A stretch of 64,000 bases of DNA from Hydrolagus colliei (lineage: Eukaryota), in contig CM068756.1 in assembly GCA_035084275.1 (NCBI GenBank), positions 14,260,001 through 14,324,000 on the forward strand, given 5' to 3'. The translations under genes and the position numbers were made by a program. Within the stretch, counting starts at the first letter, position 1, and the number at the start of each line of letters is the position of its first letter. A model generated the notes under the pieces. It did no database searches, was not told the DNA's origin, and saw nothing but the letters and a program-made list of their open reading frames with translations. Positions 1 to 64,000 of the stretch are shown here, piece after piece.

Positions 1-3000
1 TTAACATGGTCAACAATGAAGATGGTCAACACGATCACTACCAAGAAACAGAATATAAACCGTAAAATCATCATGTTCTCCGACATTCCACCATAATATC
101 CATTCCTCCCAGAAGCTAGAAAACAAATATCGGAATTAAAATCTATTGAATAATTAGACTGTGTTGGGAATATGTACAGTTTGTGAATTAATTTATTTTG
201 GAAGGTACAATGAGGTGGACGAATATTATGAATTTGTGTGATTGAAAACAACAGAGAACATGAATGTACAGATATGCTTCAGTAATACGATAGAGACACA
301 CTTATATATTATGGGATAGCCATTCCCCTGAGAATGTGTGCTCAGCTTCAAATACACCAGAGAGAATGGCTGTTCCAACCCGAGCCTTGGAGAGTTGAGC
401 ACCAACGTAATCAAAACTGATTCCTTTAGACATCTACTATCAAATCGAAAAGTCTGTAACACATCTCACAAACTATTTAGATTTTAAGTGCAGCGAGGAA
501 AAGAAGCCGAAGATTTTCCCCAACAAAGCCTCAGAATGTTGAATATATTGATAAATGATATTATTTGTGCTGTATTTGTGAAGATGTATCAGTGGAAAAG
601 TCCAGTTACTGGTTTCACCCCTAATTGCTGGTGGAGAGCTCAGGTCTATAGCACTTTGGGCGGGTTACCAAATAACAAGAAAATACAGTTTGAAGGAGAG
701 AGATATTTAGAAATTAATGAGAAAACAAGAAGATACACAGGTTTGAGATATTGCTTCGTTTCAAAGACTAAACATTTATAAAAACGCAATGTACGGCAGA
801 TGCTGGAAATCCGAAACAATCTGAACACTCAGCAGGTCAGGCAGCCTCTCTGGACAAAGGAAAAATGATTCAACATTTTGGATTCACGACCTTTCGTCTG
901 AACTGCGTTAATAAAATTTTGACTGCGTTAATAACTCCGGAAAAGAGATCTGTGATTGACTAACAACTGGGTTCCCACTTATTGCTGGAACGAAACACCC
1001 AATGTTTCGTCCTGCCCGGGAATCAAACCTGGGTCCCCCCTCGAGAGAGGCGAGTGCTCTAATCACTGAGATACACGACTCCACTGATACAAGAGATTCT
1101 GATGAATAATAATCCTAAAAGCAGCAAATTTGCCACACACAGTGTACCATAAATAGTCATGGCGTTAATAACCAATTTTACCTGCTGTGTTTATCAGCCA
1201 GAACAAAGGGAGGAAGAATCTTACTTCACGCTTCGAATAGTATCATGGCATCATTACATGCATAAATATCTGAAGTTAACAATGTGTTCAAACCCTTTGA
1301 ACACATTGTTAACTTTAGATATTTATGCATATAACATATGAATACTATTTCATTGTTAAACAAAATAACCAAAGTAAATATTACATCTAATCTCAATCTG
1401 TGCATTTTTTGTCATCAGAATTAGCAACAACAACAACAACAACTACAAAATTGCATCTGTAAAGCGCATTTTACAGCAAGAAGAGGTCCCAAGGTGCTGG
1501 ACCCGAACTGAAATTAGATGGAACTCAGAACTGAAAACAGCTGGATGTATTAGTTTACGGCAGCTGTAGCTAATGACATCTGGTTACCATTGCTCTTGAC
1601 TTTATTACTCAGGCGAGGGCGACACACAGAATACCAAAATGGACCATTGCTTATCAGAGGAACCCTCACAAAATACAATCCATAGATTGTAGAGCAAGAG
1701 ACTGCTGTACCTATTGACAGCTGATCACAGCGATGAAGCACAATCACTTGTTAATAAAAGGGGGAACATGACGGGATGGGAAGACATTTGATGCTGAAGT
1801 GTCCTGAGGTGTCCCGAGCGTTTGAAAACTATGCGGGTTCAGGATGCCACCACTTATTGGTTAGGTTTAACAAAATGTATGATTTATTCACTTAAAATGT
1901 TCTACATTCACACCTTATAATGTCGTTGATCACCACCATGCACAACCCCCTCATCACCATCTCAACACATTTATCTCCTATCAACTCTGGCATCGTTTCC
2001 TATCCCTGCAGGTCTCCCAGGAGAGAGAGCAAGTCACATTCCATCCCTCAAGTCACAGGCAGGTGACTGTTCCTGAGGGCTCTAACCTCAGCCTCTGCCC
2101 TTCACTATCTATGCTCTATCCACTTGGCGACATCATCCGTAGATATGTATGTCCACATGTATAAAGATGAAACCCAACTCTCCCATGTTCCTCCACACTC
2201 AACATCCATCATTAACCCAATTAGTACCAAACTTCAAGTCCTTGATTAGCTCTGACTTCCTTCAGCTGAACAACAATATCTCTCGGTCGGTTTGTATAGC
2301 GCCTTATACATCAAATATTTAATGTACATGCATTGACTGAAAAAGTGGTGGAGGCTGATTCGATAACAGCTTTTAAAAGAGAATTAGATCTTTATTTAGG
2401 GAGAACTGGTCTGTTAGGTTATGGGGAGAGATCGGGGCAGTGGGATTGAGTTGCTCTTTTCAAAGAGCCGGCACACACTAGATGGGCCAAATGGCCTCCT
2501 TTTGCGCCGTAAAATTCTATGATTCTATGAAATACAATGATTGATATTGTCACTATTATCTCATTATTGTCATCTCAAATTGCTTCAGATGATTGACTGA
2601 AAGCTGCTGTACAAATGTAATAATGTTGTTGGTTTTGTTTACGAATCAATGAAAATAAACATCCCTATGAGGTTTGAAATAACAACAGTCGACTTTTTAA
2701 AATTCGTTTAGGATCCTACCTGCTTTAGGTTTTGGGATTGTGTAGGTGGCAATAGCTCAATTCTTGATGCTGACTAGTTATGCATAAAAGGAGGAACATG
2801 GTGGGATGGAAAGACATTTGATGAATCAAGTGTCCTTTGCGGAAACTGAGATTTTGAAAGTCATTCAGCTTTAGGATATGTTGATAATATCGATAATCAA
2901 TAAGTACATAATATCGGTTTGGTTTAATGAAATGTTTGAGGATTCACATCAAATGTTCCACATTCCAACAGTGTAATGTATTTGATCAACATCTTGCACA

Positions 3001-4657
3001 ACCCCCTCATCACTAATCTCAACACATTTGTCTCCTATCAACTCTGGCATTGCTTCCTATCCCCACAGGTCTCCCGGGAGAGCAAGTCACATTCCATCCC
3101 TCAAGTCACAGGCAGGAGCTGCTGAACATTGACTGTTCCTCGGGTCTCTATCCTCAGCCTCTGCCCTTCACTATCTAGATGTTCCCACTTGGCGACAAAT
3201 CGCTTCAGAGGATTCAATGAAAGGCGTTGTACAAATACAACTTTGTTGTTGATGTTGTTTACAAATCAATGCGGCTAAACATCCCTATGAGAATTGAATT
3301 AACAACAGTTGGGTTTTTAAAACTCTTTTAGAATCTTACCTGCTTTAGGTTTTGAGATGGTGTAGGTGGCAATAGCTGAATTCTTGAGGGTGATGTGAGA
3401 CACCAGACAGGTATAAACAGATATGCTCTGGACAGACTGTGTGTCTTCAATAGAGCTAGAGACCATACAGAGTTCCCATGAGTCCTGCTTTTCTATGGTT
3501 ATTGTCTCTTCCACCATTATTCCTGATGTTGGTGTAATTTGGTTCTCATCTTTATACCATATGAGGGTGAAATCCTTTGGGTAAAACGCAGTAGTTTCAC
3601 ACACAATTGTCCGATGCTTAGTTGAATTCCTAGAGAAAATCCTCAGTGGAGTTGGGGGAACTGTAGAACAGATAATGGAGGAAACTCATATTAATTTTGA
3701 TCAATCAGCGGGAGAAACTTTATTTTAATTCTTTTGTTTGCAATCTCCCGATTCCTGAGTGCAAATGGAGGTTTATTTAGATTCACAAATATCCCTCTCA
3801 CAGCAGCAGAAGCTTCCTCCTGCTGTAATTACCCTTCGGTTTTTATCAATTAATGTTGATGCGTAATCGTTGTCTTACATATTATTACTATTATTGTTAT
3901 TGTGACTAAGATTATCAGGCGGAATTGATCACTGTGAACTCTCGATCAGAGGAGACAGAGGATCCCTGACAGGTGTGAGAACACTGTATTATTCTGGCTC
4001 AATTGGTAGCATTCTCGCATCTGAGTTAGAAGGATATGGGATCAAACTTGACATTGGGACTTGGAATTCACATAGTTGATGCGGAAACATTTGCTGCAAT
4101 GCACACTCACCCTGCACAGTTAAACGTGATCCAGGTCCTGTTCCAATTACTGATCCCTGACGGATCACTGAGCAGCGATAGACTCCAGAGTCCTGGAAAC
4201 TCACATTCAGGAACTGGAAGAAGCCGCTTCCTTTGCCTATCACACCAAATGTTTTCCTGCTGTCCGCCTGTGTGTCCAAGTAGCCGTCCTCACCCTCCTT
4301 CTCCCACTTCACCCCCTGTCCTGAACCGTGTTGAGAGGAGGGAAACATACAGAGGAGAGTCACGTTCATCCCTCCGATGAGTGTCACATGTTCGGGGCTT
4401 TGATATACTTTCACTGAAGAATCATCAGCAACTGTCAGAAAATAGAGTCAAACACTGATTTCACAGATAATACGCCGTGGACAAAGCAAGCGAGTAAAGA
4501 GAGTAAAAATTGAGTTAGTATACTGTATATGATAATAACACATGGAAACAGGCTTGTAGATATTTCATAGAAGAACTGAGTTATATAATAATAATAATAA
4601 AATACCTGTTGAAATAATATGTAAGACAGACAGGTACAGAAACACAACACTCCCCAT
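1..4657 (-). CDS. G1: non-rearranging VJ-C1 Ig-superfamily receptor with Arg-containing TM (NKp30/NCR3-like); 3' end runs off the window
   Basis: Exons: leader 4606-4657 (MGSVVFLYLSVLHIISTG), V 4111-4431, C1 3340-3660, TM 1-115 (ASGRNGYYGGMSENMMILRFIFCFLVVIVLTIFIVDHV..). All have AG/GT boundaries and phase-1 junctions. Canonical Ig C-W-C residues in both domains. Confidence 0.88.
920..1083 (-). mobile_element. Second tRNA-headed SINE-like element
   Basis: Minus strand GGAGTCGTGTATCTCAGTGATTAGAGCAC...GGTTTGATTCCCGGG (A/B boxes). The G2 paralog (15140-15792) is split by a later insertion. Confidence 0.6.
2336..2530 (+). mobile_element. Short 3' end of the same CR1 subfamily as 9790-11468
   Basis: Near-identical to the reverse complement of 9790-9990, with TTCTATGA tail. 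Confidence 0.85.
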
Positions 4658-4732
4658 GTCTGACTCTGGCTCTGATGAGCTGCAACACATGCATGTGGTA
4701 TATTTGATACAGAGTAGGCAGCTGTGACACTG

Positions 4733-4741
4733 ACTTCCTGT
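4733..4741 (-). promoter_or_regulatory. ETS-type site ACAGGAAGT upstream of the G1 ATG
   Basis: Same motif at equivalent positions in all six leader-bearing loci: 4733, 19696 (CCAGGAAGT), 28082, 38263, 39998, 52017. Function not demonstrated. Confidence 0.5.
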
Positions 4742-5412
4742 TTCGTTGGGTTCATTTCTCCTAGAATATATTTACAAATATATAAAGCGCACGCCCACCT
4801 TCTATGATACCAAATTACCATCCCATCTAAACATTACGCTTCGTATCCAACTTCCTGGCCACTCAACATTGCTCCCATCTGTTTCTCCACTAAGCCCTAG
4901 AAATCCAGTTTCTACTCATCCTGGTCCACCATTGTTACTTGACGACTACTCTTACCTCTCCCATCTCTATGATGTCCTGCAGAGTATCCAGATGCTGTAG
5001 TCTTGTCCCCCTTCTTTTTTCACTCCGCACGCCAAATAATTATTCGTCCCCCCCAAAAAGCTACAGTTGGTCATTGAAATGCATGACTGTTTGTGGGACA
5101 CTGTTGTGTGCAATTCTTACTGTGTTACACCCACAAATGTATAGTCAATTCATTTTACTGTATATTCTGTGAAGCGCTTTGAGACTCTCTCTTGGTGATT
5201 GTATCCACAGTCAAGCAATTAACTTTCACCTTGATGTGAATGAACGACAACTCAACCCCTCTGTTTATTTAGGATCTACTGGTGCAACATCTATTTCCGC
5301 ATCAAGACCTAGATAACCCCAGACTTCGTACAAATTACTATTGATGAATCCCATCCTCCTTGTCTTCTGCATATATTTCCTTTCTCCTAGAATATATTTA
5401 CAAATATATAAA

Positions 5413-7242
5413 GAGGAAAAGGCTAGCGAGGTTTAATGTGGGTCCATTACAGGCAGAGACCGGAGGAATTAGAATAGGGGACAAAGACATGGCAGAGTCA
5501 TTAAACAAGTATTTTTCTACAGTCTTCACCGTAGAAGATACTGGAAACATACCAAAAATAGAGGGGAACCAAGAAGACAATGCTAGCAAGCAACTTAGGG
5601 AGATTAACATCAGTAAAGAGATGGTTCTAGGTAAATTGTCGGGTCTTGAAACCGATAAATCCCCTGCACCGGATGGCCTGCATCCTAGAGTTTTAAAGGA
5701 GGTGGCTACTGAGATAGTGGATGGCATATCTATAATCTTCCAAAATTGTGTGGATACTGGAAAAATCCCCATTGATTGAAAGATTGCAAACGTAACTCCA
5801 CTATTTAAGAAGGGTGGGAGAGAAAATATGGGAATCTATAGACCAGTAAGTCTGACGTCAGTTGTAGGGAAAATTCTTGTGTCCTTAATAAAATACATAG
5901 TTATGGGATACCTTGAAGACCATAAAAAGATTAGGCAGAGTCAACATGGCTTTACAAAAGGGAAGTCATGCTTGACTAATCTTTTAGAATTTTTTGAGGA
6001 TGTATCCAGCAGGTTGGATAAGGGGGAACCAGTAGATGTGGTATATTTGGATTTTAGGAAGGCATTTGACAAGGTACCACAAAAAAGGCTGTTACTCAAG
6101 ATTAAGGCCCACGGGATTAATGGGAAAATATTAACATGGATAGAACAGTGGCTATCGGGTAGAAAGCAGAGTGTAGCGACAAACGGATCATTCTCGAATT
6201 GGCCGGATGTAACTAGTGGAGTGCCACAAGGATCAGTGCTTGGGCCTCAGCTATTTACTATTTACATCAATGATCTAGATGAGAACATTGAATGTAACGT
6301 GTCTAAATTCGCGGATGACACTAAACTAGGTAGCAGAGTGAGCTCTGAGGATGATGCAAAAAGATTGCAACAAGATATAGATAGGCTAGGGGAGTGGGCA
6401 AGTAGGTTGCAGATGGAATTCAATGTTAGCAAGTGTGAAATTATTCACCTTGGTAGCAAGAATAAAAGAATAGATTATTTTCTAGAGGGGGAGAAGTTAG
6501 ATAGTGTTAGTATTCAAAGGGATTTGGGTGTCCTTGTACACCAGTCCCAAAAAGCTAGTTTGCAGGTACAGCAAGCACTAAGAAGGCAAACGGCATGTGA
6601 GCGTTCATTTCAAAAGGTTTAGAGTACAAGAGTAGGGAAGTCTTGCTGCAACTGTATAGGGCTCTGGTGAGACCGCACCTAGAGTATTGTGTGCAGTTCT
6701 GGTCTCCTTATTTAAAAAAGGACATACTTGCCTTAGAGGGGGTGCAGCGTAGATTCACGAGGTTAGTTCTTGGGATGAGGGGACTGACCTATGAGGATAG
6801 GTTGAATAAACTAGGGCTGTATTCTCTAGAGTACAGAAGAATTAGGGGGGATCTTATTGAAACACATAAGATTCTTAAAGGGCTTGATAAAGTAGGCACT
6901 GAGGGACTGATTCCCTGGTAGGAGAATCTATAACCAGGGGTCACAGTCTTAAAATGAAGGGTCAGCCTTTTAGAACAGAGTTGAGGAAACATTTCTTCAC
7001 TCAAGGGTAGTGAATTTATGGAATTCATTACCCCAGAAGGCTGTAGATGCTCAGTCCTTGAACATTTTAAGGCTGAGACTGATAGATTTTTGAAAAATAG
7101 AGGGATTAGGGGATATGGGGATAAGGCATGTAATCAGAGTTAGGTGAGAAGATCAGCCATGATCTTGTTCAATGGCAGAGCAGGCTCGATGGGCCAAATG
7201 GCCTCCTCCTGCTCCTAATTCTTATGTTCTTATGTTCTTATA
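5413..7242 (+). mobile_element. 5'-truncated CR1-clade LINE (RT remnant, stop and frameshift)
   Basis: ORFs 5360-5779, 5828-6622, 6643-6921 with RPVSLTSVVGK, YLDFRKAFDKV, GVPQGSVLGP, FADD. (TTCTTATG)n 3' tail. Confidence 0.93.
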
Positions 7243-7565
7243 CTGTAAAGTGAATTGACTATATATGTGTATGAAACGCGGCAGCCAATTGCGCAACATC
7301 AACTGTCCTCACAAACAGTCATGGATTGAAATTACTATTTTATTATTTTGAGGGATTATGATTATTAGGCATGTGTAGCAAGGAAACTTGGCCATGGTTT
7401 CACCCTATACAGTATATGCAGCATTTTTGTTCTACTCGTATAAAGTATCAACTATATTAGGCAACTCAGAACAAAAACTTGTTGATTATGAAGTTTTTTT
7501 CTTAGTGCAGGAAGAGGGAAAACACAACATCTAAAACAGAAAAATAAATGCTACTTGATATGCGA

Positions 7566-8205
7566 TAAGAACATAAGAACATAAGAATTCAGAGCAGGAG
7601 TAAGTCATTCAGCCCCTAGAGCCTGCCCCGCCATTCGATAAGATCATGGCTGATCTATTCTACTCCACCGCCTTATCCCCATATTCCTTGACCCCTTTAT
7701 CCACAAGAAATCTATCAATGTCTGGCTTGAATATGTTCAATGTGTGAGCATCTGCAGCCCTGTGGAGTAGAGAATTCGATAAATTCACTACCCTATGAGT
7801 GAAGAAGTTTTTTCTCAACTCAGTGCGAAAGGGCCAACCCCTAATTTTAAGAGTGTGACTCCTGGTTATAGTTTCTCCAACCAGGGGAATAAGTCTCCCA
7901 CTATCTATTCTGTTGTGCCCTTAATAATCTTATAGGTTTCGATAAGATCACCTCTCATTCTTCTATATTCTAGCGCATATAGGCCTAGATTGCTCAACCT
8001 ATCCTCATAGCTAATCCCCCTCATCCCAGGTACCAATCTAATGAATCTACGTTGCACTCCCTGCAAGGCGAGCACATCCTTTCTTAAATGAGTCCAGAAC
8101 TGCACACAATATTCTAGGTGTGGTCTCACCAGGGCCCTATACAGTTGCAGCAAGACTTGCCTACTCTTATATTCTAACCCTTTTCTAACGAATGCTAACA
8201 TAAGC
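7566..8205 (-). mobile_element. CR1 LINE 3' fragment
   Basis: (ATAAGAAC)n tail at 7566. ORF 7905-8201 contains LYRALVRPHLEYCVQFW. Confidence 0.9.
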
Positions 8206-9084
8206 TTGGCATAAGATTCCTCAGCACTTTTTCCACCAGCAACCGGAATGGTTGGAATATAGAACTTCTTTCAAGAAGAACGGCCTTGAGAATGCCACGA
8301 AGTCACTGGGCAAACACAAGGACCAAGAAGATTCCCAGTTTATCAAAACAGAGATTTAAAGATAGCACCTCTGCATACAGACTCCGAATCTACATGCAAC
8401 TCCTATATTCTTGGTCAGTCAATGGGAATTGAATTATTCAGTTGTGATCTATCCTTGCCACCAATTTGTAATTATTATTAAGCTCCTCCTGGATAAAATC
8501 ATCCATTCAGGGGAGAACAATGTTTGTTGCCCTCCTCAAACCAAACAGAAGGGATAGAGTAACAATAACATCACTGAGCAGGAGTAGGTTATTATTGTAA
8601 AGGAAAAGACCAATAGGAAAAGACCAAACATAGAACTCTAAATGACCTAGATTTACAGACCCAATTCAATTTGCAGGTGACATCAATTGATAGATAAACC
8701 TATGGGATGGACCAAGAGGAAACACAAATCGTCCATGGACTGGGTAGAACTTGCCAAGGGAGAAGTTGAAGGAAATCCAGTTGTGTTATTTGATTCATCG
8801 CACATGATGTAAAAACATTGTTAGGAGCAAAAACAAGACAAGCAGGGTGTTGTGTTATTTATTGCACAATATACAGTATGCACATTCAGTCCTGTAGCTC
8901 AGTAGTGAGTGCACTCGCCTTATAAGTGACTCCACACGCCTAATAGTAATCCCTCAAAAAAATAATAAATTGGTCATTTCAATCCATGACAGTTTGTTGG
9001 ACATTGTTGTGTGCAATTGGCTGCTGCATTTTGCCCAAATAGATACAGTCAGTTCACTTTGCAGTATAATCTATGAAAAGCAAG

Positions 9085-9175
9085 GATAATTATTATTATT
9101 TTATTATTATTTTATTATTGTATTATTATTTTATTATTATTTTTAAATTATTATAATTTAATTATTTTCATTATT
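9085..9175. repeat. (ATT)n-type simple repeat
   Basis: Direct reading. Confidence 0.85.
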
Positions 9176-9789
9176 ACATTGCTCTGGTCAGACTGCACCT
9201 TGCACTGTGACATAACGGGGCTTCCCAGTTCCAAAGGACAATGCAGAGGAAAGCAATGAGGATGATGCCCCTCATTAGAGGGATATGCTTTGAGAGGTGT
9301 TTAACATTGTAAATGGGACTGAAAACGTCACCCAGATTAACAGTTTAGGTTGTAGCAAAACGGCAGAATAAGAGGACATAGGTTTTGAGTTGCAGGGGCA
9401 ATATCAGAATGGATAACGGAATAGATTTCTTTACAGCAAGTAAAATAAGAACAACTGGAATAGATTGGGAGGAAGTTTGGTTGAAGGAACCTCGTTTAAT
9501 ATACAGCTTGAGGCTGTGATGGGGAGATGGCAGGTGTGTATTCTGACAGGATGAAATCAAATAAGCAAAGGGACTTTGTGAATGAATGCAAACTAAAGAT
9601 GCATTTTTTAAAAATTGCGTTAAACAGACACTCCTGCCCACAAAACACACACAAAAACACACACAGCTACAACACCACCTCATGGAGTATGAATGCTGAT
9701 GTTCCAGAAAAAATGAATGCTCTGCATAAAACATTCAAAAATCTATGATTCACAAATTGTGCAGAGCCTTGATGTTGATATTAGCGTTT

Positions 9790-11468
9790 CATAGAATTTT
9801 ATAGATTCATAGAATTTTACGGCACAAAAGGAGGCCATTCAGCCCATCTAGTCTGTGCCGGCTCTTTGAAAAGAGTGATTCAATCCCACTGCCCTGCCCG
9901 CTCCCCATAGCCTAATAGACCTGTTCTCCCTAAATAAAGATCTAACTCCCTTTTAAAAGTTGTTATCGAATCAGCCTCCACCACCTTTTCAGGCAATGCA
10001 TTCCAGATTCGAACAACTCGCTGAGTGAAAAAATTTCTCCTCAGCTCCCCTCTACTTCGCCTTGAAACTATTTTAAATCTGTGACCACGAGTCACAGATT
10101 CACCCACGAGTGGAAATAGTTTTTCTCTATTTGCCCTGTCGAAACCCCTCATGATCTTATAAACCTCTATTAGGTCTCCCCTCAATCTTCTCTGCTCCAG
10201 AGAGAATAACCCTAGCCTATCTAGCCTCTCCTCATAGCTGAAGTCCCTCAATCCTGGCACCATCCTAGTAAATCTTCTTTGTACCCTTTCCAATGTCTTC
10301 ACATCCTTTCTGTAGTGTGGTGACCAGAATTGAACACAGTATTCCAGCTGAGGCCTCACCAAAGTCTTATAGAGGTTAGTCAGCACTTCCTGACTTTTGT
10401 ACTCTATACCCCTATTTATAAAGCCTAGTATCCCATATGCCTTCTTAACAGCCTTGTCTACCTGTCCTGCCACCTTCAACGAGTCACTGACACAAATCCC
10501 CAGGTCTCTCTGTTCCTTCACACCATTTAAAATTGTACTATCTAGCCTATATTGCCTCCCTTCATTTCTTCTCCCAAAGTGCATCACCTCACACTTCTCT
10601 GCATTAAACTTCATCTGCCATGTGTCTGCCCACTTTACCAATTTGTCTATATCCTCTTGCAGATGGCTACTATCCTCCTCACTATTTACTATTCTCCCTA
10701 ACTTAGTGTCATCTGCAAACTTGGAAACTGTACTCCGTACACCCAAGTCCAGATCATTGATGTAGATTACAAACAGCAATGGTCCCAAAACCGATCCCTG
10801 TGGCACACCACTGCTCACTTCCCTCCAATCTGAAAAACAACCGCTCACTACAACTCTCTGCTTTCTGTCTCGCAGCCAGTTGTGGATCCACGCTGCCACT
10901 GTCCCTTTAACGCCATGGGCCTTTAATTTCATAATAAGTCTCTCATGTGGCACTTTGTCAAATGCCTTTTGAAAGTCCATGTAAACTACATCAACTGCGC
11001 TACCATTATCCAACCATTCCGTTACCTCATCAAAAAATTCTATCAGATTTGTAAGGCAAGATTTGCCTTTAACAAATCCATGTTGACTGTCCTTCATTAG
11101 CCTATATCTTTCTAAGTGAAGATCTACCTTGTCTCTGATTATGGACTCTAGAAGTTTGCCCACTACCGACGTTAGACTGACTGGTCTGTAGTTACCAGGC
11201 TTGTCCTTCTGCCCCTTTTTATACAAGGGAGTAACATTAGCTATCCTCCAGTCCTCTGGCACGACCCCTGTGTCCAAGGAAGATTGAAAGATCGTGGCCA
11301 GAGTCCCTGCTATTTGCTCCCGTGCCTCACTTAGTAACCTAGGGTGCATCCCATCCGGACCAGGTGACTTATCCACCTTGAGCAACGTCAACCTTTGTAG
11401 AACTTCCTCTCTGGTTATAATTATTCTATCCATTTCTCCTACCCTCTCCTCTAATACCATGGCGTTGG
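9790..11468 (-). mobile_element. 5'-truncated CR1 LINE with uninterrupted RT/C-terminal ORF
   Basis: ORF 9880-11478 (532 aa) with SPGPDGMHP, DFQKAFDKVPH, GVPQGSVLGP, FADD, NFFTQRVV. ATAGAAT-type tail. Confidence 0.95.
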
Positions 11469-11890
11469 GAATGGTCATTGTAACACAGCCCTAGATTGCG
11501 CAATAGGCCACTGACTTGACAGTTAAGGTTGATCAATGATAAGTGCATGGGTAACCAAGAAAGTTTAATTGGAGAAAAGAAGAAGCAGGGGTTAGTTTCT
11601 TGGCGTTTTCTGAATCACAAAGAGTATAAATGAACTGTCATCGTGTAATATGTTTGATGAAGGAAAGGAACGATGCAGTGGAAAGTGATGTTTGTCCCTC
11701 TGGTGGCCATCAAGCAATCGGGGCTTCGTGTTATTTTGACTGCAAAGTTACCAGTAACTAAAAAAACCTCGGGCAGATTGTTTTGACCCTGATAACAAGC
11801 TGATCTGAAACAACGCTGCATAAATGCGTAGCCGTGTTAAACGTTTCTGTGTCTTTGACTTCCTGTCTTGGAGGGTTCAGGAAATTGAGT
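11469..11890 (-). pseudogene. Old divergent V-exon relic with promoter remnant; its 3' end is displaced to about 9745-9789 by a CR1 insertion
   Basis: Acceptor at 11758-11759, then VTGNFAVKITRSPDCLMATRGTNITFHCIVPFLHQ, stop and frameshifts, later ..LINLNCQVSGL.. (E/F-strand-like). Family ACTTCCTGT motif near 11857. Confidence 0.65.
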
Positions 11891-12229
11891 TCATATTGTA
11901 AATGTAGTTTGTAATTCCACATAATCATTAAGGCTGCATCAAGCTTCTGACGTAGAGGTGAGAGGGTGACCAAATAAGCCAGCCTGATACGCAATATATG
12001 ATACGCACATCAGCAGCCTCATTTGAGCTATTTGGTTCATATTTTTAAAAGAAATGGCTACACATTATCAAAATACTCACTGAATGGATGCTATTCCAAT
12101 GCAGATAAAAGCTTAAAAATAGTTAAATGAGCTATGTTTGCTATATTTCAGCACTAGCTTCATACCATAATATCGAAACAATCTCTAAGTGGGTAAGGCC
12201 AAGCCACATGTTGGATTGTCTCCAAGGAC

Positions 12230-12810
12230 AATATTGAGCCAAAATAGAGGAAGAGTCATGTCACTTTATAAATCATTGGTGCCACCTCACTTGGAATATT
12301 GTGTGCAGTTCTGTTCACCAGAATAGGAGAACAATATTACATTGATTGAGAGGATATAGAGTAAGGCAACCAAATTATTCGAGGCGATTATTTGGACTAC
12401 AAGGAGTGATTTGGTTTACTGGGCATGTTCACGCTGGAGACGGGACGGTTGAGGTGCAATATGATTACGGTCTTTAAGGTTCTGAAGGGTTTCGGTAACA
12501 TAGACCACGATAAGCTGTATATTTTACAATGAAGATAAGAACCAGACGTCAATGATTGAAGCTGGTGGGGAGAGGAGGTAAATTCATAACAGGTCAACAG
12601 AAATGTTACTTCACTGAGCGAACAGTAAACTTGTGGAACAGGCTCCCAAAGGAGATGATGACAGCAGAAACTAGTTTGTTTCAAGAAGAATTTGTGTGAG
12701 AAAAAACTACATTGGGATAAAGGGTTGAGTTTGGGACTTGTGTCAATGGACTGCTAGGTTGGTGGAAGGCAAACTTGGTGTACCTTGGTCTTCTTTCACT
12801 TAACAAATCT
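12230..12810 (+). mobile_element. Old decayed CR1 fragment carried along in the cluster duplications
   Basis: Degenerate PHLEYCVQF..FTERTVNLWNRLP sequence. Paralogous copies near 22600-23960, 32150-32760 and 57455-58450. Confidence 0.7.
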
Positions 12811-14399
12811 TTATGATGTTAAGTTGTTGTTTGAGTTGTTGCTGTTACTGCTATTATAGATAAATCATAAAATAGATCTAAAAATATGTCTGAATGAAAA
12901 GATTGGATGTGTTTAATAGATTTCTGCAAGTTCTAGATATTGCTTTGCCCTGGAGCACAGATAATCAATGATTGACGAGAATACCACATTGTCCTTCATG
13001 GAACATTTCATTTATTGCAATTGAAAATGTTGAATCAAAGCTGTTCTGTTCAATTATCATGTACTATACAAGCAACTTCATTTGAGATTTTAGATGAATG
13101 GTATTACAGATATCACAGAAAAATAAAACAAAACCTTTATGTCACAGCCGACATTATTACAATACATCAATAGCTGTATTTTAACACAACAACATGTATC
13201 ATTTATGAGACTTGGTTATTTTTGAAATTACATGTTATTATTAAACAGTTGAATAATGTGACTTGTTTAAGTAGTTCTAGTGAAATAATGTAAAGGGAAG
13301 ATAGATTGAAGAGTAAACGCCTTCTGAATCTTTTTGTGCAGAAAGCTTTGTGGATACATAGATGTGTTAAAACCATCAACATAATGTTCAGCAGCGCTCA
13401 GAAAAATCAAAACATGATCTACAGTTGTTGTTCATGATATGTCCCGAAATATTATTTATTAAACACTAAAGTGGTGCCGTTAGGTGATGTAATATTTGTA
13501 ATTGTTGGTTTATTGGTGCAAACTTGTCCAAGCTGATGTGTAATATTTTGACCTGGGTGTGTGAAGAAACTCTGTGAAACTACAACAAGAACAACAAAGT
13601 TACATTTGTATAGCGCCTTTCACATCGGGAGGACGTCCCGAGACGCTGGGATAAAGAACTGAGAATATATAAAGGGTGAAACAAATAAGATACGGCTAAT
13701 ATTCCAGTTATATTCCCATTCCTCAATGGTATCAGTCAAATGTCTCAAATATGTTTAATGTAATATACCAGATCATAACGTACAATCTTCTGTTTCATCA
13801 GTCACTGCATTTCCATCAGCATAATTCAATCGCTTGTGATGATTTCTCACTTCATCTGTAAGTCAACAAGCAGAGCCAGTGTGAGCCAGTATCACCAATC
13901 GTTTGACTCTATGATTAATTGTACTGATTGCTGGTTTCCCCCCATAGTGATTGAAGTTTTAATCTGAAATGTTTATAATGACACTGTAATCATAATATAT
14001 TTTAGTTTATTTGTAAACAGCTTGTATCTTCACTGTAAATATTTTCAATTTACCTTCAAGAATGTTCAGCCTCGTGGATGTAGAGCTTATTAACAGGGAT
14101 ATTAATGTCAACATTTATTATGATAACCCAGTAACAGTTTGGGAAGCTATCAGATGAACATATTGTTCACTAGTGTTCCAGACACCTGGAGGTTTGGAGG
14201 AGACATCTTTATATCCATTGATTATTAGAGAATCCTCCAATAAAACAAAGTGTAATTCCCACAATCTAAACTGTCTGCTCCCGGTTGCCGGCGAAACCGG
14301 CGTTTTCCTGTTGATTGATAATTTTATGGGCGACGCTATCAATACAATAATTGTCAATGAAACCACAATATTATTTTGAAGCGAAGAATGCCTTACCTT

Positions 14400-17300
14400 T
14401 CAAGTTTTTACATGGTCAACAATGAAGATGGTCAACACTATCACTACCAAGAAACAGGATATAAACCGTAAAATCATCATATTCTCCGACATTCCACCAT
14501 AACCTAGAAAACAAATATCGAAATTAAAATCTACTGAATAATTCTACTGTATTGGGAACATGTACAGTTTGTGAACTAATTTCTATTGGAAGGTAGAATG
14601 AGGTGGACGAATATTATGAATTTGTGTGATTGAAAACAACAGAGAATTGTCAGGAACATGAACGCACAGACATGCTTTAGTGATGTTATAGAGCCACACA
14701 TATATTATGGGGTAGCCATTCCCCTGAGTCTGTGTGCTCAGCTTCAAATACACCAGAGAGAATGACTGTTCCGAACCAAGGCTTGGAGAGTTGGGCACCA
14801 TTATAATCAAAACTGATTCCATTAGACATCTACTATCAAATAGAAAAGTCTGTAACACATCTCACAAACTATTTAGATTTTAAGTGCAGCGAGTGTTGCT
14901 ATAAAGGGAAAAGAAGCCGAAGATGTTTCCCAACAAAGCCTCAGAATATTGAATATATTGATAAATGATATTATTTGTGCTTTATTTGTGAAAATGTATC
15001 AGTGGAAAAGTCCAGTTACTGGTTTCACCCCTAATTGCTGGTGGAGAGTGCAGGTCTATAGCAGCCTCTCTGGACAAAGGAAAAGTGATTCAAAGTTTTG
15101 GATTCACGACCATTCGTCTGAACTGCGTTAATAATATTTTGACTGGGTTAATAACTCCGGAAAAGAGATCTGTGATTGACTAACAACTGGGTTCCCACTT
15201 ATTGCTGGGTAAACAGACGCCCAATGTTTCGTTGTGTCCGGGAATCAAACCCAACAACAACAACACTTACATTTATATAGCGCCTTTCACATCGAGATGA
15301 CGTCCCAAGGCGCTGTACAGTCAGGTAGGACAAGAGCAGGGTGGGAAGGATCAGGGCAGGATGAAGAATAGTAGGAAAAGTAACTGTATATTAGTGGGCG
15401 AAACGCGGCAGCCAAATTGCGCACAGCAGTGTCCCACAAACAATCGCGAAAATGGGGCCAGGGGAGAAAGGGGGAAAAGAGGGTAAGGGGGGGAGAGGGA
15501 GGGAAAGGTGGGATGGGTTAGGGTTAGGGAGGAAGAGGGGGGAGAAAGGGGGGTAAGGAAGAGAGGGAGGGAAAGATGGGTGGGGGCAAGATCAGGAAGA
15601 GGGAAGAGGGAGGGAAGGGGAAAAGGGAGGAGAGAAAGTGGGGAAAGGGAGTGAGGGAAGAAGAAGATGGGGGCAGGGATGGGGGGAATCAAACAACAAT
15701 AATAAACAACAAAAGCAATAATATTAACAACAAAACCCAGGTCCCCCCCTCGAGAGAGAGGCGAGTGCTCTAATCACTGAGATACACGACTCCACTGATA
15801 CAGGAGATTCTGATGAATAATAATCCTAAAAGCAGCCAATTTTCCACATACAATGTACCATAAATAGTCATGGCGTTAATAACCAATTTCACCTGCTGTG
15901 TTTATCAGCCAGAACAAAGGGAGGAAGAATCTTACTTCACTTTTTGAATAGTACCATGGCCTCATTAACCTGAACAAGCCACAAGGACCTCACTTCAATG
16001 TCCCATCCCAATAGCGGGAAGCCACAGACTGCTCCCCCAGCATTACACTGGATTGCCAGTGACTTGGGACAATATTGATACATGTGTTTGGAATAGATTA
16101 GTATATTAGACAGCGTAAACATTCTGCTTACGGTGCTACGGAGGGTTATAAATATTTGAAAGCCTTGTTAACTTTAGACAATTATGCATATAACATATGA
16201 ATACTATTTCATTGTTAAGCAAAATAACCAATGTAAATATTGCATCTAATCCCAATCTGTGCATTTTTTGTGATCAGAATTAGCAACAACAACAAAATTA
16301 CATCTGTAAAGCACATTTCACGATTAGATGGAACTCAGAACTGAATACAGCTGGATATGTATTAGTTTACGGCAGCTGTAGCTAATGACATCTGGTTACC
16401 ATTGCTCTTGACTTTATTACTCAGGCGAGAGCGACACACAGAATACCAAAATGGACCATTGCTTATCAGAGGAACCCTCACAAAATACAATCCATAGATT
16501 GTAGAGCAAGAGACTGCTGTACCTATTGACAGCTGATCACAGCGATGAAACACAATCACTTGTTAATAAAAGGGGGAACATGACGGGATGGGAAGATGTT
16601 TGATGCTGAAGTGTCCTGAGGTGTCCCGAGCATTTGAAAACTATGCGGGTTCAGGATGCCACCACTTATTGGTTAGGTTTATCAAAATGTTTGATTTATT
16701 CACTTAAAATGTTCCACATTCAAACAGTATAATGTATTTTATCACCATTTCGTACAATCTCCTGATCACCTTTCTCCTATTTGTCTCCTATCAACTCTGG
16801 CATCGCTTCCTATCCCTGCAGGTCTCCCGGGAGAGAGAGCAAGTCACATTCCATCCCTCAAGTCACAGGCAGGAGCTGCCAAACATTGACTTGTCCCTCG
16901 GCCTCTCTTCTTCACTGTCTGTAAGCTCCCACTTGGCGACATCACCCGCAGAGTATGTCCACATGTATATACACGAACTCTCCCATGTTCCTCCACACTG
17001 AACATCCACCATTAACCCAATTAGTGCCAAACATCAAGTCCTTTATTGAGCTCTGACTTCCTTCAGCTGAATAATAATAATCTCTGGATTTTATATAGCG
17101 CCTTAGATATCAAACACAATGATTAATATTGTTGCTATTATTATCATCTCATTATTGTTGTCTCAGTTCATTGAAAGGCGCTATACAAATGTAACTCAAA
17201 ATCACCAGAAATGTGACCTCACCTGCAGCACATCCACCCCATAGTGAATAACGGGTTGGATTTTCAATCCCTGGAGAAATAGTACACACTGAGATGAGAC

Positions 17301-19620
17301 TGTACATTGTGTAGGGGAATGCTTTGTAAATTTGGTAGAATAGATATGTTATGCAAGTCATTTATGATTTATATCTTGCAGTGATTTCGAGTAAGTATTA
17401 AGCACGGTAAATGGTTTAAATATGGTCTAATCTTAATCCGTGTTTATTGAAAGCAGAATAAAAATTACAAGCAGACCATCATTGAAAACATTTTGATATT
17501 GACGTAGGGTGTTAGACAGGTGTTAGACAGATCAACATTTGTTCTCGCTTATTTTTATTATTGCTCTTAAATCGATCACACTGAGGGCGACACTCAGAAT
17601 ACACATGAAGCGGAACATCGATTTTCAGAGGAACCCCCCCAAAATACAATCTATAAATTATAGAGTGAGACAACTGGACATAGTGGCATCTGATCGCAGC
17701 GATGAAACATGCTGACTAGCTTTGAATAAAAGGAGGAACATGGTGGGATGGAAAGACATTTGATGAATCACGTGTCCTGAGCTGAAGCTGAGGTTTTGAA
17801 AATCATTCAGTTTTACGATGTGTTGATAATATCTATAATCGATAAGTAGATAATGTCGGTTTGGTTTAATGAAATGTTTGATGATTCACATCAAATGTTC
17901 CACATTCCAACAGCGTAATGTATTTGATCAACATCTTGCACAACCCCCTCATCACTAATCTCAACACATTTGTCTCCTATCAACTCTGGCATCGCTTCCT
18001 ATCCCCACAGGTCTCCCGGGAGAGCAAGTCACATTCCATCCCTCAAGTCACAGGCAGGAGCTGCTGAACATTGACTGTTCCTCGGGTCTCTATCCTCAGC
18101 CTCTGCCCTTCACTATCTAGATGTTCCCACTTGGCGACAAATCGCTTCAGAGGATTCAATGAAAGGCGTTGTACAAATACAACTTTGTTGTTGATGTTGT
18201 TTACGAATCAATGCGGCTAAACATCCCTATGAGAATTGAATTAACAACAGTTGGGTTTTTAAAACTCTTTTAGAATCTTACCTGCTTTAGGTTTTGAGAT
18301 GGTGTAGGTGGCAATAGCTGAATTCTTGACGGTGATGTGAGACACCAGACAGGTATAAACAGATACGCTCTGGACAGACTGTGTGTCTTCAATAGAGCTA
18401 GAGACCATATAGAGTTCCCACGAGTTCTGCTTTTCTATGGTTACTGTCTCTTCCACCATTATTCCTGATGTTGGTGTAATTTGGTTCTCATCTTTATACC
18501 ATATGAGGGTGAAATCCTTTGGGTAAAACGCAGTAGTTTCACACACAATTGTCCGATGCTGAGTTGAATTCCTAGAGAAAATCCTCAGTGGAGTTGGGGG
18601 AACTGTAGAACAGATAATGGAGGAAACTCATATTAATTTTGATCAATCAGCGGGAGAAACTTTATTTTGATTATTTTCTTTGCATTCTCTCGATTCCTGA
18701 GTGCAAATGGAGATACACATTTAGATACACAAATATCCCTCTCACAGCAGGAGAAGCTTCCTCTGCTTTAATTACATTTTAATTTTAAAAAAATCAATTG
18801 TTATTGATATTCATAATCATGGTCTTACATATTATTACTGTTGTTATTGCAACTAAGATTATCAGGCAGTATTGATTGCTGTGAACTCTCCAACAGAGGA
18901 GATTCCTGACAGGTGTGTGCACACTGAGTTATTCTGGCTCAATTGGTGACCCTCTTGCCTCTGGGTTAGAAGGATATGGGATCAAGCTCCGCGATCGGAC
19001 TTGGAATTAACACATTTTGAAACACCCGCTGCAATGCTTTTTATGTTATTTTCACATAGCTTCGCTCTTCATCCACACTCACCCTGCACAGTTAAGCTTG
19101 ATCCAGGTCCTGTTCCAATTACTGATCCCTGACGGATCACTGAGCAGCGATAGACCCCAGAGTCCTGTAAACTCACATTCAGGAACTGGAAGAAGCCGCT
19201 TCCTTTGCCTTTCACACCAAATGTTTTCCTGCTGTCCGCCTGTGTGTCCAAGTAGCCGTCCTCACGCTCCTTCTCCCACCTCACCTCCTCTCCTGACACG
19301 CCTTGAGAGAAGGGGAAGATACAGCGGAAAGTGACGTTTGTCCCTCTGATGGCAGCCACACGTTCGGGGATTTGTGTCACTTTCACTGAAGAATCGCCAG
19401 CAACTGTCAGAAAATAAAGTCAACAGACTGATTTCTCAGACAATATACCATGGACAAAAGCAAGCGAGTGAATAGAGTTAAAAAACGTAAATATATATGA
19501 TAAATGGCACAAGGAAACAAGCTTACACATATTTCATAGAAGAACTGAGTTACAGAGTAATAATATACCTGTTGAAATAATATGTAAGACAGACAGGTAC
19601 AGAAACACAACACTCCCCAT
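14400..19620 (-). CDS. G2: VJ-C1 receptor, Arg-TM, essentially tailless (ends ..DHVKT*), about 265 aa
   Basis: Leader 19569-19620, V 19083-19403, C1 18282-18602, TM exon 14397-14503 with in-frame TGA at 14400-14402. Optional 48-nt exon at 17223-17270. Confidence 0.85.
15445..15695. repeat. Polypurine (GA-rich) low-complexity tract
   Basis: About 250 nt of almost only G and A on the plus strand. Confidence 0.9.
17223..17270 (-). other. Relic of the uncharged-class TM exon inside the G2 intron; possible 48-nt cassette exon
   Basis: Homologous to the 5' part of the G5 TM exon 47952-48065. Acceptor ctatttctccAG, new donor GCAG|GTGAGG, encodes GIENPTRYSLWGGCAA. Confidence 0.6.
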
Positions 19621-20454
19621 GTCTGAGTGTGGGTCTGATGAGCTGTAACACACGAACCTGGAGTGTTTGATGAAGAGTAGGCAGCTGTGACACTGACTTC
19701 CTGGTTCTTTGGGTTCTGGAAATGTGGCTGTTGTGGTTGATGTGATTTGAAATCAACTTCTACAATAAAATTATGAAAATATTAAATCTTCCTATTAATA
19801 GCAGAGAATGGCTAAACACATATCTAAACAAAGCACAAAAGAGTTCAGCTTCACTATTCAGTCAGTGGTGGTTTCTCTAACCAGAAATGTTGTTTTTTAA
19901 ACATGAACTCATCGACTTGCCTTGGAATCAACAGTGTCAGAAACAAGCCAATCTGGTGCAATGTTTCTGCTGATAGTTCTCTCTGTCCCCTATTGATAGA
20001 AAATAACCTTTCCCTCTAAAGCGCGGGGCCACCCTCTAAGATACCAAATTATCGTCCCATCTTAACATTACGCCTCCCATCCAAAGTCCTGGCAACTCAA
20101 CTTTGCTCGAACATGTTTCTCCACTGAGTCCTAGTAATCCAATTTCTACCCAAACCTGAGACAGAATAGTCAAGGAAACAATAGTATTCAATCTCTCTAT
20201 CTCTGTAACCGCAGCCTTCCATGTTTGTGTGTTCCTTCCTTTCCAAAGTCCTGGTCACTCAACTTTGCTCTCACTTTTTGCTCCATTCGGTTGTAGAACT
20301 CCTCAAGTGAAGTTTCTGGCCACAGCAGAGAAAGCCTTGGCAGAGTAACACTGATTTTCTGTCTGTTTGTCTGTCTGCAACCACAGTGCCTCTGCCTTCT
20401 TGTCCTCCTGGATGTTCTGCTGCTTTCAAAATTGTCGCTACTTGATGACTTGAT

Positions 20455-20805
20455 GGAGCTCCTGTGGCTCAGTGGTTAGAGCACTTGTCTTGCAAGCTGG
20501 GGGAAACCAAGCTGGGGAGCCCAGTGTTCGAATCCAGGCAGGTCAGGGCGAAACCTTGGGCAAGTTTCCTTACTCCACACGCCTAATAATAATCCCCCCC
20601 CAAAAAAAACCACAATAATAAAATTGGTCATTTCAATCCACGACTGTATGTGGGACACTGCTGTGTGCAATTGGCTGCCGCGATTCGCCCACAAATATAT
20701 ACAGTCAATTCACTTTACAGTATAGTCTGTGAAGCGCTTTGGGACATTGATAAGATGTGGAAAGTGCTATATCAAATGTAAGGATTATTATTATTATTAT
20801 TATTA
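20455..20805 (+). mobile_element. tRNA-derived SINE with L2-like 3' end
   Basis: A box TGGCTCAGTGG, B box GTTCGAATCC, core CAATTGGCTGCCGCG, (ATT)n tail. Recalls DeuSINE/SacSINE1-type 3' regions; not verified. Confidence 0.85.
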
Positions 20806-22989
20806 TTCTCTTCCCTCATCCATCCCCTTGGAACTGCAGTGTATCCAAGAACTGTATTGATCTGCGCCTTCTTTTTTCATCTGTCTGCATGCTCTCTCAC
20901 TTGGTAATATCATCCACAGACAAGCAATGAACTTTCACATTGATGTGAATGAAAGACACCTCAAATTCCACTGTTGAGTTGAGATCTACTGGTGCAATAT
21001 CCATTTCCGGGTCAAGACCTAGCTGACCACAGACTTCCTCTGAAATACTATTGATGGCTCCCATCCCCCTTGTCTTCTGCAAATATTTCCTTTGTCTTTG
21101 AATACACTGAAAAGTGAATTGACTGTGTATATGTGGGAGAAATGCGGCAGCCAATTGAGCACAGCAGGTCTCCCCACAAATATTTGTGGATTGAAATGAC
21201 CAATTTATTATCTTTCTGTTTTTGAGGGATGATTATTATTAGGCGTGTGAATTTAAATTTGCAGTTGTCATCAATTGATAGATAAACCTGTGGGATGGAC
21301 CAAGAGGAAACACAAATACTCAATGAACTGGATAAAATTTGCCAGGGGGGATGTTGAAATAAATCTAGTTGTGTCATTTGACGCATCGCACATGAAAAAA
21401 GTGACCCCCAGCTGAATGGTTGAGGCCAACGCATTTAATGCACAGCTTGAGGCTGTGATGGGGACATGGTAGGGGGGGGTGTTCTGAAATCAGTTGAGAT
21501 CAGATAGGCCAAAGGGCCTTTGTCAATGAATCCAAACTAAGGATTTTTTTAACAAACAAGTTTTGCATTAAACAGACACTGTTGCCCACAATACACACAC
21601 AGCTACACCACCACCTCATGGAGTAAGAATGCTGTTCATAAAAATTGATATATTGTGCCCAGTTTTTACAGCCATTTTACTACAATAGGCACCTTGATGG
21701 AAAACGTTAATAACCCGTGTTCTCTATATAATCTGAGAGCGCGAGACTCTTGTAGTGGAATTATCCTTTGACATTTATAAATACAGCAGAACGATTAGGG
21801 TTTTAACTCTTATTTGTTTCATGTCAGGTGTAATGTTGGTAGATACCCAAAATGTGCAGCGGCCACGCTTCCACCTTTTGCCACTGCATTTGAATAATTG
21901 CATCACACTTTTGTTGCCTCCCATGTATGTTTTGGAGGGATAGATTTTATCTTCTAGATGTTCTGCACAAAACATTCCAAAGGATATGATCCACAATTCA
22001 CACATTGTGCAGAACCTTGATGTTAGCAGTGAGCAGTGAGTTACAATGATGATTGAGAGGGCAACCAAATGAGCCAGCCTAATAGGCAATATATGATTCA
22101 TGTTGCAGTCCTCAGCAGTCTCATTTGAGCTTTTTGGACATATCTTTAAATAAAATGGCTACATATTATTAAAATATTCACTGAATAGATGCTATTTGAA
22201 TGCAGATAGAAGCTTAAAAATAATTAAATGAGCTACACTTAAGCATTAGCTTCATGCCATAATATAGAAACAACAACAACAGCAACACAATTACACTTGT
22301 CATAGCGCCTTTCACATCAGGAGGACTTCCCAAGGTGCTGGACAGTTATTGCTTAATATCTGATCTTAGGACAGGGGGTGGGGAAGGAAGGGGGATTAGG
22401 AAGTGCTGATCGGTGCATCAAAGAGGAGAGGCTTGAGGTGGGACTTGAATAGGGCCAGGGAGCGGGGGAGGTGGAGGGGGCGGGTGGGTCGGGGGACATG
22501 GAACAGGCCAGAGCGTGCTGAGCAGAGGGTAGCAGGCTAACTGTAATGAGTAAATTAGCCGAGTACCAAACGCTCTGGGCTGCAATAAAAATGCGAGTTA
22601 TTACTGTTTATTAGCAATGGATAAGGCAAGTCAGATGTTGGATTGTTCTTAAAGGACAATAATGAGCCAAAATAGAGGAACAGTCGTGCAACTTTATAAA
22701 TCACTGGTGCAATCACACTTGAAGTATTATGTGCAGTTCTGTTCATCGGAATAGGAAAAGGATATTGTATTGATTGAGAGGATACAGTGTAAGGCAACTA
22801 AATTAATTGAGGGGATGGAGGGATTGGACTACATGGAGCGATTAGATTTACTGGGCATGTTCAGTAAATGAAAGCCGAGAAGGTTGAGGTGCAATATGGT
22901 TACGGTCTTTAAGATTCTGAAGGGATGAGGTAATATAGACCACAATAAGCTGTTTTATCTTACAATGAAGAGAAGAACCACACGATAAT

Positions 22990-23835
22990 GTGATAATGCT
23001 CCGCTCTTTCCTTTCAACTCACTCACTTTTTGAACCCCTCCAATCAGGTTTCCGCCCTATCCACAGCACAGAAACTGCCCTGGTTAAGGTCACAAATGAC
23101 ATCCTAACCGCCTGTGACCAGGGCTCCCTCTGCCTCCTCGTCCTCCTTGACCTGTCTGCTGCGTTCGACACAGTCGATCACACCATCCTCCGCAACTATC
23201 TTACCCCCCTCGCTGCCGAAACACTCGTGCATGCATACATCACCTCAAGGCTGGACTACGGAAATTCTCTCCTAATCGGCCTCCCCAGTTCCTCCATTCA
23301 CAGAATGCAGGCCATCCAAAACTCTGCAGCCCGTGTACTATCCCGCACCCGCCTCCGTGACCACATAACCCCCACCCTCGCCCGTCTCCACTGGCTCCCC
23401 ATCCTCCAGAGGATCGAATTTAAGATCCTCGTCCTCACCTACAAGGCCTTACACGGCCTTGCCCCATCCTACCTAACCCATCTACTCTCCCCCTACACGC
23501 CCACCCGGACCCTCCGTTCAACAGGACTTGGCCTGCTCCAAGCCCCCCGCCCGAACCGCCCCACCATCGGAGGCCGGGCCTTCAGTTTCTCTGCTCCCAC
23601 CTTATGGAATGCCATCCCTCAATCCCTCCGTTTCGTCTCTTCCCTTTCCTCTTTCAAGGCCGGTTTGAAGACTTTCCTCTTCGATCGTGCCTTTTGTTCC
23701 ACCCCGAACTCTTTTACCTCCCCTTCGTGTTTCACCCTTTCCCAAACACTCCCCTCCCAGCTCGGGTCACACGCCTCTTGTTTAGCGCCTTGGGACGTCC
23801 TCCCGACGTGAAAGGCGCTATATAAATGTAAATTG
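22990..23835 (+). mobile_element. Internally deleted L2-clade LINE fragment inserted in the old CR1
   Basis: ORF 22990-23811 with [42 protein letters not shown]. (TTG)n tail. Confidence 0.88.
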
Positions 23836-25299
23836 TTGTTGTTGTTGTTGTTGTTGTTTGAAGGGTTGGGAGGAGGAGGTAAATTCAAAACAAGTCTATA
23901 GAAATGCTACTTCACTGAGTAACAGTAAAGTTATGGAACAGGCTGCCCAAAGAGCAGTAGTTTCTTTCAAGAAGAAATCAGATCGATTTTTTTTGCTGGA
24001 AAGCACTACATTGGGGTAAAGTGTGCAGTTTGGGACATGTGTAAAGGGAATGCTAAATTGGTGGAAGGCAAACTAGGTATACCTTGGTCTTCTTTCATTT
24101 AACAAATTCTTATGTTAAGTTGTTGTTGAAATTGTTGTTGTTACTGATATTATAGATAAATTGTAAAATATATCTAAAAATATATGTCTGAATGAAAAGA
24201 TTGGATGCGTCTTAATAGATTTCTGCAAGTTCTGGATATTGAACTAGAGCACAGAAAATCAATGATTGATGAAAATAACACATTGACCTTTATGGAACTT
24301 TTTATTTGTTGCAATTGAAATCATGAATCAAAGTTGTTATCTTAAATTATCAAATGCGATACAAGCAACTTCATTTGAGATTTTAGGTGAATGGTATTAC
24401 AGATATCGTACAAAAATAGAATAAAATTCATTGCAATGTCATCACCGCCACCATTACAAAACATCAATAGCTGTATTGTAGCACAATAAAATGTATCATT
24501 TATGAGACTTGGCATTTTTGAAATTATGCTTTAGTTTGAAACAACTGAATAATGTGACTTGTTTAGGCTGTTCTAGTGAAATAATGCAAAAGGAAGGTAG
24601 ATTGAAGAGTAAACGCCTTCTGAATGTTTTTGTGCAGAAATCTCTGTGGATACATGGATTTTGTTAAAACCATCAACATAATGTTCCGCAGCGGTCAGAA
24701 AAATCAAAACATGATCTACAATTGATGTTCATGAAATGTCCTAAAATATTATTTATAAAACACTAAAGTGGCGGCGTTGGGCAATATAAGATTTGTAATT
24801 GTCTGTATATTGGTGCCAAATTGTCGAAGCTGATGTGTAATATTTTGACCTGGGTCTGTGAAGAATGTCTGTGAAACTACAACAACAAAATTACATTTGT
24901 ATAGCGCCTTTCACTTCGGGTGGACATCCCAAGACGCGGTGATATATAACTGGTAATAAATAAATAAATAACGGGTGAAAACAAATAAGATGCGGGCAAT
25001 ATTCCAGTTATATTCCCATTCCTAAATGGTACAAGTCAAATGTCTCCAATAAGTGTAACGTAGTATACCAGTTCATAATTTCTAATTGTCTCTTTCTTCC
25101 AGTCACCGCATTGCCACCAGCATAATTCAATCACTTGTGATCATTTCTCACTTTGTCTGTAACTAAACAGTGTGAAAGCAAATTGATGTTTCAATCTGAA
25201 ATGTTTACCACAAGACTGCAAACGTAATATATTTTAGTTTAATTGTAAACAGCTACTAAAGATATTCAGACAACACCATTGACATTGATATCCCACTGA

Positions 25300-27979
25300 T
25301 CACTTTGGAAAGGCGTCTGAAAGCGCTCGGCACTGTTGGTTGGCTACCGGAGCTGGAGCTGGAAGCCGAGCCATCACATATGACTGTCTGATTTTATTTG
25401 TCTCTAACACGGTATTAATTTATTCTCACACTGTAAATATTTACAACTTGTATCTTCACTGCAAATATTTTCAATTTACCTTGAAGAATATTCAGCCTGA
25501 TGGATATAGAGCTTATGAACAGCAAAATTAATGTTAACATTTATTACGATAATCCAGTAACAGTTTGGGAAGCTATCAAATGAACATATTGTTCACAAAT
25601 ATTCCAGACGCCTGGAGGTTTGGAGAAAATATCTTATATACATTCATTATTAGAGAATTCTCCAATACAACAAATGGTCGTTCACACAATCTAAACAGTC
25701 TGGTCCCAGTTACCTGGTTTCCTGTTCATTGATAATTTTATGGGCTACGCTATCAATACAATAATTGTCAATGAAACCACAATATTATTTTGAAACACAG
25801 AATGCCTTCTTACCTTTCAAGTTGTGAGATTTTAACATGGTCAACAATGAAGATGGTCAACACTATCACTACCAAGAAACAGAATATAAACCGTAAAATC
25901 ATCATACTCTCCGACATTCCACAACAACCTAGAAAACAAATATCGGAAGGTATCATGATTACATAAAATCCTCTAGATAATTGGGCTGCATTGACAACAG
26001 TTGACTTTTTAAAATTTGTTTAGCATCTTACCTGCGTTAGGTTTTGGGATGGTGGGTTTGAGGATGGTGAAGGTGACAATAGCTGAAGTCTTCAGGCTGA
26101 CGTGAGACACCAGACAGGTATAAATAGACACTATCTGGCCAGACTGTGCATCTTCAATAAAGCTAGAGATCTTAAGGAGTTCCCACGTGTTCTGTTTTTC
26201 TATGGTTGTTGTCTCTTCCACCTTTATTCCTGATGTTGGTGTAACTTGGTTCCCATCCTTATACCATGTGAGGGTGAAATCCTTTGGGTAAAACGTGGTA
26301 GTTTCACACACAAGAGTCTGATGCTCAGTTGAATTCCTAGAGGAAATCCTCAGTGGAGTTGGGGGAACTGTAGAACAGATAATGGAGGAAAATTATATTA
26401 ATTTTGATTAACAGCGGGACAAACTTTATTTTGATTCATTTCGTTGCAAGATCCTGATTCCTGAGTACAAATGGCGGTTTCCTTGGATACACAAATATCC
26501 CTCTCATAGCAAGAGAAGCCTTTCTTTTGCTTTAATTACTTTGTGGTTTTATCAATTAACGTTGATTCATCATCTTTGTCTTACATATTATTCTGAAGTG
26601 TAAGGATTAGCAGGTGGAATTCATCACTGCAAACTCTCAAACAGAGTAGATAGAGGATTCCTGACAAGTGTGAGCACACTGTGTTATTTTGGCTCAATTG
26701 GTAGCATTCTCGCCTGAGTTGGAAGAATATGGGATCAAGCTCCACGTCCAGACTTGGAATTCATGTAGTCTGTATTGAAACACCTACTGCAATGCTGTTC
26801 TCAGGATGATAAATTAAACCTGGTTTAGTTCTATGTTGAACGTTATGTTGAAGATCTCATCTTCAAACAGAGTGTAGAGTTTCACTGATGACTTGCTGTA
26901 GAATAACCCAAATTAAAAAAAATCCACCTCATGGCTGTTGTGGGACATTGCTGTGAATAAATTGGCGGCTGCGTTTGCTCAGAAAGTACTCAGTCTCATC
27001 ACTTTACAACATATCATGTGCAATGCTTTGGGAGGTGCTGTATCAATTGAACGGATTATATTATCCACGTCTTAAGAGGATTTGATCGAGTAAAGAGGAA
27101 AACAGCCAGTCTGTAAAACAAGAGTCCACAAGTTAAAACATTTACCATGAAATAAACAAGGGTGGATTCCTATTTTACTGACAAGCGGTTTGGTCCTAAA
27201 CAAAGTGATGGCTGAAGCAAAATCCATTACAGCTGGTGAGGGGAATTTTAATGTTAGGGTACAGTTGTCGTGACTTGCATTATTTTGTGTTCTCGTTGTG
27301 CAGGTTTTGAAATCATAATGTTATTTCCAATTAATTTACTCTAACAATTGTATGTGAAAATTATTAATGGATAAACAATATAAATCACTATATTAGCATA
27401 CACCGCTTTTTTTACTTTTAATGTTTTGCTCTTCATCCTCACTCACCGCGCACAATTAAGCTTGATCCAGGTCCTGTTCCAATTACTGATCCCTGACGGA
27501 TCACTGAGCAGCGATAGACTCCAGAGTCCTGTAAACTCACATTCAGGAACTGCAAGAAGCCGATTCCGTTGTGTTTCACTCCGAATATTTTCCTGCTGTC
27601 TGCCTGTGTGTCCAAGTAGCCGTCCTTACTCTCCTTCTCCCACTGGAACTGCAGGACTGAACCGCCGTCAGAGGAGGCTAACACACAGCGGAAAGTGACG
27701 TTTGTCCCTCCGATGACAACCACACATTCAGGGATTTGAATAACTTTGACTGAGGAACTACCAGCAACTGTCAGAAGATAAAGTCAAACACAGACATATT
27801 GGATGATGTACCACGAGTAATGAAACGAGTAAAAGAGGAACAAACACGAGTCCTGTATATAAATGGCACAAGGAAACAAGCTTGCACATATTTCATAGAA
27901 GAACTAAGTTATAGAATAAACATATACCTGTTGAAATAATATGGAAGGCGGACAGGTACAGAAAGCCAACACTCCCCAT
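25300..27979 (-). CDS. G3: VJ-C1 receptor, Arg-TM, short Pro-rich tail, 303 aa
   Basis: Leader 27928-27979, V 27447-27767, C1 26032-26367, TM 25814-25928 (GCCGMSESMMILRFIFCFLVVIVLTIFIVDHVKISQLE), tail 25300-25387 (RQSYVMARLPAPAPVANQQCRALSDAFPK*). Phases sum to 912 nt. Confidence 0.85.
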
Positions 27980-28007
27980 GTCTGACTCTGGCTCTGATGA
28001 GCTCAAA

Positions 28008-28045
28008 CACTCACACACACACACACACACACATACACATACACA
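28008..28045. repeat. (CA)n microsatellite just upstream of the G3 ATG
   Basis: Direct reading. A (TG)n tract lies at about 54167-54195. Confidence 0.9.
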
Positions 28046-29779
28046 CGATTAGTTGATATAGAGTAGGTAGCTGTGACACTGACTTCCTGTTTCTTTGGGT
28101 TGGTGAAATCTGGCTGGAGTGGTTGTTGCGTTTTGCAATCACCACTTTTACAGTCAAATTATTAAAATACTAATTCTTAATTCCAATAACAGAGAAATGT
28201 CAATCAAATATATAAACATAAAAAACAGTGTTCAGGTTCATTATTGAGTCAGTGGTGCTTTCTCAAACGGGACATGCTGTTTTAAGCATCAATTTAGTGG
28301 AAAGCGCTATATAAATGTAAGGATTATTACTCTTATTATAATTATATAACTCGGCTTGGAGTCAACAGTTTCAGGAACAAGCCAATCTGGTGGAATAATT
28401 TTGCTGATAGTTCTTTCTGTCCCCTATTGATAGAAATGAACCTTTACCCTCTAAAGCGTACCCCACGCTTTGGGACGTCCTGCCGACGTGAAAGGCACCA
28501 TATAAGTGCAATGTTGTTGTTGTTGTTGTTGTTGTACCCCGTCCCTCTAAACTACCAAATTATCGTCCCATCTTAACCTTACCCTCGATATCTAACTGTC
28601 CTGGCCACCAGGATATCAACTTTGCTCCCACCTGTTTTTCCACTGGGTGTCACAAATCCAGTTTCCACCCAAATCCGAGACAGCACAGTCAAAGTAAGGA
28701 TAATATACCTTCTCTGTGTTTCTTTCTCTCTGGAACATCAGTCCTCTGCATTAACGTGTTCCCTTGTATCCAATGGCCCGGTCACTTAACTTGTTGCTGT
28801 GGCTACTTGACTTCTCTTCCCTCATCCCTCTCCTTGGCGCTCCATGGCCACCTGCAGAGTGTCCAAGAACTGTATTCTGTGCCTTTCCCTCACCTGCGTG
28901 CTCTCTCTTTTGGTGATACTATCCAGAGACAAGTGATTAACTTTCACATTGATGCCAGTGAAAGGGTAATCTACTTCTGAATTCCTGCTGTTGATTCCGG
29001 GTATATTGATGCTCTGTGCATTTGCGTGTCAGTGGCTAGATTTCTCCAGACTTACTCTACCTTAATGTGATTGACGGAAGCTATCCCCCTCGCCTTCTGC
29101 CAACATTTCCTTCAGCTTGCATACCTTCACTTCCTTGCCCACAAAAGAGAGAGAAACATAATTTCACAGCATAGGAAGTGTCCATCACTTGAATACCCAG
29201 TTGCAGGCAGTGAATTGTGTGATATTATTCAGGTCAAACAACATATTCGTACTTGCCTTGGAGATGCTGAAATTCACCAAATTCATAGTAAAGGGGGATC
29301 CACTCAGCTGCCTCTGCCCTTCCGTCTACTCCCACCTCCCTATACATTCCTCATACCTCAGACCATACCTCCCTCCACATCTTTGAACCTGTCTCCCACT
29401 CCTCTCACAACACCACTGTAAGTTGCATAACCAACCACCTGTTGCCTAAATTCCGTCTCCACCCCTCTCCTTACCTCCCAGCTGAACGTCCTTGCCACTC
29501 TACTTGTAGAAAAAAAATCCTCTCCCTGTCCACGGGTATCATTCCTACCCTGATACATGGTCTTCACCATTCCTACCCTTAAAATCCCTCCCTAGATCCA
29601 TTGCTGCTCTCACGCTGCCACTCCATCTCCAATCTCCTTTCCTTACCAAGGTCCTAGAACTAGTTATTGGTTCCCTTTATTTCCTGTATGAAAGAACTCC
29701 TCAAACTCCTTTATTTCCCATTACTCACTTCACAAACCCCTGCAATTGGGTTTCCATGCTGCCCACAGCACAGAGGCAA

Positions 29780-29955
29780 CCCTGCCTCTCCCCATTCCCC
29801 CGTCTCTCCCTCCCTCTTCCCCACCCTTCTCCCCCTCCCTCTTTCCCCCCCGTCTCTCCCTCCCTCTCCCCCCTGTCTCTCCTTCCCTCTTCCCCCACCG
29901 TCTCTCCCTCCCTCCACCCCACCCCCCCGTCTCTCCCTCTCTCTCCCCCCACCCC
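29780..29955. repeat. Polypyrimidine low-complexity tract
   Basis: Repeats of CCGTCTCTCCCTCCCTC-like units. Confidence 0.9.
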
Positions 29956-30284
29956 TTGCATACCTGTATATTGTATTCGAGGACTACAAATACAATATGG
30001 CGGCTTGCACCTTGGTCTGTGCATTGTGTAGAGATGAGCATTCTGGATCTTGTAGTTCAGTGCTCCATGCTCTATTCCATGCTCTAAGCCCAGGAGGTTG
30101 CAATGCCGGCGACAAGGTACCGATATATTTTTTTATATCAAATTTTTCGATATATCGATATATTTTAAATTCCGATATCGGCATATCGATATGAAAATTA
30201 TATTGGATATAACTGATATATCGATATATCGACGGGCCCTAGTGCCCTCCCTAGTGCCAGATGGCATCTCAGAGTGCCTAAATA

Positions 30285-30632
30285 ATAATAAATAATAATA
30301 ATAATCCTTGCATTTGATATAGCGCTTTCCACATCTTATCAACGTCCCAAAGCGCTTCACAGAATATACTGTAAAGTGAATTGACTGTATATATTTGTGG
30401 GCGAATCGCGGCAGCCAATTGCGCACAGCAGTGTCCCACACACAGTCGTGGATTGAAATGACCAATTTTATTATTGTGGTATTTTTGGAGGGATTATTAT
30501 TAGGCGTGTGGAGTAAGGAAACTTGCCCAAGGTTTCGCCCTGACCTGCCTGGATTCGAACACAGGTCTCCCCGGTTTGGTCTCCCCCAGCTTGCAAGACA
30601 AGTACTCTAACCCACTGAGCCAAAGGAGCTCC
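30285..30632 (-). mobile_element. tRNA-derived SINE, same family
   Basis: Reverse complement of 20455-20805. Further minus-strand copies at about 39005-39302, 48972-49282 and 52493-52800. Confidence 0.85.
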
Positions 30633-30894
30633 TACTCCTTCTCTATCCAGTCCATAAATACTCTATGGACTGGATAGAACTTGTCAACAGGGAAGTTGAA
30701 AGAAATCAAGTTGTGTTATTTGACTGATCACCCATGATGTAAAAAAACTTAACAGGAGCAATAAACAAGACAAGCAGGGCGTGGTGTTATTTGCTGCACT
30801 ATATGCTGTTCGGCAGTGTCAGCAGAAGTGAAACATATGTGTGTTTCGGAGGGTTGGACCTTGTATTCTAGATGTCCTGCACAAAACATTCAAA

Positions 30895-31205
30895 AGGATG
30901 TGATTCACAAACTGTGTGGAACGTTGATGTTGATATTGGCAGTTTGAATGATGATTGTAACGCAGCCCCGGATTGAACAATAGGTCACTTACTTGACAGT
31001 TAAGGTTGAGCAATGATAAGTGCATGAGTAACCATGAAAGTTGTATTAGAGAAAAGAGGAAACGGGTTATTTTCTTGTTGTTTTCCGAATCAAATAAACT
31101 GTCATTGTACACAATAGTACGTTTTACTCAGGAAAGTAATGATGCAGTGGAAAGTGATGTTTGTCCCTCTAATGGCAATCTAGGCTTAGTGTTACTTTGA
31201 CATAA
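30895..31205 (-). pseudogene. Second copy of the old V-exon relic
   Basis: Decayed frames VKVTLSLDC/IRGTNITFHCIITFLSK and LLNLNCQVSDL...QHQRSTQFVNH, homologous to 11469-11757 plus 9745-9789. Confidence 0.6.
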
Positions 31206-31294
31206 ATTGACATATATTTTTAAATCGATTGGCTACATACTATTAAAATACTCACTGAATGGATGCTATTTGAATGTAGATAAAAGCTTAAGTA

Positions 31295-31993
31295 CCGTAA
31301 ATACCCGCGTATAAGGCGCACTCGCATATAAGACGCACCCCCCACTTTTGACCTTTTCTTGGTGAAAAAAACTGAAGCATTTTCGATGATATTGCCGGCA
31401 TAAGGGAAGGAGGCAGGAGAGACAGGTAGGTAGCAAGGGAGAGAGGGAGGCAGGCAGGCAGGGAGGGAGAGAGGGAGGCAGGCAGCCAGGGAAGGGAGAG
31501 AGGGAGACAGGCAGGCAAGGGAGTGAGGGAGGCAGGCAAGGGAGGGAGGGAGGCAGGGCAGGGAGGGAGGGAGGCAGGCAGCCAGGGAGGGAGGGAGGCA
31601 GGTAGGCTGCCAGGCAGGCAAGGGAGTGAGGGAGGCAGGCAAGGGAGGGAGAGAGGCAGGCAGGGAGAGAGGGAGGGAGAGAGAGGCAGGCAGGGAGGGA
31701 GGCAGGGAGGGAGGCAGGCAGGCTGGGTTAGGCAGAAGGCAGGCAGCAGGCACAGCACTGAAGTCCGCTGCTGCTGCCGCTGCCCGGGCGGCCGAGGCCG
31801 AAGCCCCGTCACCCGCTCCCCCCAACCCCCGCCGGACACTGACCAAACCCCGGCTGACAGCGCGCCGGCCGCCCCTCCTGTTTACTGTATTTCCGAGGCT
31901 CAAAATTTCTTGTTCCTGCGTATAGGGCGCACCCCCAACTTTCGAGATCTACCGACGTGAAAAAAAGTGTGCCTTATACGCGGGTATTTACGG
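31295..31993. mobile_element. Non-autonomous Tc1/mariner (Tc2/pogo-like) MITE
   Basis: About 28-bp TIRs CCGTAAATACCCGCGTATAAGGCGCACT / AGTGTGCCTTATACGCGGGTATTTACGG, TA duplication on both sides. Absent at paralogous sites near 12110 and 22215. Confidence 0.85.
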
Positions 31994-33989
31994 TAATGGT
32001 TGAATGGGCTACATTGAAGGATTAGTTTCATGCCATAATATCGAACTGAACTAATGAGTAAATAAACGGAGTACCAAACCCTCTGGGCTGCAATATAAGT
32101 TCGAGTTATTACTTTTTGTTAGCAATGCATAAGGCAAGCCAGTTGTCTTAAAAGGACAATATTGAGCCAAAATAGAGGAGCTAAATCACTGGTGCACCCG
32201 CACTTGAAATATTGTGTGCAGTTCTGTTGACCGCAATACAGAAAGGATATTGCATTGATAGAGAGGATACAGAGGACGGCAACCAAATCAATTGAGGGGA
32301 TGAAGGGACTGGACTACAAGGACTTCTTCATTCTACTCCTGCAGTGATTACATTTACTGGGCATGTTCATGCTGGAGTTGAGAAGGTTGAGGTGCAATAT
32401 GATTAGAGTCTTTAAGATTCTGAAAGGACGATGAAATATAGACAACGATAAGCTGTTTTATCTTACAATGAAGAGTAGAACCAGATGACAAAGATTGAAG
32501 GCGGTGGGGGGAGGAGGTAGACTCAAAGCAAGTCTATAGAAATGCTACTTCAGTGAGCGAATAGTAAACTCATGGAACAGGCTCCATAAGGAGATGGTGA
32601 AAACGGAAACTGTAGTTTGTTTCAAGAAGCAATTAGATAGATTTTTGCAAATTCATTGGGATATAGTGTGCAGTTTGGGACTCGTGTCAAGGGACTGTTA
32701 GGTTGGTAGAAGGCAAACTAGGTGTATCCTTGGTCTTCTTTCACTTACGACATGCTTATGATGTTAAGTTGTTGTTACTAATATTATAAATAAATTGTAA
32801 AATATACCCAAACACATGTCTGAATGAAATGATTGGATGCATTTAATACATTTTGATATCGCTTTCCTTTAGAGCACAGACAATCAATGAATGACCAAAA
32901 TACTACATTGATCTTCATTGAACATTTTATTTATTGCAATTCAAAATGATGAATCAAATCTGTTACGTTCAATTATCATGTACGATACAAGCAACTTCAT
33001 TTGAGATTTTAGGCAAATGGTATTACAGATATCACTCAAAAATAGAATAACACCTTTATTGATTGCAATGTCGTAGCCGCCAACCTTACAAAACATCAAT
33101 AGCTGTATTTTAACATATACCATGTATGAGACATGGCGATTTTTCAAATTAAGCTGGATTTTTAAACAGCTGAATAATATGTTTAGGCAATTCTAGTGAA
33201 ATAATGCAAAAAGAAGATAGATTGAAGAGTAAACGCCGTTTGAATTTTTTTGTGCAGAAACATCTGTGGATACATAGATTTGTTAAAACCATCAACATAA
33301 TGTTCCGTAGCTGTGAGAGAAATCTAACCGTGATCTGCAATTGATGTTCAACTGGACTCCATGATATGTCCCCAAATAGTCATTATAAAAAAGTAGCTGC
33401 GTTGGGTATAATAGTATTTGTAATTGTCGGTTTATTGGTGCAAAATTGTCCAAACTGATGTGTAATATTTTGACCTGGGTCTGCGAAGAAAGTCTGGGAA
33501 ACTACAACAAGAACAACAAAATTATATTTTTTAGCGCCTTTCACTTGGGGAGGATGTCCCAAGATGCTGGAACATATAACTGCTAATATATCATGGATGA
33601 AAACAAATAAGATGCGGGTAATATACCAGTTAGATTCAGACTCGTAAATGGTATAAATCACATGGCTCAAATATGTTTAATACAGTGTTCCAGTTCATAA
33701 TGTATAATCTTCTATTTCATCAGTCACTGCATTTCCATCAACATAATTCAATCGCCTGTGATGATTTCTCTCTTCATCTGTAAGTCAACAAGCAGAGCCA
33801 GTGTGAGCCAGTATCACCAATCGTTTGACTCTATGATTAATTCTATGGATTGCCATTTCACACGCAAACAAATTGATGCTTCAATCTGAAATGTTCACAA
33901 CGAGACTGTGATCGTAATATGTTTTAGTTTAATTCTAAACGGCAACTAAAGATATTCAGACAACACCATTGACATTGATATCCCGCCGA

Positions 33990-36900
33990 TCACTTTGGAA
34001 AGGCACCTGAAAGCGCTTGGCACTGTTGGTTGGCCACCGGAGCTGGAGATGGAAGCCGAGCCATCACATATGACTGTCTCATTTTATTTGTCTCTAACAC
34101 GGTATTAATTTATTCTCACACTGTAAATATTTTCAACTTATCTTCAAGAATGTTCAGTCGTATGAAAGTAGAGCTTACGAACAGCGATATTAATGTTAAC
34201 ATTTATTATGATAACCCAGTAACAGTTTGGGAAGCTATCAGATGAACATATTGTTCACTAGTGTTCCAGACACCTGGAGGTTTGGAGGAGATATCTTTAT
34301 ATCCACTGATTATTAGAGAATCCTCCAAAACAAAAATGGTTAATTCCTATAATCTAAACAGTCTGGTCCCGGTTACCGGCGAATCTGGCAGTTTCCTGTT
34401 CATTGATAATTTTATGGGCTACGATATCAATCCAATAATTGTCAATGAAACCACAATATTATTTTGAAACAAAGAATGCCTTACCTTTGTGATTTTAACA
34501 TGGTCAACAATGAAGATGGTCAACACTATCACTATCAAGAAACAGAATATAAACCGTAAAATCATCATATTCTCCGACATTCCACCATAACCTAGAAAAC
34601 AAATATCGGAATGGAAAATGTTTACATGAACTCTATGGAATAATTAGTCTGTAATGGGAAAAAGCACACCTTCTTAATTATAATGGAAGCTACAGTGAGG
34701 TGGATGAATATAATCAACTGTTAATTAATGTGATTGAAAACAACAGAGAATTATCGTGATCCTCAACGCACAATGGATTGGTGAATGGTTATTTATTTGT
34801 GTTTTATTTGTGAACATGTAAAGTCGAAAAGTCCAATTACTGATTTGAAAACTAGTTGCAGGTGGAGCGCGCAGGACTATTGCTGGTTAACAAATAACAA
34901 AAAATACATATTGAAGGCGAGACATTTGGAATTTAATACCAAAACAAGAAGATACTCAGATTTGAGATATTCTTCCTTTCCAAGACTAAATATTTATAAT
35001 TCATTGTTTATATATTTCACATATATACATGGTGTTTTCAGCAAGAAATGTTCTGTGTATGACTATAAATTTGTTGCGTAAATAAATGCAGATGCAACTT
35101 CAAGGGGATATTTGAAATGGAGATGGATAGTAGGTTATAGGGATATGGAAAGTGGCGGAGAAATTGATTAAAATTCTGCCATCATTCTGAAGCAACAATA
35201 ACCTACATTTATATAGTGAGCTTCCAACTGGAGACTTCACCCATAAATAGAAATGTAAGCGAAACCTCTGATTTCACACTAACAGTAATGTTGTTCCGCT
35301 GTATTGCTATAAATTTTATAAATAATTTACAGCAGTTGCAGTAAGTACCCCAATGTCAATTTATGGTTGTTTGTGGTAATTTGCTGCGCTCAAATTGTTG
35401 AGTTCATCCACAACAACAATAATTTTTAAAATATAAAAATATATTTATATAGCGCCTTTCACATCAAGAGGCCTTTCCTATAAATGATAATAACAATCCT
35501 TGCAATTGATGTAGCACCTTACCACATTGTCGAGATATCGCAAAGTGTTTCACAGAATATACTGCAGAGTGAATCGACTGTGTGTTTTATGGGTGAAAAT
35601 GGGGCTATCAATTGTGCACAAACACTCGTGGATGAAGTGACCAAATTTCTATTATTTTTATTCTTATAAAATATATTGAAGGCATTAATAATCCCAGAAC
35701 AGTCATCTGCGAATGGTCGATCAACTGGGTTCCTACTTATTGCAAGAGATTCTGATGAATAATAATCCTAACAGGAGCCAATTTTCCAAACAACAATGTG
35801 TCATAAATAGTGATGAAGTGAATAACTAACTTTATCTGGGGGGATCATTAACCAGAACACAGGGAGGAAGAATCTTATTTCACTTTTGGAATAGTCCCAC
35901 TGCACCTGACCAAGCCATAGGGACCTCGGTTTAATGTCCCATCCCAATAGGGGGAAGCCACAGAATGCTAGGGTCTCCCGGGAGGGAGTCACATTCCATC
36001 CCTCAAGTTACAGGCAGGAGCTGCTGAACATTGAATGTTCCTCGGGGCTCTAACCTCAGCCTCTCTTCTTCACTATCTATATGCTCCCACTTGGTGACAT
36101 CATCCATGGACATGTATGTCCACATGTATAATGATGAAACCCAACTCTCTCGTCTTTCTCCACATACAACATCCCTCATCGACCCAATTCGTGCGAAACT
36201 TCAATTCGTTGATGAGCTGTTTCATCATTATACATGTCTTCAACTGAATAAAAATAATCTCTGGATTTTATACCGCGCCTTATATATCAAATACAATGAT
36301 TAGTAATATTATTATCTCGTTATTGTCGTCTCAAATCATTTCAGCCGAATCTGAACATCCTGTTTCGAATTGAATTAAAAACAGATGACATCTTTAGTGT
36401 CGTTCAGCATTTTACCTGCATTAGGTTTTGTGATAGTGTACGTGGCAATAGCTGAATTCTTGAGGCTGAAGTGAAACACCAGACAGGTATAAATAGAAGC
36501 TATCTGGGCAGACTGTGAATTTTCGATAGAACTGGAAACCTTAGAGTGTTCCCCCGAGTTCTGCTTTTCTATGGTTAGTGTCTCTTCAAGCTTTATTCTT
36601 GGTGTTGGTGTAACTTGGTTCCCATCTTTATACCATGTGAGGGTGAAATCCTTTGGGTTACACCCGGTAGTTTCACACACAAGAGTCCGATGCTTAGTTG
36701 AATTCCTAGAGAAAATCCTCAGAGAAGTTGGGGGAACTGTGGAACAGATAATGAAGGAAAATCATTAATCATTAATTTGGATCAATCAGCGAGACAAACT
36801 TTATTTTGTTTCATTTCTTTGCAAGATCCTGATTCCTGAGTGCAAGTTTAGGCTTATTTAGATTCATAAATATCTCTCTGACAGCAGCAGACGCCACCCT

Positions 36901-38196
36901 CCTGCTTTAATTACTCTGTGGTTTTTTATCAATTAATGTTGATTCATAATGTTTGTCTTACATATTATTACTATAATTGTTATTGTGACTAAGATTATTT
37001 GGCGGAATTGATCACTGCAAACTCTCGATCAGAGGAGACACAGGATTCCTGACAGGTGTGAGAACACTGTGTTATTCTGGCTGAATTTGGTAGCATTCTT
37101 GCATCCGAGTTAGAAGGATACGGGATCAAACTTGACATCGGGACTTGGAATTCACACAGTCGATGTGGAAACATTTGCTGCAATGCCGCTCTTAGGATGA
37201 AAAATTAAATATGGTTTAGTTCCACTGGTTATGTTGAACATTACAGATCTCATGGTGAAATTCAAAAAGAGTTTCTCAGACGGTCTACCCTACAATGACA
37301 CACATCTCAAGCAAATTGTCATCCACCCCATGGCTGTGGGGCATTGCTGTGCATAAATTGGTGGCTAATAAAGTAGAGGTTTAATTTTGACTTTACTGTG
37401 AGGCGCTTGGGTCCCAAACAAAATACTGGTGAAGTAGAATCCATAATTGCTTTTAAAATGAATTTTAATATCATGGTTCCTTTGTCTTCTACATGGATTT
37501 TGGATTCCATTTGGGAATAGCATGGATACATTCTGTATGTAGGCTTTATAACATTAGAATTGATAAAACTATTTGTTAGTTTGTGTTGAGTTTTTTTGGG
37601 GTTTTAGTTGGAATAGGGGTTACTTTTAATGTAATGCTCATATATTTTCAGCGTTGATCCACACTCACCGCACACAGTTAAGCTTGATCCAGGTCCTGTT
37701 CCAATTCCTGATCCCTGACGGATCACTGAGCAGCGATAGACTCCAGAGTCCTGGAAACTCACATTCAGGAACTGGAAGAAGCCGCTTCCTTTGCTTTTCA
37801 CACCAAATGTTTTCCTGCTGTCCGCCTGTGTATCCAAGTAGCCGTCCTCACCCTCCTTCTCCCACTTCACCTCCTCTCCTGAACCGTGTTGAGAGAAGGG
37901 GAAGATACAGCTGAATGTGACGTTTGTCCCTCTGATGGCAGCCACACGTTTAGGGATTTGAGTCACTTTCACTGAAGAATCGCCAGCAACTGTCAGAAAA
38001 TAAAGTCAAAAGATTTCTTAGACAATGTGCGGGAAAGCACACGAGTAAAGGGGGGGGGAAGCATAAGTATATACGATAAACGGCACATGGAAGCAAGCTT
38101 GCACTTAGTTCATACACAAAAATAGGCGTAGGATAAACATATACCTGTTGAAATAATATGTAAAACTGATAGATACAGAAAGACAACACTCCCCAT
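33990..38196 (-). CDS. G4: VJ-C1 receptor, Arg-TM, short Pro-rich tail, 294 aa
   Basis: Leader 38145-38196, V 37669-37989, C1 36416-36736, TM 34485-34591, tail 33990-34073 (SYVMARLPSPAPVANQQCQALSGAFPK*) using the second AG of a tandem acceptor. Total 885 nt, open. Confidence 0.83.
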
Positions 38197-38598
38197 GTCT
38201 AACTCTGGCTCTGATGAGCTGTAACACATGAATGTGCAGTGTTTGATATAGCTGTGACAATGACTTCCTGTTTCTTTCGCTTCGTGAAACGTGGCTGTTG
38301 TGGTTGATGTGATTTGAAATCCACTTCTAGGGTAAAATTGTGAAACTAATAATTCGTCCTATTAGTAGCAGAGAAAGTCTAAAACAAATATCTAAACATT
38401 TAAAAAAAAGTGTTCAGCAGCACTGTCGTGTCAGTGATACTTTCCTCATGGTGTTGCTCATATCGTGCTGAAGTTGGCTGTAGCAAATAGAGTCACTACA
38501 AAGGCAAGGATCAGCTGAATCATTTAAGATGTTTGGAATTGGAGGGAACACTGATAATTGCTGAATTGGTCACCCAACTGATTTGGTGATAAACGTAC

Positions 38599-39934
38599 CC
38601 GATCTTCAAGATTGCCCAGTTGAGACAGGTTTCCCTTTGATCCTAAATACACATAAAATTGACTGAATTATACATTTTTAACTAAATTTCAATATTAACA
38701 GTAAAATCATGTAAATATTCCACATTTCGTGATGAGTGAAATACAAATATTCACCTGCACACTTTTCCCTCTCTATAAGTCTCCACATCACTCAAAGTTT
38801 CCGAAATCCTTAACACTGTGAAACTCTTTCCCTAGAACATTTTAAATCTCAAGCTTGGCTACGCAACTACTATTCCATAATTCTTTTAGTTGTTCTTCTT
38901 AAACTTTGTTGTTTCCTGCACTCTGGGCCGAGGTCCATCTCCTGGGACTCTCAATAATAAAAATATATTTTTGATGTAGCAATTTTAATATAATGTATAG
39001 CTGAATTGTATAATAATAATCCTTGCATTCGATATTGATATCTCTAAGCACTTCACAGAATATGCTGTGAAGTGAATTGACTGTATATTTGTGGGTAAAA
39101 CGTGGTAGGCAATTGTGCACAGCAGCGTCCCACAAACAGTTGTGGATTGAAATGACCAATTTTTTAAAAAAAATTGGGGGACGGATTGTTATTAGGCATG
39201 TGGAGTAATGAAACTTGCCCAAGGTTTCGTCCTGATCTGCCTGGATTTGAACACAGGGCTCAAGCTTGTAAGGTGAGAGCTCTAACCACTGCAGGAGCTC
39301 CACTGATTATTGATTACTGCACTGATTACTCCAATATATAATTGATAATATAAAACATACACCTGGCGCTCGTCCATGCATTTACCACTACAGTTTCTGA
39401 CAAATACACATAATTCGTCATATTTTAAGCCAGTTGCAGTATATTCAATCAGATTTCAGACATTAGAAAATTAGAAATTCTGGGAAACTCACATTATGGA
39501 GCTGGAAGAAGCCGCTCCCTTTGCCTTTCACACCAAATGTTTTCCTGCTGTCCACATGTGTGTCCAAGTAGCCGTGCTCACCCTCCTTCTCCCACTGGAA
39601 CTGCAGGAATGAACCGTCTTGAGAGAATAGTAACACACAGCGGAAAGAGACACTTGTCCCTCCGATGGCAACCACACATTCGGGGATTTGAAGAGGTTTT
39701 CCTAAGGAACTGCCATCAACTGTCGGAAGATAAAGTCAAACACAGATATATTGGATGATGTGCCATGAAGAAAACCAAACGAGTAAAAGAGGAACAAACA
39801 AGAGTATATATGAATAAATGGTACAAGGAAACAAGCTTGCACATATTTCATAGAAGAACTAAGTTATAGAATAAACATATACCTGTTGAAATAATATGCA
39901 AGGCAGACAGGTACAGAAAGCCAACACTCCCCAT
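38599..39934 (-). pseudogene. psiA: receptor pseudogene with intact leader and truncated V fused to the 3' region of a G5-class gene
   Basis: Leader 39883-39934. V starts at 39719 and breaks at about 39485 (..NVSFPEFLIF*), losing the second Cys. Orphan 44-nt exon 38599-38642. No C1 or TM between them. Confidence 0.8.
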
Positions 39935-40962
39935 GACTGACTCTGGCTCTGATGAGCTCCAACACACATGTATAGTTGATATAGTGTTGTGACACTGACT
40001 TCCTGTAAAATTAGTAAAATTATGAAAATGATAATTCTTCGTATTAATTGCAGGGAAATGTCAATCAAATATATAGACACAAAAATTAGTGTTTAGCTTC
40101 ATTATTCCGTCACTGCTTTCTCAAATGGGAAATGTTATTTTAAGCATCAAATCTGCTTGGAGTCAATAGTGTCAAAAACAAGTTAATCTAGTGGAATATT
40201 TCTGCCGATAGTTCTCTCTAGTTGTTGATATAAATTAACCTTTTCCCTCCCCGTCCTTCTAAACTTCCAAATTATCGTCCCATCTTAACCTTACCCTTGA
40301 TATCCAACATCCTGGCCATTCAACATTGCTCCCACCTGTTTCTCGACTGAGTCTCACAAATCCAGTTTCCATCCAAACCTGAGACAGCACAGTCAAAGTA
40401 ACAATAATATAGCCTCTCTGTGTTTCTTTCTCTCTGGAACCTCAGTCCTCTGCCTTTGTGTGTTCCCTCGTATCCAAAGTCCTGGTCACTCAACTTTGTT
40501 CCCACTTTTTACTCCACTCGCTGTTAAGTTTCTGCCCACAGCATTGAAAGCCTAATCACATTAACCAATTATATACTATCTCTCTCTCTCTGTCTCTGTC
40601 TGTCTCTCCCTCTCTGTGCCTCTGCTTTCTTGTCCTTCTGGATGTTCTGCTGTTTTCAAAATGGTCCACCTCACTACTTGACGACTTCTCTTCCCTCATC
40701 CATCTCCTTGGTACTGCCTGCATGGCCACCTGCAGAACATCCAGAGCAACTGTAGTCTGTGCCTGTTCCTCACCTGCGCTCTCTCTCTTGTTGATACTAT
40801 CCATAGACAAGTGATTAACTTTCGCTGTGAGGTCAATGGACGGGTAATCTACTTTTCAACTTCCACTGTTCATTCCAGGTTTTATGATGCTCTATGCATT
40901 TGCGTGTCAATGGCTAGATTTCCCCAGGGTTACTCTAACTTAATATAGTTGATGGAAGCCAT

Positions 40963-43900
40963 GCCCCTCGCCTTCTGCAAATATTTCCTTCAGCTTGCAT
41001 ACCTTCATTTCCTTGCCCACAAAATAGAGAGAACATAATTTCACAGCATAGGAAGTTTCTGTTACTTGAATACCCAGTTGTAGATGTTGAATTGTATGAT
41101 ATTTTTCAGGTCAAACAAGATATTGGTATTTGCCTTGGAATTGCTTAAATTGCTCAAATACATTTTCAAGGGGAAGCACTAAGCTGCCTCGGCCCTTCCG
41201 TCTACTGCCCCATCCCTATCTGTTCCTCATACCCCAGCCACTGCCCATGTCTCCCTCTATACCTTTGAACCTGTCTCCCACTCCTCTCACACCTCCAGTA
41301 TAAGTTGCATAACCAACCACCTACTCCCTTAAACCGTCCCTACCCTCCCAATTCCTCCCAGCTCAACCTCCTTACCCCTCTACTTATAGACAACAAAATC
41401 CTCCATAGATGCACACTCCAGCTTACTAAACCAGTCCAGAAACTTGGCGTCTTGTTTGACCATCAACTATTCTTTCTACCCCCTGCCCCTCCCTTCTTTC
41501 CAACCTCCCAGATCCCGACCCCAGCTCAAGTCTGAAACACTGTCTGTGCAGCACCTTGGGACATCCTCCCGAGGTGCAAAGCACTTTAGAAAGGTAATTT
41601 TGTTGCTATTGTTTTTGATGTTGTTGTTACCTATGGTCACCTCATCCCTCTCTCCCAGGCTGTATAATGGAGCTCAGCCACTGATCAACACTGTGAGATA
41701 CTACTCTGCAATGGAGGGCACTAATCAAATGTAAGTTGTTGCTGTTGTACATTACATTGGTGGATTTTGAAAATGTTTGTGAAATATCATGCTTTCCAAC
41801 TTTAAAAAGCAGCAGAATACTTCCCATATTTTTGGTTGTGCTTTCACGGCAGTTTGGTCCTGTGCTTGTTCTTCAAATTGGCTTCTTTCTGTCAGTAAAT
41901 GACTATGCGTTTCTCCTTCCTTCCCCTTTTTCAAATTATGCCTGCTGACCTTCCTCTTTTTTGTGATTATTACCATTACCCTGGTTTGAAGTGGAGTTCC
42001 ACCTCTGGTAAGCACTTTGAGATACTCCTCTGCTGGAAGAGCTATATATAAATGTGCGTTTGTGACCTCTAGGCTCGACTATGGCAACTCCCTCCTCATA
42101 GGCCACCCCAATGCTTTTCTCCACAAACTGTAGATCATCTTAAACTCTGCAGCTTGTGTTGTCTCCCACCCCAGGGAGATGACATGATCAGCCCCACCAT
42201 TACCCCCACCCTCGCATTGGCTCCATGGGCACCGCATTTCCACAGAGGATTGAAATCAAGATTCTTGTCCTCACTTTCAAGATCCTCCGTGGCCTTGACC
42301 CACCTACCTCTCTGACTCGCTGATGCCCTATCAACCTGTCGACTCCCTCCATTCAGCCGGCTTTGGCCTGCTTCATGTGTCCTGCTCAAGTTGCCTTAAC
42401 ATCAGAGGCTGGGCCTCAGCTTCCCTACCCCTACACTTTGGAACTCTGTCTCACAATCCCTTCACCATAATCCCTTCCTTGCCTCCTTGAAGGGCTGTCC
42501 TACTCTTCGGCTGTGCCTTCAGTCACCCTCCTACCTCTGTGTCCTCCTGCATGTCAACCATTACCCCCAACCCCCCCACCCCTCGTATCCGATCCCTGAC
42601 TATTCAGGGCCTTGGGACGTGCTCCCAACGTGAAAGGCAGATGTATTCTTACTATGTGAGGTGCTGTTGTACCTGTGCGAGTTTTGTGGGCGATAGAGTC
42701 AGTTTAATGCAAACAGTTTCCAAAAAATCTTTCAGTTGGATTAATTGAGGAAGGCACTTTCACATATCTGGCCTTGAAAGTGAGGACAAGGATTTTGAAT
42801 TCGATCCTCTGGGGGATGGGGAGCCAATGGAACTGGGCGAGGGTGGGAGTGATGGGGTCGCGGAGTCTGGAGTGGGAGAGGAAATGAGCTGCAGGGTTTT
42901 TGATGATATGCAGTTTGTGAAGGGCAGAACTGGTAAGGCCGACGGAAGGTGTTTCCATAGTCAAACCTTGATGTTATCAATGCATGGATAAGGGTTATGG
43001 CAGCCCGAGTGGTGAGGCAGTGGTGGAGTCTGTCAATGTTACAGAGACGGTGGAAGGCAGTGTTGGTCATGGAGTGGATGTGTGGAGAAAGGACAGTTTA
43101 GGGTTATACAGGAAACCCTGATTCCAGACTGGCTTCATGAGGTGGAGTGTGCAGCCATGGATGCTGATGCTGCCAGCGCCTGAGGTGCGGAGGCGCTGAC
43201 CCGAGCCAGTCACGTCAGCGAGGGGGAGCATGTCAGTAGGGGGAGCATAGTGAGGGTGAAGAGGAGGAAACTGGGGACAGAGCCCTAAGGAACGCTGCAT
43301 GGGACAGTGCAGGGTTTGGATGAAAAGCTGTTGGCAGACACGAAGTGGAGATGGTGTTAAAGATAGCACCTGAACCAGTCAAGGACAGAACCTTGAGGTG
43401 CGAGGAGAGGTGATGGAGGAGCATTGAATGGTCCATGGAATCCAAGACGGTGGATAGGTCAAGGAAGGTCGAGGAGGCAGAGGGAGCCGTAGCTACAAAT
43501 GACCAGGATATCATTTGTGACCTCAACAAGAGCAGAAATGGAAGAGACAGGGTGATTAGAGGCCCCTCGCCTTCTGCAAATATTTCCTTCAGCTTGCATA
43601 CCTTCATTTCCTTGCCCACAAAATAGAGAGAACATAATTTCACAGCATAGGAAGTTTCTGTTACTTGAATACCCAGTTGTAGATGTTGAATTGTATGATA
43701 TTTTTCAGGTCAAACAAGATATTGGTATTTGCCTTGGAATTGCTTAAATTGCTCAAATACATTTTCAAGGGGAAGCACTAAGCTGCCTCGGCCCTTCCGT
43801 CTACTGCCCCATCCCTATCTGTTCCTCATACCCCAGCCACTGCCCATGTCTCCCTCTATACCTTTGAACCTGTCTCCCACTCCTCTCACACCTCCAGTAT

Positions 43901-46159
43901 AAGTTGCATAACCAACCACCTACTCCCTTAAACCGTCCCTACCCTCCCAATTCATCCCAGCTCAACCTCCTTACCCCTCTACTTATAGACAACAAAATCC
44001 TCCATAGATGCACACTCCAGCTTATTAAACCAGTCCAGAAACTTGGCGTCTTGTTTGACCATCAACTATTCTTTCTACCCCCTGCCCCTCCCTTCTTTCC
44101 AACCTCCCAGATCCCGACCCCAGCTCAAGTCTGAAACACTGTCTGTGCAGCACCTTGGGACATCCTCCCGAGGTGCAAAGCACTTTAGAAAGGTAATTTT
44201 GTTGCTATTGTTTTTGATGTTGTTGTTACCTATGGTCACCTCATCCCTCTCTCCCAGGCTCTATAATGGAGCTCAGCCACTGATCAACACTGTGAGATAC
44301 TACTCTGCAATGGAGGGCACTAAGCAAATGTAAGTTGTTGCTGTTGTACTTTACATTGGTGGATTTTGAAAATGTTTGTGAAATATCATGCTTTCCAACT
44401 TTAAAAAGCAGCAGAATACTTCCCATATTTTTGGTTGTGCTTTTACGGCAGTTTGGTCCTGTGCTTGTTCTTCAAATTGGCTTCTTTCTGTCAGGAAATG
44501 ACTATGCGTTTCTCCTTCCTTCCCCTTTTTCAAATTATGCCTGCTGACCTTCCTCTTTTTTGTGATTATTACCATTACCCTGGTTTAAAGTGGAGTTCCA
44601 CCTCTGGTAAGCACTTTGAGATACTCCTCTGCTTGAAGAGCTATATATAAATGTGCGTTTGTGACCTCTAGGCTCGACTATGGCAACTCCCTCCTCATAG
44701 GCCACCCCAATGCTTTTCTCCACAAACTGTAGATCATCTTAAACTCTGCAGCTTGTGTTGTCTCCCACCCCAGGGAGATGACACGATCAGCCCCACCATT
44801 ACCCCCACCTTCGCATTGGCTCCATGGGCACCGCATTTCCACAGAGGATTGAAATCAAGATTCTTGTCCTCACTTTCAAGATCCTCCGTGGCCTTGACCC
44901 ACCTACCTCTCTGACTCGCTGATGCCCTATCAACCTGTCGACTCCCTCCATTCAGCCGGCTTTGGCCTGCTTCATGTGTCCTGCTCAAGTTGCCTTAACA
45001 TCAGAGGCTGGGCCTCAGCTTCCCTCCCCCTACACTTTGGAACTCTGTCTCACAATCCCTTCACCATAATCCCTTCCTTGCCTCCTTGAAGGGCTGTCCT
45101 ACTCTTCGGCTGTGCCTTCAGTCACCCTCCTACCTCTGTGTCCTCCTGCATGTCAACCATTACCCCCAACCCCCCCACCCCTCGTATCCGATCCCTGACT
45201 ATTCAGGGCCTTGGGACGTGCTCCCAACGTGAAAGGCAGATGTATTCTTACTATGTGAGGTGCTGTTGTACCTGTGCGAGTTTTGTGGGCGATAGAGTCA
45301 GTTTAATGCAAACAGTTTCCAAAAAATCTTTCAGTTGGATTAATTGAGGAAGGCACTTTCACATATCTGGCCTTGAAAGTGAGGACAAGGATTTTGAATT
45401 CGATCCTCTGGGGGATGGGGAGCCAATGGAACTGGGCGAGGGTGGGAGTGATGGGGTCGCAGAGTCTGGAGTGGGAGAGGAAATGAGCTGCAGGGTTTTT
45501 GATGATATGCAGTTTGTGAAGGGCAGAACTGGTAAGGCCGACGGAAGGTGTTTCCATAGTCAAACCTTGATGTTATCAATGCATGGATAAGGGTTATGGC
45601 AGCCCGAGTGGTGAGGCAGTGGTGGAGTCTGTCAATGTTACAGAGACGGTGGAAGGCAGTGTTGGTCATGGAGTGGATGTGTGGAGAAAGGACAGTTTAG
45701 GGTTATACAGGAAACCCTGATTCCAGACTGGCTTCATGAGGTGGAGTGTGCAGCCATGGATGCTGATGCTGCCAGCGCCTGAGGTGCGGAGGCGCTGACC
45801 CGAGCCAGTCACGTCAGCGAGGGGGAGCATGTCAGTAGGGGGAGCATAGAGAGGGTGAAGAGGAGGAAACTGGGGACAGAGCCCTAAGGAACGCTGCATG
45901 GGACAGTGCAGGGTTTGGATGAAAAGCTGTTGGCAGACACGAAGTGGAGATGGTGTTAAAGATAGCACCTGAACCAGTCAAGGACAGAACCTTGAGGTGC
46001 GAGGAGAGGTGATGGAGGAGCATTGAATGGTCCATGGAATCCAAGACGGTGGATAGGTCAAGGAGGTCGAGGAGGCAGAGGGAGCCGTAGCTACAAATGA
46101 CCAGGATATCATTTGTGACCTCAACAAGAGCAGAAATGGAAGAGACAGGGTGATTAGAG
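40963..46159. repeat. Near-identical tandem duplication, 2 x about 2599 bp, of L2/SINE debris
   Basis: Unit 1 40963-43561, unit 2 43562-46159. ORF-track pairs are offset by 2599 and differ by scattered substitutions and one 1-nt indel near the end. Confidence 0.95.
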
Positions 46160-46183
46160 GAGACTGGTTTATAAAACTTGCTT

Positions 46184-46257
46184 TTTATTGAAAGATTGCT
46201 TGAGCATATTGCATAACAGCATCTAAAATTGTTGTAGTTAAACAACTATTTTTTATT
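46184..46257 (-). other. Candidate polyadenylation signals of G5
   Basis: AATAAA on the minus strand at 46252-46257 and 46184-46189, about 280-350 nt after the stop codon. Confidence 0.5.
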
Positions 46258-46533
46258 CAAATAATTCAATCGTTACCGTTATGATGCACAGTGATGTACC
46301 ATCAGATTCACAGTGAATAAATACATTTTGGCAATTAAGCTTGCTTTTATGTATACCATAAGCAATATTTTCCAAGAAATTTCCTGAGGACGTATAATGT
46401 AATAAAGTAATAAATGCAATTATGGTTGTAACAGCTGCAAATAGAACAGCAGCCAGGATTAATATGCACATTATCCACTATGGTGGAAAACTGCATCTAA
46501 TACACACCTATAGCAGTTTCTGTGACTGATGCA

Positions 46534-47492
46534 TTACGTTGGTTCCCTGGAATCAGCGGCGGCTGCTTCTTCCTGGTTCTTCACGTGCAGCTCTTCATAC
46601 TCTGTATTGTTAACGTTAGTCAAATTTATCATGGCATAAACCGCCGGCTGATTATCTGCTCCGTGCATCATCTGTAAAACATAACATGATCACAACAACA
46701 CATTGTATTTGTAGAGCATCTTTCACGTCCCAGGGCGCTGAGAGATTGTTGTCTTCACTGTTCTGAAGATTGCTGTATAAGTATGCATCAGAAAGCCCAT
46801 AAGTTGAAAACATTCGGTAAGAAAAGTGAACATTTTATGTGTTATCAATTATCAATTACATGACACCAGGTATTTGAATGATACATTTAGGAGGCAAAAT
46901 TTAATGTAGGTAATGTATTTAAAATGTTCTTATTTATTTATGATAAACAGTACTGTTTCATTACAACAAATCTGTTTTTAGATTAAACATCCGCTGAAAT
47001 AATATTGGTAATTGTACCTTCTCTTGGCAATGTCTCCATCCCATCTGACTTCTGCGTGGGCCTTTGAAAGAAATTGAATAAATGCAGGATTTACTTTCGG
47101 TTATATTTTGATTTGACCAAGTGAAAAGCGTTTTGAAGATCATGAGCTGCCAAAGTCTGTTTTTCTACATATTTATGTAAAGTTGTCTTTGACTCTAATG
47201 TAAACCCAGGTGATAGAGTTACAGAAATCAGACAAGTACTAATTCATAACCCATCTTGCACTCATATTACTTTCAATGCATTTCCATCCACTGTCCCTGC
47301 TCTCTGGAACTCCAATCTGGAGTCCTTCGAATTCTATCTTTCCTGCACAACCTTCGAGATCTTTGAACATATTAAATCTTGAACTTGGCTACTCCAAACC
47401 ACTATTCCTTAATTCCTTCAGTTTTTCCTCAAAAGAGATTTGGTTGCCCTTGGGACGTCCTCCCGACGTGAAAGGCGCTCTATAAGTGTAAT

Positions 47493-47524
<32 letters not shown>

Positions 47525-50500
47525 GGTCTTTCTCCTGGGACTCTCAATAATACAGATGGTCACAATTTCAATATAATGTGTAGCTGAATTATAATACTGA
47601 TAAACAGACACCTGGTGTGAGTCCCTATATATGTTTGACGCCTTTCATCACTACAGTTACTTACAAATGCACATAACTCATCAGATTTTAAGCTAGTTGC
47701 AATATATTCAAATCAGATTTCAGACGCTATGTGTTAGGAAACTGAGAAATTCTAGGATACTGAGGTTCACTATGAGTAATTGTTACAGTACTGAATCTGT
47801 TGCAATAACTACACAAGTAATTGTTATTGTATAACAGTAGCATCACAGAACTCCACCATCAAATTTGAAGGAACAAGCAAGTAACTTTTCCTCTTTACAT
47901 TGATGCATCTTGAGGTTTTATATCAACGTGTAATGTTTACAATTTTCTTACCATTTTCCTTTTTCAATTGGCATCGCTTCTCAATTATGATCAAAATCAC
48001 CAGAAATGCGAACACAACCGCAGCACATACACCCCATGGTAAATAACAGGTTTCATTTCCACTCCCTGCAGAAATAGCATACGCTGAGGTGAGACTGTAC
48101 ATTGTGTAGGGGAACGATTTATAGATTCATTAGAATAGAAATGTTAGGCAGATCATTGATGAACTATATCTTGCAGTGATTTCAATTAAGTATTTAGCAC
48201 AGTTTCCAGTTTAAATATTATGTCTAAACTTAATCTGTGTATTTATTGAAGTAAGAATAAAAATACAAGGAGACCATCACTGAAAACAGTTTGATATTGA
48301 TGTATCATAACACACGTGTAGCTATCGACACCAGCTCTCGCTTACTTTGATTTTTGCTCTTGTTTTTATTACACAGACGAGGGTGACACAATACAGAAAC
48401 GGAACATTGATTTTCAGAAGAACCCACACAAAATATAATCCATAAATTGTAGAATAAGACATCAGACGATAGCGACATCTGATCACATAGAATCACTTGA
48501 TATTAATAAAGGTGAGTGGGGTGGGTGGGGGTGGGGTGTGGGAGGGGCTGAGAATGATACACGATGGAATTGAAAGACATTTGGTGATCAAGTGCCCTGC
48601 GCTAAAACTGAGGTTTTGAAAATTATACAGGTTTAGGATTTGTTGGTAATGTCCATAACCATTAAGTAGATAATATCGGTTAGGTTTAACAAAATCTTTG
48701 ATGATTCACATCAAACGTTTCACGTTCAATCGGTTTAATGTATATTATTACCAACATGCACAATCTCCTCAGCACCATTCTCAACACATTTGTCTCCTGA
48801 CAACAATGGCATCGCTTCCTATCCTTGCAGGTCTAATGGGAGAGTCACATTCCATCCCTTAAGTCACAGGCAAGTGCTGCTGAACATTGACTGTTCCTCA
48901 GGGCTCTAACCTCGGCCTCTGCCCTTCACTATCTATATGCTCCCACTTGGCGACATCATCCGTCGACATAGTAATAATCCTTGTATTTGATATAGCGCTT
49001 TTCACATCTTCTAGATGTCTCAAAGCGCTTCACAGAATATACTGTAAAGTGGATTGACTGTATATTTGTGGGCGAAACGCGGCAGCCAATTGTGCACAGC
49101 AGCGTCCCCACAAACAGTCGTGGATTGAAATTACCAATTTTATTCTTGTTTTTTGGGGGACAGATTATTATTAGGCATGTGGAGTAAGGAAACTTGCCTT
49201 GTTTCACCCTGAACTGCCTGGATTTGAAACACAAGTCTCACACTTGTAAGGCGAGTGTTCTAACCACTGAGCTACTGGACTCCACAGAGGGTCAACAACA
49301 AGATTTCACATCCACATGTATAACGATGAAACCCAAATCTTCGATCTTACCCCACAACAACATCAAGCTTTGACTTGATTACTGTCAAGCATCAAATCCT
49401 TCAATGAGCTCTGACTTTGTTCAGCTGAAAAATAATAATCTCTGCATTTTATATCGTGATTTATATATTGAATGCAATGATTAATATTTACATTATTGTC
49501 CTTTCAAATCACTTCAGATTATTCACTTTATGAATCAATGCAACTAAACATCCCTATGAGAATTCAATTAACAACAGCTGACTTTTTAAAATTCATTTAG
49601 TATCTCACCTGCGTTAGGTTTAGGGTACAGTGATTATTGTTATGATTATTATTATTATCTTGCTATTTCATCTCAAATCGCTTCAGACGATTCGCCGAAA
49701 GGCGCTATAAAAATGTAACTTTGTTGTTGATGTTGTTTACGAATCTATGCAGCTAAACATCCCTATGAGAATTGAAATAACTACAGTTGATTTTTAAAAC
49801 TCGTTCAGAATCTTACCTGTATAAGGTTTGAGGATGGTGTAGATGGCAATAGCTGAAGTCTTGAGGCTGACGTGAGACATCAGACAAGTATAAACAGACG
49901 CTATCTGGACAGACTGTGTGTCTTCAATAGAGCTAGAGACCTGATAGAGTTCCCACGAGTTCTGCTTTTCTATGGTTACTGTCTCTTCCACCTTGATTCC
50001 CGATGTTGGTGTAATTTCGTTCCCATCTTTATACCATATGAGGGTGAAATCCTTTGGGTAAAACGCAGTAGTTTCACACACAAGAGTCCAATGCTCAGTT
50101 GAATTCCCGGAGAAAATCCTCAGTGGAGTTGGGGGAACTGTAGAACAGATAATGGAGGAAAACCGAATTAATTTTTTTTATCAATCAGCGGGACAAACTT
50201 TATTTTGATTCATTTCTTTGCATCATCTTGATTCCTGAGTGCAAATGGAGGTTTCTGTAGATTCACAAATATCCCCCTCACAGCAGGAGAAGCTTCCTCC
50301 TGCTTTAATTACTGTGTTTTTTAATCAATTAATGTTGATTCATAATCTTTATCTTTCATATAATTACTTAGGTGTTTGTTCAGCAGGTGAAATTGATCGC
50401 TGCAAACTCTCGATCAGAGTAAATAAAGGATTCCTGACAGGTGTGTGCACACTGTTATTCTGGCTCAATTGGTAGCATTCTCGCCTTTGAGTTAGAAAGA

Positions 50501-51941
50501 GATGGGATCAAGCTCCACGTGCAGACTTGGAATTCACATAGTCTATGTTGAAATACCTACTCTAATGCAGTTCTTAGGGTGCATAAAATGAAAGGATTGT
50601 ATTATCTCAGCCTTTAGAGATTTTGATCAGGTAAACAGGGAAACAGTGAGTCTGGAGCAAGAGACTGTAAGCTAGAATCATTACCATGATAGAAAGTTTA
50701 ATTTTGATTTTACTGAGAGGCACCTGGGTCCCAAACAAAATAAAGGCTGAAGCAAAATCCATAACAGCTATTTAACTGAATTTTACAGTCATCTTTCCTT
50801 TGTCTTCTAGATGGATTTTAGATTACGAATGCAAATAACATGGATCAATTCTGTATGTAACCTGTGTAACATTAGAATTTATAAAACTATTTGTTAATTT
50901 GTGCTGAATTATATTATTTTGTGTTTTAGTTTGGCAGGGGTTACTTTTGATGTAATTTTCAAATACAGGTAGACCCCATTTAAAGTTGTTTTGGTCGACG
51001 TTGTTTCACTATTACGTTTCGGATACAGAGGGAACACACATCCATTTAACGTTGTGATGTTCACTGTTACATCGTTCTCCAGCGGGTGCTGCATTGGTGA
51101 GCGTAAGATGGCGTTAGGGCCTGGCCGTCAACAGAGTGACGAGGAGGCAGCAGTGAGTGAGTGAGCCATACAGGCAGTCAGGGAACGAGTGAGTGATCTA
51201 GGCAGGCAGTCGGGGAGTGGGTATAACGTGTTTTTTTAGAATTTTTTTAAAACGAAAAATGTCCAAGAACCTAATTCGAGTTTATACATTAAAAATGTGA
51301 AAAATGTAATCACTTAACGTCGTTTCGATTAAAGCTGCGCGTTTCAAGAACAATCCTACGACATTAAGCAAGGAAAATCTGTACTTTCGCTGTTCATTCA
51401 CTCACCCTGCACAGTTAAATGTGATCCAGGACCTGTTCCAATTCCTGATCCCTGACGGATCACTGAGCAGCGATAGACTCCAGAGTCCTGGAAACTCACA
51501 TTCAGGAACTGGAAGAAGCCGCTTCCTTTGCCTTTCACACCAAATGTTTTCCTGCTGTCTGCCTGTGTGTCCAAGTAGCCGTCCTCACCCTCCTTCTCCC
51601 ACTTCACCTCCTGTCCTGAATCTTGTTGAGTGAATGGAAAGATACAGTGGAAAGTGACGTTTGTCCCTCTGATGACAGTCACACGTTCGGGGATTTGAAT
51701 CACTTTCTCTGAAGAATTGATAGCAACTGTCAGAAAATAAAGTAAAACACTGATTTCTCAGACAATATGCCTTGGACAAAAGTAAGCGAGTAAATAGAGT
51801 ATAAAACGTACGTATAAATGATAAATGGCACAAGGAAACAAGCTTGCAAATATTTCGTAGAAGAACTGAGTTGTAGAATAATCATATACCTGTTGAAATA
51901 ATATGTAAGACAGCGAGGAACAGAAAGATGACCCTCCCCAT
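46534..51941 (-). CDS. G5: VJ-C1 receptor with uncharged TM and a cytoplasmic tail carrying two tyrosine motifs, 329 aa
   Basis: Leader 51890-51941 (MGRVIFLFLAVLHIISTG), V 51406-51726, C1 49817-50137, TM 47952-48065 (GSGNETCYLPWGVCAAVVFAFLVILIIIEKRCQLKKEN), 44-nt exon 47018-47061 (GPRRSQMGWRHCQEK), last exon 46534-46671 (MMHGADNQPAVYAMINLTNVNNTEYEELHVKNQEEAAAADSREPT*). Phases 1,1,1,1,0 give 990 nt. AATAAA signals follow. Confidence 0.85.
50966..51381. mobile_element. Tigger/pogo-like MITE in the G5 V-C1 intron
   Basis: TA|CAG...CTG|TA with imperfect TIRs. Absent from the paralogous G4 intron (37630-37665). Confidence 0.65.
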
Positions 51942-52401
51942 GTTTGACGGGGGCTCTGATGAGCTGTAACACACGAATGTGCAGTATTTGATATAGAGTA
52001 GGCAGCTTTGACACTGACTTCCTGTTTCTTTGAGTTCGTGAAATGTCGCTGTTGTGGTTGACATGATTTAAAATCCACTTTTACATTAAAACTGAAAATA
52101 ATATGTTTTCCTTTTAATAGCAGAGAAAGGGTTAAACAAATATCAAAACATAAACTCACAGTGTCCAGCATCACTATTGAGTCAGTGGTGCTTTCTCTAA
52201 CCAGAAATATTGTTTTAAGCATCAACTCTCTTTGGAGTGTCAGAAACAAGCTAATCTGGTGGAATGTTTCTGCTGATAGTTCTCTCTGTCCCCTATTGAT
52301 AGAAATTAACCTTTCCCTCTAAAGCGTACGCCCACCCTCAAACATGACAAATTATCGTTACCCTTTGTATCCAAAGTTGTAGAGATAGAATAATCATACA
52401 C

Positions 52402-52453
52402 CTGTTGAAATAATATGTAAGACATACAGGTACAAAAAGACGACACTTTCCAT
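52402..52453 (-). other. Orphan duplicate leader exon upstream of G5
   Basis: 52 nt, ATG...ACAG|GT, encodes MESVVFLYLYVLHIISTG, same phase as the other leaders. Confidence 0.7.
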
Positions 52454-55400
52454 GTCTGACTCTGGCTCTGATGGGCTGTAACATGTGAATAATAATAATC
52501 TTTGCATTTGCTATAGCGCTTTTCACATCTTATCGACATCTCAAAGTGTTTCACAGAATATAACGTAAAGTGAACTGCCTATACCTGTGGGCGAAACGCG
52601 GGAGCCAACCGCGCACAGCAGTCTCCCACAAACAGCCATGGATTGAAATGACCAATTTTAATATTGTGTTTTTTTTGATGGATTATTATTCGGCGTGTGG
52701 AGTACGGAAACTTACCCAAGGCTTTGCCCTGATCTGCTTGGATTCGAACACAGGTCACGTGCTTTCAAGGCAAGTGCTCTAAACACTGACCTATAGGAGC
52801 TATAGGAGCGCCGTGGTCTGACAATGCAGTATACCCCCAGCATTGCCTTGGTGTGTGTGCGCTTAAATTCCTGACATGAGGCTTTATCCTGTTAACTCTG
52901 CAAGCCAAAGCCCGAGCCTTTAGGATGATCCTAGCTGGACAAGAAGCGGGAAAGCTCGCAGGACAGCAATATCAATGGAAAACTATGTGATTTTAGCTGG
53001 TTAGACTCCAGCAATACCCAGAGACAGAGCTCTAAAATTCATTATAAATGGACGCATGTCTTATAACCCTTTTGCACCTCCTAATTTAGACTTATTATTC
53101 ACCTTTTCCCTTCCGTATCTTATCCTCCACAGCTACAAGGTCACACTGTGCTCTCCTGCTATTCTCAACCATAAAGCCACAATCTTTCGAGGCCAGTTGA
53201 GACTAAACTAAAGCTAGAAAGTAATTACGGAACTTGTCGCTTCAGTTAGTAATTTGGGAATGTGTGCAATAGGGGGAATGCTTGCAGCAACTGACTATTA
53301 TGTGTCTGTGTGCATGTGCACGTACGCATAACTACCTATATGATCATTTTAGTTACCATATCCTCATAAAATTGCTCATAATTACTTCCTCATGAAGCTA
53401 ATGTGTTTTCTAATTTTATTGCAAAGCATCTATCATAACACTAATCCCTGAAAAGAAAGGAAATTGGTCATTTCAATCCAAGACTGTTGGTGGGACACTA
53501 TAGTGTGCCTGCCTGCCTGCCCACCTGCCCGTCCGCCCTCCAAGACCACAATGCCTCTGCCTGCTTGTCCTCCAAATGTTCTACTGCTTTCAAAATAGTC
53601 CACTGTCGTGACTTGACGACTTCTCTTCCCTCATCCATCTCCTTGGGCTGCCTGGCCACCTCCCATGTATCTAAGAACTGTATTCTTGTCCCCCTTACTT
53701 TTTCAACTCCATCCTCTTTCACTTGGTGATACTATCCACAGACAAGCGATTAAGTTTCATATTGATGTGAATGAAAGGCAACTCAACCTCTACTGTCGAT
53801 TCGAGATCTACTGGTGCAATATCCAATTCTGTGTCAAGACCTTGATGATCCCAGATTTTCTGTAAATTACTATTGATGAATCCCATCCACCTTGTCTTCT
53901 GCAAATATTTCCTTTTTTCTAGAATTTACTGTAAAGTGAACTGACTGTATAAGTGTGGGAAACACACAGCTACCAATTGTGCACACCCACGTGTCCCCAC
54001 AAATAGGAATAGAAGTCACAATGTGCTCTCCTCAACCATAAAACCACAATTTTTCAAGGCCAATTGAAACTAAACTAAAGTTTGGAAGTATTTACGGAAC
54101 TTGTCACTTCAGTTCCTAGTTTTGGAATGTGTGCAATAAAGGGGAACGCTTGCAGCAAATGACTATTGTGTGTGTGTGTGTGTGTGTGTGTGTGCACGTA
54201 CACATAACTACCTACAGGATCATTTTAGGAACCATATACGTTACATCCTCATAAAGCTAATATGTTTTCTAATTTTATTGCAAAGCATCTATCGTAACAC
54301 TAATCCCTGAAAAGAAAGTAAATTGTTCATTTCAATCCACGCCTGTTAGTGGGACACTATAGTGTGCAATTGATTGCTGTGCTTCATTTGCATATGTACA
54401 ATCAATTCACCTTGCCTACAATATACAAAGTGCTTTGAGACATCTAGAAGACATGATTTGCGCTAAATCAAATAATAGAATAATAATCATTATTAAATAT
54501 CATTAGTACATTGCTCAGGTCAGACCGCACCTTGAGTAATGCATAACAATGTGGTCACCTTGATGGTAAACATTAATGTCCTGTGCTCGATATATAATCT
54601 GAGAGTGCAAGACTCTTGTAATTTAATTATCCTGTGACATTTACAAACATAGCAGGACGATTGAGGTGTTAACGCTTATTTATTTCATGTTAGGTATATT
54701 GTTATACTGTTAGATGTATTGTAAGTAGATACACAAATGTTGAATGCAAAGCTTCAACCATTTCACTGCATTTGACGAATTGCAACACATCTTGTTGCCT
54801 CCCCTCCTCTCTGTTAGTGGTTGATATCCTCTCCCCCACAACAAGCCCCAGTTCAGACGAAAGTATAGAATTAAATGGTTGTTTGGTTGCCTTCCTAGGT
54901 CTGTAGTCTTTGACTATGGTATTGAATAAGTAGGGATTTGATGAGAAACTGTCAAGTACAAATAGTTAAAGGGACATAAAGGGACAGAGGCAGTGAAAAT
55001 CATATTTCCAATTGATATTCTGCCATCCACCAACATGAAAATATGTTACAGACCTGATTAGATTAATTCAACAAGAATTCCTACTTAAAGTACTATTGAT
55101 TAAAACATGCTGGGATTTGTTTGACACAAAGTCACAGGCCTAACTCGGATGGATTACAAGAAAGGTAAATTGTAGTTTACAACTAACAACTTAATTCAGT
55201 CAAGGGGAATAAATAGGTTCGTAATTCTGGAGGAATCATGTTCAGTTCATAATCCAACTCAATTTAAGCGCTGTCTTGGTGTGGGTTGAGATTTGTCCGG
55301 TGTCCTGGCAAATGATAATCATGATAAATTGGTGACACACTTTATATGGTTATAGCAAGTAGAGTCATTCCAAAGACAATGATTCGCAGCCGTGAAGCAT

Positions 55401-55486
55401 TTTAAAACGTTTGGAATTATAGGCTCCACAATGACAATTACTAAATTGGGATATTGATCACCCAACTGATTTGGTGATAAACTTAC

Positions 55487-56620
55487 CCGATCTTCCAGAT
55501 TGCCCGATCGAGTCAGGTTTCCCTTTGATCCTAAATGTGAATAAAATTTCCTGAATTAAATATTTACTCAATTTTAATACTAAAATAATGTAATTATCCT
55601 ACATTTCGGGATGAGTGAAATACAAATATCCGCCTGGATTATTTAGTCTCCCCCTGAAACTCCATGTCACTCATACTTTCCGAAATCCTTAACATTGTAG
55701 GAATTTTTTCCTTTGAATATTTTGAATCCCAAACTTGGCGATGACTAACCACCACTATTCCTTAATTTTTTAGTTTTTCCTCTTAAGCAGCTTGTAAGTT
55801 TCCTGCACGCTGGGCCTTCGTTTTTCTCCTGGGACTCTCAATAATAAAAACATATTTTTAATGTCACAATTTCAATGTAGTATTTCGCTGAATTCCATTA
55901 CAACAACAACAAAATAACATTTGTATAGCGCCATTCACGTCGGGAGGATGTTTACTGATAAACACACATCTGGCACTAGTCCCTGCATTTGTTTGACACC
56001 ATTCATCAGTACAGTTACTAACAAATGCACACAATTCATCGTATCATAAGGCAGTTGCAATACATTAAGTCAGATTTCTGACATTGAAGGTGGTTAAATG
56101 AGAAATTCTGGGATACTAACATTCACCACGTGAAATTGTTACAGTACTGAATCTGTTGCAATAACTACAAGTAATTTATAAGAACATAAGAATTAGGAGC
56201 AGGAGTAGGCCATTCGGCCCTTCGAGCCTGCTCCGCCATTCAATAAGATCATGGCTGATCTTCTGACCTAACTCTGATTACCTGCCCTATCCCCATATCC
56301 CCCAATCCCTCTATTTTAAAAAAAATCTATCAGTTTCAGCCTTGAAAATGTTCAAAGACTGAGCATCTACAGCCTTCTGGGGTAGTGAATTCCATAAATT
56401 TACTGAGGGTGAATGTGGGTTGTGAAATGTGGCTGTTGTGATTGATGTGATTTGAAACCCACCTTTGCAGTGAAATTGTGAAAATAATAATTATTCCCAT
56501 TAATAGCAGGGAAAGGATAAAAATGTATCTAAACATAAAATAATAGCGTTCAGCATTACTATCATGTTGGTGGTGCTTTCTCCATACTGAATTATTGTTT
56601 TAAGCATCAACTTTGCTTTG
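55487..56620 (-). pseudogene. psiB: ghost gene retaining promoter-like sequence and the 44-nt cytoplasmic exon only
   Basis: 56410-56620 is homologous to the upstream regions of the family (e.g. 19720-19950). 55487-55530 has a good acceptor and a GTAAGT donor (GSKGNLTRSGNLEDR). No leader, V, C1 or TM found. Confidence 0.6.
56178..56407 (-). mobile_element. CR1 3' fragment, related to 5413-7242
   Basis: ATAAGAACATAAGAA tail and matching 3' UTR. Confidence 0.85.
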
Positions 56621-56624
56621 AGTC

Positions 56625-57450
56625 AATAGTGTCAGAAAGAAGCCATCTCCACATCAGGCAACTGCCTGTCCACAGACATTTTTATAAACCCACCAACTCC
56701 GACAGCTACCTTGACTACACCTCATCCCATTTGTCGGTCCCTTGCAAAGATGCCATTGCATTTTCCCAGTTCCTCTACCTCCACTGCATCTGCTCTGACA
56801 ATGCAACATTCCATGCCAGAGAAACCGAGATGTCCTCATTTTTCCTCGACAGAGAATTCCCACAAACAATGATAGCGAAGGCCCCTGACGGTGTCCGCCC
56901 GATTTTCCGCACTTCTGCCCTCATCCCTCACCCCTTCTCTCCCAGCCCGGAACTGTTTTAGAAACCTCGCCTACCACCCTACTAGCCTCAGTATTCAGTG
57001 CATCATTCTCAGACATTTCTGACACCTCCAACGTGGCCCATCCACCAAACATATATTTTCCTCCCCTCCCCTCTCCGCATTCTGAAGGGATTGCTCCCTC
57101 CGGGATTCTTTGGTTCATTCCACCGTCAGCACCACCAGCCGCTCTCCTTCCCCTGGCACCTTCCTGTGCCAGCACAGGAGATATAATATCTGCCCCTTCA
57201 CCTCCACCCAGACCACTCTCCAAGGACCCAAACACAGATTCCATGTAAGACAGTAGTTTCATGTACTACCACCAATGTTGTATTCTGTATCCGCTGCTCA
57301 TGATGTGATCTCCTCTATATTAGGGAGACAAAGCGCAGATTGGGAGACCAATTTGCAGAGCACCTTTGTTCTGTACACAAGGTTATTCCTGATCTTCCGG
57401 TCTCCCTCCATTTCAATTCACACTCTCATTCAGAGGCTGCTGACCTTCTG
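56625..57450 (+). mobile_element. Penelope-like retroelement fragment (RT C-terminus and GIY-YIG region)
   Basis: FYKPTNSDSYLDYTSSH..CKDAIAFSQF..CICSD and GDQFAEHLCSV..DLPVSLHFNSHSHS resemble Penelope ORFs. Confidence 0.75.
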
Positions 57451-57674
57451 TTGCAATATAGAAAGGATATTGCATTGATTGAGAGGATACAGAGGAAGGC
57501 AACCAAATCAGTTGAGGGGATGGAGAGTCTGAACCACAAGGAGCGATTTGATTTACTGGGCATGTTCATGCTGGAGATGAGAAGGTTGAGGTGCAATGTG
57601 ATTACGGTCTTTAAGATTCTGAAAGGATGAGGTAATATAGACCACGATAAGCTGTTTTATTTTTATCATAAAAT

Positions 57675-58175
57675 CCATAAATCCAACTCATTCAAAACTC
57701 TGTTGCCTACATTCTCACCTGCACCAAACCTCACTCCCCCATCACCCCAGTCCTTGCCAGACTTCAATAGCTCCCTTTCCCAGAGAGGATCGATTTCATG
57801 ATCCTCGTTTTCAAATTCCTCCACTCCTCTGCAGCCCCCTACCTCTCCAACCTCCTCTCTCCTCAAACCAGCACCCGTTGCCTCCACTCCACCAGGTTGG
57901 GCCTCCTCCTTGTCCCCCGAAACCTCCGCCCCATCATCGGCAGCTATGCCTTCAGCCACCACGCTCTGAGGCTCTGGAATTCCCTTCCTCACTCCCTTCA
58001 TCTCTCCCCATCTCTTCCCAGTTTCAGGTCTCAGCTAAAGACCTTTCTCTTCGACCTCACCTTTAGTCACCTTTCTCCCCCTGCCCCTGGCTCAGGCCCA
58101 GCATCCATTATTGTGAATAGCTCTGAGATGCCGTCCGGCGTGGAGGGCACTACATAATTCAAAGTTGTTGTTTTA
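57675..58175 (+). mobile_element. L2 LINE 3' fragment
   Basis: ILVFKFLHSSAAPYLSNLL...IGSYAFSHHALRLWNSLP. L2/SINE-type tail. Confidence 0.8.
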
Positions 58176-59702
58176 TTTTACAATGAAGAGAAGAACCAGA
58201 TGACAAAGATTGAAGGGGGTGGCGAGAGAAGACAGACTCAAAGCAAGTCTACAGAAATGCTACTTCAGTGAGCGAATAGTAAACTTATGGAACAGGCTTC
58301 AAAAGGAGATGATGAAAGCAGAAACTGTTTGTTTCACGAAGTTAGATAGATTTTTTGCTGGAAAACACTTCATTGGGATAAAGGGTGCAGTTAGGGACTA
58401 GTGTCAAGGAACTGCTAGATTGGTTGCAGGTAATGTAGGTGTACCTTGGTCTTTTTTGTAAGAAATGTTTATGATGTTAAGTTGTTGTTGTTGCTGATAA
58501 CATGGATAAATCGCAATATATACAGCATCTCAAAATCTATCTCAACAAAAAGATTGGAAAATCGTTTAATAGATTTCTGCATTTTCTGAATATTGCTTTC
58601 CCTTAGAAAATAGACATTCAATAAATGACCAAATACCACATCGACTTTCCTTGAACATTTTATTTATTGCAATTCAAAATGAGGACTCAAAACTGTTATG
58701 TTTAATTATCATGTACAGTAATGTACAAGCAACTTCATTTGAGAGTTTAGGTGAATGGTATTACAGATATCACACAAAAATAGACTAAAATGTTTATTGA
58801 TTGCAGTTTCATAGCCTCCACCCTTACAAAACATCAATAGCTGTATTTTAAAAGAATAAAATATATCATTTATGGGACTTGGTGATTTTTGAAAATATAC
58901 TTTATTTTTAAACAGCTGAAAAATGCAAATTGTTTAGGATGTTCTAGTGAAATAAAGCAAAAGGAATAAAGTTTGGAGAGTAAAAGGCATCTGGGTCCTT
59001 TTGTGCAGAAATTTCTGTGTCTACATAAATTTTTAAAAACCATCAACATAATTTTCCATAGGAGTCAGAAAAATCAAAAAGATGATCTACAATTGATTTT
59101 CAACTGGACTCTATGATTTGTCCCAAAATATTATTTATAAAATAGTAAAGTGGTGGCTTTGGATACTATAGTTTTGTAATTGTCAGTTTATTGGCGCCAA
59201 ATTGTCCAAGCTGATGTGTAATCGTTTTTAAGAAAGTCTCTGAAGAAAGTCTGGGAAACTACAACAGCAGCAAGAAAGTTGTACAGTGCCTTTCACATTG
59301 GGAGGACATCCCAAGAAGCTGTGATATATAACTGCTAATATATAATGGGTGAAAACAAATAAGATGCGGCTAATATTCCAGTTATTTTCCCACTCCTAAA
59401 TGGTATAAATCAAAATTGATCAAATATGTTTGATATAGTATACCAGTTCATAATGTAGAATCTTCTGTTTCTTCCAGTCACTGCATTTCCACCAACATAA
59501 TTCATTCGCCTGTGATCATTTTTCACTTCATCTGTAACTGAACAAGATATTATTTACACTGATTGCTACGTTCCACGCAAACAAGTTAATATTTCAATCT
59601 GAAATATTTACAACGACACTGTAAACATAATATATTTTAGTTTAATTGTAAACAGCGACTAAAGATATTCAGACAACACCATTGACATTGATTTCCCGCC
59701 GA

Positions 59703-62700
59703 TCACTCTGGAAAGGCGTCTGAAAGCGCTTGGCACTGTTGGTTAGCCACCGGAGCTGGAGATGGAAGCCGAGCCATCACATATGACTGTCTGATTTTAT
59801 TTGTCTCTATCTAATATGATATAAATTTATTCTCAAACTGTAAATATTTAAAGATTATCTTCAAGAATGTTCAGCCTCATGGATGTAGAGCTTATGAATA
59901 GGGACACTAATGCTAACATTTATTATGACAACCCAGTAACAGATATGGAAGTCATTACACTAATAATGTATATTGTTGACTGTTGTTCCAGATGCCTGGA
60001 GGTTTGGAGGAGATATCTTTATATCCACTGATTATTAGAGGATCCTCCAATACAACAAATGTTAATTCCCACAATCTAAACTGTCTGGTCCCGGTTACCA
60101 GCGGTTTCCTGTTCATTGATAATTTTATGGGCTACGCTATCAATACAATAATTGTCAATGAAACCACAATATTATTTTGAAACAAAGAATGCCTCCTTAC
60201 CTTTCAAGTTGTGAGATTTTAACATGGTCAACAATGAAGATGGTCAACACTATCACTACCAAGAAACAAGATATAAACCGTAAAATCATCATATTCTCCG
60301 ACATTCCACCATAACCTAGAAAACAAATATCGAAATTTAAAATGTTTACATGAAAATTTGCTGGATAACTAGGCTGTATTGGGAAAATACATACTTTCTT
60401 AATTAATTTCTATTGGAAGCTACAATGAGATGGAAATGATCAACTGTGAATTTATGTGATTGAAAACAACAGAGAATTATTGTGAACATCAATGCACAGA
60501 GAGTTTGTTAATGATGTTATAGAGACAGAGTTATATATTATATGGTAGCAGTTCCCCAGAGACGGTGTGCTTAACTTCAAATGTGCCAGAGAGAATGACT
60601 GTTTTTAAGAGCAGCAATTGTTGCTGTAAAGGAGAAGAAGCGAAAGATTTGCTCCAACAAGGCATCAGAAAATGAAATGGTTTGAGGAAGGAATCTTATT
60701 TGTGTTTTATTTGTGAACATGTAAAGTCGAATTACTGATTTGAAAACGAATTGCAGGTGGAGCGCTCAGGACTATTGCACTTTAGGCAGGTTAGTAAATA
60801 ACAAAACATACATATTGAAGACGAGAAATTTAATAACAAAACAAGAAGTTACTCAGATTTAAAATATTCTGCCTTTCAAAGACTAAATATTTATATATAT
60901 CTTATATGTATATGGCGTTTACAGTGGTAAACATTCTGCGTATGACTGTAAATTTGTTGCTTATATAAATGCAGATGCAATTTCCGGTAACAAAGTGTTT
61001 AAGAATAAAAGAAAGTGAGATAACTAGGCATCCTACCATCCAATTCTGTGTTGAATTTAGAAACTGTGTAGCTCGGAACAGTGGGAAGCTGGTGTCTGAT
61101 GGCAGACAGGAATAAACAGCTACGTTTTGTATAGTTTGTGTCTCTTCTATTTAGTCCGAAACTTCATAAAATCCGTTTGAATTATTTACTTTTTTGAAAT
61201 CTGTCCCCGATTTAACTGCCATCGTTATTCCCAATGAGGCCGACATCTCTCAATATCAGTTTAGGGCACTAAACCTTTGGAGATAGGCCAGACTGGGGGT
61301 AGGTTTGGGGCTAAAACAGTGCAGGATCCGTCCTTTTACAAGATGAATGAAACATTCTTAAATTGTGGCTAAGCCTCTCAGAAGCCGTGTGGAATCTTTC
61401 TCTTCTCATGGAATATTGTGGAATTCCTTCAAATAAATAAATTTATGCACATCCAAGTGGGATATTTGAAATGGAGATGGATAATAGGTTACGGGAATAT
61501 GAAAAGTGGCGGAGAAATTGATTGAACTTCTGCCATCATTCTGGAGCAACAATCAGCTGCATTTAAAAGTGTTTCCAGTCGGAGAGTGTCCCGAAGAAAA
61601 CAGTGGGGATTTCACTAAAATTAGACGGATGGAGTGATTTCTATATTGTTATTCTAATAAAATATTTTGAAGGCCTTAATAATCCCCGAAATGTGAATTT
61701 GACTAACAACTGGGTTCCTACTTATTGCAAGAGATTCTGATTAATAATCATCCTAACAGCAGCCAAATTTTCCACACAAAATGTACAGTACCATAAATAG
61801 TCATGAAGTGAATAACAAACTTTACCTGGGGGTTTCATTAGCCAGAACAAAGGAGGAAGAATCTTACTTCACTTTTCGAATAGTACCGCAACATCATTAA
61901 TGTACACCTGAACATGCCATAAGGATCTCAGTTTAATGTCCCATCCAAATAGCGGGAAGCCACAGACTGCTCCCCTAGCATTACACTAGATTGCCAGTGA
62001 CTTGGGACAATCTCGATACATGTGTTCAGAATAGATTAGTATATTACTAGACAGGGTAAACATTCTGGGTACGGAGGGATGTAAATAGTTGAAAGCAATG
62101 TTAACTTTAGACATTCATGAAAAATCTTTCAATTTAAGTATTAAGCAAAATAACCAGTGTGAATATTACGTCCAGTCTCAATCTGTGAATATCATTGTGA
62201 TCAGAAGTAACAACAAAACAAAATGACACCTGCCGTGAGGAGGACGTACCAAGGCACTGGACCTGTATTAAAATTACAATGAACTCAGAACGTAAAACAG
62301 CTTGATAATATGTCATTTAAGGCAGATGTAGCTGATGACATGTGTTTGAGTTTATTTTTTAATCATTGTTCTTGACTTTATTAGTCAGGCGAGGGTGACA
62401 CACAGAATACTACAATGGACCATTGCTTTTCAGAGGAACCCTCACAAAGTACAATCCATAAATTGTAGAGGAAGATGGCTTTACCTATTGACATCTGATC
62501 ACAGTGATGAAACACGCTCATTTGTTTTTAGTAAGAGGGGGGGAATATGATGGAATGAGAAGACATTTGATGCTGAAGTGTCCTGAGGTGTACCGAGGTT
62601 TTGAAAATTACGTGGGTTTAGGATTCCACCACTTATCGGTTAGGTTTAACAAAATATTTGATGATTCGCTTAAAATGTATGACCTTCAATTCAAATTGGA

Positions 62701-63970
62701 TACTGTAGTTTATCACCATCTTGTACCATGCCCTTCTCACTAATCTCAACACATGTGTCTCCTATCAACTCTGGCATTGCTTCCTATTGGAGCTCCTGTG
62801 GCTCAGTGGTTAGAGCACTTGTCTTGCAAGCTGGGGAGACCAAGCTGGGGAGACCTGTGTTCGAATCCAGGCAGGTCAGGGCAAAACCTTGGGCAAGTTT
62901 CCTTACTCCACACACCCAATAATAATCCCTCCAAAAAAACGCACAATAGTAAAATTGGTCATTTTTCAATACACGACTGTGTGTGGGACACTGCTGTGCG
63001 CAATTGGCTGCCGCAATTCACCCACAAATATATACAGTCAATTCACTTTACAGTATATTCTGTGAAGCGCTTTGGGACGTTGATAAAATGTGGAAAGCGC
63101 TATATCAAATGCAAGGATTATATATTTTTTATTCTTCCTATATGCAGGTCTCCTGGGAGAGCAAGTCACATTCCATCCCTCAAGTCATCGGCAGGAGCTG
63201 CCGAACATTGACTGTCCCTCATGGCTCCATCCTCAGCTCCTGACTACCTATATGATCTATCTACTTGGCGACATCATCTGTGGACATCTAAGTGCACATA
63301 TACGAAGATGAAACCCAACTCTCCCTTTTTCCACACACAACAACCATCATCGACCTGATTAGGTCCCAAACTTCAAGTCCCTGATGAGCTCTGACTTTCT
63401 TCAACTGAATAATAATAATCTCTGCATTTTATACGGCGCCTTATATATCAAATACAATTATTAATATCATTATATCTCGTCATTGCATTACAAATCCCTT
63501 CAGACGAATGAATGAAAGGCACTATACAAATATAATTTTGTTGTTGATATTGTTTACGAGGCAATGCAGCTAAACATCCCTACGAGATTTGAATAAACAA
63601 CAGTTGACTTTTTAAAATTTGGTTAGATTCTTACCTGCGTTAGGTTTTGGGATGGAATGTTTTGTGTCAGTGTAGGTGGCAATAGCTGCAGACTTCAGGC
63701 TGACGTGGAACACCAGACAAGTATAAACAGACGCTATCTGGACAGACTGTGTGTCTTCAATAGAGCTAGAGACCTTATAGAGTTCCCCAGAGTTCTGCTT
63801 TTCTATGGTTACTGTCTCTTCCACCTTGATTCCTGATGTTGGTGTAATTTCGTTCCCATCTTTATACCATATGAGGGTGAAATCCTTTGGGTAAAACGCG
63901 GTAGTTTCACACACAATTGTCCGATGCTGAGTAGAATTCCTAGAGAAAATCCTCAGTGGAGTTGGGGGAA
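59703..63970 (-). CDS. G6 (partial; leader and V lie beyond the window): C1 + Arg-TM + short tail of the same receptor family
   Basis: C1 63635-63970, TM 60201-60315 (GYGGMSENMMILRFISCFLVVIVLTIFIVDHVKISQLE), tail 59703-59790 (RQSYVMARLPSPAPVANQQCQALSDAFPE*). Confidence 0.85.
62789..63130 (+). mobile_element. tRNA-derived SINE, same family
   Basis: A and B boxes, flanked by a CTTCCTAT duplication inside an old L2 relic. Confidence 0.85.
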
Positions 63971-64000
63971 CTGTAGAACAGATAATGGAGGAAAATTATA

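Follow-up and report, generated by a model that had tools for sequence, protein, structure and literature searches.

Genes that carry a VJ domain joined to a C1 domain and do not rearrange (VJ-C1 genes) are the favoured models of the RAG transposon target at the origin of antigen receptors. Genes of the NCR3 family outside mammals may carry a C1 domain. Shark members of this family were reportedly published by Kinlein et al. 2021 (Immunogenetics 73:333). Passages of PMC12227049 and PMC10450919 cite that paper. UrIg and UrIg2 are non-rearranging, antibody-like shark genes that have been brought into the argument on antigen-receptor origin; they have several to many C domains, form Fc-like dimers and are reported in elasmobranchs only (PMC12227049). 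Among jawed vertebrates, no lineage has been sampled less for non-rearranging VJ-C1 genes than the holocephalans, which PMC10751288 calls data-deficient.

Here we analysed a 64,000-nt stretch of DNA from the holocephalan Hydrolagus colliei (the window). A sequence-only reading had described it as a cluster of receptor genes, and this observation was confirmed. We consider it probable that the window belongs to a larger tandem array of holocephalan genes, a multigene cluster evolving by birth and death, for type I membrane receptors paired as activating-type and inhibitory-type forms. Members of this receptor family and repeats make up its entire content.

Exon anatomy and domain types

All genes of the cluster (G1 to G6) lie on the minus strand, to which the coordinates below refer. 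Every exon junction was predicted from the sequence, and expression of the genes is presumed. The sequence-only reading had credited six genes with leader, V and C1 exons. This holds for G1 to G5, but G6 is represented within the window by C1 and transmembrane (TM) exons only, its leader and V exons lying beyond position 64000. At the opposite end, the TM exon of G1 is cut by position 1.

The leader exon is 52 nt long (MGSVVFLYLSVLHIIST) and is located at 4606-4657 in G1, where it ends in a phase-1 donor, 19569-19620 in G2, 27928-27979 in G3, 38145-38196 in G4 and 51890-51941 in G5. It is followed by a V exon of 321 nt at 4111-4431, 19083-19403, 27447-27767, 37669-37989 and 51406-51726 in the same five genes; the copies in the cluster are 86-95% identical at the nucleotide level, and the BC-loop/CDR1-like region of G3 is the most divergent. 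The exon ends with ...YRCSVIRQGS[VG]IGTGPGS[SRH]L[TI]V[QRC], followed by G|GTGAGT. The V region and a J-like G strand (IGTGPGSxLxV) are thus contained in one open reading frame and one exon with its own splice donor, as had been proposed. RSS-like sites were searched for throughout the 64 kb window and none was found, against 1.4 expected in shuffled sequences. As V and J share a single exon and the window contains no RSS, the domain is a germline-joined, non-rearranging VJ domain.

The C1 exon, of 321 or 336 nt, is present in all six genes (3340-3660 in G1, 18282-18602 in G2, 26032-26367 in G3, 36416-36736 in G4, 49817-50137 in G5 and 63635-63970 in G6), and the 336 nt of G3 include an in-frame 15-nt extension. 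The C1-set hallmarks noted earlier were recovered, with CETTAFYP in G1, G2, G5 and G6, CETTTFYP in G3, and the variants CETTGCNP and LVFHF in G4. The Trp and the motif Y-x-C-L-x-x-H are kept in all six. Both V and C1 exons are flanked by AG/GT sites in phase 1-1. In total, eleven intact Ig-domain reading frames of 107-112 codons were found, diverging by 5-20%; their splice sites are conserved and none carries a frameshift, so that the cluster is not a product of chance. Values of dN/dS among paralogues were 0.7-1.0 in both V and C1, which fits either the rapid evolution of immune receptors or relaxed constraint.

Pfam assigned the two domains to the C1-set (E=2.4e-9) and the V-set (E=1e-7). 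In sequence, the best PDB matches of the C1 exon were IgM C-mu2, SIRP-alpha d2, UrIg2, MHC II beta2 and Ig CL. In structure, an AF2 model (pLDDT 85.6) most closely matched TCR beta chains and Ig light chains, whose identity to the family sequence is only 16-23%; the TCR/Ig-light-chain-like ectodomain of the earlier description was thereby borne out. A model of the V domain by itself matched VJ-type V domains including that of NKp30 (3noi, TMq 0.75).

Two 3' modules and their relics

Downstream of G1, G2, G3, G4 and G6 we found a near-identical terminal exon encoding a TM helix with an Arg residue (..MMILRFI[SF]CFLVVIVLTIFIVDH..). It is located at 1-115 in G1 (ASGRNGYYGGMSENMMILRFIFCFLVVIVLTIFIVDHV.., cut by the window start), 14400-14503 in G2 (the terminal coding exon, ending in ..DHVKT and a stop codon, with the tail shortened by an 8-bp deletion), 25810-25928 in G3 (GCCGMSESMMILRFIFCFLVVIVLTIFIVDHVKISQLER and a stop codon, with C1 only ~100 nt upstream), 34419-34591 in G4 and 60197-60315 in G6 (..DHVKISQLER and a stop codon). 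The cytoplasmic tail comprises 0-10 residues, with 18 more in G4, where a deletion has removed the usual stop, so that the claim of an Arg-TM with a short or absent tail in these five genes was upheld. The five copies are 95-99% identical at the nucleotide level, compared with 86-95% for the V exons, and no other segment of the gene unit is as well conserved. By analogy with NKp30, the Arg in the outer third of the helix would pair with the acidic residue of an ITAM adaptor, predicted to be of the FcR-gamma/CD3-zeta type. Through such pairing, G1 to G4 and G6 would act as activating receptors, and their putative ligand is possibly B7H6-like.

G5 carries a different module. Its uncharged TM exon (47952-48065, GSGNETCYLPWGVCAAVVFAFLVILIIIEKRCQLKKEN, phase 1-1), 62% identical in amino acids to the TM exon of P0005 from Callorhinchus milii, is followed by a mini-exon of 44 nt (47018-47061, GPRRSQMGWRHCQEK) with a weak donor, GTACAA, and by the last coding exon (46534-46671, MMHGADNQPAVYAMINLTNVNNTEYEELHVKNQEEAAAADSREPT and a stop codon). 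All three exons have homologues in the C. milii proteins P0005 and P0058, the mini-exon corresponding to GPRRNQEGSSHYEEQ in P0058, and one of the tail exons found in the C. milii homologues is missing from G5. The tyrosine tail is in frame only when the mini-exon is included. Judged against the canonical ITIM pattern [SIVL]xYxx[ILV], neither of its two tyrosines is canonical: AVYAMI has Ala at position -2 and is not an ITIM, and TEYEEL (TxYxxL) is only ITSM/ITIM-like. The proposed uncharged TM with a tyrosine tail was thus located exon by exon, and G5 may be an inhibitory or modulatory partner acting via SHP-type phosphatases, with degenerate motifs. Its ectodomain is close to that of G2 (91.3% nucleotide identity in V and 90.7% in C1), and in the V tree G5 is nested inside the activating genes (100/98). 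One cluster therefore holds near-identical ectodomains on an Arg-TM or on an uncharged TM with a tyrosine tail, in agreement with the paired receptor system that had been suggested.

Relics of the inhibitory-type module are also present. psiA (54876-56168), downstream of G6, is the remnant of an inhibitory 3' module; it is colinear with the TM-to-tail introns of a C. milii inhibitory gene and includes a mini-exon copy at 55531-55488, and its tail exon is eroded. The pseudogene psiB (38600-39934) keeps its leader intact (39934-39883), its V exon breaks off after NVSF (39719-39485), and a copy of the mini-exon lies at 38643-38600. The earlier assignment of both to the inhibitory type stands as far as the mini-exons go, but only fragments of the module remain and no tyrosine tail survives in either. 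In the C1-to-TM intron of G2, a copy of the uncharged TM exon of the inhibitory type has decayed (17179-17270): its acceptor is kept, its helix is disrupted and it has no donor. Other relics are a C1 exon with stop codons in the C1-to-TM intron of G1 (2718-2858), a similar one after the C1 exon of G6 (61085-61183), and the 5' part of a V exon in intergenic sequence (11658-11757, with a second copy at 31132-31177), which also occurs upstream of a C. milii gene (L001:7605-7745). Because relics of the inhibitory TM exon and mini-exon sit inside and between activating genes, we infer that the activating units derive from inhibitory-type units, which may have acquired or retained a downstream Arg-TM exon. 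That these fossil exons show how the switch happened is, in our estimate, likelier than the separate-lineage origin discussed below.

Both modules are conserved across cartilaginous fish

The closest relatives of the cluster genes were C. milii proteins with 65-79% identity, and family members were found in shark, ray and chimaera genomes, with automatic names such as SIRP-like, Ig-lambda-like and tapasin-related-like. The annotated elasmobranch proteins fall into a class with an Arg-TM and no ITIM and a class with an uncharged TM and 1-5 ITIM-like motifs. Such motifs, again 1-5, occur in C. milii and shark homologues, with canonical examples in P0005 of C. milii. Conserved copies of the Arg-TM exon were found in C. 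milii (L001:758-862; L002:741-845 and 15494-15607), and annotated proteins of sharks also carry it, for example P0110 of Carcharodon (..RFILAFLVILILTTIIVEH..), so that its conservation extends from chimaeras to sharks. The C. milii cluster on scaffold MU249845.1 (15.22-15.29 Mb) has the same alternating activating/inhibitory layout as the window. The family is thus already publicly annotated across cartilaginous fish, with both receptor classes among shark proteins, and the novelty of the cluster had been overstated: its genes are the chimaera members of a large family already present in cartilaginous-fish genomes. We assume that this family is most probably the one reportedly published from sharks as the "NCR3 family" (Kinlein et al. 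2021).

At the C. milii loci that were fetched, the Arg-TM exon is absent from the gene models. Models such as P0001 and P0004 stop just past C1, and secreted read-through forms of this type are possible; one further model fuses two adjacent genes. We rate the view that the activating arm of the family is missing from current holocephalan gene models above the separate-lineage origin. The practical value of the analysis lies in annotation, namely the Arg-TM exons missed at these loci and the fused model. Conceptually, the cluster extends a known story by one example and leaves it unchanged: an NKp30-like VJ domain is set on a C1 domain in a chimaera, in a family that presumably already worked as an activating/inhibitory pair.

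A specific link of the family to NKp30 is plausible. An hhalign comparison of the family V domain with human NKp30 (sequence verified against 3PV6_B) gave 30% identity over 94 columns, a probability of 96% and a score of 51.6; the V domain of PD-L1 scored 64.5. In the V tree, the family, NKp30, CTLA4, PD-L1 and B7H6 form a 92/94 clade as a polytomy, with SIRP, PD-1, TCR and Ig outside. Constraining the family to group with NKp30 costs 3.3 lnL units versus 11 for SIRP, and AU tests on the V-domain placement reject no alternative.

The higher PD-L1 score, the polytomy and the outcome of the AU tests would also suit a separate cartilaginous-fish VJ-C1 lineage, orthologous to neither NCR3 nor SIRP, which would have kept the Arg-TM exon and a multi-ITIM module since before the chimaera-shark split. 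It could be an offshoot of the B7/CD28 superfamily, or a relic in its own right of the VJ-C1 precursor that predated RAG. Some members are automatically named 'NCR3 ligand 1-like' or 'CD276 homolog', and when 1.84 billion representatives were searched by HMM, all family-type proteins that were named or inspected among the best 150 matches came from cartilaginous fish, the remainder being giant multi-Ig proteins. If true, an independent surviving relative of the antigen-receptor precursor would already have been a paired signalling system. However, the PD-L1 match ends ahead of the G strand, and the J-like form of that strand, C-x-V-x3-G-x3-G-T-G-x-G-[TS]-x-L-x-V, occurs with identical spacing in the family and in human NKp30 but not in the V domains of B7 proteins. 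The combination of an Arg-TM and a short tail also agrees with the NKp30 design, and the published shark NCR3-family genes (Kinlein et al. 2021) are presumably this very family. We regard a separate lineage as unlikely.

We hold it to be improbable that most copies in the window are non-functional duplicates in neutral drift, the paired system being a birth-and-death graveyard. The dN/dS values, the clearly decayed sequences (psiA and psiB as well as the fragments of C1 and V exons) and the defects of single genes (variant C1 and tail extension in G4, tail deletion in G2, degenerate tail in G5) point in that direction. On the other hand, in 11 of the 11 V and C1 exons the frame is open, the canonical cysteines and the Trp are retained and the splice sites are AG/GT, and their sole length change is the in-frame 15-nt extension, whereas neighbouring introns contain many indels. 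The highest conservation of all is that of the Arg-TM exon, and the true relics carry stop codons and truncations, so that decay can be recognised where it occurred.

A cartilaginous-fish counterpart of SIRP, that is, a SIRP-alpha/beta-type paired system and not an NKp30-like one, would account for homologues named 'tyrosine-protein phosphatase non-receptor type substrate 1-like' and 'SIRP beta-1-like', for the match of the C1 exon to SIRP-alpha d2 (E=1.2e-7) and for the good fit of the V-only model to SIRP-alpha D1. Shark tails with many tyrosines (xxYAxLDL ... TEYAEL) resemble the SIRP-alpha tail, but ITIM/ITSM motifs of such form are generic to many inhibitory receptors. Grouping the family with SIRP-alpha is not rejected (AU p=0.15), yet SIRP-alpha D1 (sequence verified against PDB) falls outside the clade of the family and NKp30, and forcing SIRP in carries the higher of the two constraint costs. 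Each gene has one C1 exon, against the V-C1-C1 order of SIRP, other C1-like pieces being relics with stop codons, and the Arg of the activating forms lies near the outer end of the helix, unlike the mid-helix Lys of SIRP-beta. We give this possibility little credence.

An identity as rearranging genes of Ig light chains or TCR, or as Ig clusters joined in the germline like those known in sharks ('immunoglobulin lambda-1 light chain-like'), has virtually no probability despite the fold and the Ig-type source names, the J-like strand having no FGxG Phe, Ig and TCR V domains lying outside the family clade at the low identity given above, and rearranging identity being refuted by the lack of RSS in the window and by receptor-type 3' exons (TM Arg or tyrosine tail).

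Comparison with known systems

Ig light chains and TCR chains share with the cluster genes the V+C1 ectodomain, the best structural matches, the phase 1-1 exons and the leader/V/C layout. They differ in that V and J are here fused in the germline, with no RSS and no FGxG Phe, and that signalling would proceed by the gene's own TM Arg or tyrosine tail. UrIg and UrIg2 also have a non-rearranging VJ exon followed by C1-type domains in cartilaginous fish, and the C1 exon weakly matches UrIg2 (E=6.7e-7). UrIg and UrIg2, however, have three or more C1-type domains after VJ, whereas the cluster genes have a single C1 and then a TM exon. With KIR, LILR, NITR and Xenopus CEACAM-type clusters the chimaera genes share tandem birth-and-death, relic exons, fast-evolving ectodomains and activating members that look derived from inhibitory ones; those systems use C2/I-set or V-only domains and have no VJ-C1 ectodomain.

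SIRP-alpha and SIRP-beta likewise have a VJ-like V domain followed by C1-set domains, and place inhibitory (multi-ITIM) and activating (charged TM) forms on near-identical ectodomains. The differences are one C1 domain, not two, and a TM Arg, not Lys; in the best tree, moreover, SIRP-alpha D1 does not fall within the family clade. Common to the cluster and NKp30 are a non-rearranging VJ-type V domain in a single exon, an F-G segment of the same spacing as in the human protein (YxCxVxxxGxxxGTGxG[TS]xLxV) and, in the activating forms, an Arg in the outer TM helix with a short tail, the adaptor pairing being presumed here. As in the shark NCR3 family, the genes form a multigene family in cartilaginous fish. 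Mammalian NKp30 is single-copy and has no C1 domain, whereas the chimaera cluster has a C1-set exon in all six genes, and an inhibitory partner.

The receptor array and its ectodomains

Motif scans and self-tblastn across the 64-kb window, which has ~40% GC and zero N runs, identified a tandem array of five V exons and six C1 exons on the minus strand. Exon borders were set by aligning paralogues. The leader exon (52 nt, MGSVVFLYLSVLHIIST) ends in a phase-1 donor, the V exon (321 nt) runs from TTTTCTGACAG to CTGTGCAGG followed by GTGAGT, and the C1 exon (321 nt; 336 nt in G3 and G6) runs from TCTGTTCTACAG to GCAG followed by GTAAG. All exon phases were 1-1, typical of Ig-superfamily domain exons. 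The V exons are located on the minus strand at 4431-4111 (G1), 19403-19083 (G2), 27767-27447 (G3), 37989-37669 (G4) and 51726-51406 (G5). The only parts of G6 in the window are its C1 exon (63970-63635, minus strand) and TM exon. The numbering G1 to G6 used for the six genes in the sequence-only reading agrees with their ascending order on the plus strand.

That reading had proposed a germline VJ strand within the V exon together with a C1-set domain, and both were borne out. The G strand, IGTGPGS[SRH]L[TI]V, lies in the same exon and reading frame as the rest of the V domain, forming a single ORF, and Pfam assigned the two exons to V-set (E=1e-7) and C1-set (E=2.4e-9, 37.9 bits, cutoff 21). 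Heptamer-12/23-nonamer signals, with mismatches allowed, were found nowhere across the 64-kb window, and the genes are therefore non-rearranging. The best relatives of the C1 exon among solved structures were IgM C-mu2, SIRP-alpha domain 2, UrIg2, MHC class II beta2, Ig CL and TAPBPR. An AlphaFold model of G2 (pLDDT 85.6), built with 38 sequences of the family (cartilaginous fish receptors with a germline VJ-type V and one C1-set domain) as input, consisted of two beta-sandwiches and a TM helix; in the PDB, Foldseek matched it best to TCR beta and Ig light chains, with identities of 16-23%. When the V domain was modelled by itself (pLDDT 88.4), the matches were shark vNAR, CD79b, SIRP-alpha D1, TCR V-beta, lambda V domains and NKp30 (3noi; 23% identity, TMq 0.75). 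Obtained with a predicted structure, these matches are the set of VJ-type V domains.

Several other elements were observed in the window. LINE-type reverse-transcriptase ORFs were present between the receptor genes at 9883-11490 (minus), 5780-6619 (plus) and 22969-23808 (plus), one with an open frame of 536 aa (RVT_1, E=1e-35). An interspersed repeat of 260-350 bp, probably a SINE, occurs in at least 10 copies in both orientations with up to 94% identity (20454-20807, 30281-30632, 62788-63133, 48968-49274, 52488-52793, 39037-39291 and others), and also in the loci from Callorhinchus milii examined below (82-90% identity). Purine-rich low-complexity tandem repeats, translating to GGREG/GRQ-type strings, were found at 29700-30130 and 31390-31750.

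The two 3' modules

In agreement with the proposal that G1-G4 and G6 carry an Arg-TM with a short or absent tail, the corresponding exon was found after each of the five. It follows TTTGTTTTCTAG and encodes G[YC][GC]GMSE[NS]MMILRFI[SF]CFL[VI]VIVLTIFIVDHV, with the Arg in the outer third of the predicted TM helix. Nucleotide identity among copies was 95-99% in this exon, compared with 86-95% in the V exons and ~87% in the flanking intron. The frame terminates at KISQLER and TAA in G3 and G6, an 8-bp deletion makes G2 end at DHVKT, and a deletion in G4 adds 18 residues. We considered whether the GTAAG after the exon is a splice donor leading to further tail exons. This was rejected, and the Arg-TM exon is more likely terminal as judged from its sequence, because the same bases supply the in-frame TAA of G3 and G6, the deletions in G2 and G4 would shift the phase, and the following ~90 nt are conserved in a UTR-like manner.

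G5 lacks an Arg-TM exon. Probing with the tails of homologues from C. milii and Heterodontus, we located three 3' exons on the minus strand, confirming the uncharged TM and tyrosine tail attributed to this gene: a TM exon (48065-47952), a mini-exon of 44 nt (47061-47018, GPRRSQMGWRHCQEK) found by local alignment, and a last exon (46671-46534). The joined exons encode an open 329-aa protein with the C-terminus MMHGADNQPAVYAMINLTNVNNTEYEELHVKNQEEAAAADSREPT, and omitting the mini-exon leads to a stop at once. The C. milii protein P0058 mirrors the junction of mini-exon and tail, with GPRRNQEGSSHYEEQ joined to MMHGAKNEPVAYDSLDF. Neither tyrosine motif of G5 is a canonical ITIM: AVYAMI carries Ala at -2, and TEYEEL resembles an ITSM. 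The inhibitory gene of C. milii has a tail exon 1 that was sought in G5 and in the decayed unit psiA, and was absent or eroded.

Relics of inhibitory-type units exist as had been claimed, but a tyrosine tail is retained in none of them. Colinearity with the introns between TM and tail in the inhibitory gene of C. milii was seen for psiA (56168-54876, minus), which keeps a mini-exon copy at 55531-55488 and whose tail exon is eroded. In psiB (39934-38600, minus), the leader is intact, the V exon breaks off after NVSF, and a copy of the mini-exon persists. The C1-to-TM intron of G2 contains a decayed exon for the inhibitory TM (17270-17179, minus), and in both G1 and G6 the C1 exon is followed by a C1 relic with stops.

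Membrane-proximal cysteines are present in G3 (GCCGMSE, 25928-25810) and G5 (NETCYLPWGVC, 48065-47952) and absent in G2, G4 and G6; they might permit disulfide-linked dimers in some members only. An additional, intact leader-like exon (MESVVFLYLYVLHIIST; 52402-52453, minus), with an ATG and a GT donor, was found 512 bp upstream of the G5 leader; it may serve as an alternative first exon or be the leftover of a lost gene. On the 3' side of G5, from ~370 bp downstream of its stop, a 2.6-kb segment is duplicated head to tail (40963-43562 and 43562-46160, 99.4% identity). Its ORFs had no Pfam match, and the repeat either arose by duplication very recently or is an artefact of the assembly.

Evolution of the cluster and its relatives in cartilaginous fish

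In the ML tree, the five V domains of the window formed one clade (100/98), sister to the C. milii proteins P0001 and P0005 (100/99), with the inhibitory G5 placed within the activating genes. Judged from the sequences, this nesting is a signature of paired receptors. Together with the two 3' modules, it supports the interpretation of the cluster as paired VJ-C1 receptors. The gene models establish a predicted VJ-C1 ectodomain, Arg-TM activating-type forms and an uncharged-TM partner with a tyrosine tail; pairing of the Arg-TM forms with ITAM adaptors, SHP recruitment and a B7H6-like ligand are what we infer.

All 11 domain exons keep open frames, cysteines, Trp and splice sites amid introns full of indels, which is evidence against wholesale pseudogenisation. 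dN/dS was 0.7-1.0 in V and C1. The V exons of G1-G5 are mosaic, as the first 45 codons (A and B strands, BC loop; dS 0.25, dN 0.22) are ~3 times more diverged in both site classes than the other 61 (C' to J-like strand; dS 0.086, dN 0.061). This pattern suggests gene conversion or homogenisation of the 3' half (F-G/J), or halves of different age.

The top database matches of the window proteins were C. milii proteins (65-79% identity), and the collection searched contained none of the window's own proteins. Word-indexed protein searches returned cartilaginous fish proteins only, under automatic names, and no match named NKp30 or NCR3. Two C. milii loci, L001 and L002 (MU249845.1, 15.22-15.29 Mb), were colinear with the window units, introns included, at 72-84% nucleotide identity. 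With identity not exceeding 84% over 300 bp or more, the possibility that the window is the fetched C. milii region itself was ruled out; it stems from a different holocephalan or is a diverged block of this cluster. In L002, an activating gene with V at 10233, C1 at 11140 and Arg-TM at 15494 precedes an inhibitory gene with V, C1, TM, mini-exon and two tail exons, an alternation as in the window. None of the three Arg-TM exons (L001:758-862, L002:741-845 and L002:15494-15607) is included in any called gene. The NCBI model P0008 ('SIRP-like', 489 aa; L002 = MU249845.1:15247272-15286562) fuses two adjacent genes and skips L002:15494-15607, and P0005 leaves out a C1 exon that is intact (L001:11140-11463).

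Profile searches and name look-ups showed that the family is present in sharks, rays and chimaeras, automatically named SIRP-like, Ig lambda-1 light chain-like, tapasin-related-like, CD276 homolog or NCR3 ligand 1-like. A scan of 64 family proteins distinguished a class with a TM Arg and no ITIM (Carcharodon P0110, Scyliorhinus P0183/P0184; TM motif RF[IV]L[AG]FLVILIL), a class in which an uncharged TM is combined with 1-5 ITIM-like motifs, and models in which no TM could be recognised. Public annotation therefore already includes both receptor classes, and novelty is what the sequence-only reading overstates. As the Arg-TM class occurs in shark proteins, its TM exon has been conserved between chimaeras and sharks.

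Affiliation with NKp30 and other known systems

The family V profile aligned with human NKp30, whose ectodomain sequence was confirmed as identical to PDB 3PV6_B, over 94 columns with 30% identity and a probability of 96%, including an ungapped F-G segment (YVCRVEVLGLGVGTGNGTRLVV versus YRCSVIRQGSVIGTGPGSSLTV). Ten V domains served as hhalign controls (three of them, NKp30, SIRP-alpha and PD-L1, with sequences confirmed against the PDB). PD-L1 V scored above NKp30 but without the G strand, and PD-1, SIRP-alpha and TCR beta scored slightly below. NKp30 was not among the top 60 PDB sequence matches of the V domain or profile, a list dominated by multi-Ig proteins. The ML tree placed the family, NKp30, CTLA4, PD-L1 and B7H6 in one clade (92/94), with SIRP-alpha, PD-1, TCR and Ig outside. 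AU tests rejected none of the groupings of the family with NKp30 (p=0.29), SIRP-alpha (p=0.15, 11 lnL worse) or PD-L1 (p=0.44). As hhalign, tree and AU tests gave no clean separation, the resemblance to NKp30 rests on the VJ strand and Arg-TM design, not on phylogeny. In these predicted features, an NKp30-like nature of the family is supported.

The NCR3 family of sharks was reportedly described by Kinlein et al. in 2021, and the family of the window is probably the same one. A description of this holocephalan cluster was not found in the literature searched. In sharks, NCR3/NKp30 has been treated as a VJ gene that is linked to the MHC and does not rearrange, with nurse-shark NCR3 genes cited as MT914154-61 (PMC12227049), and NKp30 and UrIg have been grouped as descendants, without rearrangement, of a VJ-C1 precursor (PMC10751288). 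Unlike the window genes, UrIg and UrIg2 have many C domains, and they are reported from elasmobranchs only (PMC12227049). The cluster adds a holocephalan member to a family already known widely among cartilaginous fish, and is not a new kind of system.

What the first reader, a model, noticed from the sequence alone, without database searches (positions are those of the whole stretch)
46534..48065. Hidden signalling tail of G5: uncharged TM plus YAMI-x9-YEEL
Seen: three small exons absent from the ORF track splice in frame (114 nt phase 1-1, 44 nt phase 1-0, 138 nt to stop). The other two frames of the last exon hit a stop within 7 codons. Tail: ..QPAVYAMINLTNVNNTEYEEL... Known: an ITAM is YxxL/I-x6-8-YxxL/I, an ITIM is S/I/V/L-x-YxxL/V/I, an ITSM is TxYxxV/I. 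The motif is one residue too widely spaced for a canonical ITAM, and TEYEEL is ITSM-like. Inference: either an autonomous activating receptor with a built-in ITAM or the inhibitory/switch member of the family. The sequence alone cannot decide.
Basis: partly seen in the sequence, partly recalled or inferred. Interest (0 to 1): 0.85.

Follow-up and report, generated by a model that had tools for sequence, protein, structure and literature searches.

The report
Shortened SIRPα-like inhibitory receptor tail
The three small exons are real and give one gene in a chimaera-type tandem array of antibody-like surface receptors an uncharged membrane anchor and a two-tyrosine tail, which descends from SIRPα-like inhibitory tails and was shortened by a deletion to a spacing that only looks like an activating motif.

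Summary
Exons at 48065-47952 (114 nt), 47061-47018 (44 nt) and 46671-46534 (138 nt) on the minus strand have AG/GT sites and the stated phases. With the leader, V and C1 exons they complete a 329-aa protein. The exons are not chance ORFs: elephant-shark (Callorhinchus milii) relatives have the same 114-nt and 44-nt exons, and the tail aligns far above shuffles.

G5 is the only one of six tandem V-C1 genes with an uncharged TM and a tyrosine tail. Four paralogs carry an intact exon for an arginine-containing TM; G2's copy has an internal stop. This is a paired activating/inhibitory receptor cluster.

Relatives in sharks, rays and chimaeras carry four-tyrosine tails. Their second unit matches the human SIRPα SHP-2-binding peptide with both tyrosines in register; ITAM peptides do not match.

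G5's last exon is chimeric. Its 5' 57 nt comes from the first tail exon (ITIM tyrosine). Its 3' 81 nt plus the 3'UTR comes from the terminal exon (conserved TEYxEL tyrosine). A deletion cut the tyrosine spacing from 20-23 residues to 13.

Best reading: a SIRPα-lineage inhibitory member with a collapsed tail (about 0.6). An ITAM-like gain of function is not excluded (about 0.15). Expression and binding were not tested.

The parts
51890..51941 (-). G5 leader exon (MGRVIFLFLAVLHIIST, phase 0 to 1)
   Evidence: ATG at 51941, donor G|gtatat. The AF2 model puts a helix at residues 2-18.
51406..51726 (-). G5 V-set exon, 321 nt, with a J-like GTGPGSHLTV end
   Evidence: Pfam V-set, E 9.5e-10. 83.8% nt identity to the V exon of C. 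milii gene B, which is also 321 nt.
49817..50137 (-). G5 C1-set exon, 321 nt
   Evidence: Pfam C1-set, E 2.2e-8. The best sequence match in the PDB is SIRPα 2wng, E 1.2e-12.
47952..48065 (-). Stalk, uncharged TM and KRCQLKK juxtamembrane exon, 114 nt, phase 1 to 1
   Evidence: AG/GT sites. 78.9% nt identity, without gaps, to the 114-nt TM exon of C. milii gene B (L002 26613-26726). The AF2 model puts a helix at 242-269.
47018..47061 (-). 44-nt cytoplasmic exon (GPRRSQMGWRHCQEK), phase 1 to 0
   Evidence: 30/44 nt identical, without gaps, to the 44-nt exon of C. milii P0004 (GSHRNQNRLNHCEEQ).
46615..46671 (-). 5' part of the last exon (MMHGADNQPAVYAMINLTN), derived from a first-tail-exon (t1) unit; carries Y296
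   Evidence: Window 46798-46635, which is the upstream intron, the acceptor and the first 37 nt, is 71% identical to L001 18391-18570, the t1 exon of C. milii P0004 (E 1e-22).
46534..46614 (-). 3' part of the last exon (VNNTEYEELHVKNQEEAAAADSREPT*), derived from the family's terminal exon; carries Y309 and the TAA stop
   Evidence: Window 46614-46359 is 74% identical to L001 20016-20270. Window 46603-46301 is 73% identical to L001 5779-6078, which reads EYLELHRRNHEGAAAAICREPRSK*. Both matches run through the stop codon into the 3'UTR.
46252..46533 (-). 3'UTR up to the AATAAA signal at 46257-46252
   Evidence: The homology with the C. milii 3'UTRs continues to 46301. The AATAAA lies 277 nt after the stop.
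60201..60315 (-). Arg-TM exon of paralog G6 (YGGMSENMMILRFISCFLVVIVLTIFIVDHVKISQLE). Equivalent exons: 25814-25928 (G3), 34485-34591 (G4), 14397-14503 (G2, with an in-exon stop), about 1-97 (G1). G5 has none.
   Evidence: tblastn with the shark P0010 TM gives E 1e-6 to 2e-4. The exons have ag/gt sites.
17196..17270 (-). Relic of an uncharged-TM exon in G2, cut off by a SINE-like insertion
   Evidence: 84% nt identity to the intron and first 73 nt of the G5 TM exon, then divergence into repeat sequence.
38599..38642 (-). Orphan 44-nt exon (GSKGNLSQLGNLEDR) of the C. milii gene-B type. A second copy lies at 55487-55530.
   Evidence: 40/44 and 39/44 nt identical to exon 2 of gene B, with AG/GT sites kept. 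No TM or tail exon lies beside either copy.

Best explanation
G5 is the inhibitory-type member of a tandem paired-receptor cluster of V-C1 immunoglobulin-superfamily genes in a holocephalan (chimaera-type) genome. Its ectodomain is 83-88% (V) and 70-86% (C1) identical to neighbours that splice to an arginine-containing TM exon. Those neighbours presumably signal through an acidic-TM adaptor.

G5 instead splices C1 to an uncharged TM exon, then a 44-nt exon, then a terminal exon. This gives a 70-residue disordered tail with two tyrosines.

Shown: the exon structure and its homology; the paired arrangement; the homology of Y296 to the ITIM tyrosine and of Y309 to the invariant terminal tyrosine of four-tyrosine, SIRPα-like tails; and the origin of the last exon by a deletion that fused the first 57 nt of a first-tail exon to the last 81 nt of the terminal exon, which shortened the Tyr-Tyr distance from 20-23 residues to 13.

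Inferred: after ligand-driven clustering next to an activating receptor, Src-family kinases phosphorylate the tyrosines. These then recruit SH2-domain phosphatases (the SHP-1/SHP-2 orthologs), mainly through the conserved TEYxEL site, and damp signalling from the Arg-TM paralogs. Only four residues separate position +6 of the first site from position -2 of the second. One phosphatase therefore probably cannot clamp both sites with its tandem SH2 domains as it does on SIRPα, so recruitment would be monovalent, or bridged between two receptors, and probably weaker.
For: - Exons, phases and the full ORF.
- Same exon sizes and order in C. milii (TM 114 nt, then 44 nt, then tail exons).
- Tail similarity is far above shuffles: 126 against 29.5 +/- 5.6. 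The G5 tail scores 28.3 bits on a family tail profile built without G5; no shuffle of 500 reaches it.
- Alignments put Y296 on the ITIM position and Y309 on a column that is invariant in 13 of 13 tails.
- Family survey: uncharged-TM members carry (V/L)xYAxL ... TVYAQ ... LTYAxL ... TEYAEL tails, with 20-23 residues from the ITIM tyrosine to the terminal tyrosine in 14 proteins. Arg-TM members have short tails.
- Arg-TM exons lie downstream of G1, G2, G3, G4 and G6 but not G5.
- Ectodomain identities.
- Chimeric origin of the last exon.
- The human SIRPα SHP-2-activating peptide DITYADLNLPKGKKPAPQAAEPNNHTEYASIQTS (PMC5589908) scores 17.6 bits on the shark tail profile; no shuffle of 500 reaches it. 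Both of its tyrosines align in register. The FcRγ ITAM peptide scores 1.1 bits, a score 53 of 500 shuffles reach, and the FcγRIIA ITAM peptide gets no score.
- The best PDB sequence match of the ectodomain is SIRPα.
- The TM helix is modelled and the tail has low confidence.
- About 40 Å of linkage is optimal for SHP2 activation (PMC10231330).
Against: - There is no transcript evidence for this species.
- Neither tyrosine sits in a canonical motif. Y296 has Ala at -2, where the family has V/L/I. Y309 has Glu at +1, where the family and SIRPα have Ala, the residue that SHP SH2 domains favour (own knowledge).
- The 13-residue spacing is far below the 20-30 typical of ITIM pairs. It lies between a canonical ITAM (10-12) and the FcγRIIA ITAM (16).
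- Exons are no better conserved than introns between this species and C. milii (78-84% against 77-80%). The TM exon differs at 15 nonsynonymous and 3 synonymous codons. Purifying selection on the tail is therefore not shown.
- The tail-only database search found no ortholog with the same short tail.
- Profile searches found no bony-vertebrate SIRPα.
Confidence: 0.6

Rival explanations
1. Gain of function. The deletion that brought the two tyrosines to YxxI-x9-YxxL turned an inhibitory tail into an ITAM-like motif. When doubly phosphorylated it binds the tandem SH2 domains of a Syk-family kinase, which would make G5 an adaptor-independent activating receptor.
For: - The spacing of 13 lies between a canonical ITAM and the FcγRIIA ITAM YMTL-x12-YLTL, a peptide the authors of PMC5589908 used to build a Syk-based sensor.
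- Both +3 positions are I/L.
- Y309 changed from the family's YAEL to YEEL. Y296 lost the hydrophobic -2 residue. Both changes move away from SHP-type preferences.
- The linker is too short for bivalent SHP2 binding in cis (inference).
Against: - Both tyrosines are homologs of inhibitory-tail tyrosines.
- ITAM peptides do not resemble the family profile.
- Five paralogs already carry an adaptor-type Arg-TM exon (intact in four), so G5 is the only inhibitory-type gene seen in the window.
- x9 is outside the canonical x6-8.
- Other family tails contain YAQ(I/V)-x10-YATL pairs inside plainly ITIM-type tails, so near-ITAM spacing occurs there without implying ITAM function.
Confidence: 0.15
2. Decaying or unused tail. 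G5 is a recently damaged inhibitory gene whose truncated tail no longer signals. Alternatively, its transcripts end or splice differently: read-through after the TM exon would give ...KKENGKKIVNITR*, and skipping the phase-symmetric TM exon would give a soluble form.
For: - The deletion removed two of four tyrosines, and the remaining motifs are degenerate.
- Exons are no more conserved than introns.
- The array is full of relics: a broken uncharged-TM exon in G2, orphan 44-nt exons, and an Arg-TM exon with an internal stop.
- Both C. milii copies of the P0004-type terminal exon are degenerate. One has a premature stop plus Tyr to Asn; the other has Tyr to Cys plus a frameshift.
- Gnomon models that skip the TM exon exist in relatives (P0001, P0043).
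Against: - All six exons are open and in frame, with canonical splice sites.
- The deletion is in frame and kept the stop codon, the 3'UTR and an AATAAA signal.
- The invariant terminal tyrosine and the KRCQLKK juxtamembrane motif are retained.
Confidence: 0.17
3. Switch motif. TEYEEL works as an ITSM that binds SAP/EAT-2-type single-SH2 adaptors, so the output depends on which adaptor the cell expresses.
For: Y309 has Thr at -2, like TxYxxV/I. The homologous SIRPα site TEYASI has been called an ITSM (PMC5413580).
Against: The +3 residue is Leu, not Val or Ile. Thr at -2 is only one of several residues at this position in the family (S, T, A, V). The SIRPα site is known for SHP binding. No SAP evidence was available here.
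Confidence: 0.05

Closest known systems
Mammalian SIRPα (SHPS-1, PTPNS1) with SIRPβ: a paired inhibitory/activating receptor family
   Same: - An N-terminal V domain with a J-like end, followed by a C1-set domain. SIRPα is the best PDB sequence match.
- An uncharged TM in the tyrosine-tailed member, and basic-TM, short-tailed paralogs with very similar ectodomains next door.
- The relatives' tails repeat an xTYAxLxL ... TEYAxxQ unit that aligns with the human SIRPα BTAM peptide with both tyrosines in register. The spacing is 23 against 24.
   Different: - One C1 domain instead of two.
- The basic TM residue of the partners is Arg near the outer end of the helix. SIRPβ has Lys (own knowledge).
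- G5 has two tyrosines 13 residues apart, not four tyrosines in two pairs 24-26 apart.
- Profile searches did not retrieve tetrapod SIRPα, so orthology is not shown.
- The ligand is unknown.
Predicted chondrichthyan V-C1 receptors, auto-named 'tyrosine-protein phosphatase non-receptor type substrate 1-like', 'SIRP beta-1-like' or 'tapasin-related-like' (C. milii P0004; gene B inside the P0001 model; Heptranchias P0003; Heterodontus P0009; Mobula P0015)
   Same: - The same family: 45-68% protein identity, the same exon plan, the same GKRCQL juxtamembrane motif and the same tail motifs.
- The C. milii cluster on MU249845.1 at 15.25 Mb is collinear with the window at 70-78% nt identity, introns included.
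   Different: - Those tails have three to five tyrosines, or a single ITIM-plus-terminal unit spaced 20-23 residues. None has G5's 13-residue spacing.
- G5 is a mosaic. Its ectodomain and TM region are closest to C. milii gene B. Its 44-nt exon and last exon are of the P0004 type.
ITAM-bearing chains (FcRγ, DAP12, CD3, CD79) and the non-canonical FcγRIIA ITAM
   Same: Two YxxL/I sites close together. Acidic residues lie around the second tyrosine.
   Different: - x9 instead of x6-8.
- No sequence resemblance of ITAM peptides to the family profile.
- The motif arose by deletion inside an ITIM-type tail.
ITIM/ITSM pairs that bind SHP-2 bivalently (PD-1, PECAM-1, BTLA)
   Same: A membrane-proximal ITIM-like site is followed by a TxYxx(hydrophobic) site.
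   Different: The spacing in those receptors is 23-25 residues (own knowledge). About 40 Å of linkage is optimal for SHP2. G5's four-residue linker cannot span that distance.

Membership tests
SIRPα-type inhibitory receptor | V-set domain followed by C1-set Ig domain(s) | tested here: met
   Pfam V-set and C1-set. The top PDB sequence hits are SIRPα 2wng and SIRPγ 4i2x. The AF2 model folds as V plus C1.
SIRPα-type inhibitory receptor | Three ectodomains (V-C1-C1) | tested here: not met
   Only one C1 exon lies between the V and TM exons. The same holds in all relatives.
SIRPα-type inhibitory receptor | Four cytoplasmic tyrosines forming two SHP-binding pairs | tested here: not met
   G5 has two tyrosines 13 residues apart. 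Relatives have the four-tyrosine form.
SIRPα-type inhibitory receptor | Tail sequence related to the SIRPα tail | tested here: inconclusive
   The SIRPα BTAM peptide scores 17.6 bits on the shark tail profile, and no shuffle of 500 reaches that. However, database-wide profile searches returned no named tetrapod SIRPα.
SIRPα-type inhibitory receptor | Binds CD47; recruits SHP-1/SHP-2 when phosphorylated | not testable with these tools
   Needs binding assays.
Paired activating/inhibitory receptor cluster | Tandem paralogs with similar ectodomains, some with a charged TM and short tail, others with an uncharged TM and tyrosine motifs | tested here: met
   Five Arg-TM exons (four intact; G2's has an in-exon stop) against one uncharged-TM, tyrosine-tailed gene. 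V identity is 83-88% to G1, G2 and G4, and 70% to G3.
Canonical ITAM | YxxL/I-x6-8-YxxL/I | tested here: not met
   YAMI-x9-YEEL.
Canonical ITAM | ITAM spacing conserved in homologs | tested here: not met
   The homologous tyrosines are 20-23 residues apart in 14 relatives. G5's spacing results from a deletion.
Canonical ITIM | (S/I/V/L)-x-Y-x-x-(I/V/L) | tested here: not met
   Y296 reads AVYAMI, with Ala at -2. Y309 reads TEYEEL, with Thr at -2. The position homologous to Y296 is V/L/I-x-Y-A-x-L in most relatives.
Canonical ITSM | T-x-Y-x-x-(V/I) | tested here: not met
   TEYEEL has Leu at +3. This is ITSM-like only.

The most novel reading that the evidence does not exclude
A single in-frame deletion fused two tail exons and converted a SIRPα-lineage inhibitory tail into a working, adaptor-independent ITAM-like motif (YxxI-x9-YxxL). 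The accompanying changes, loss of the hydrophobic -2 residue and Ala to Glu at +1, also move the motifs away from SHP preference. That would be a natural, datable example of an inhibitory receptor switching signalling polarity by changing tyrosine spacing rather than by swapping its TM.
Probability: 0.15. Interest if true: 0.65.

Novelty: new member of a known kind. Interest (0 to 1): 0.4.

Why it matters
This places a SIRP-like paired receptor system, with arginine-TM activating genes and a tyrosine-tailed inhibitory gene, in holocephalans. With the shark and ray relatives, it places that system at the base of jawed vertebrates. The tail unit there matches the human SIRPα SHP-2-binding peptide in register. 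I found no paper describing this family; it exists only as inconsistently auto-named gene models.

G5 is also a clean natural experiment on tyrosine spacing. The same two homologous tyrosines are 20-23 residues apart in relatives and 13 apart here. Tandem-SH2 selectivity, SHP against Syk, can therefore be tested on natural sequences. If the tail simply inhibits, the finding is ordinary comparative immunogenetics.

Tried and rejected
- **Tail-only word-indexed search** with G5 residues 232-329: nothing at E <= 10. No ortholog with the short tail is in the protein collection.
- **Full-length family profile search**: 61 hits, all chondrichthyan. It gives no bridge to bony-vertebrate SIRPα.
- **Exhaustive tail-profile search**: 58 hits. 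They are family members, teleost ITIM-type receptors and one bacterial effector with tyrosine repeats. None of the ten looked up by name is a SIRPα.
- **Foldseek against the PDB**: Fab light chains dominate. This confirms the V-C1 architecture only and does not discriminate SIRP from antigen receptors.
- **Search for an Arg-TM exon belonging to G5, and for tail exons beside the orphan 44-nt exons**: none found.
- **'Last exon is the whole terminal exon with a 30-nt deletion'**, as MAFFT suggested: rejected in favour of the exon-fusion model. The acceptor and upstream intron of the last exon match the first-tail exon of C. milii, not the terminal exon.
- **Exon versus intron conservation as a test of constraint**: no excess, so uninformative.
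- **Literature**: no description of this family. UrIg (V-C1-C2-C3) is a different gene.
Full report
**What the window is.** The 64-kb window has no N. On its minus strand it carries a tandem array of six V-C1 immunoglobulin-superfamily genes. The V/C1 exon ORFs lie at:
- G1: 3989-4414 / 3317-3604
- G2: 19069-19386 / 18259-18546
- G3: 27439-27723 / 26009-26311
- G4: 37604-37972 / 36375-36680
- G5: 51398-51703 / 49794-50081
- G6: C1 only, at 63612-63914

LINE reverse-transcriptase ORFs and tRNA-derived SINEs lie between and inside the genes. The closest proteins are from Callorhinchus milii, at 63-68% identity. The window is collinear with a C. milii cluster (scaffold MU249845.1, about 15.25 Mb, locus L002) at 70-78% nucleotide identity, introns included. 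The source is therefore a holocephalan other than C. milii.

**Observation check.** The three exons are exactly as described.
- TM exon, 48065-47952: 114 nt, cag|G...G|gtaaga, phase 1 to 1.
- Exon 2, 47061-47018: 44 nt, aag|G...G|gtacaa, phase 1 to 0.
- Exon 3, 46671-46534: 138 nt, cag|A...TAA.

The other two frames of exon 3 stop at codons 1 and 6. With the leader (51941-51890), V (51726-51406) and C1 (50137-49817) exons, the CDS is 990 nt and encodes 329 aa. Pfam finds V-set and C1-set domains. An AlphaFold model (mean pLDDT 79.5) shows a signal helix, two Ig domains, a TM helix at 242-269 and a low-confidence tail. The TM segment LPWGVCAAVVFAFLVILIII is uncharged. The tail reads ...QPAVY296AMINLTNVNNTEY309EEL..., with 13 residues from Tyr to Tyr. 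An AATAAA lies 277 nt after the stop.

**Are the exons real?** Yes, by homology.
- C. milii P0004 ('SIRP beta-1-like', 360 aa), Heptranchias P0003 and Heterodontus P0009 align with G5 over 97%, 97% and 73% of its length; for the first two this includes the tail.
- In the C. milii genome, the P0004 gene has a TM exon of 114 nt, then a 44-nt exon (GSHRNQNRLNHCEEQ), two 111-nt tail exons and a terminal exon.
- A second C. milii gene, 'gene B' in L002, has exons of 321, 318, 114, 44, 111 and 165 nt, all in frame.
- The G5 cytoplasmic tail scores 126 against the P0004 tail (shuffles 29.5 +/- 5.6). Exons 2 and 3 together score 93. Exon 3 alone scores 60.
- G5 exon 2 is 30/44 nt identical, without gaps, to P0004's 44-nt exon.

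**Context: a paired-receptor cluster.** tblastn with a shark relative's TM found a second kind of TM exon downstream of the C1 exons of G1, G2, G3, G4 and G6. It reads YGGMSENMMILRFIFCFLVVIVLTIFIVDHVKISQLE, has ag/gt sites and runs phase 1 to 2. An arginine sits five residues into a 21-residue hydrophobic stretch, and the tail that follows is short. The same ...R...LVILxLxGIIVDHV... TM occurs in Heptranchias and Scyliorhinus proteins.

G5 has no such exon, and it alone has the uncharged TM plus tyrosine tail. G5's V domain is 83-88% identical to those of G1, G2 and G4 (70% to G3). Its C1 is 70-86% identical to the others. From established knowledge of KIR, LILR, SIRP and related families, this is the layout of activating (adaptor-coupled) and inhibitory partners. 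C. milii has the same arrangement: Arg-TM exons at L002 753-842 and 15518-15622, next to the uncharged-TM gene B.

**What the tail descends from.** Across 61 chondrichthyan relatives, members with an uncharged TM carry tails built from a repeated unit: (V/L/I)xYAxLxL, then a basic spacer, then TVYAQ; then LTYAxLxL, a basic spacer, and (S/T)xEYAE(L/V) near the C-terminus.
- The distance from the ITIM tyrosine to the terminal tyrosine is 20-23 residues in 14 proteins.
- In the tail alignment, G5's Y296 falls on the first ITIM tyrosine. Y309 falls on the terminal tyrosine, the only invariant column (13 of 13).
- A profile of twelve relatives' tails, built without G5, gives G5's tail 28.3 bits; no shuffle of 500 reaches that.
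- The same profile gives the human SIRPα SHP-2-activating peptide (sequence from PMC5589908) 17.6 bits, again with no shuffle of 500 reaching it. The peptide aligns to ltYAtleLtgskk.taklkkkersteYAelkr with both tyrosines in register.
- The FcRγ ITAM peptide scores 1.1 bits, a score 53 of 500 shuffles reach, and the FcγRIIA ITAM peptide gets no score.
- SIRPα is also the best PDB sequence match of the ectodomain.

The family is SIRPα-like in architecture and tail grammar. True orthology is not shown, because database-wide profile searches did not return tetrapod SIRPα.

**How G5's tail got its spacing.** The last exon is a chimera.
- Its upstream intron, acceptor and first 37 nt (46798-46635) are 71% identical to the first tail exon (t1) region of C. 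milii P0004 (L001 18391-18570).
- From GTTAAC at 46614, through the stop codon and about 230-250 nt of 3'UTR (to 46359 and 46301 in the two copies), it is 73-74% identical to two copies of the C. milii terminal exon (L001 20016-20270 and 5779-6078). The latter copy reads EYLELHRRNHEGAAAAICREPRSK*; G5 reads EYEELHVKNQEEAAAADSREPT*.
- The junction is INLTN|VNNTEYEEL, at 46615|46614.

An in-frame deletion therefore removed the rest of t1, any further repeat exons and the 5' part of the terminal exon. In the P0004 gene this interval is about 1.4 kb. Two of the four tyrosines were lost, and the remaining two moved to 13 residues apart. The ITAM-like look is thus derived, not ancestral.

G5 is also a mosaic. 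Its C1-to-TM region is collinear with C. milii gene B (47531-48969 matches L002 27168-25797). Its exon 2 and last exon are of the P0004 type.

**Mechanism (inferred).** The lineage and the paired context point to an inhibitory receptor. Src-family kinases would phosphorylate it, and it would recruit SHP-type phosphatases, chiefly through the conserved terminal TEYxEL site.

Three features weaken the canonical picture.
- Ala replaces the hydrophobic residue at -2 of Y296.
- Glu replaces the family's Ala at +1 of Y309.
- Only four residues lie between position +6 of the first site and position -2 of the second. SHP2 is best activated by sites linked over about 40 Å (PMC10231330).

Bivalent clamping by one phosphatase is therefore unlikely. 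The spacing of 13 lies between a canonical ITAM (10-12) and the FcγRIIA ITAM (16; sequence). Binding by Syk-family tandem SH2 domains is therefore sterically conceivable, and that is the main rival.

A third possibility is that the tail is decaying or unused.
- Exons are no more conserved than introns against C. milii (78-84% against 77-80%).
- The TM exon differs at 15 nonsynonymous and 3 synonymous codons.
- The array is littered with relics.

My estimates are: inhibitory 0.6, ITAM-like gain of function 0.15, unused or decaying 0.17, ITSM switch 0.05.

**Novelty.** The gene family is present in NCBI only as inconsistently auto-named models: SHPS-1-like, SIRP beta-1-like, tapasin-related-like, Ig lambda-like, NCR3LG1-like, CD276 homolog. 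I found no paper describing it. G5 is a new member of this known kind of system, with an unusual collapsed tail. It is of moderate interest to comparative immunologists and gives a natural test case for tyrosine spacing, but it is not a new kind of system.

Noticed in passing
window 60201-60315, 34485-34591, 25814-25928, 14397-14503, about 1-97 (minus strand): A second TM exon type with an arginine inside the hydrophobic stretch (…MMILRFIFCFLVVIVLTIFIVDHVK…) follows the C1 exon of G6, G4, G3, G2 and G1. It is conserved in sharks. These are the presumed adaptor-coupled activating partners. The G2 copy has an in-exon stop (DHVKT*). The G4 copy is 8 nt shorter, which changes its end phase.
   Followed up: partly
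window 17196-17270 (minus strand): G2 keeps a relic of the uncharged-TM exon upstream of its Arg-TM exon. It is 84% identical to G5's and is cut off by a SINE-like insertion. This suggests that activating genes of the array descend from a unit that also had the inhibitory-type TM exon.
   Followed up: partly
window 38599-38642 and 55487-55530 (minus strand): Two orphan 44-nt exons with intact AG/GT sites are 40/44 and 39/44 nt identical to exon 2 of C. milii gene B. They sit in 0.6-1.3 kb blocks homologous to that gene's introns. No TM or tyrosine-tail exon lies beside them. Read in the phase left by the Arg-TM exon, the 38642 copy would give ...RIKGKPVSTGQS*. Whether any transcript uses them is unknown.
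   Followed up: partly
window about 40963-46160: A 2599-bp tandem duplication, with at least a 300-nt reference stretch 100% identical and ORFs repeated almost identically (41444-41734 = 44043-44333, and so on). It starts just downstream of the G5 3'UTR. It is either a very recent duplication or an assembly artefact.
   Followed up: partly
L002 (C. milii MU249845.1, 15.25 Mb) 10001-29291: The NCBI model P0001 ('tyrosine-protein phosphatase non-receptor type substrate 1-like', 489 aa) fuses two neighbouring V-C1 genes and skips an intact 114-nt TM exon at L002 26613-26726. Including that exon gives a coherent 356-aa receptor with four tyrosines.
   Followed up: yes
L001 5690-5860 and 19930-20100 (C. 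milii): Both copies of the P0004-type terminal exon in C. milii are degenerate. One has a premature TGA and Tyr to Asn in the terminal motif. The other has Tyr to Cys in the ITIM plus a frameshift before EYLEL.
   Followed up: partly
window versus L002, exons and flanking introns of G5: Exon identity (V 83.8%, C1 80.2%, TM 78.9%) is about the same as intron identity (77.5-80.1%). The TM exon has 15 nonsynonymous and 3 synonymous codon differences. The family is evolving fast or under relaxed or diversifying selection.
   Followed up: partly
tail profile A3, hits P0093, P0096, P0101, P0104, P0108: The tail profile also matched uncharacterised teleost Ig receptors with ITIM-type tails, and a BID-domain type IV secretion effector of Bartonella callosciuri that carries repeated tyrosine motifs. 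This fits the known host-motif mimicry by such effectors. I do not reproduce its sequence here.
   Followed up: no
window 5828-6622 (+), 9880-11478 (-), 22990-23811 (+): Reverse-transcriptase ORFs of LINE-type retrotransposons lie between the receptor genes. tRNA-derived SINE copies lie in the G5 introns (for example 48960-49300).
   Followed up: no
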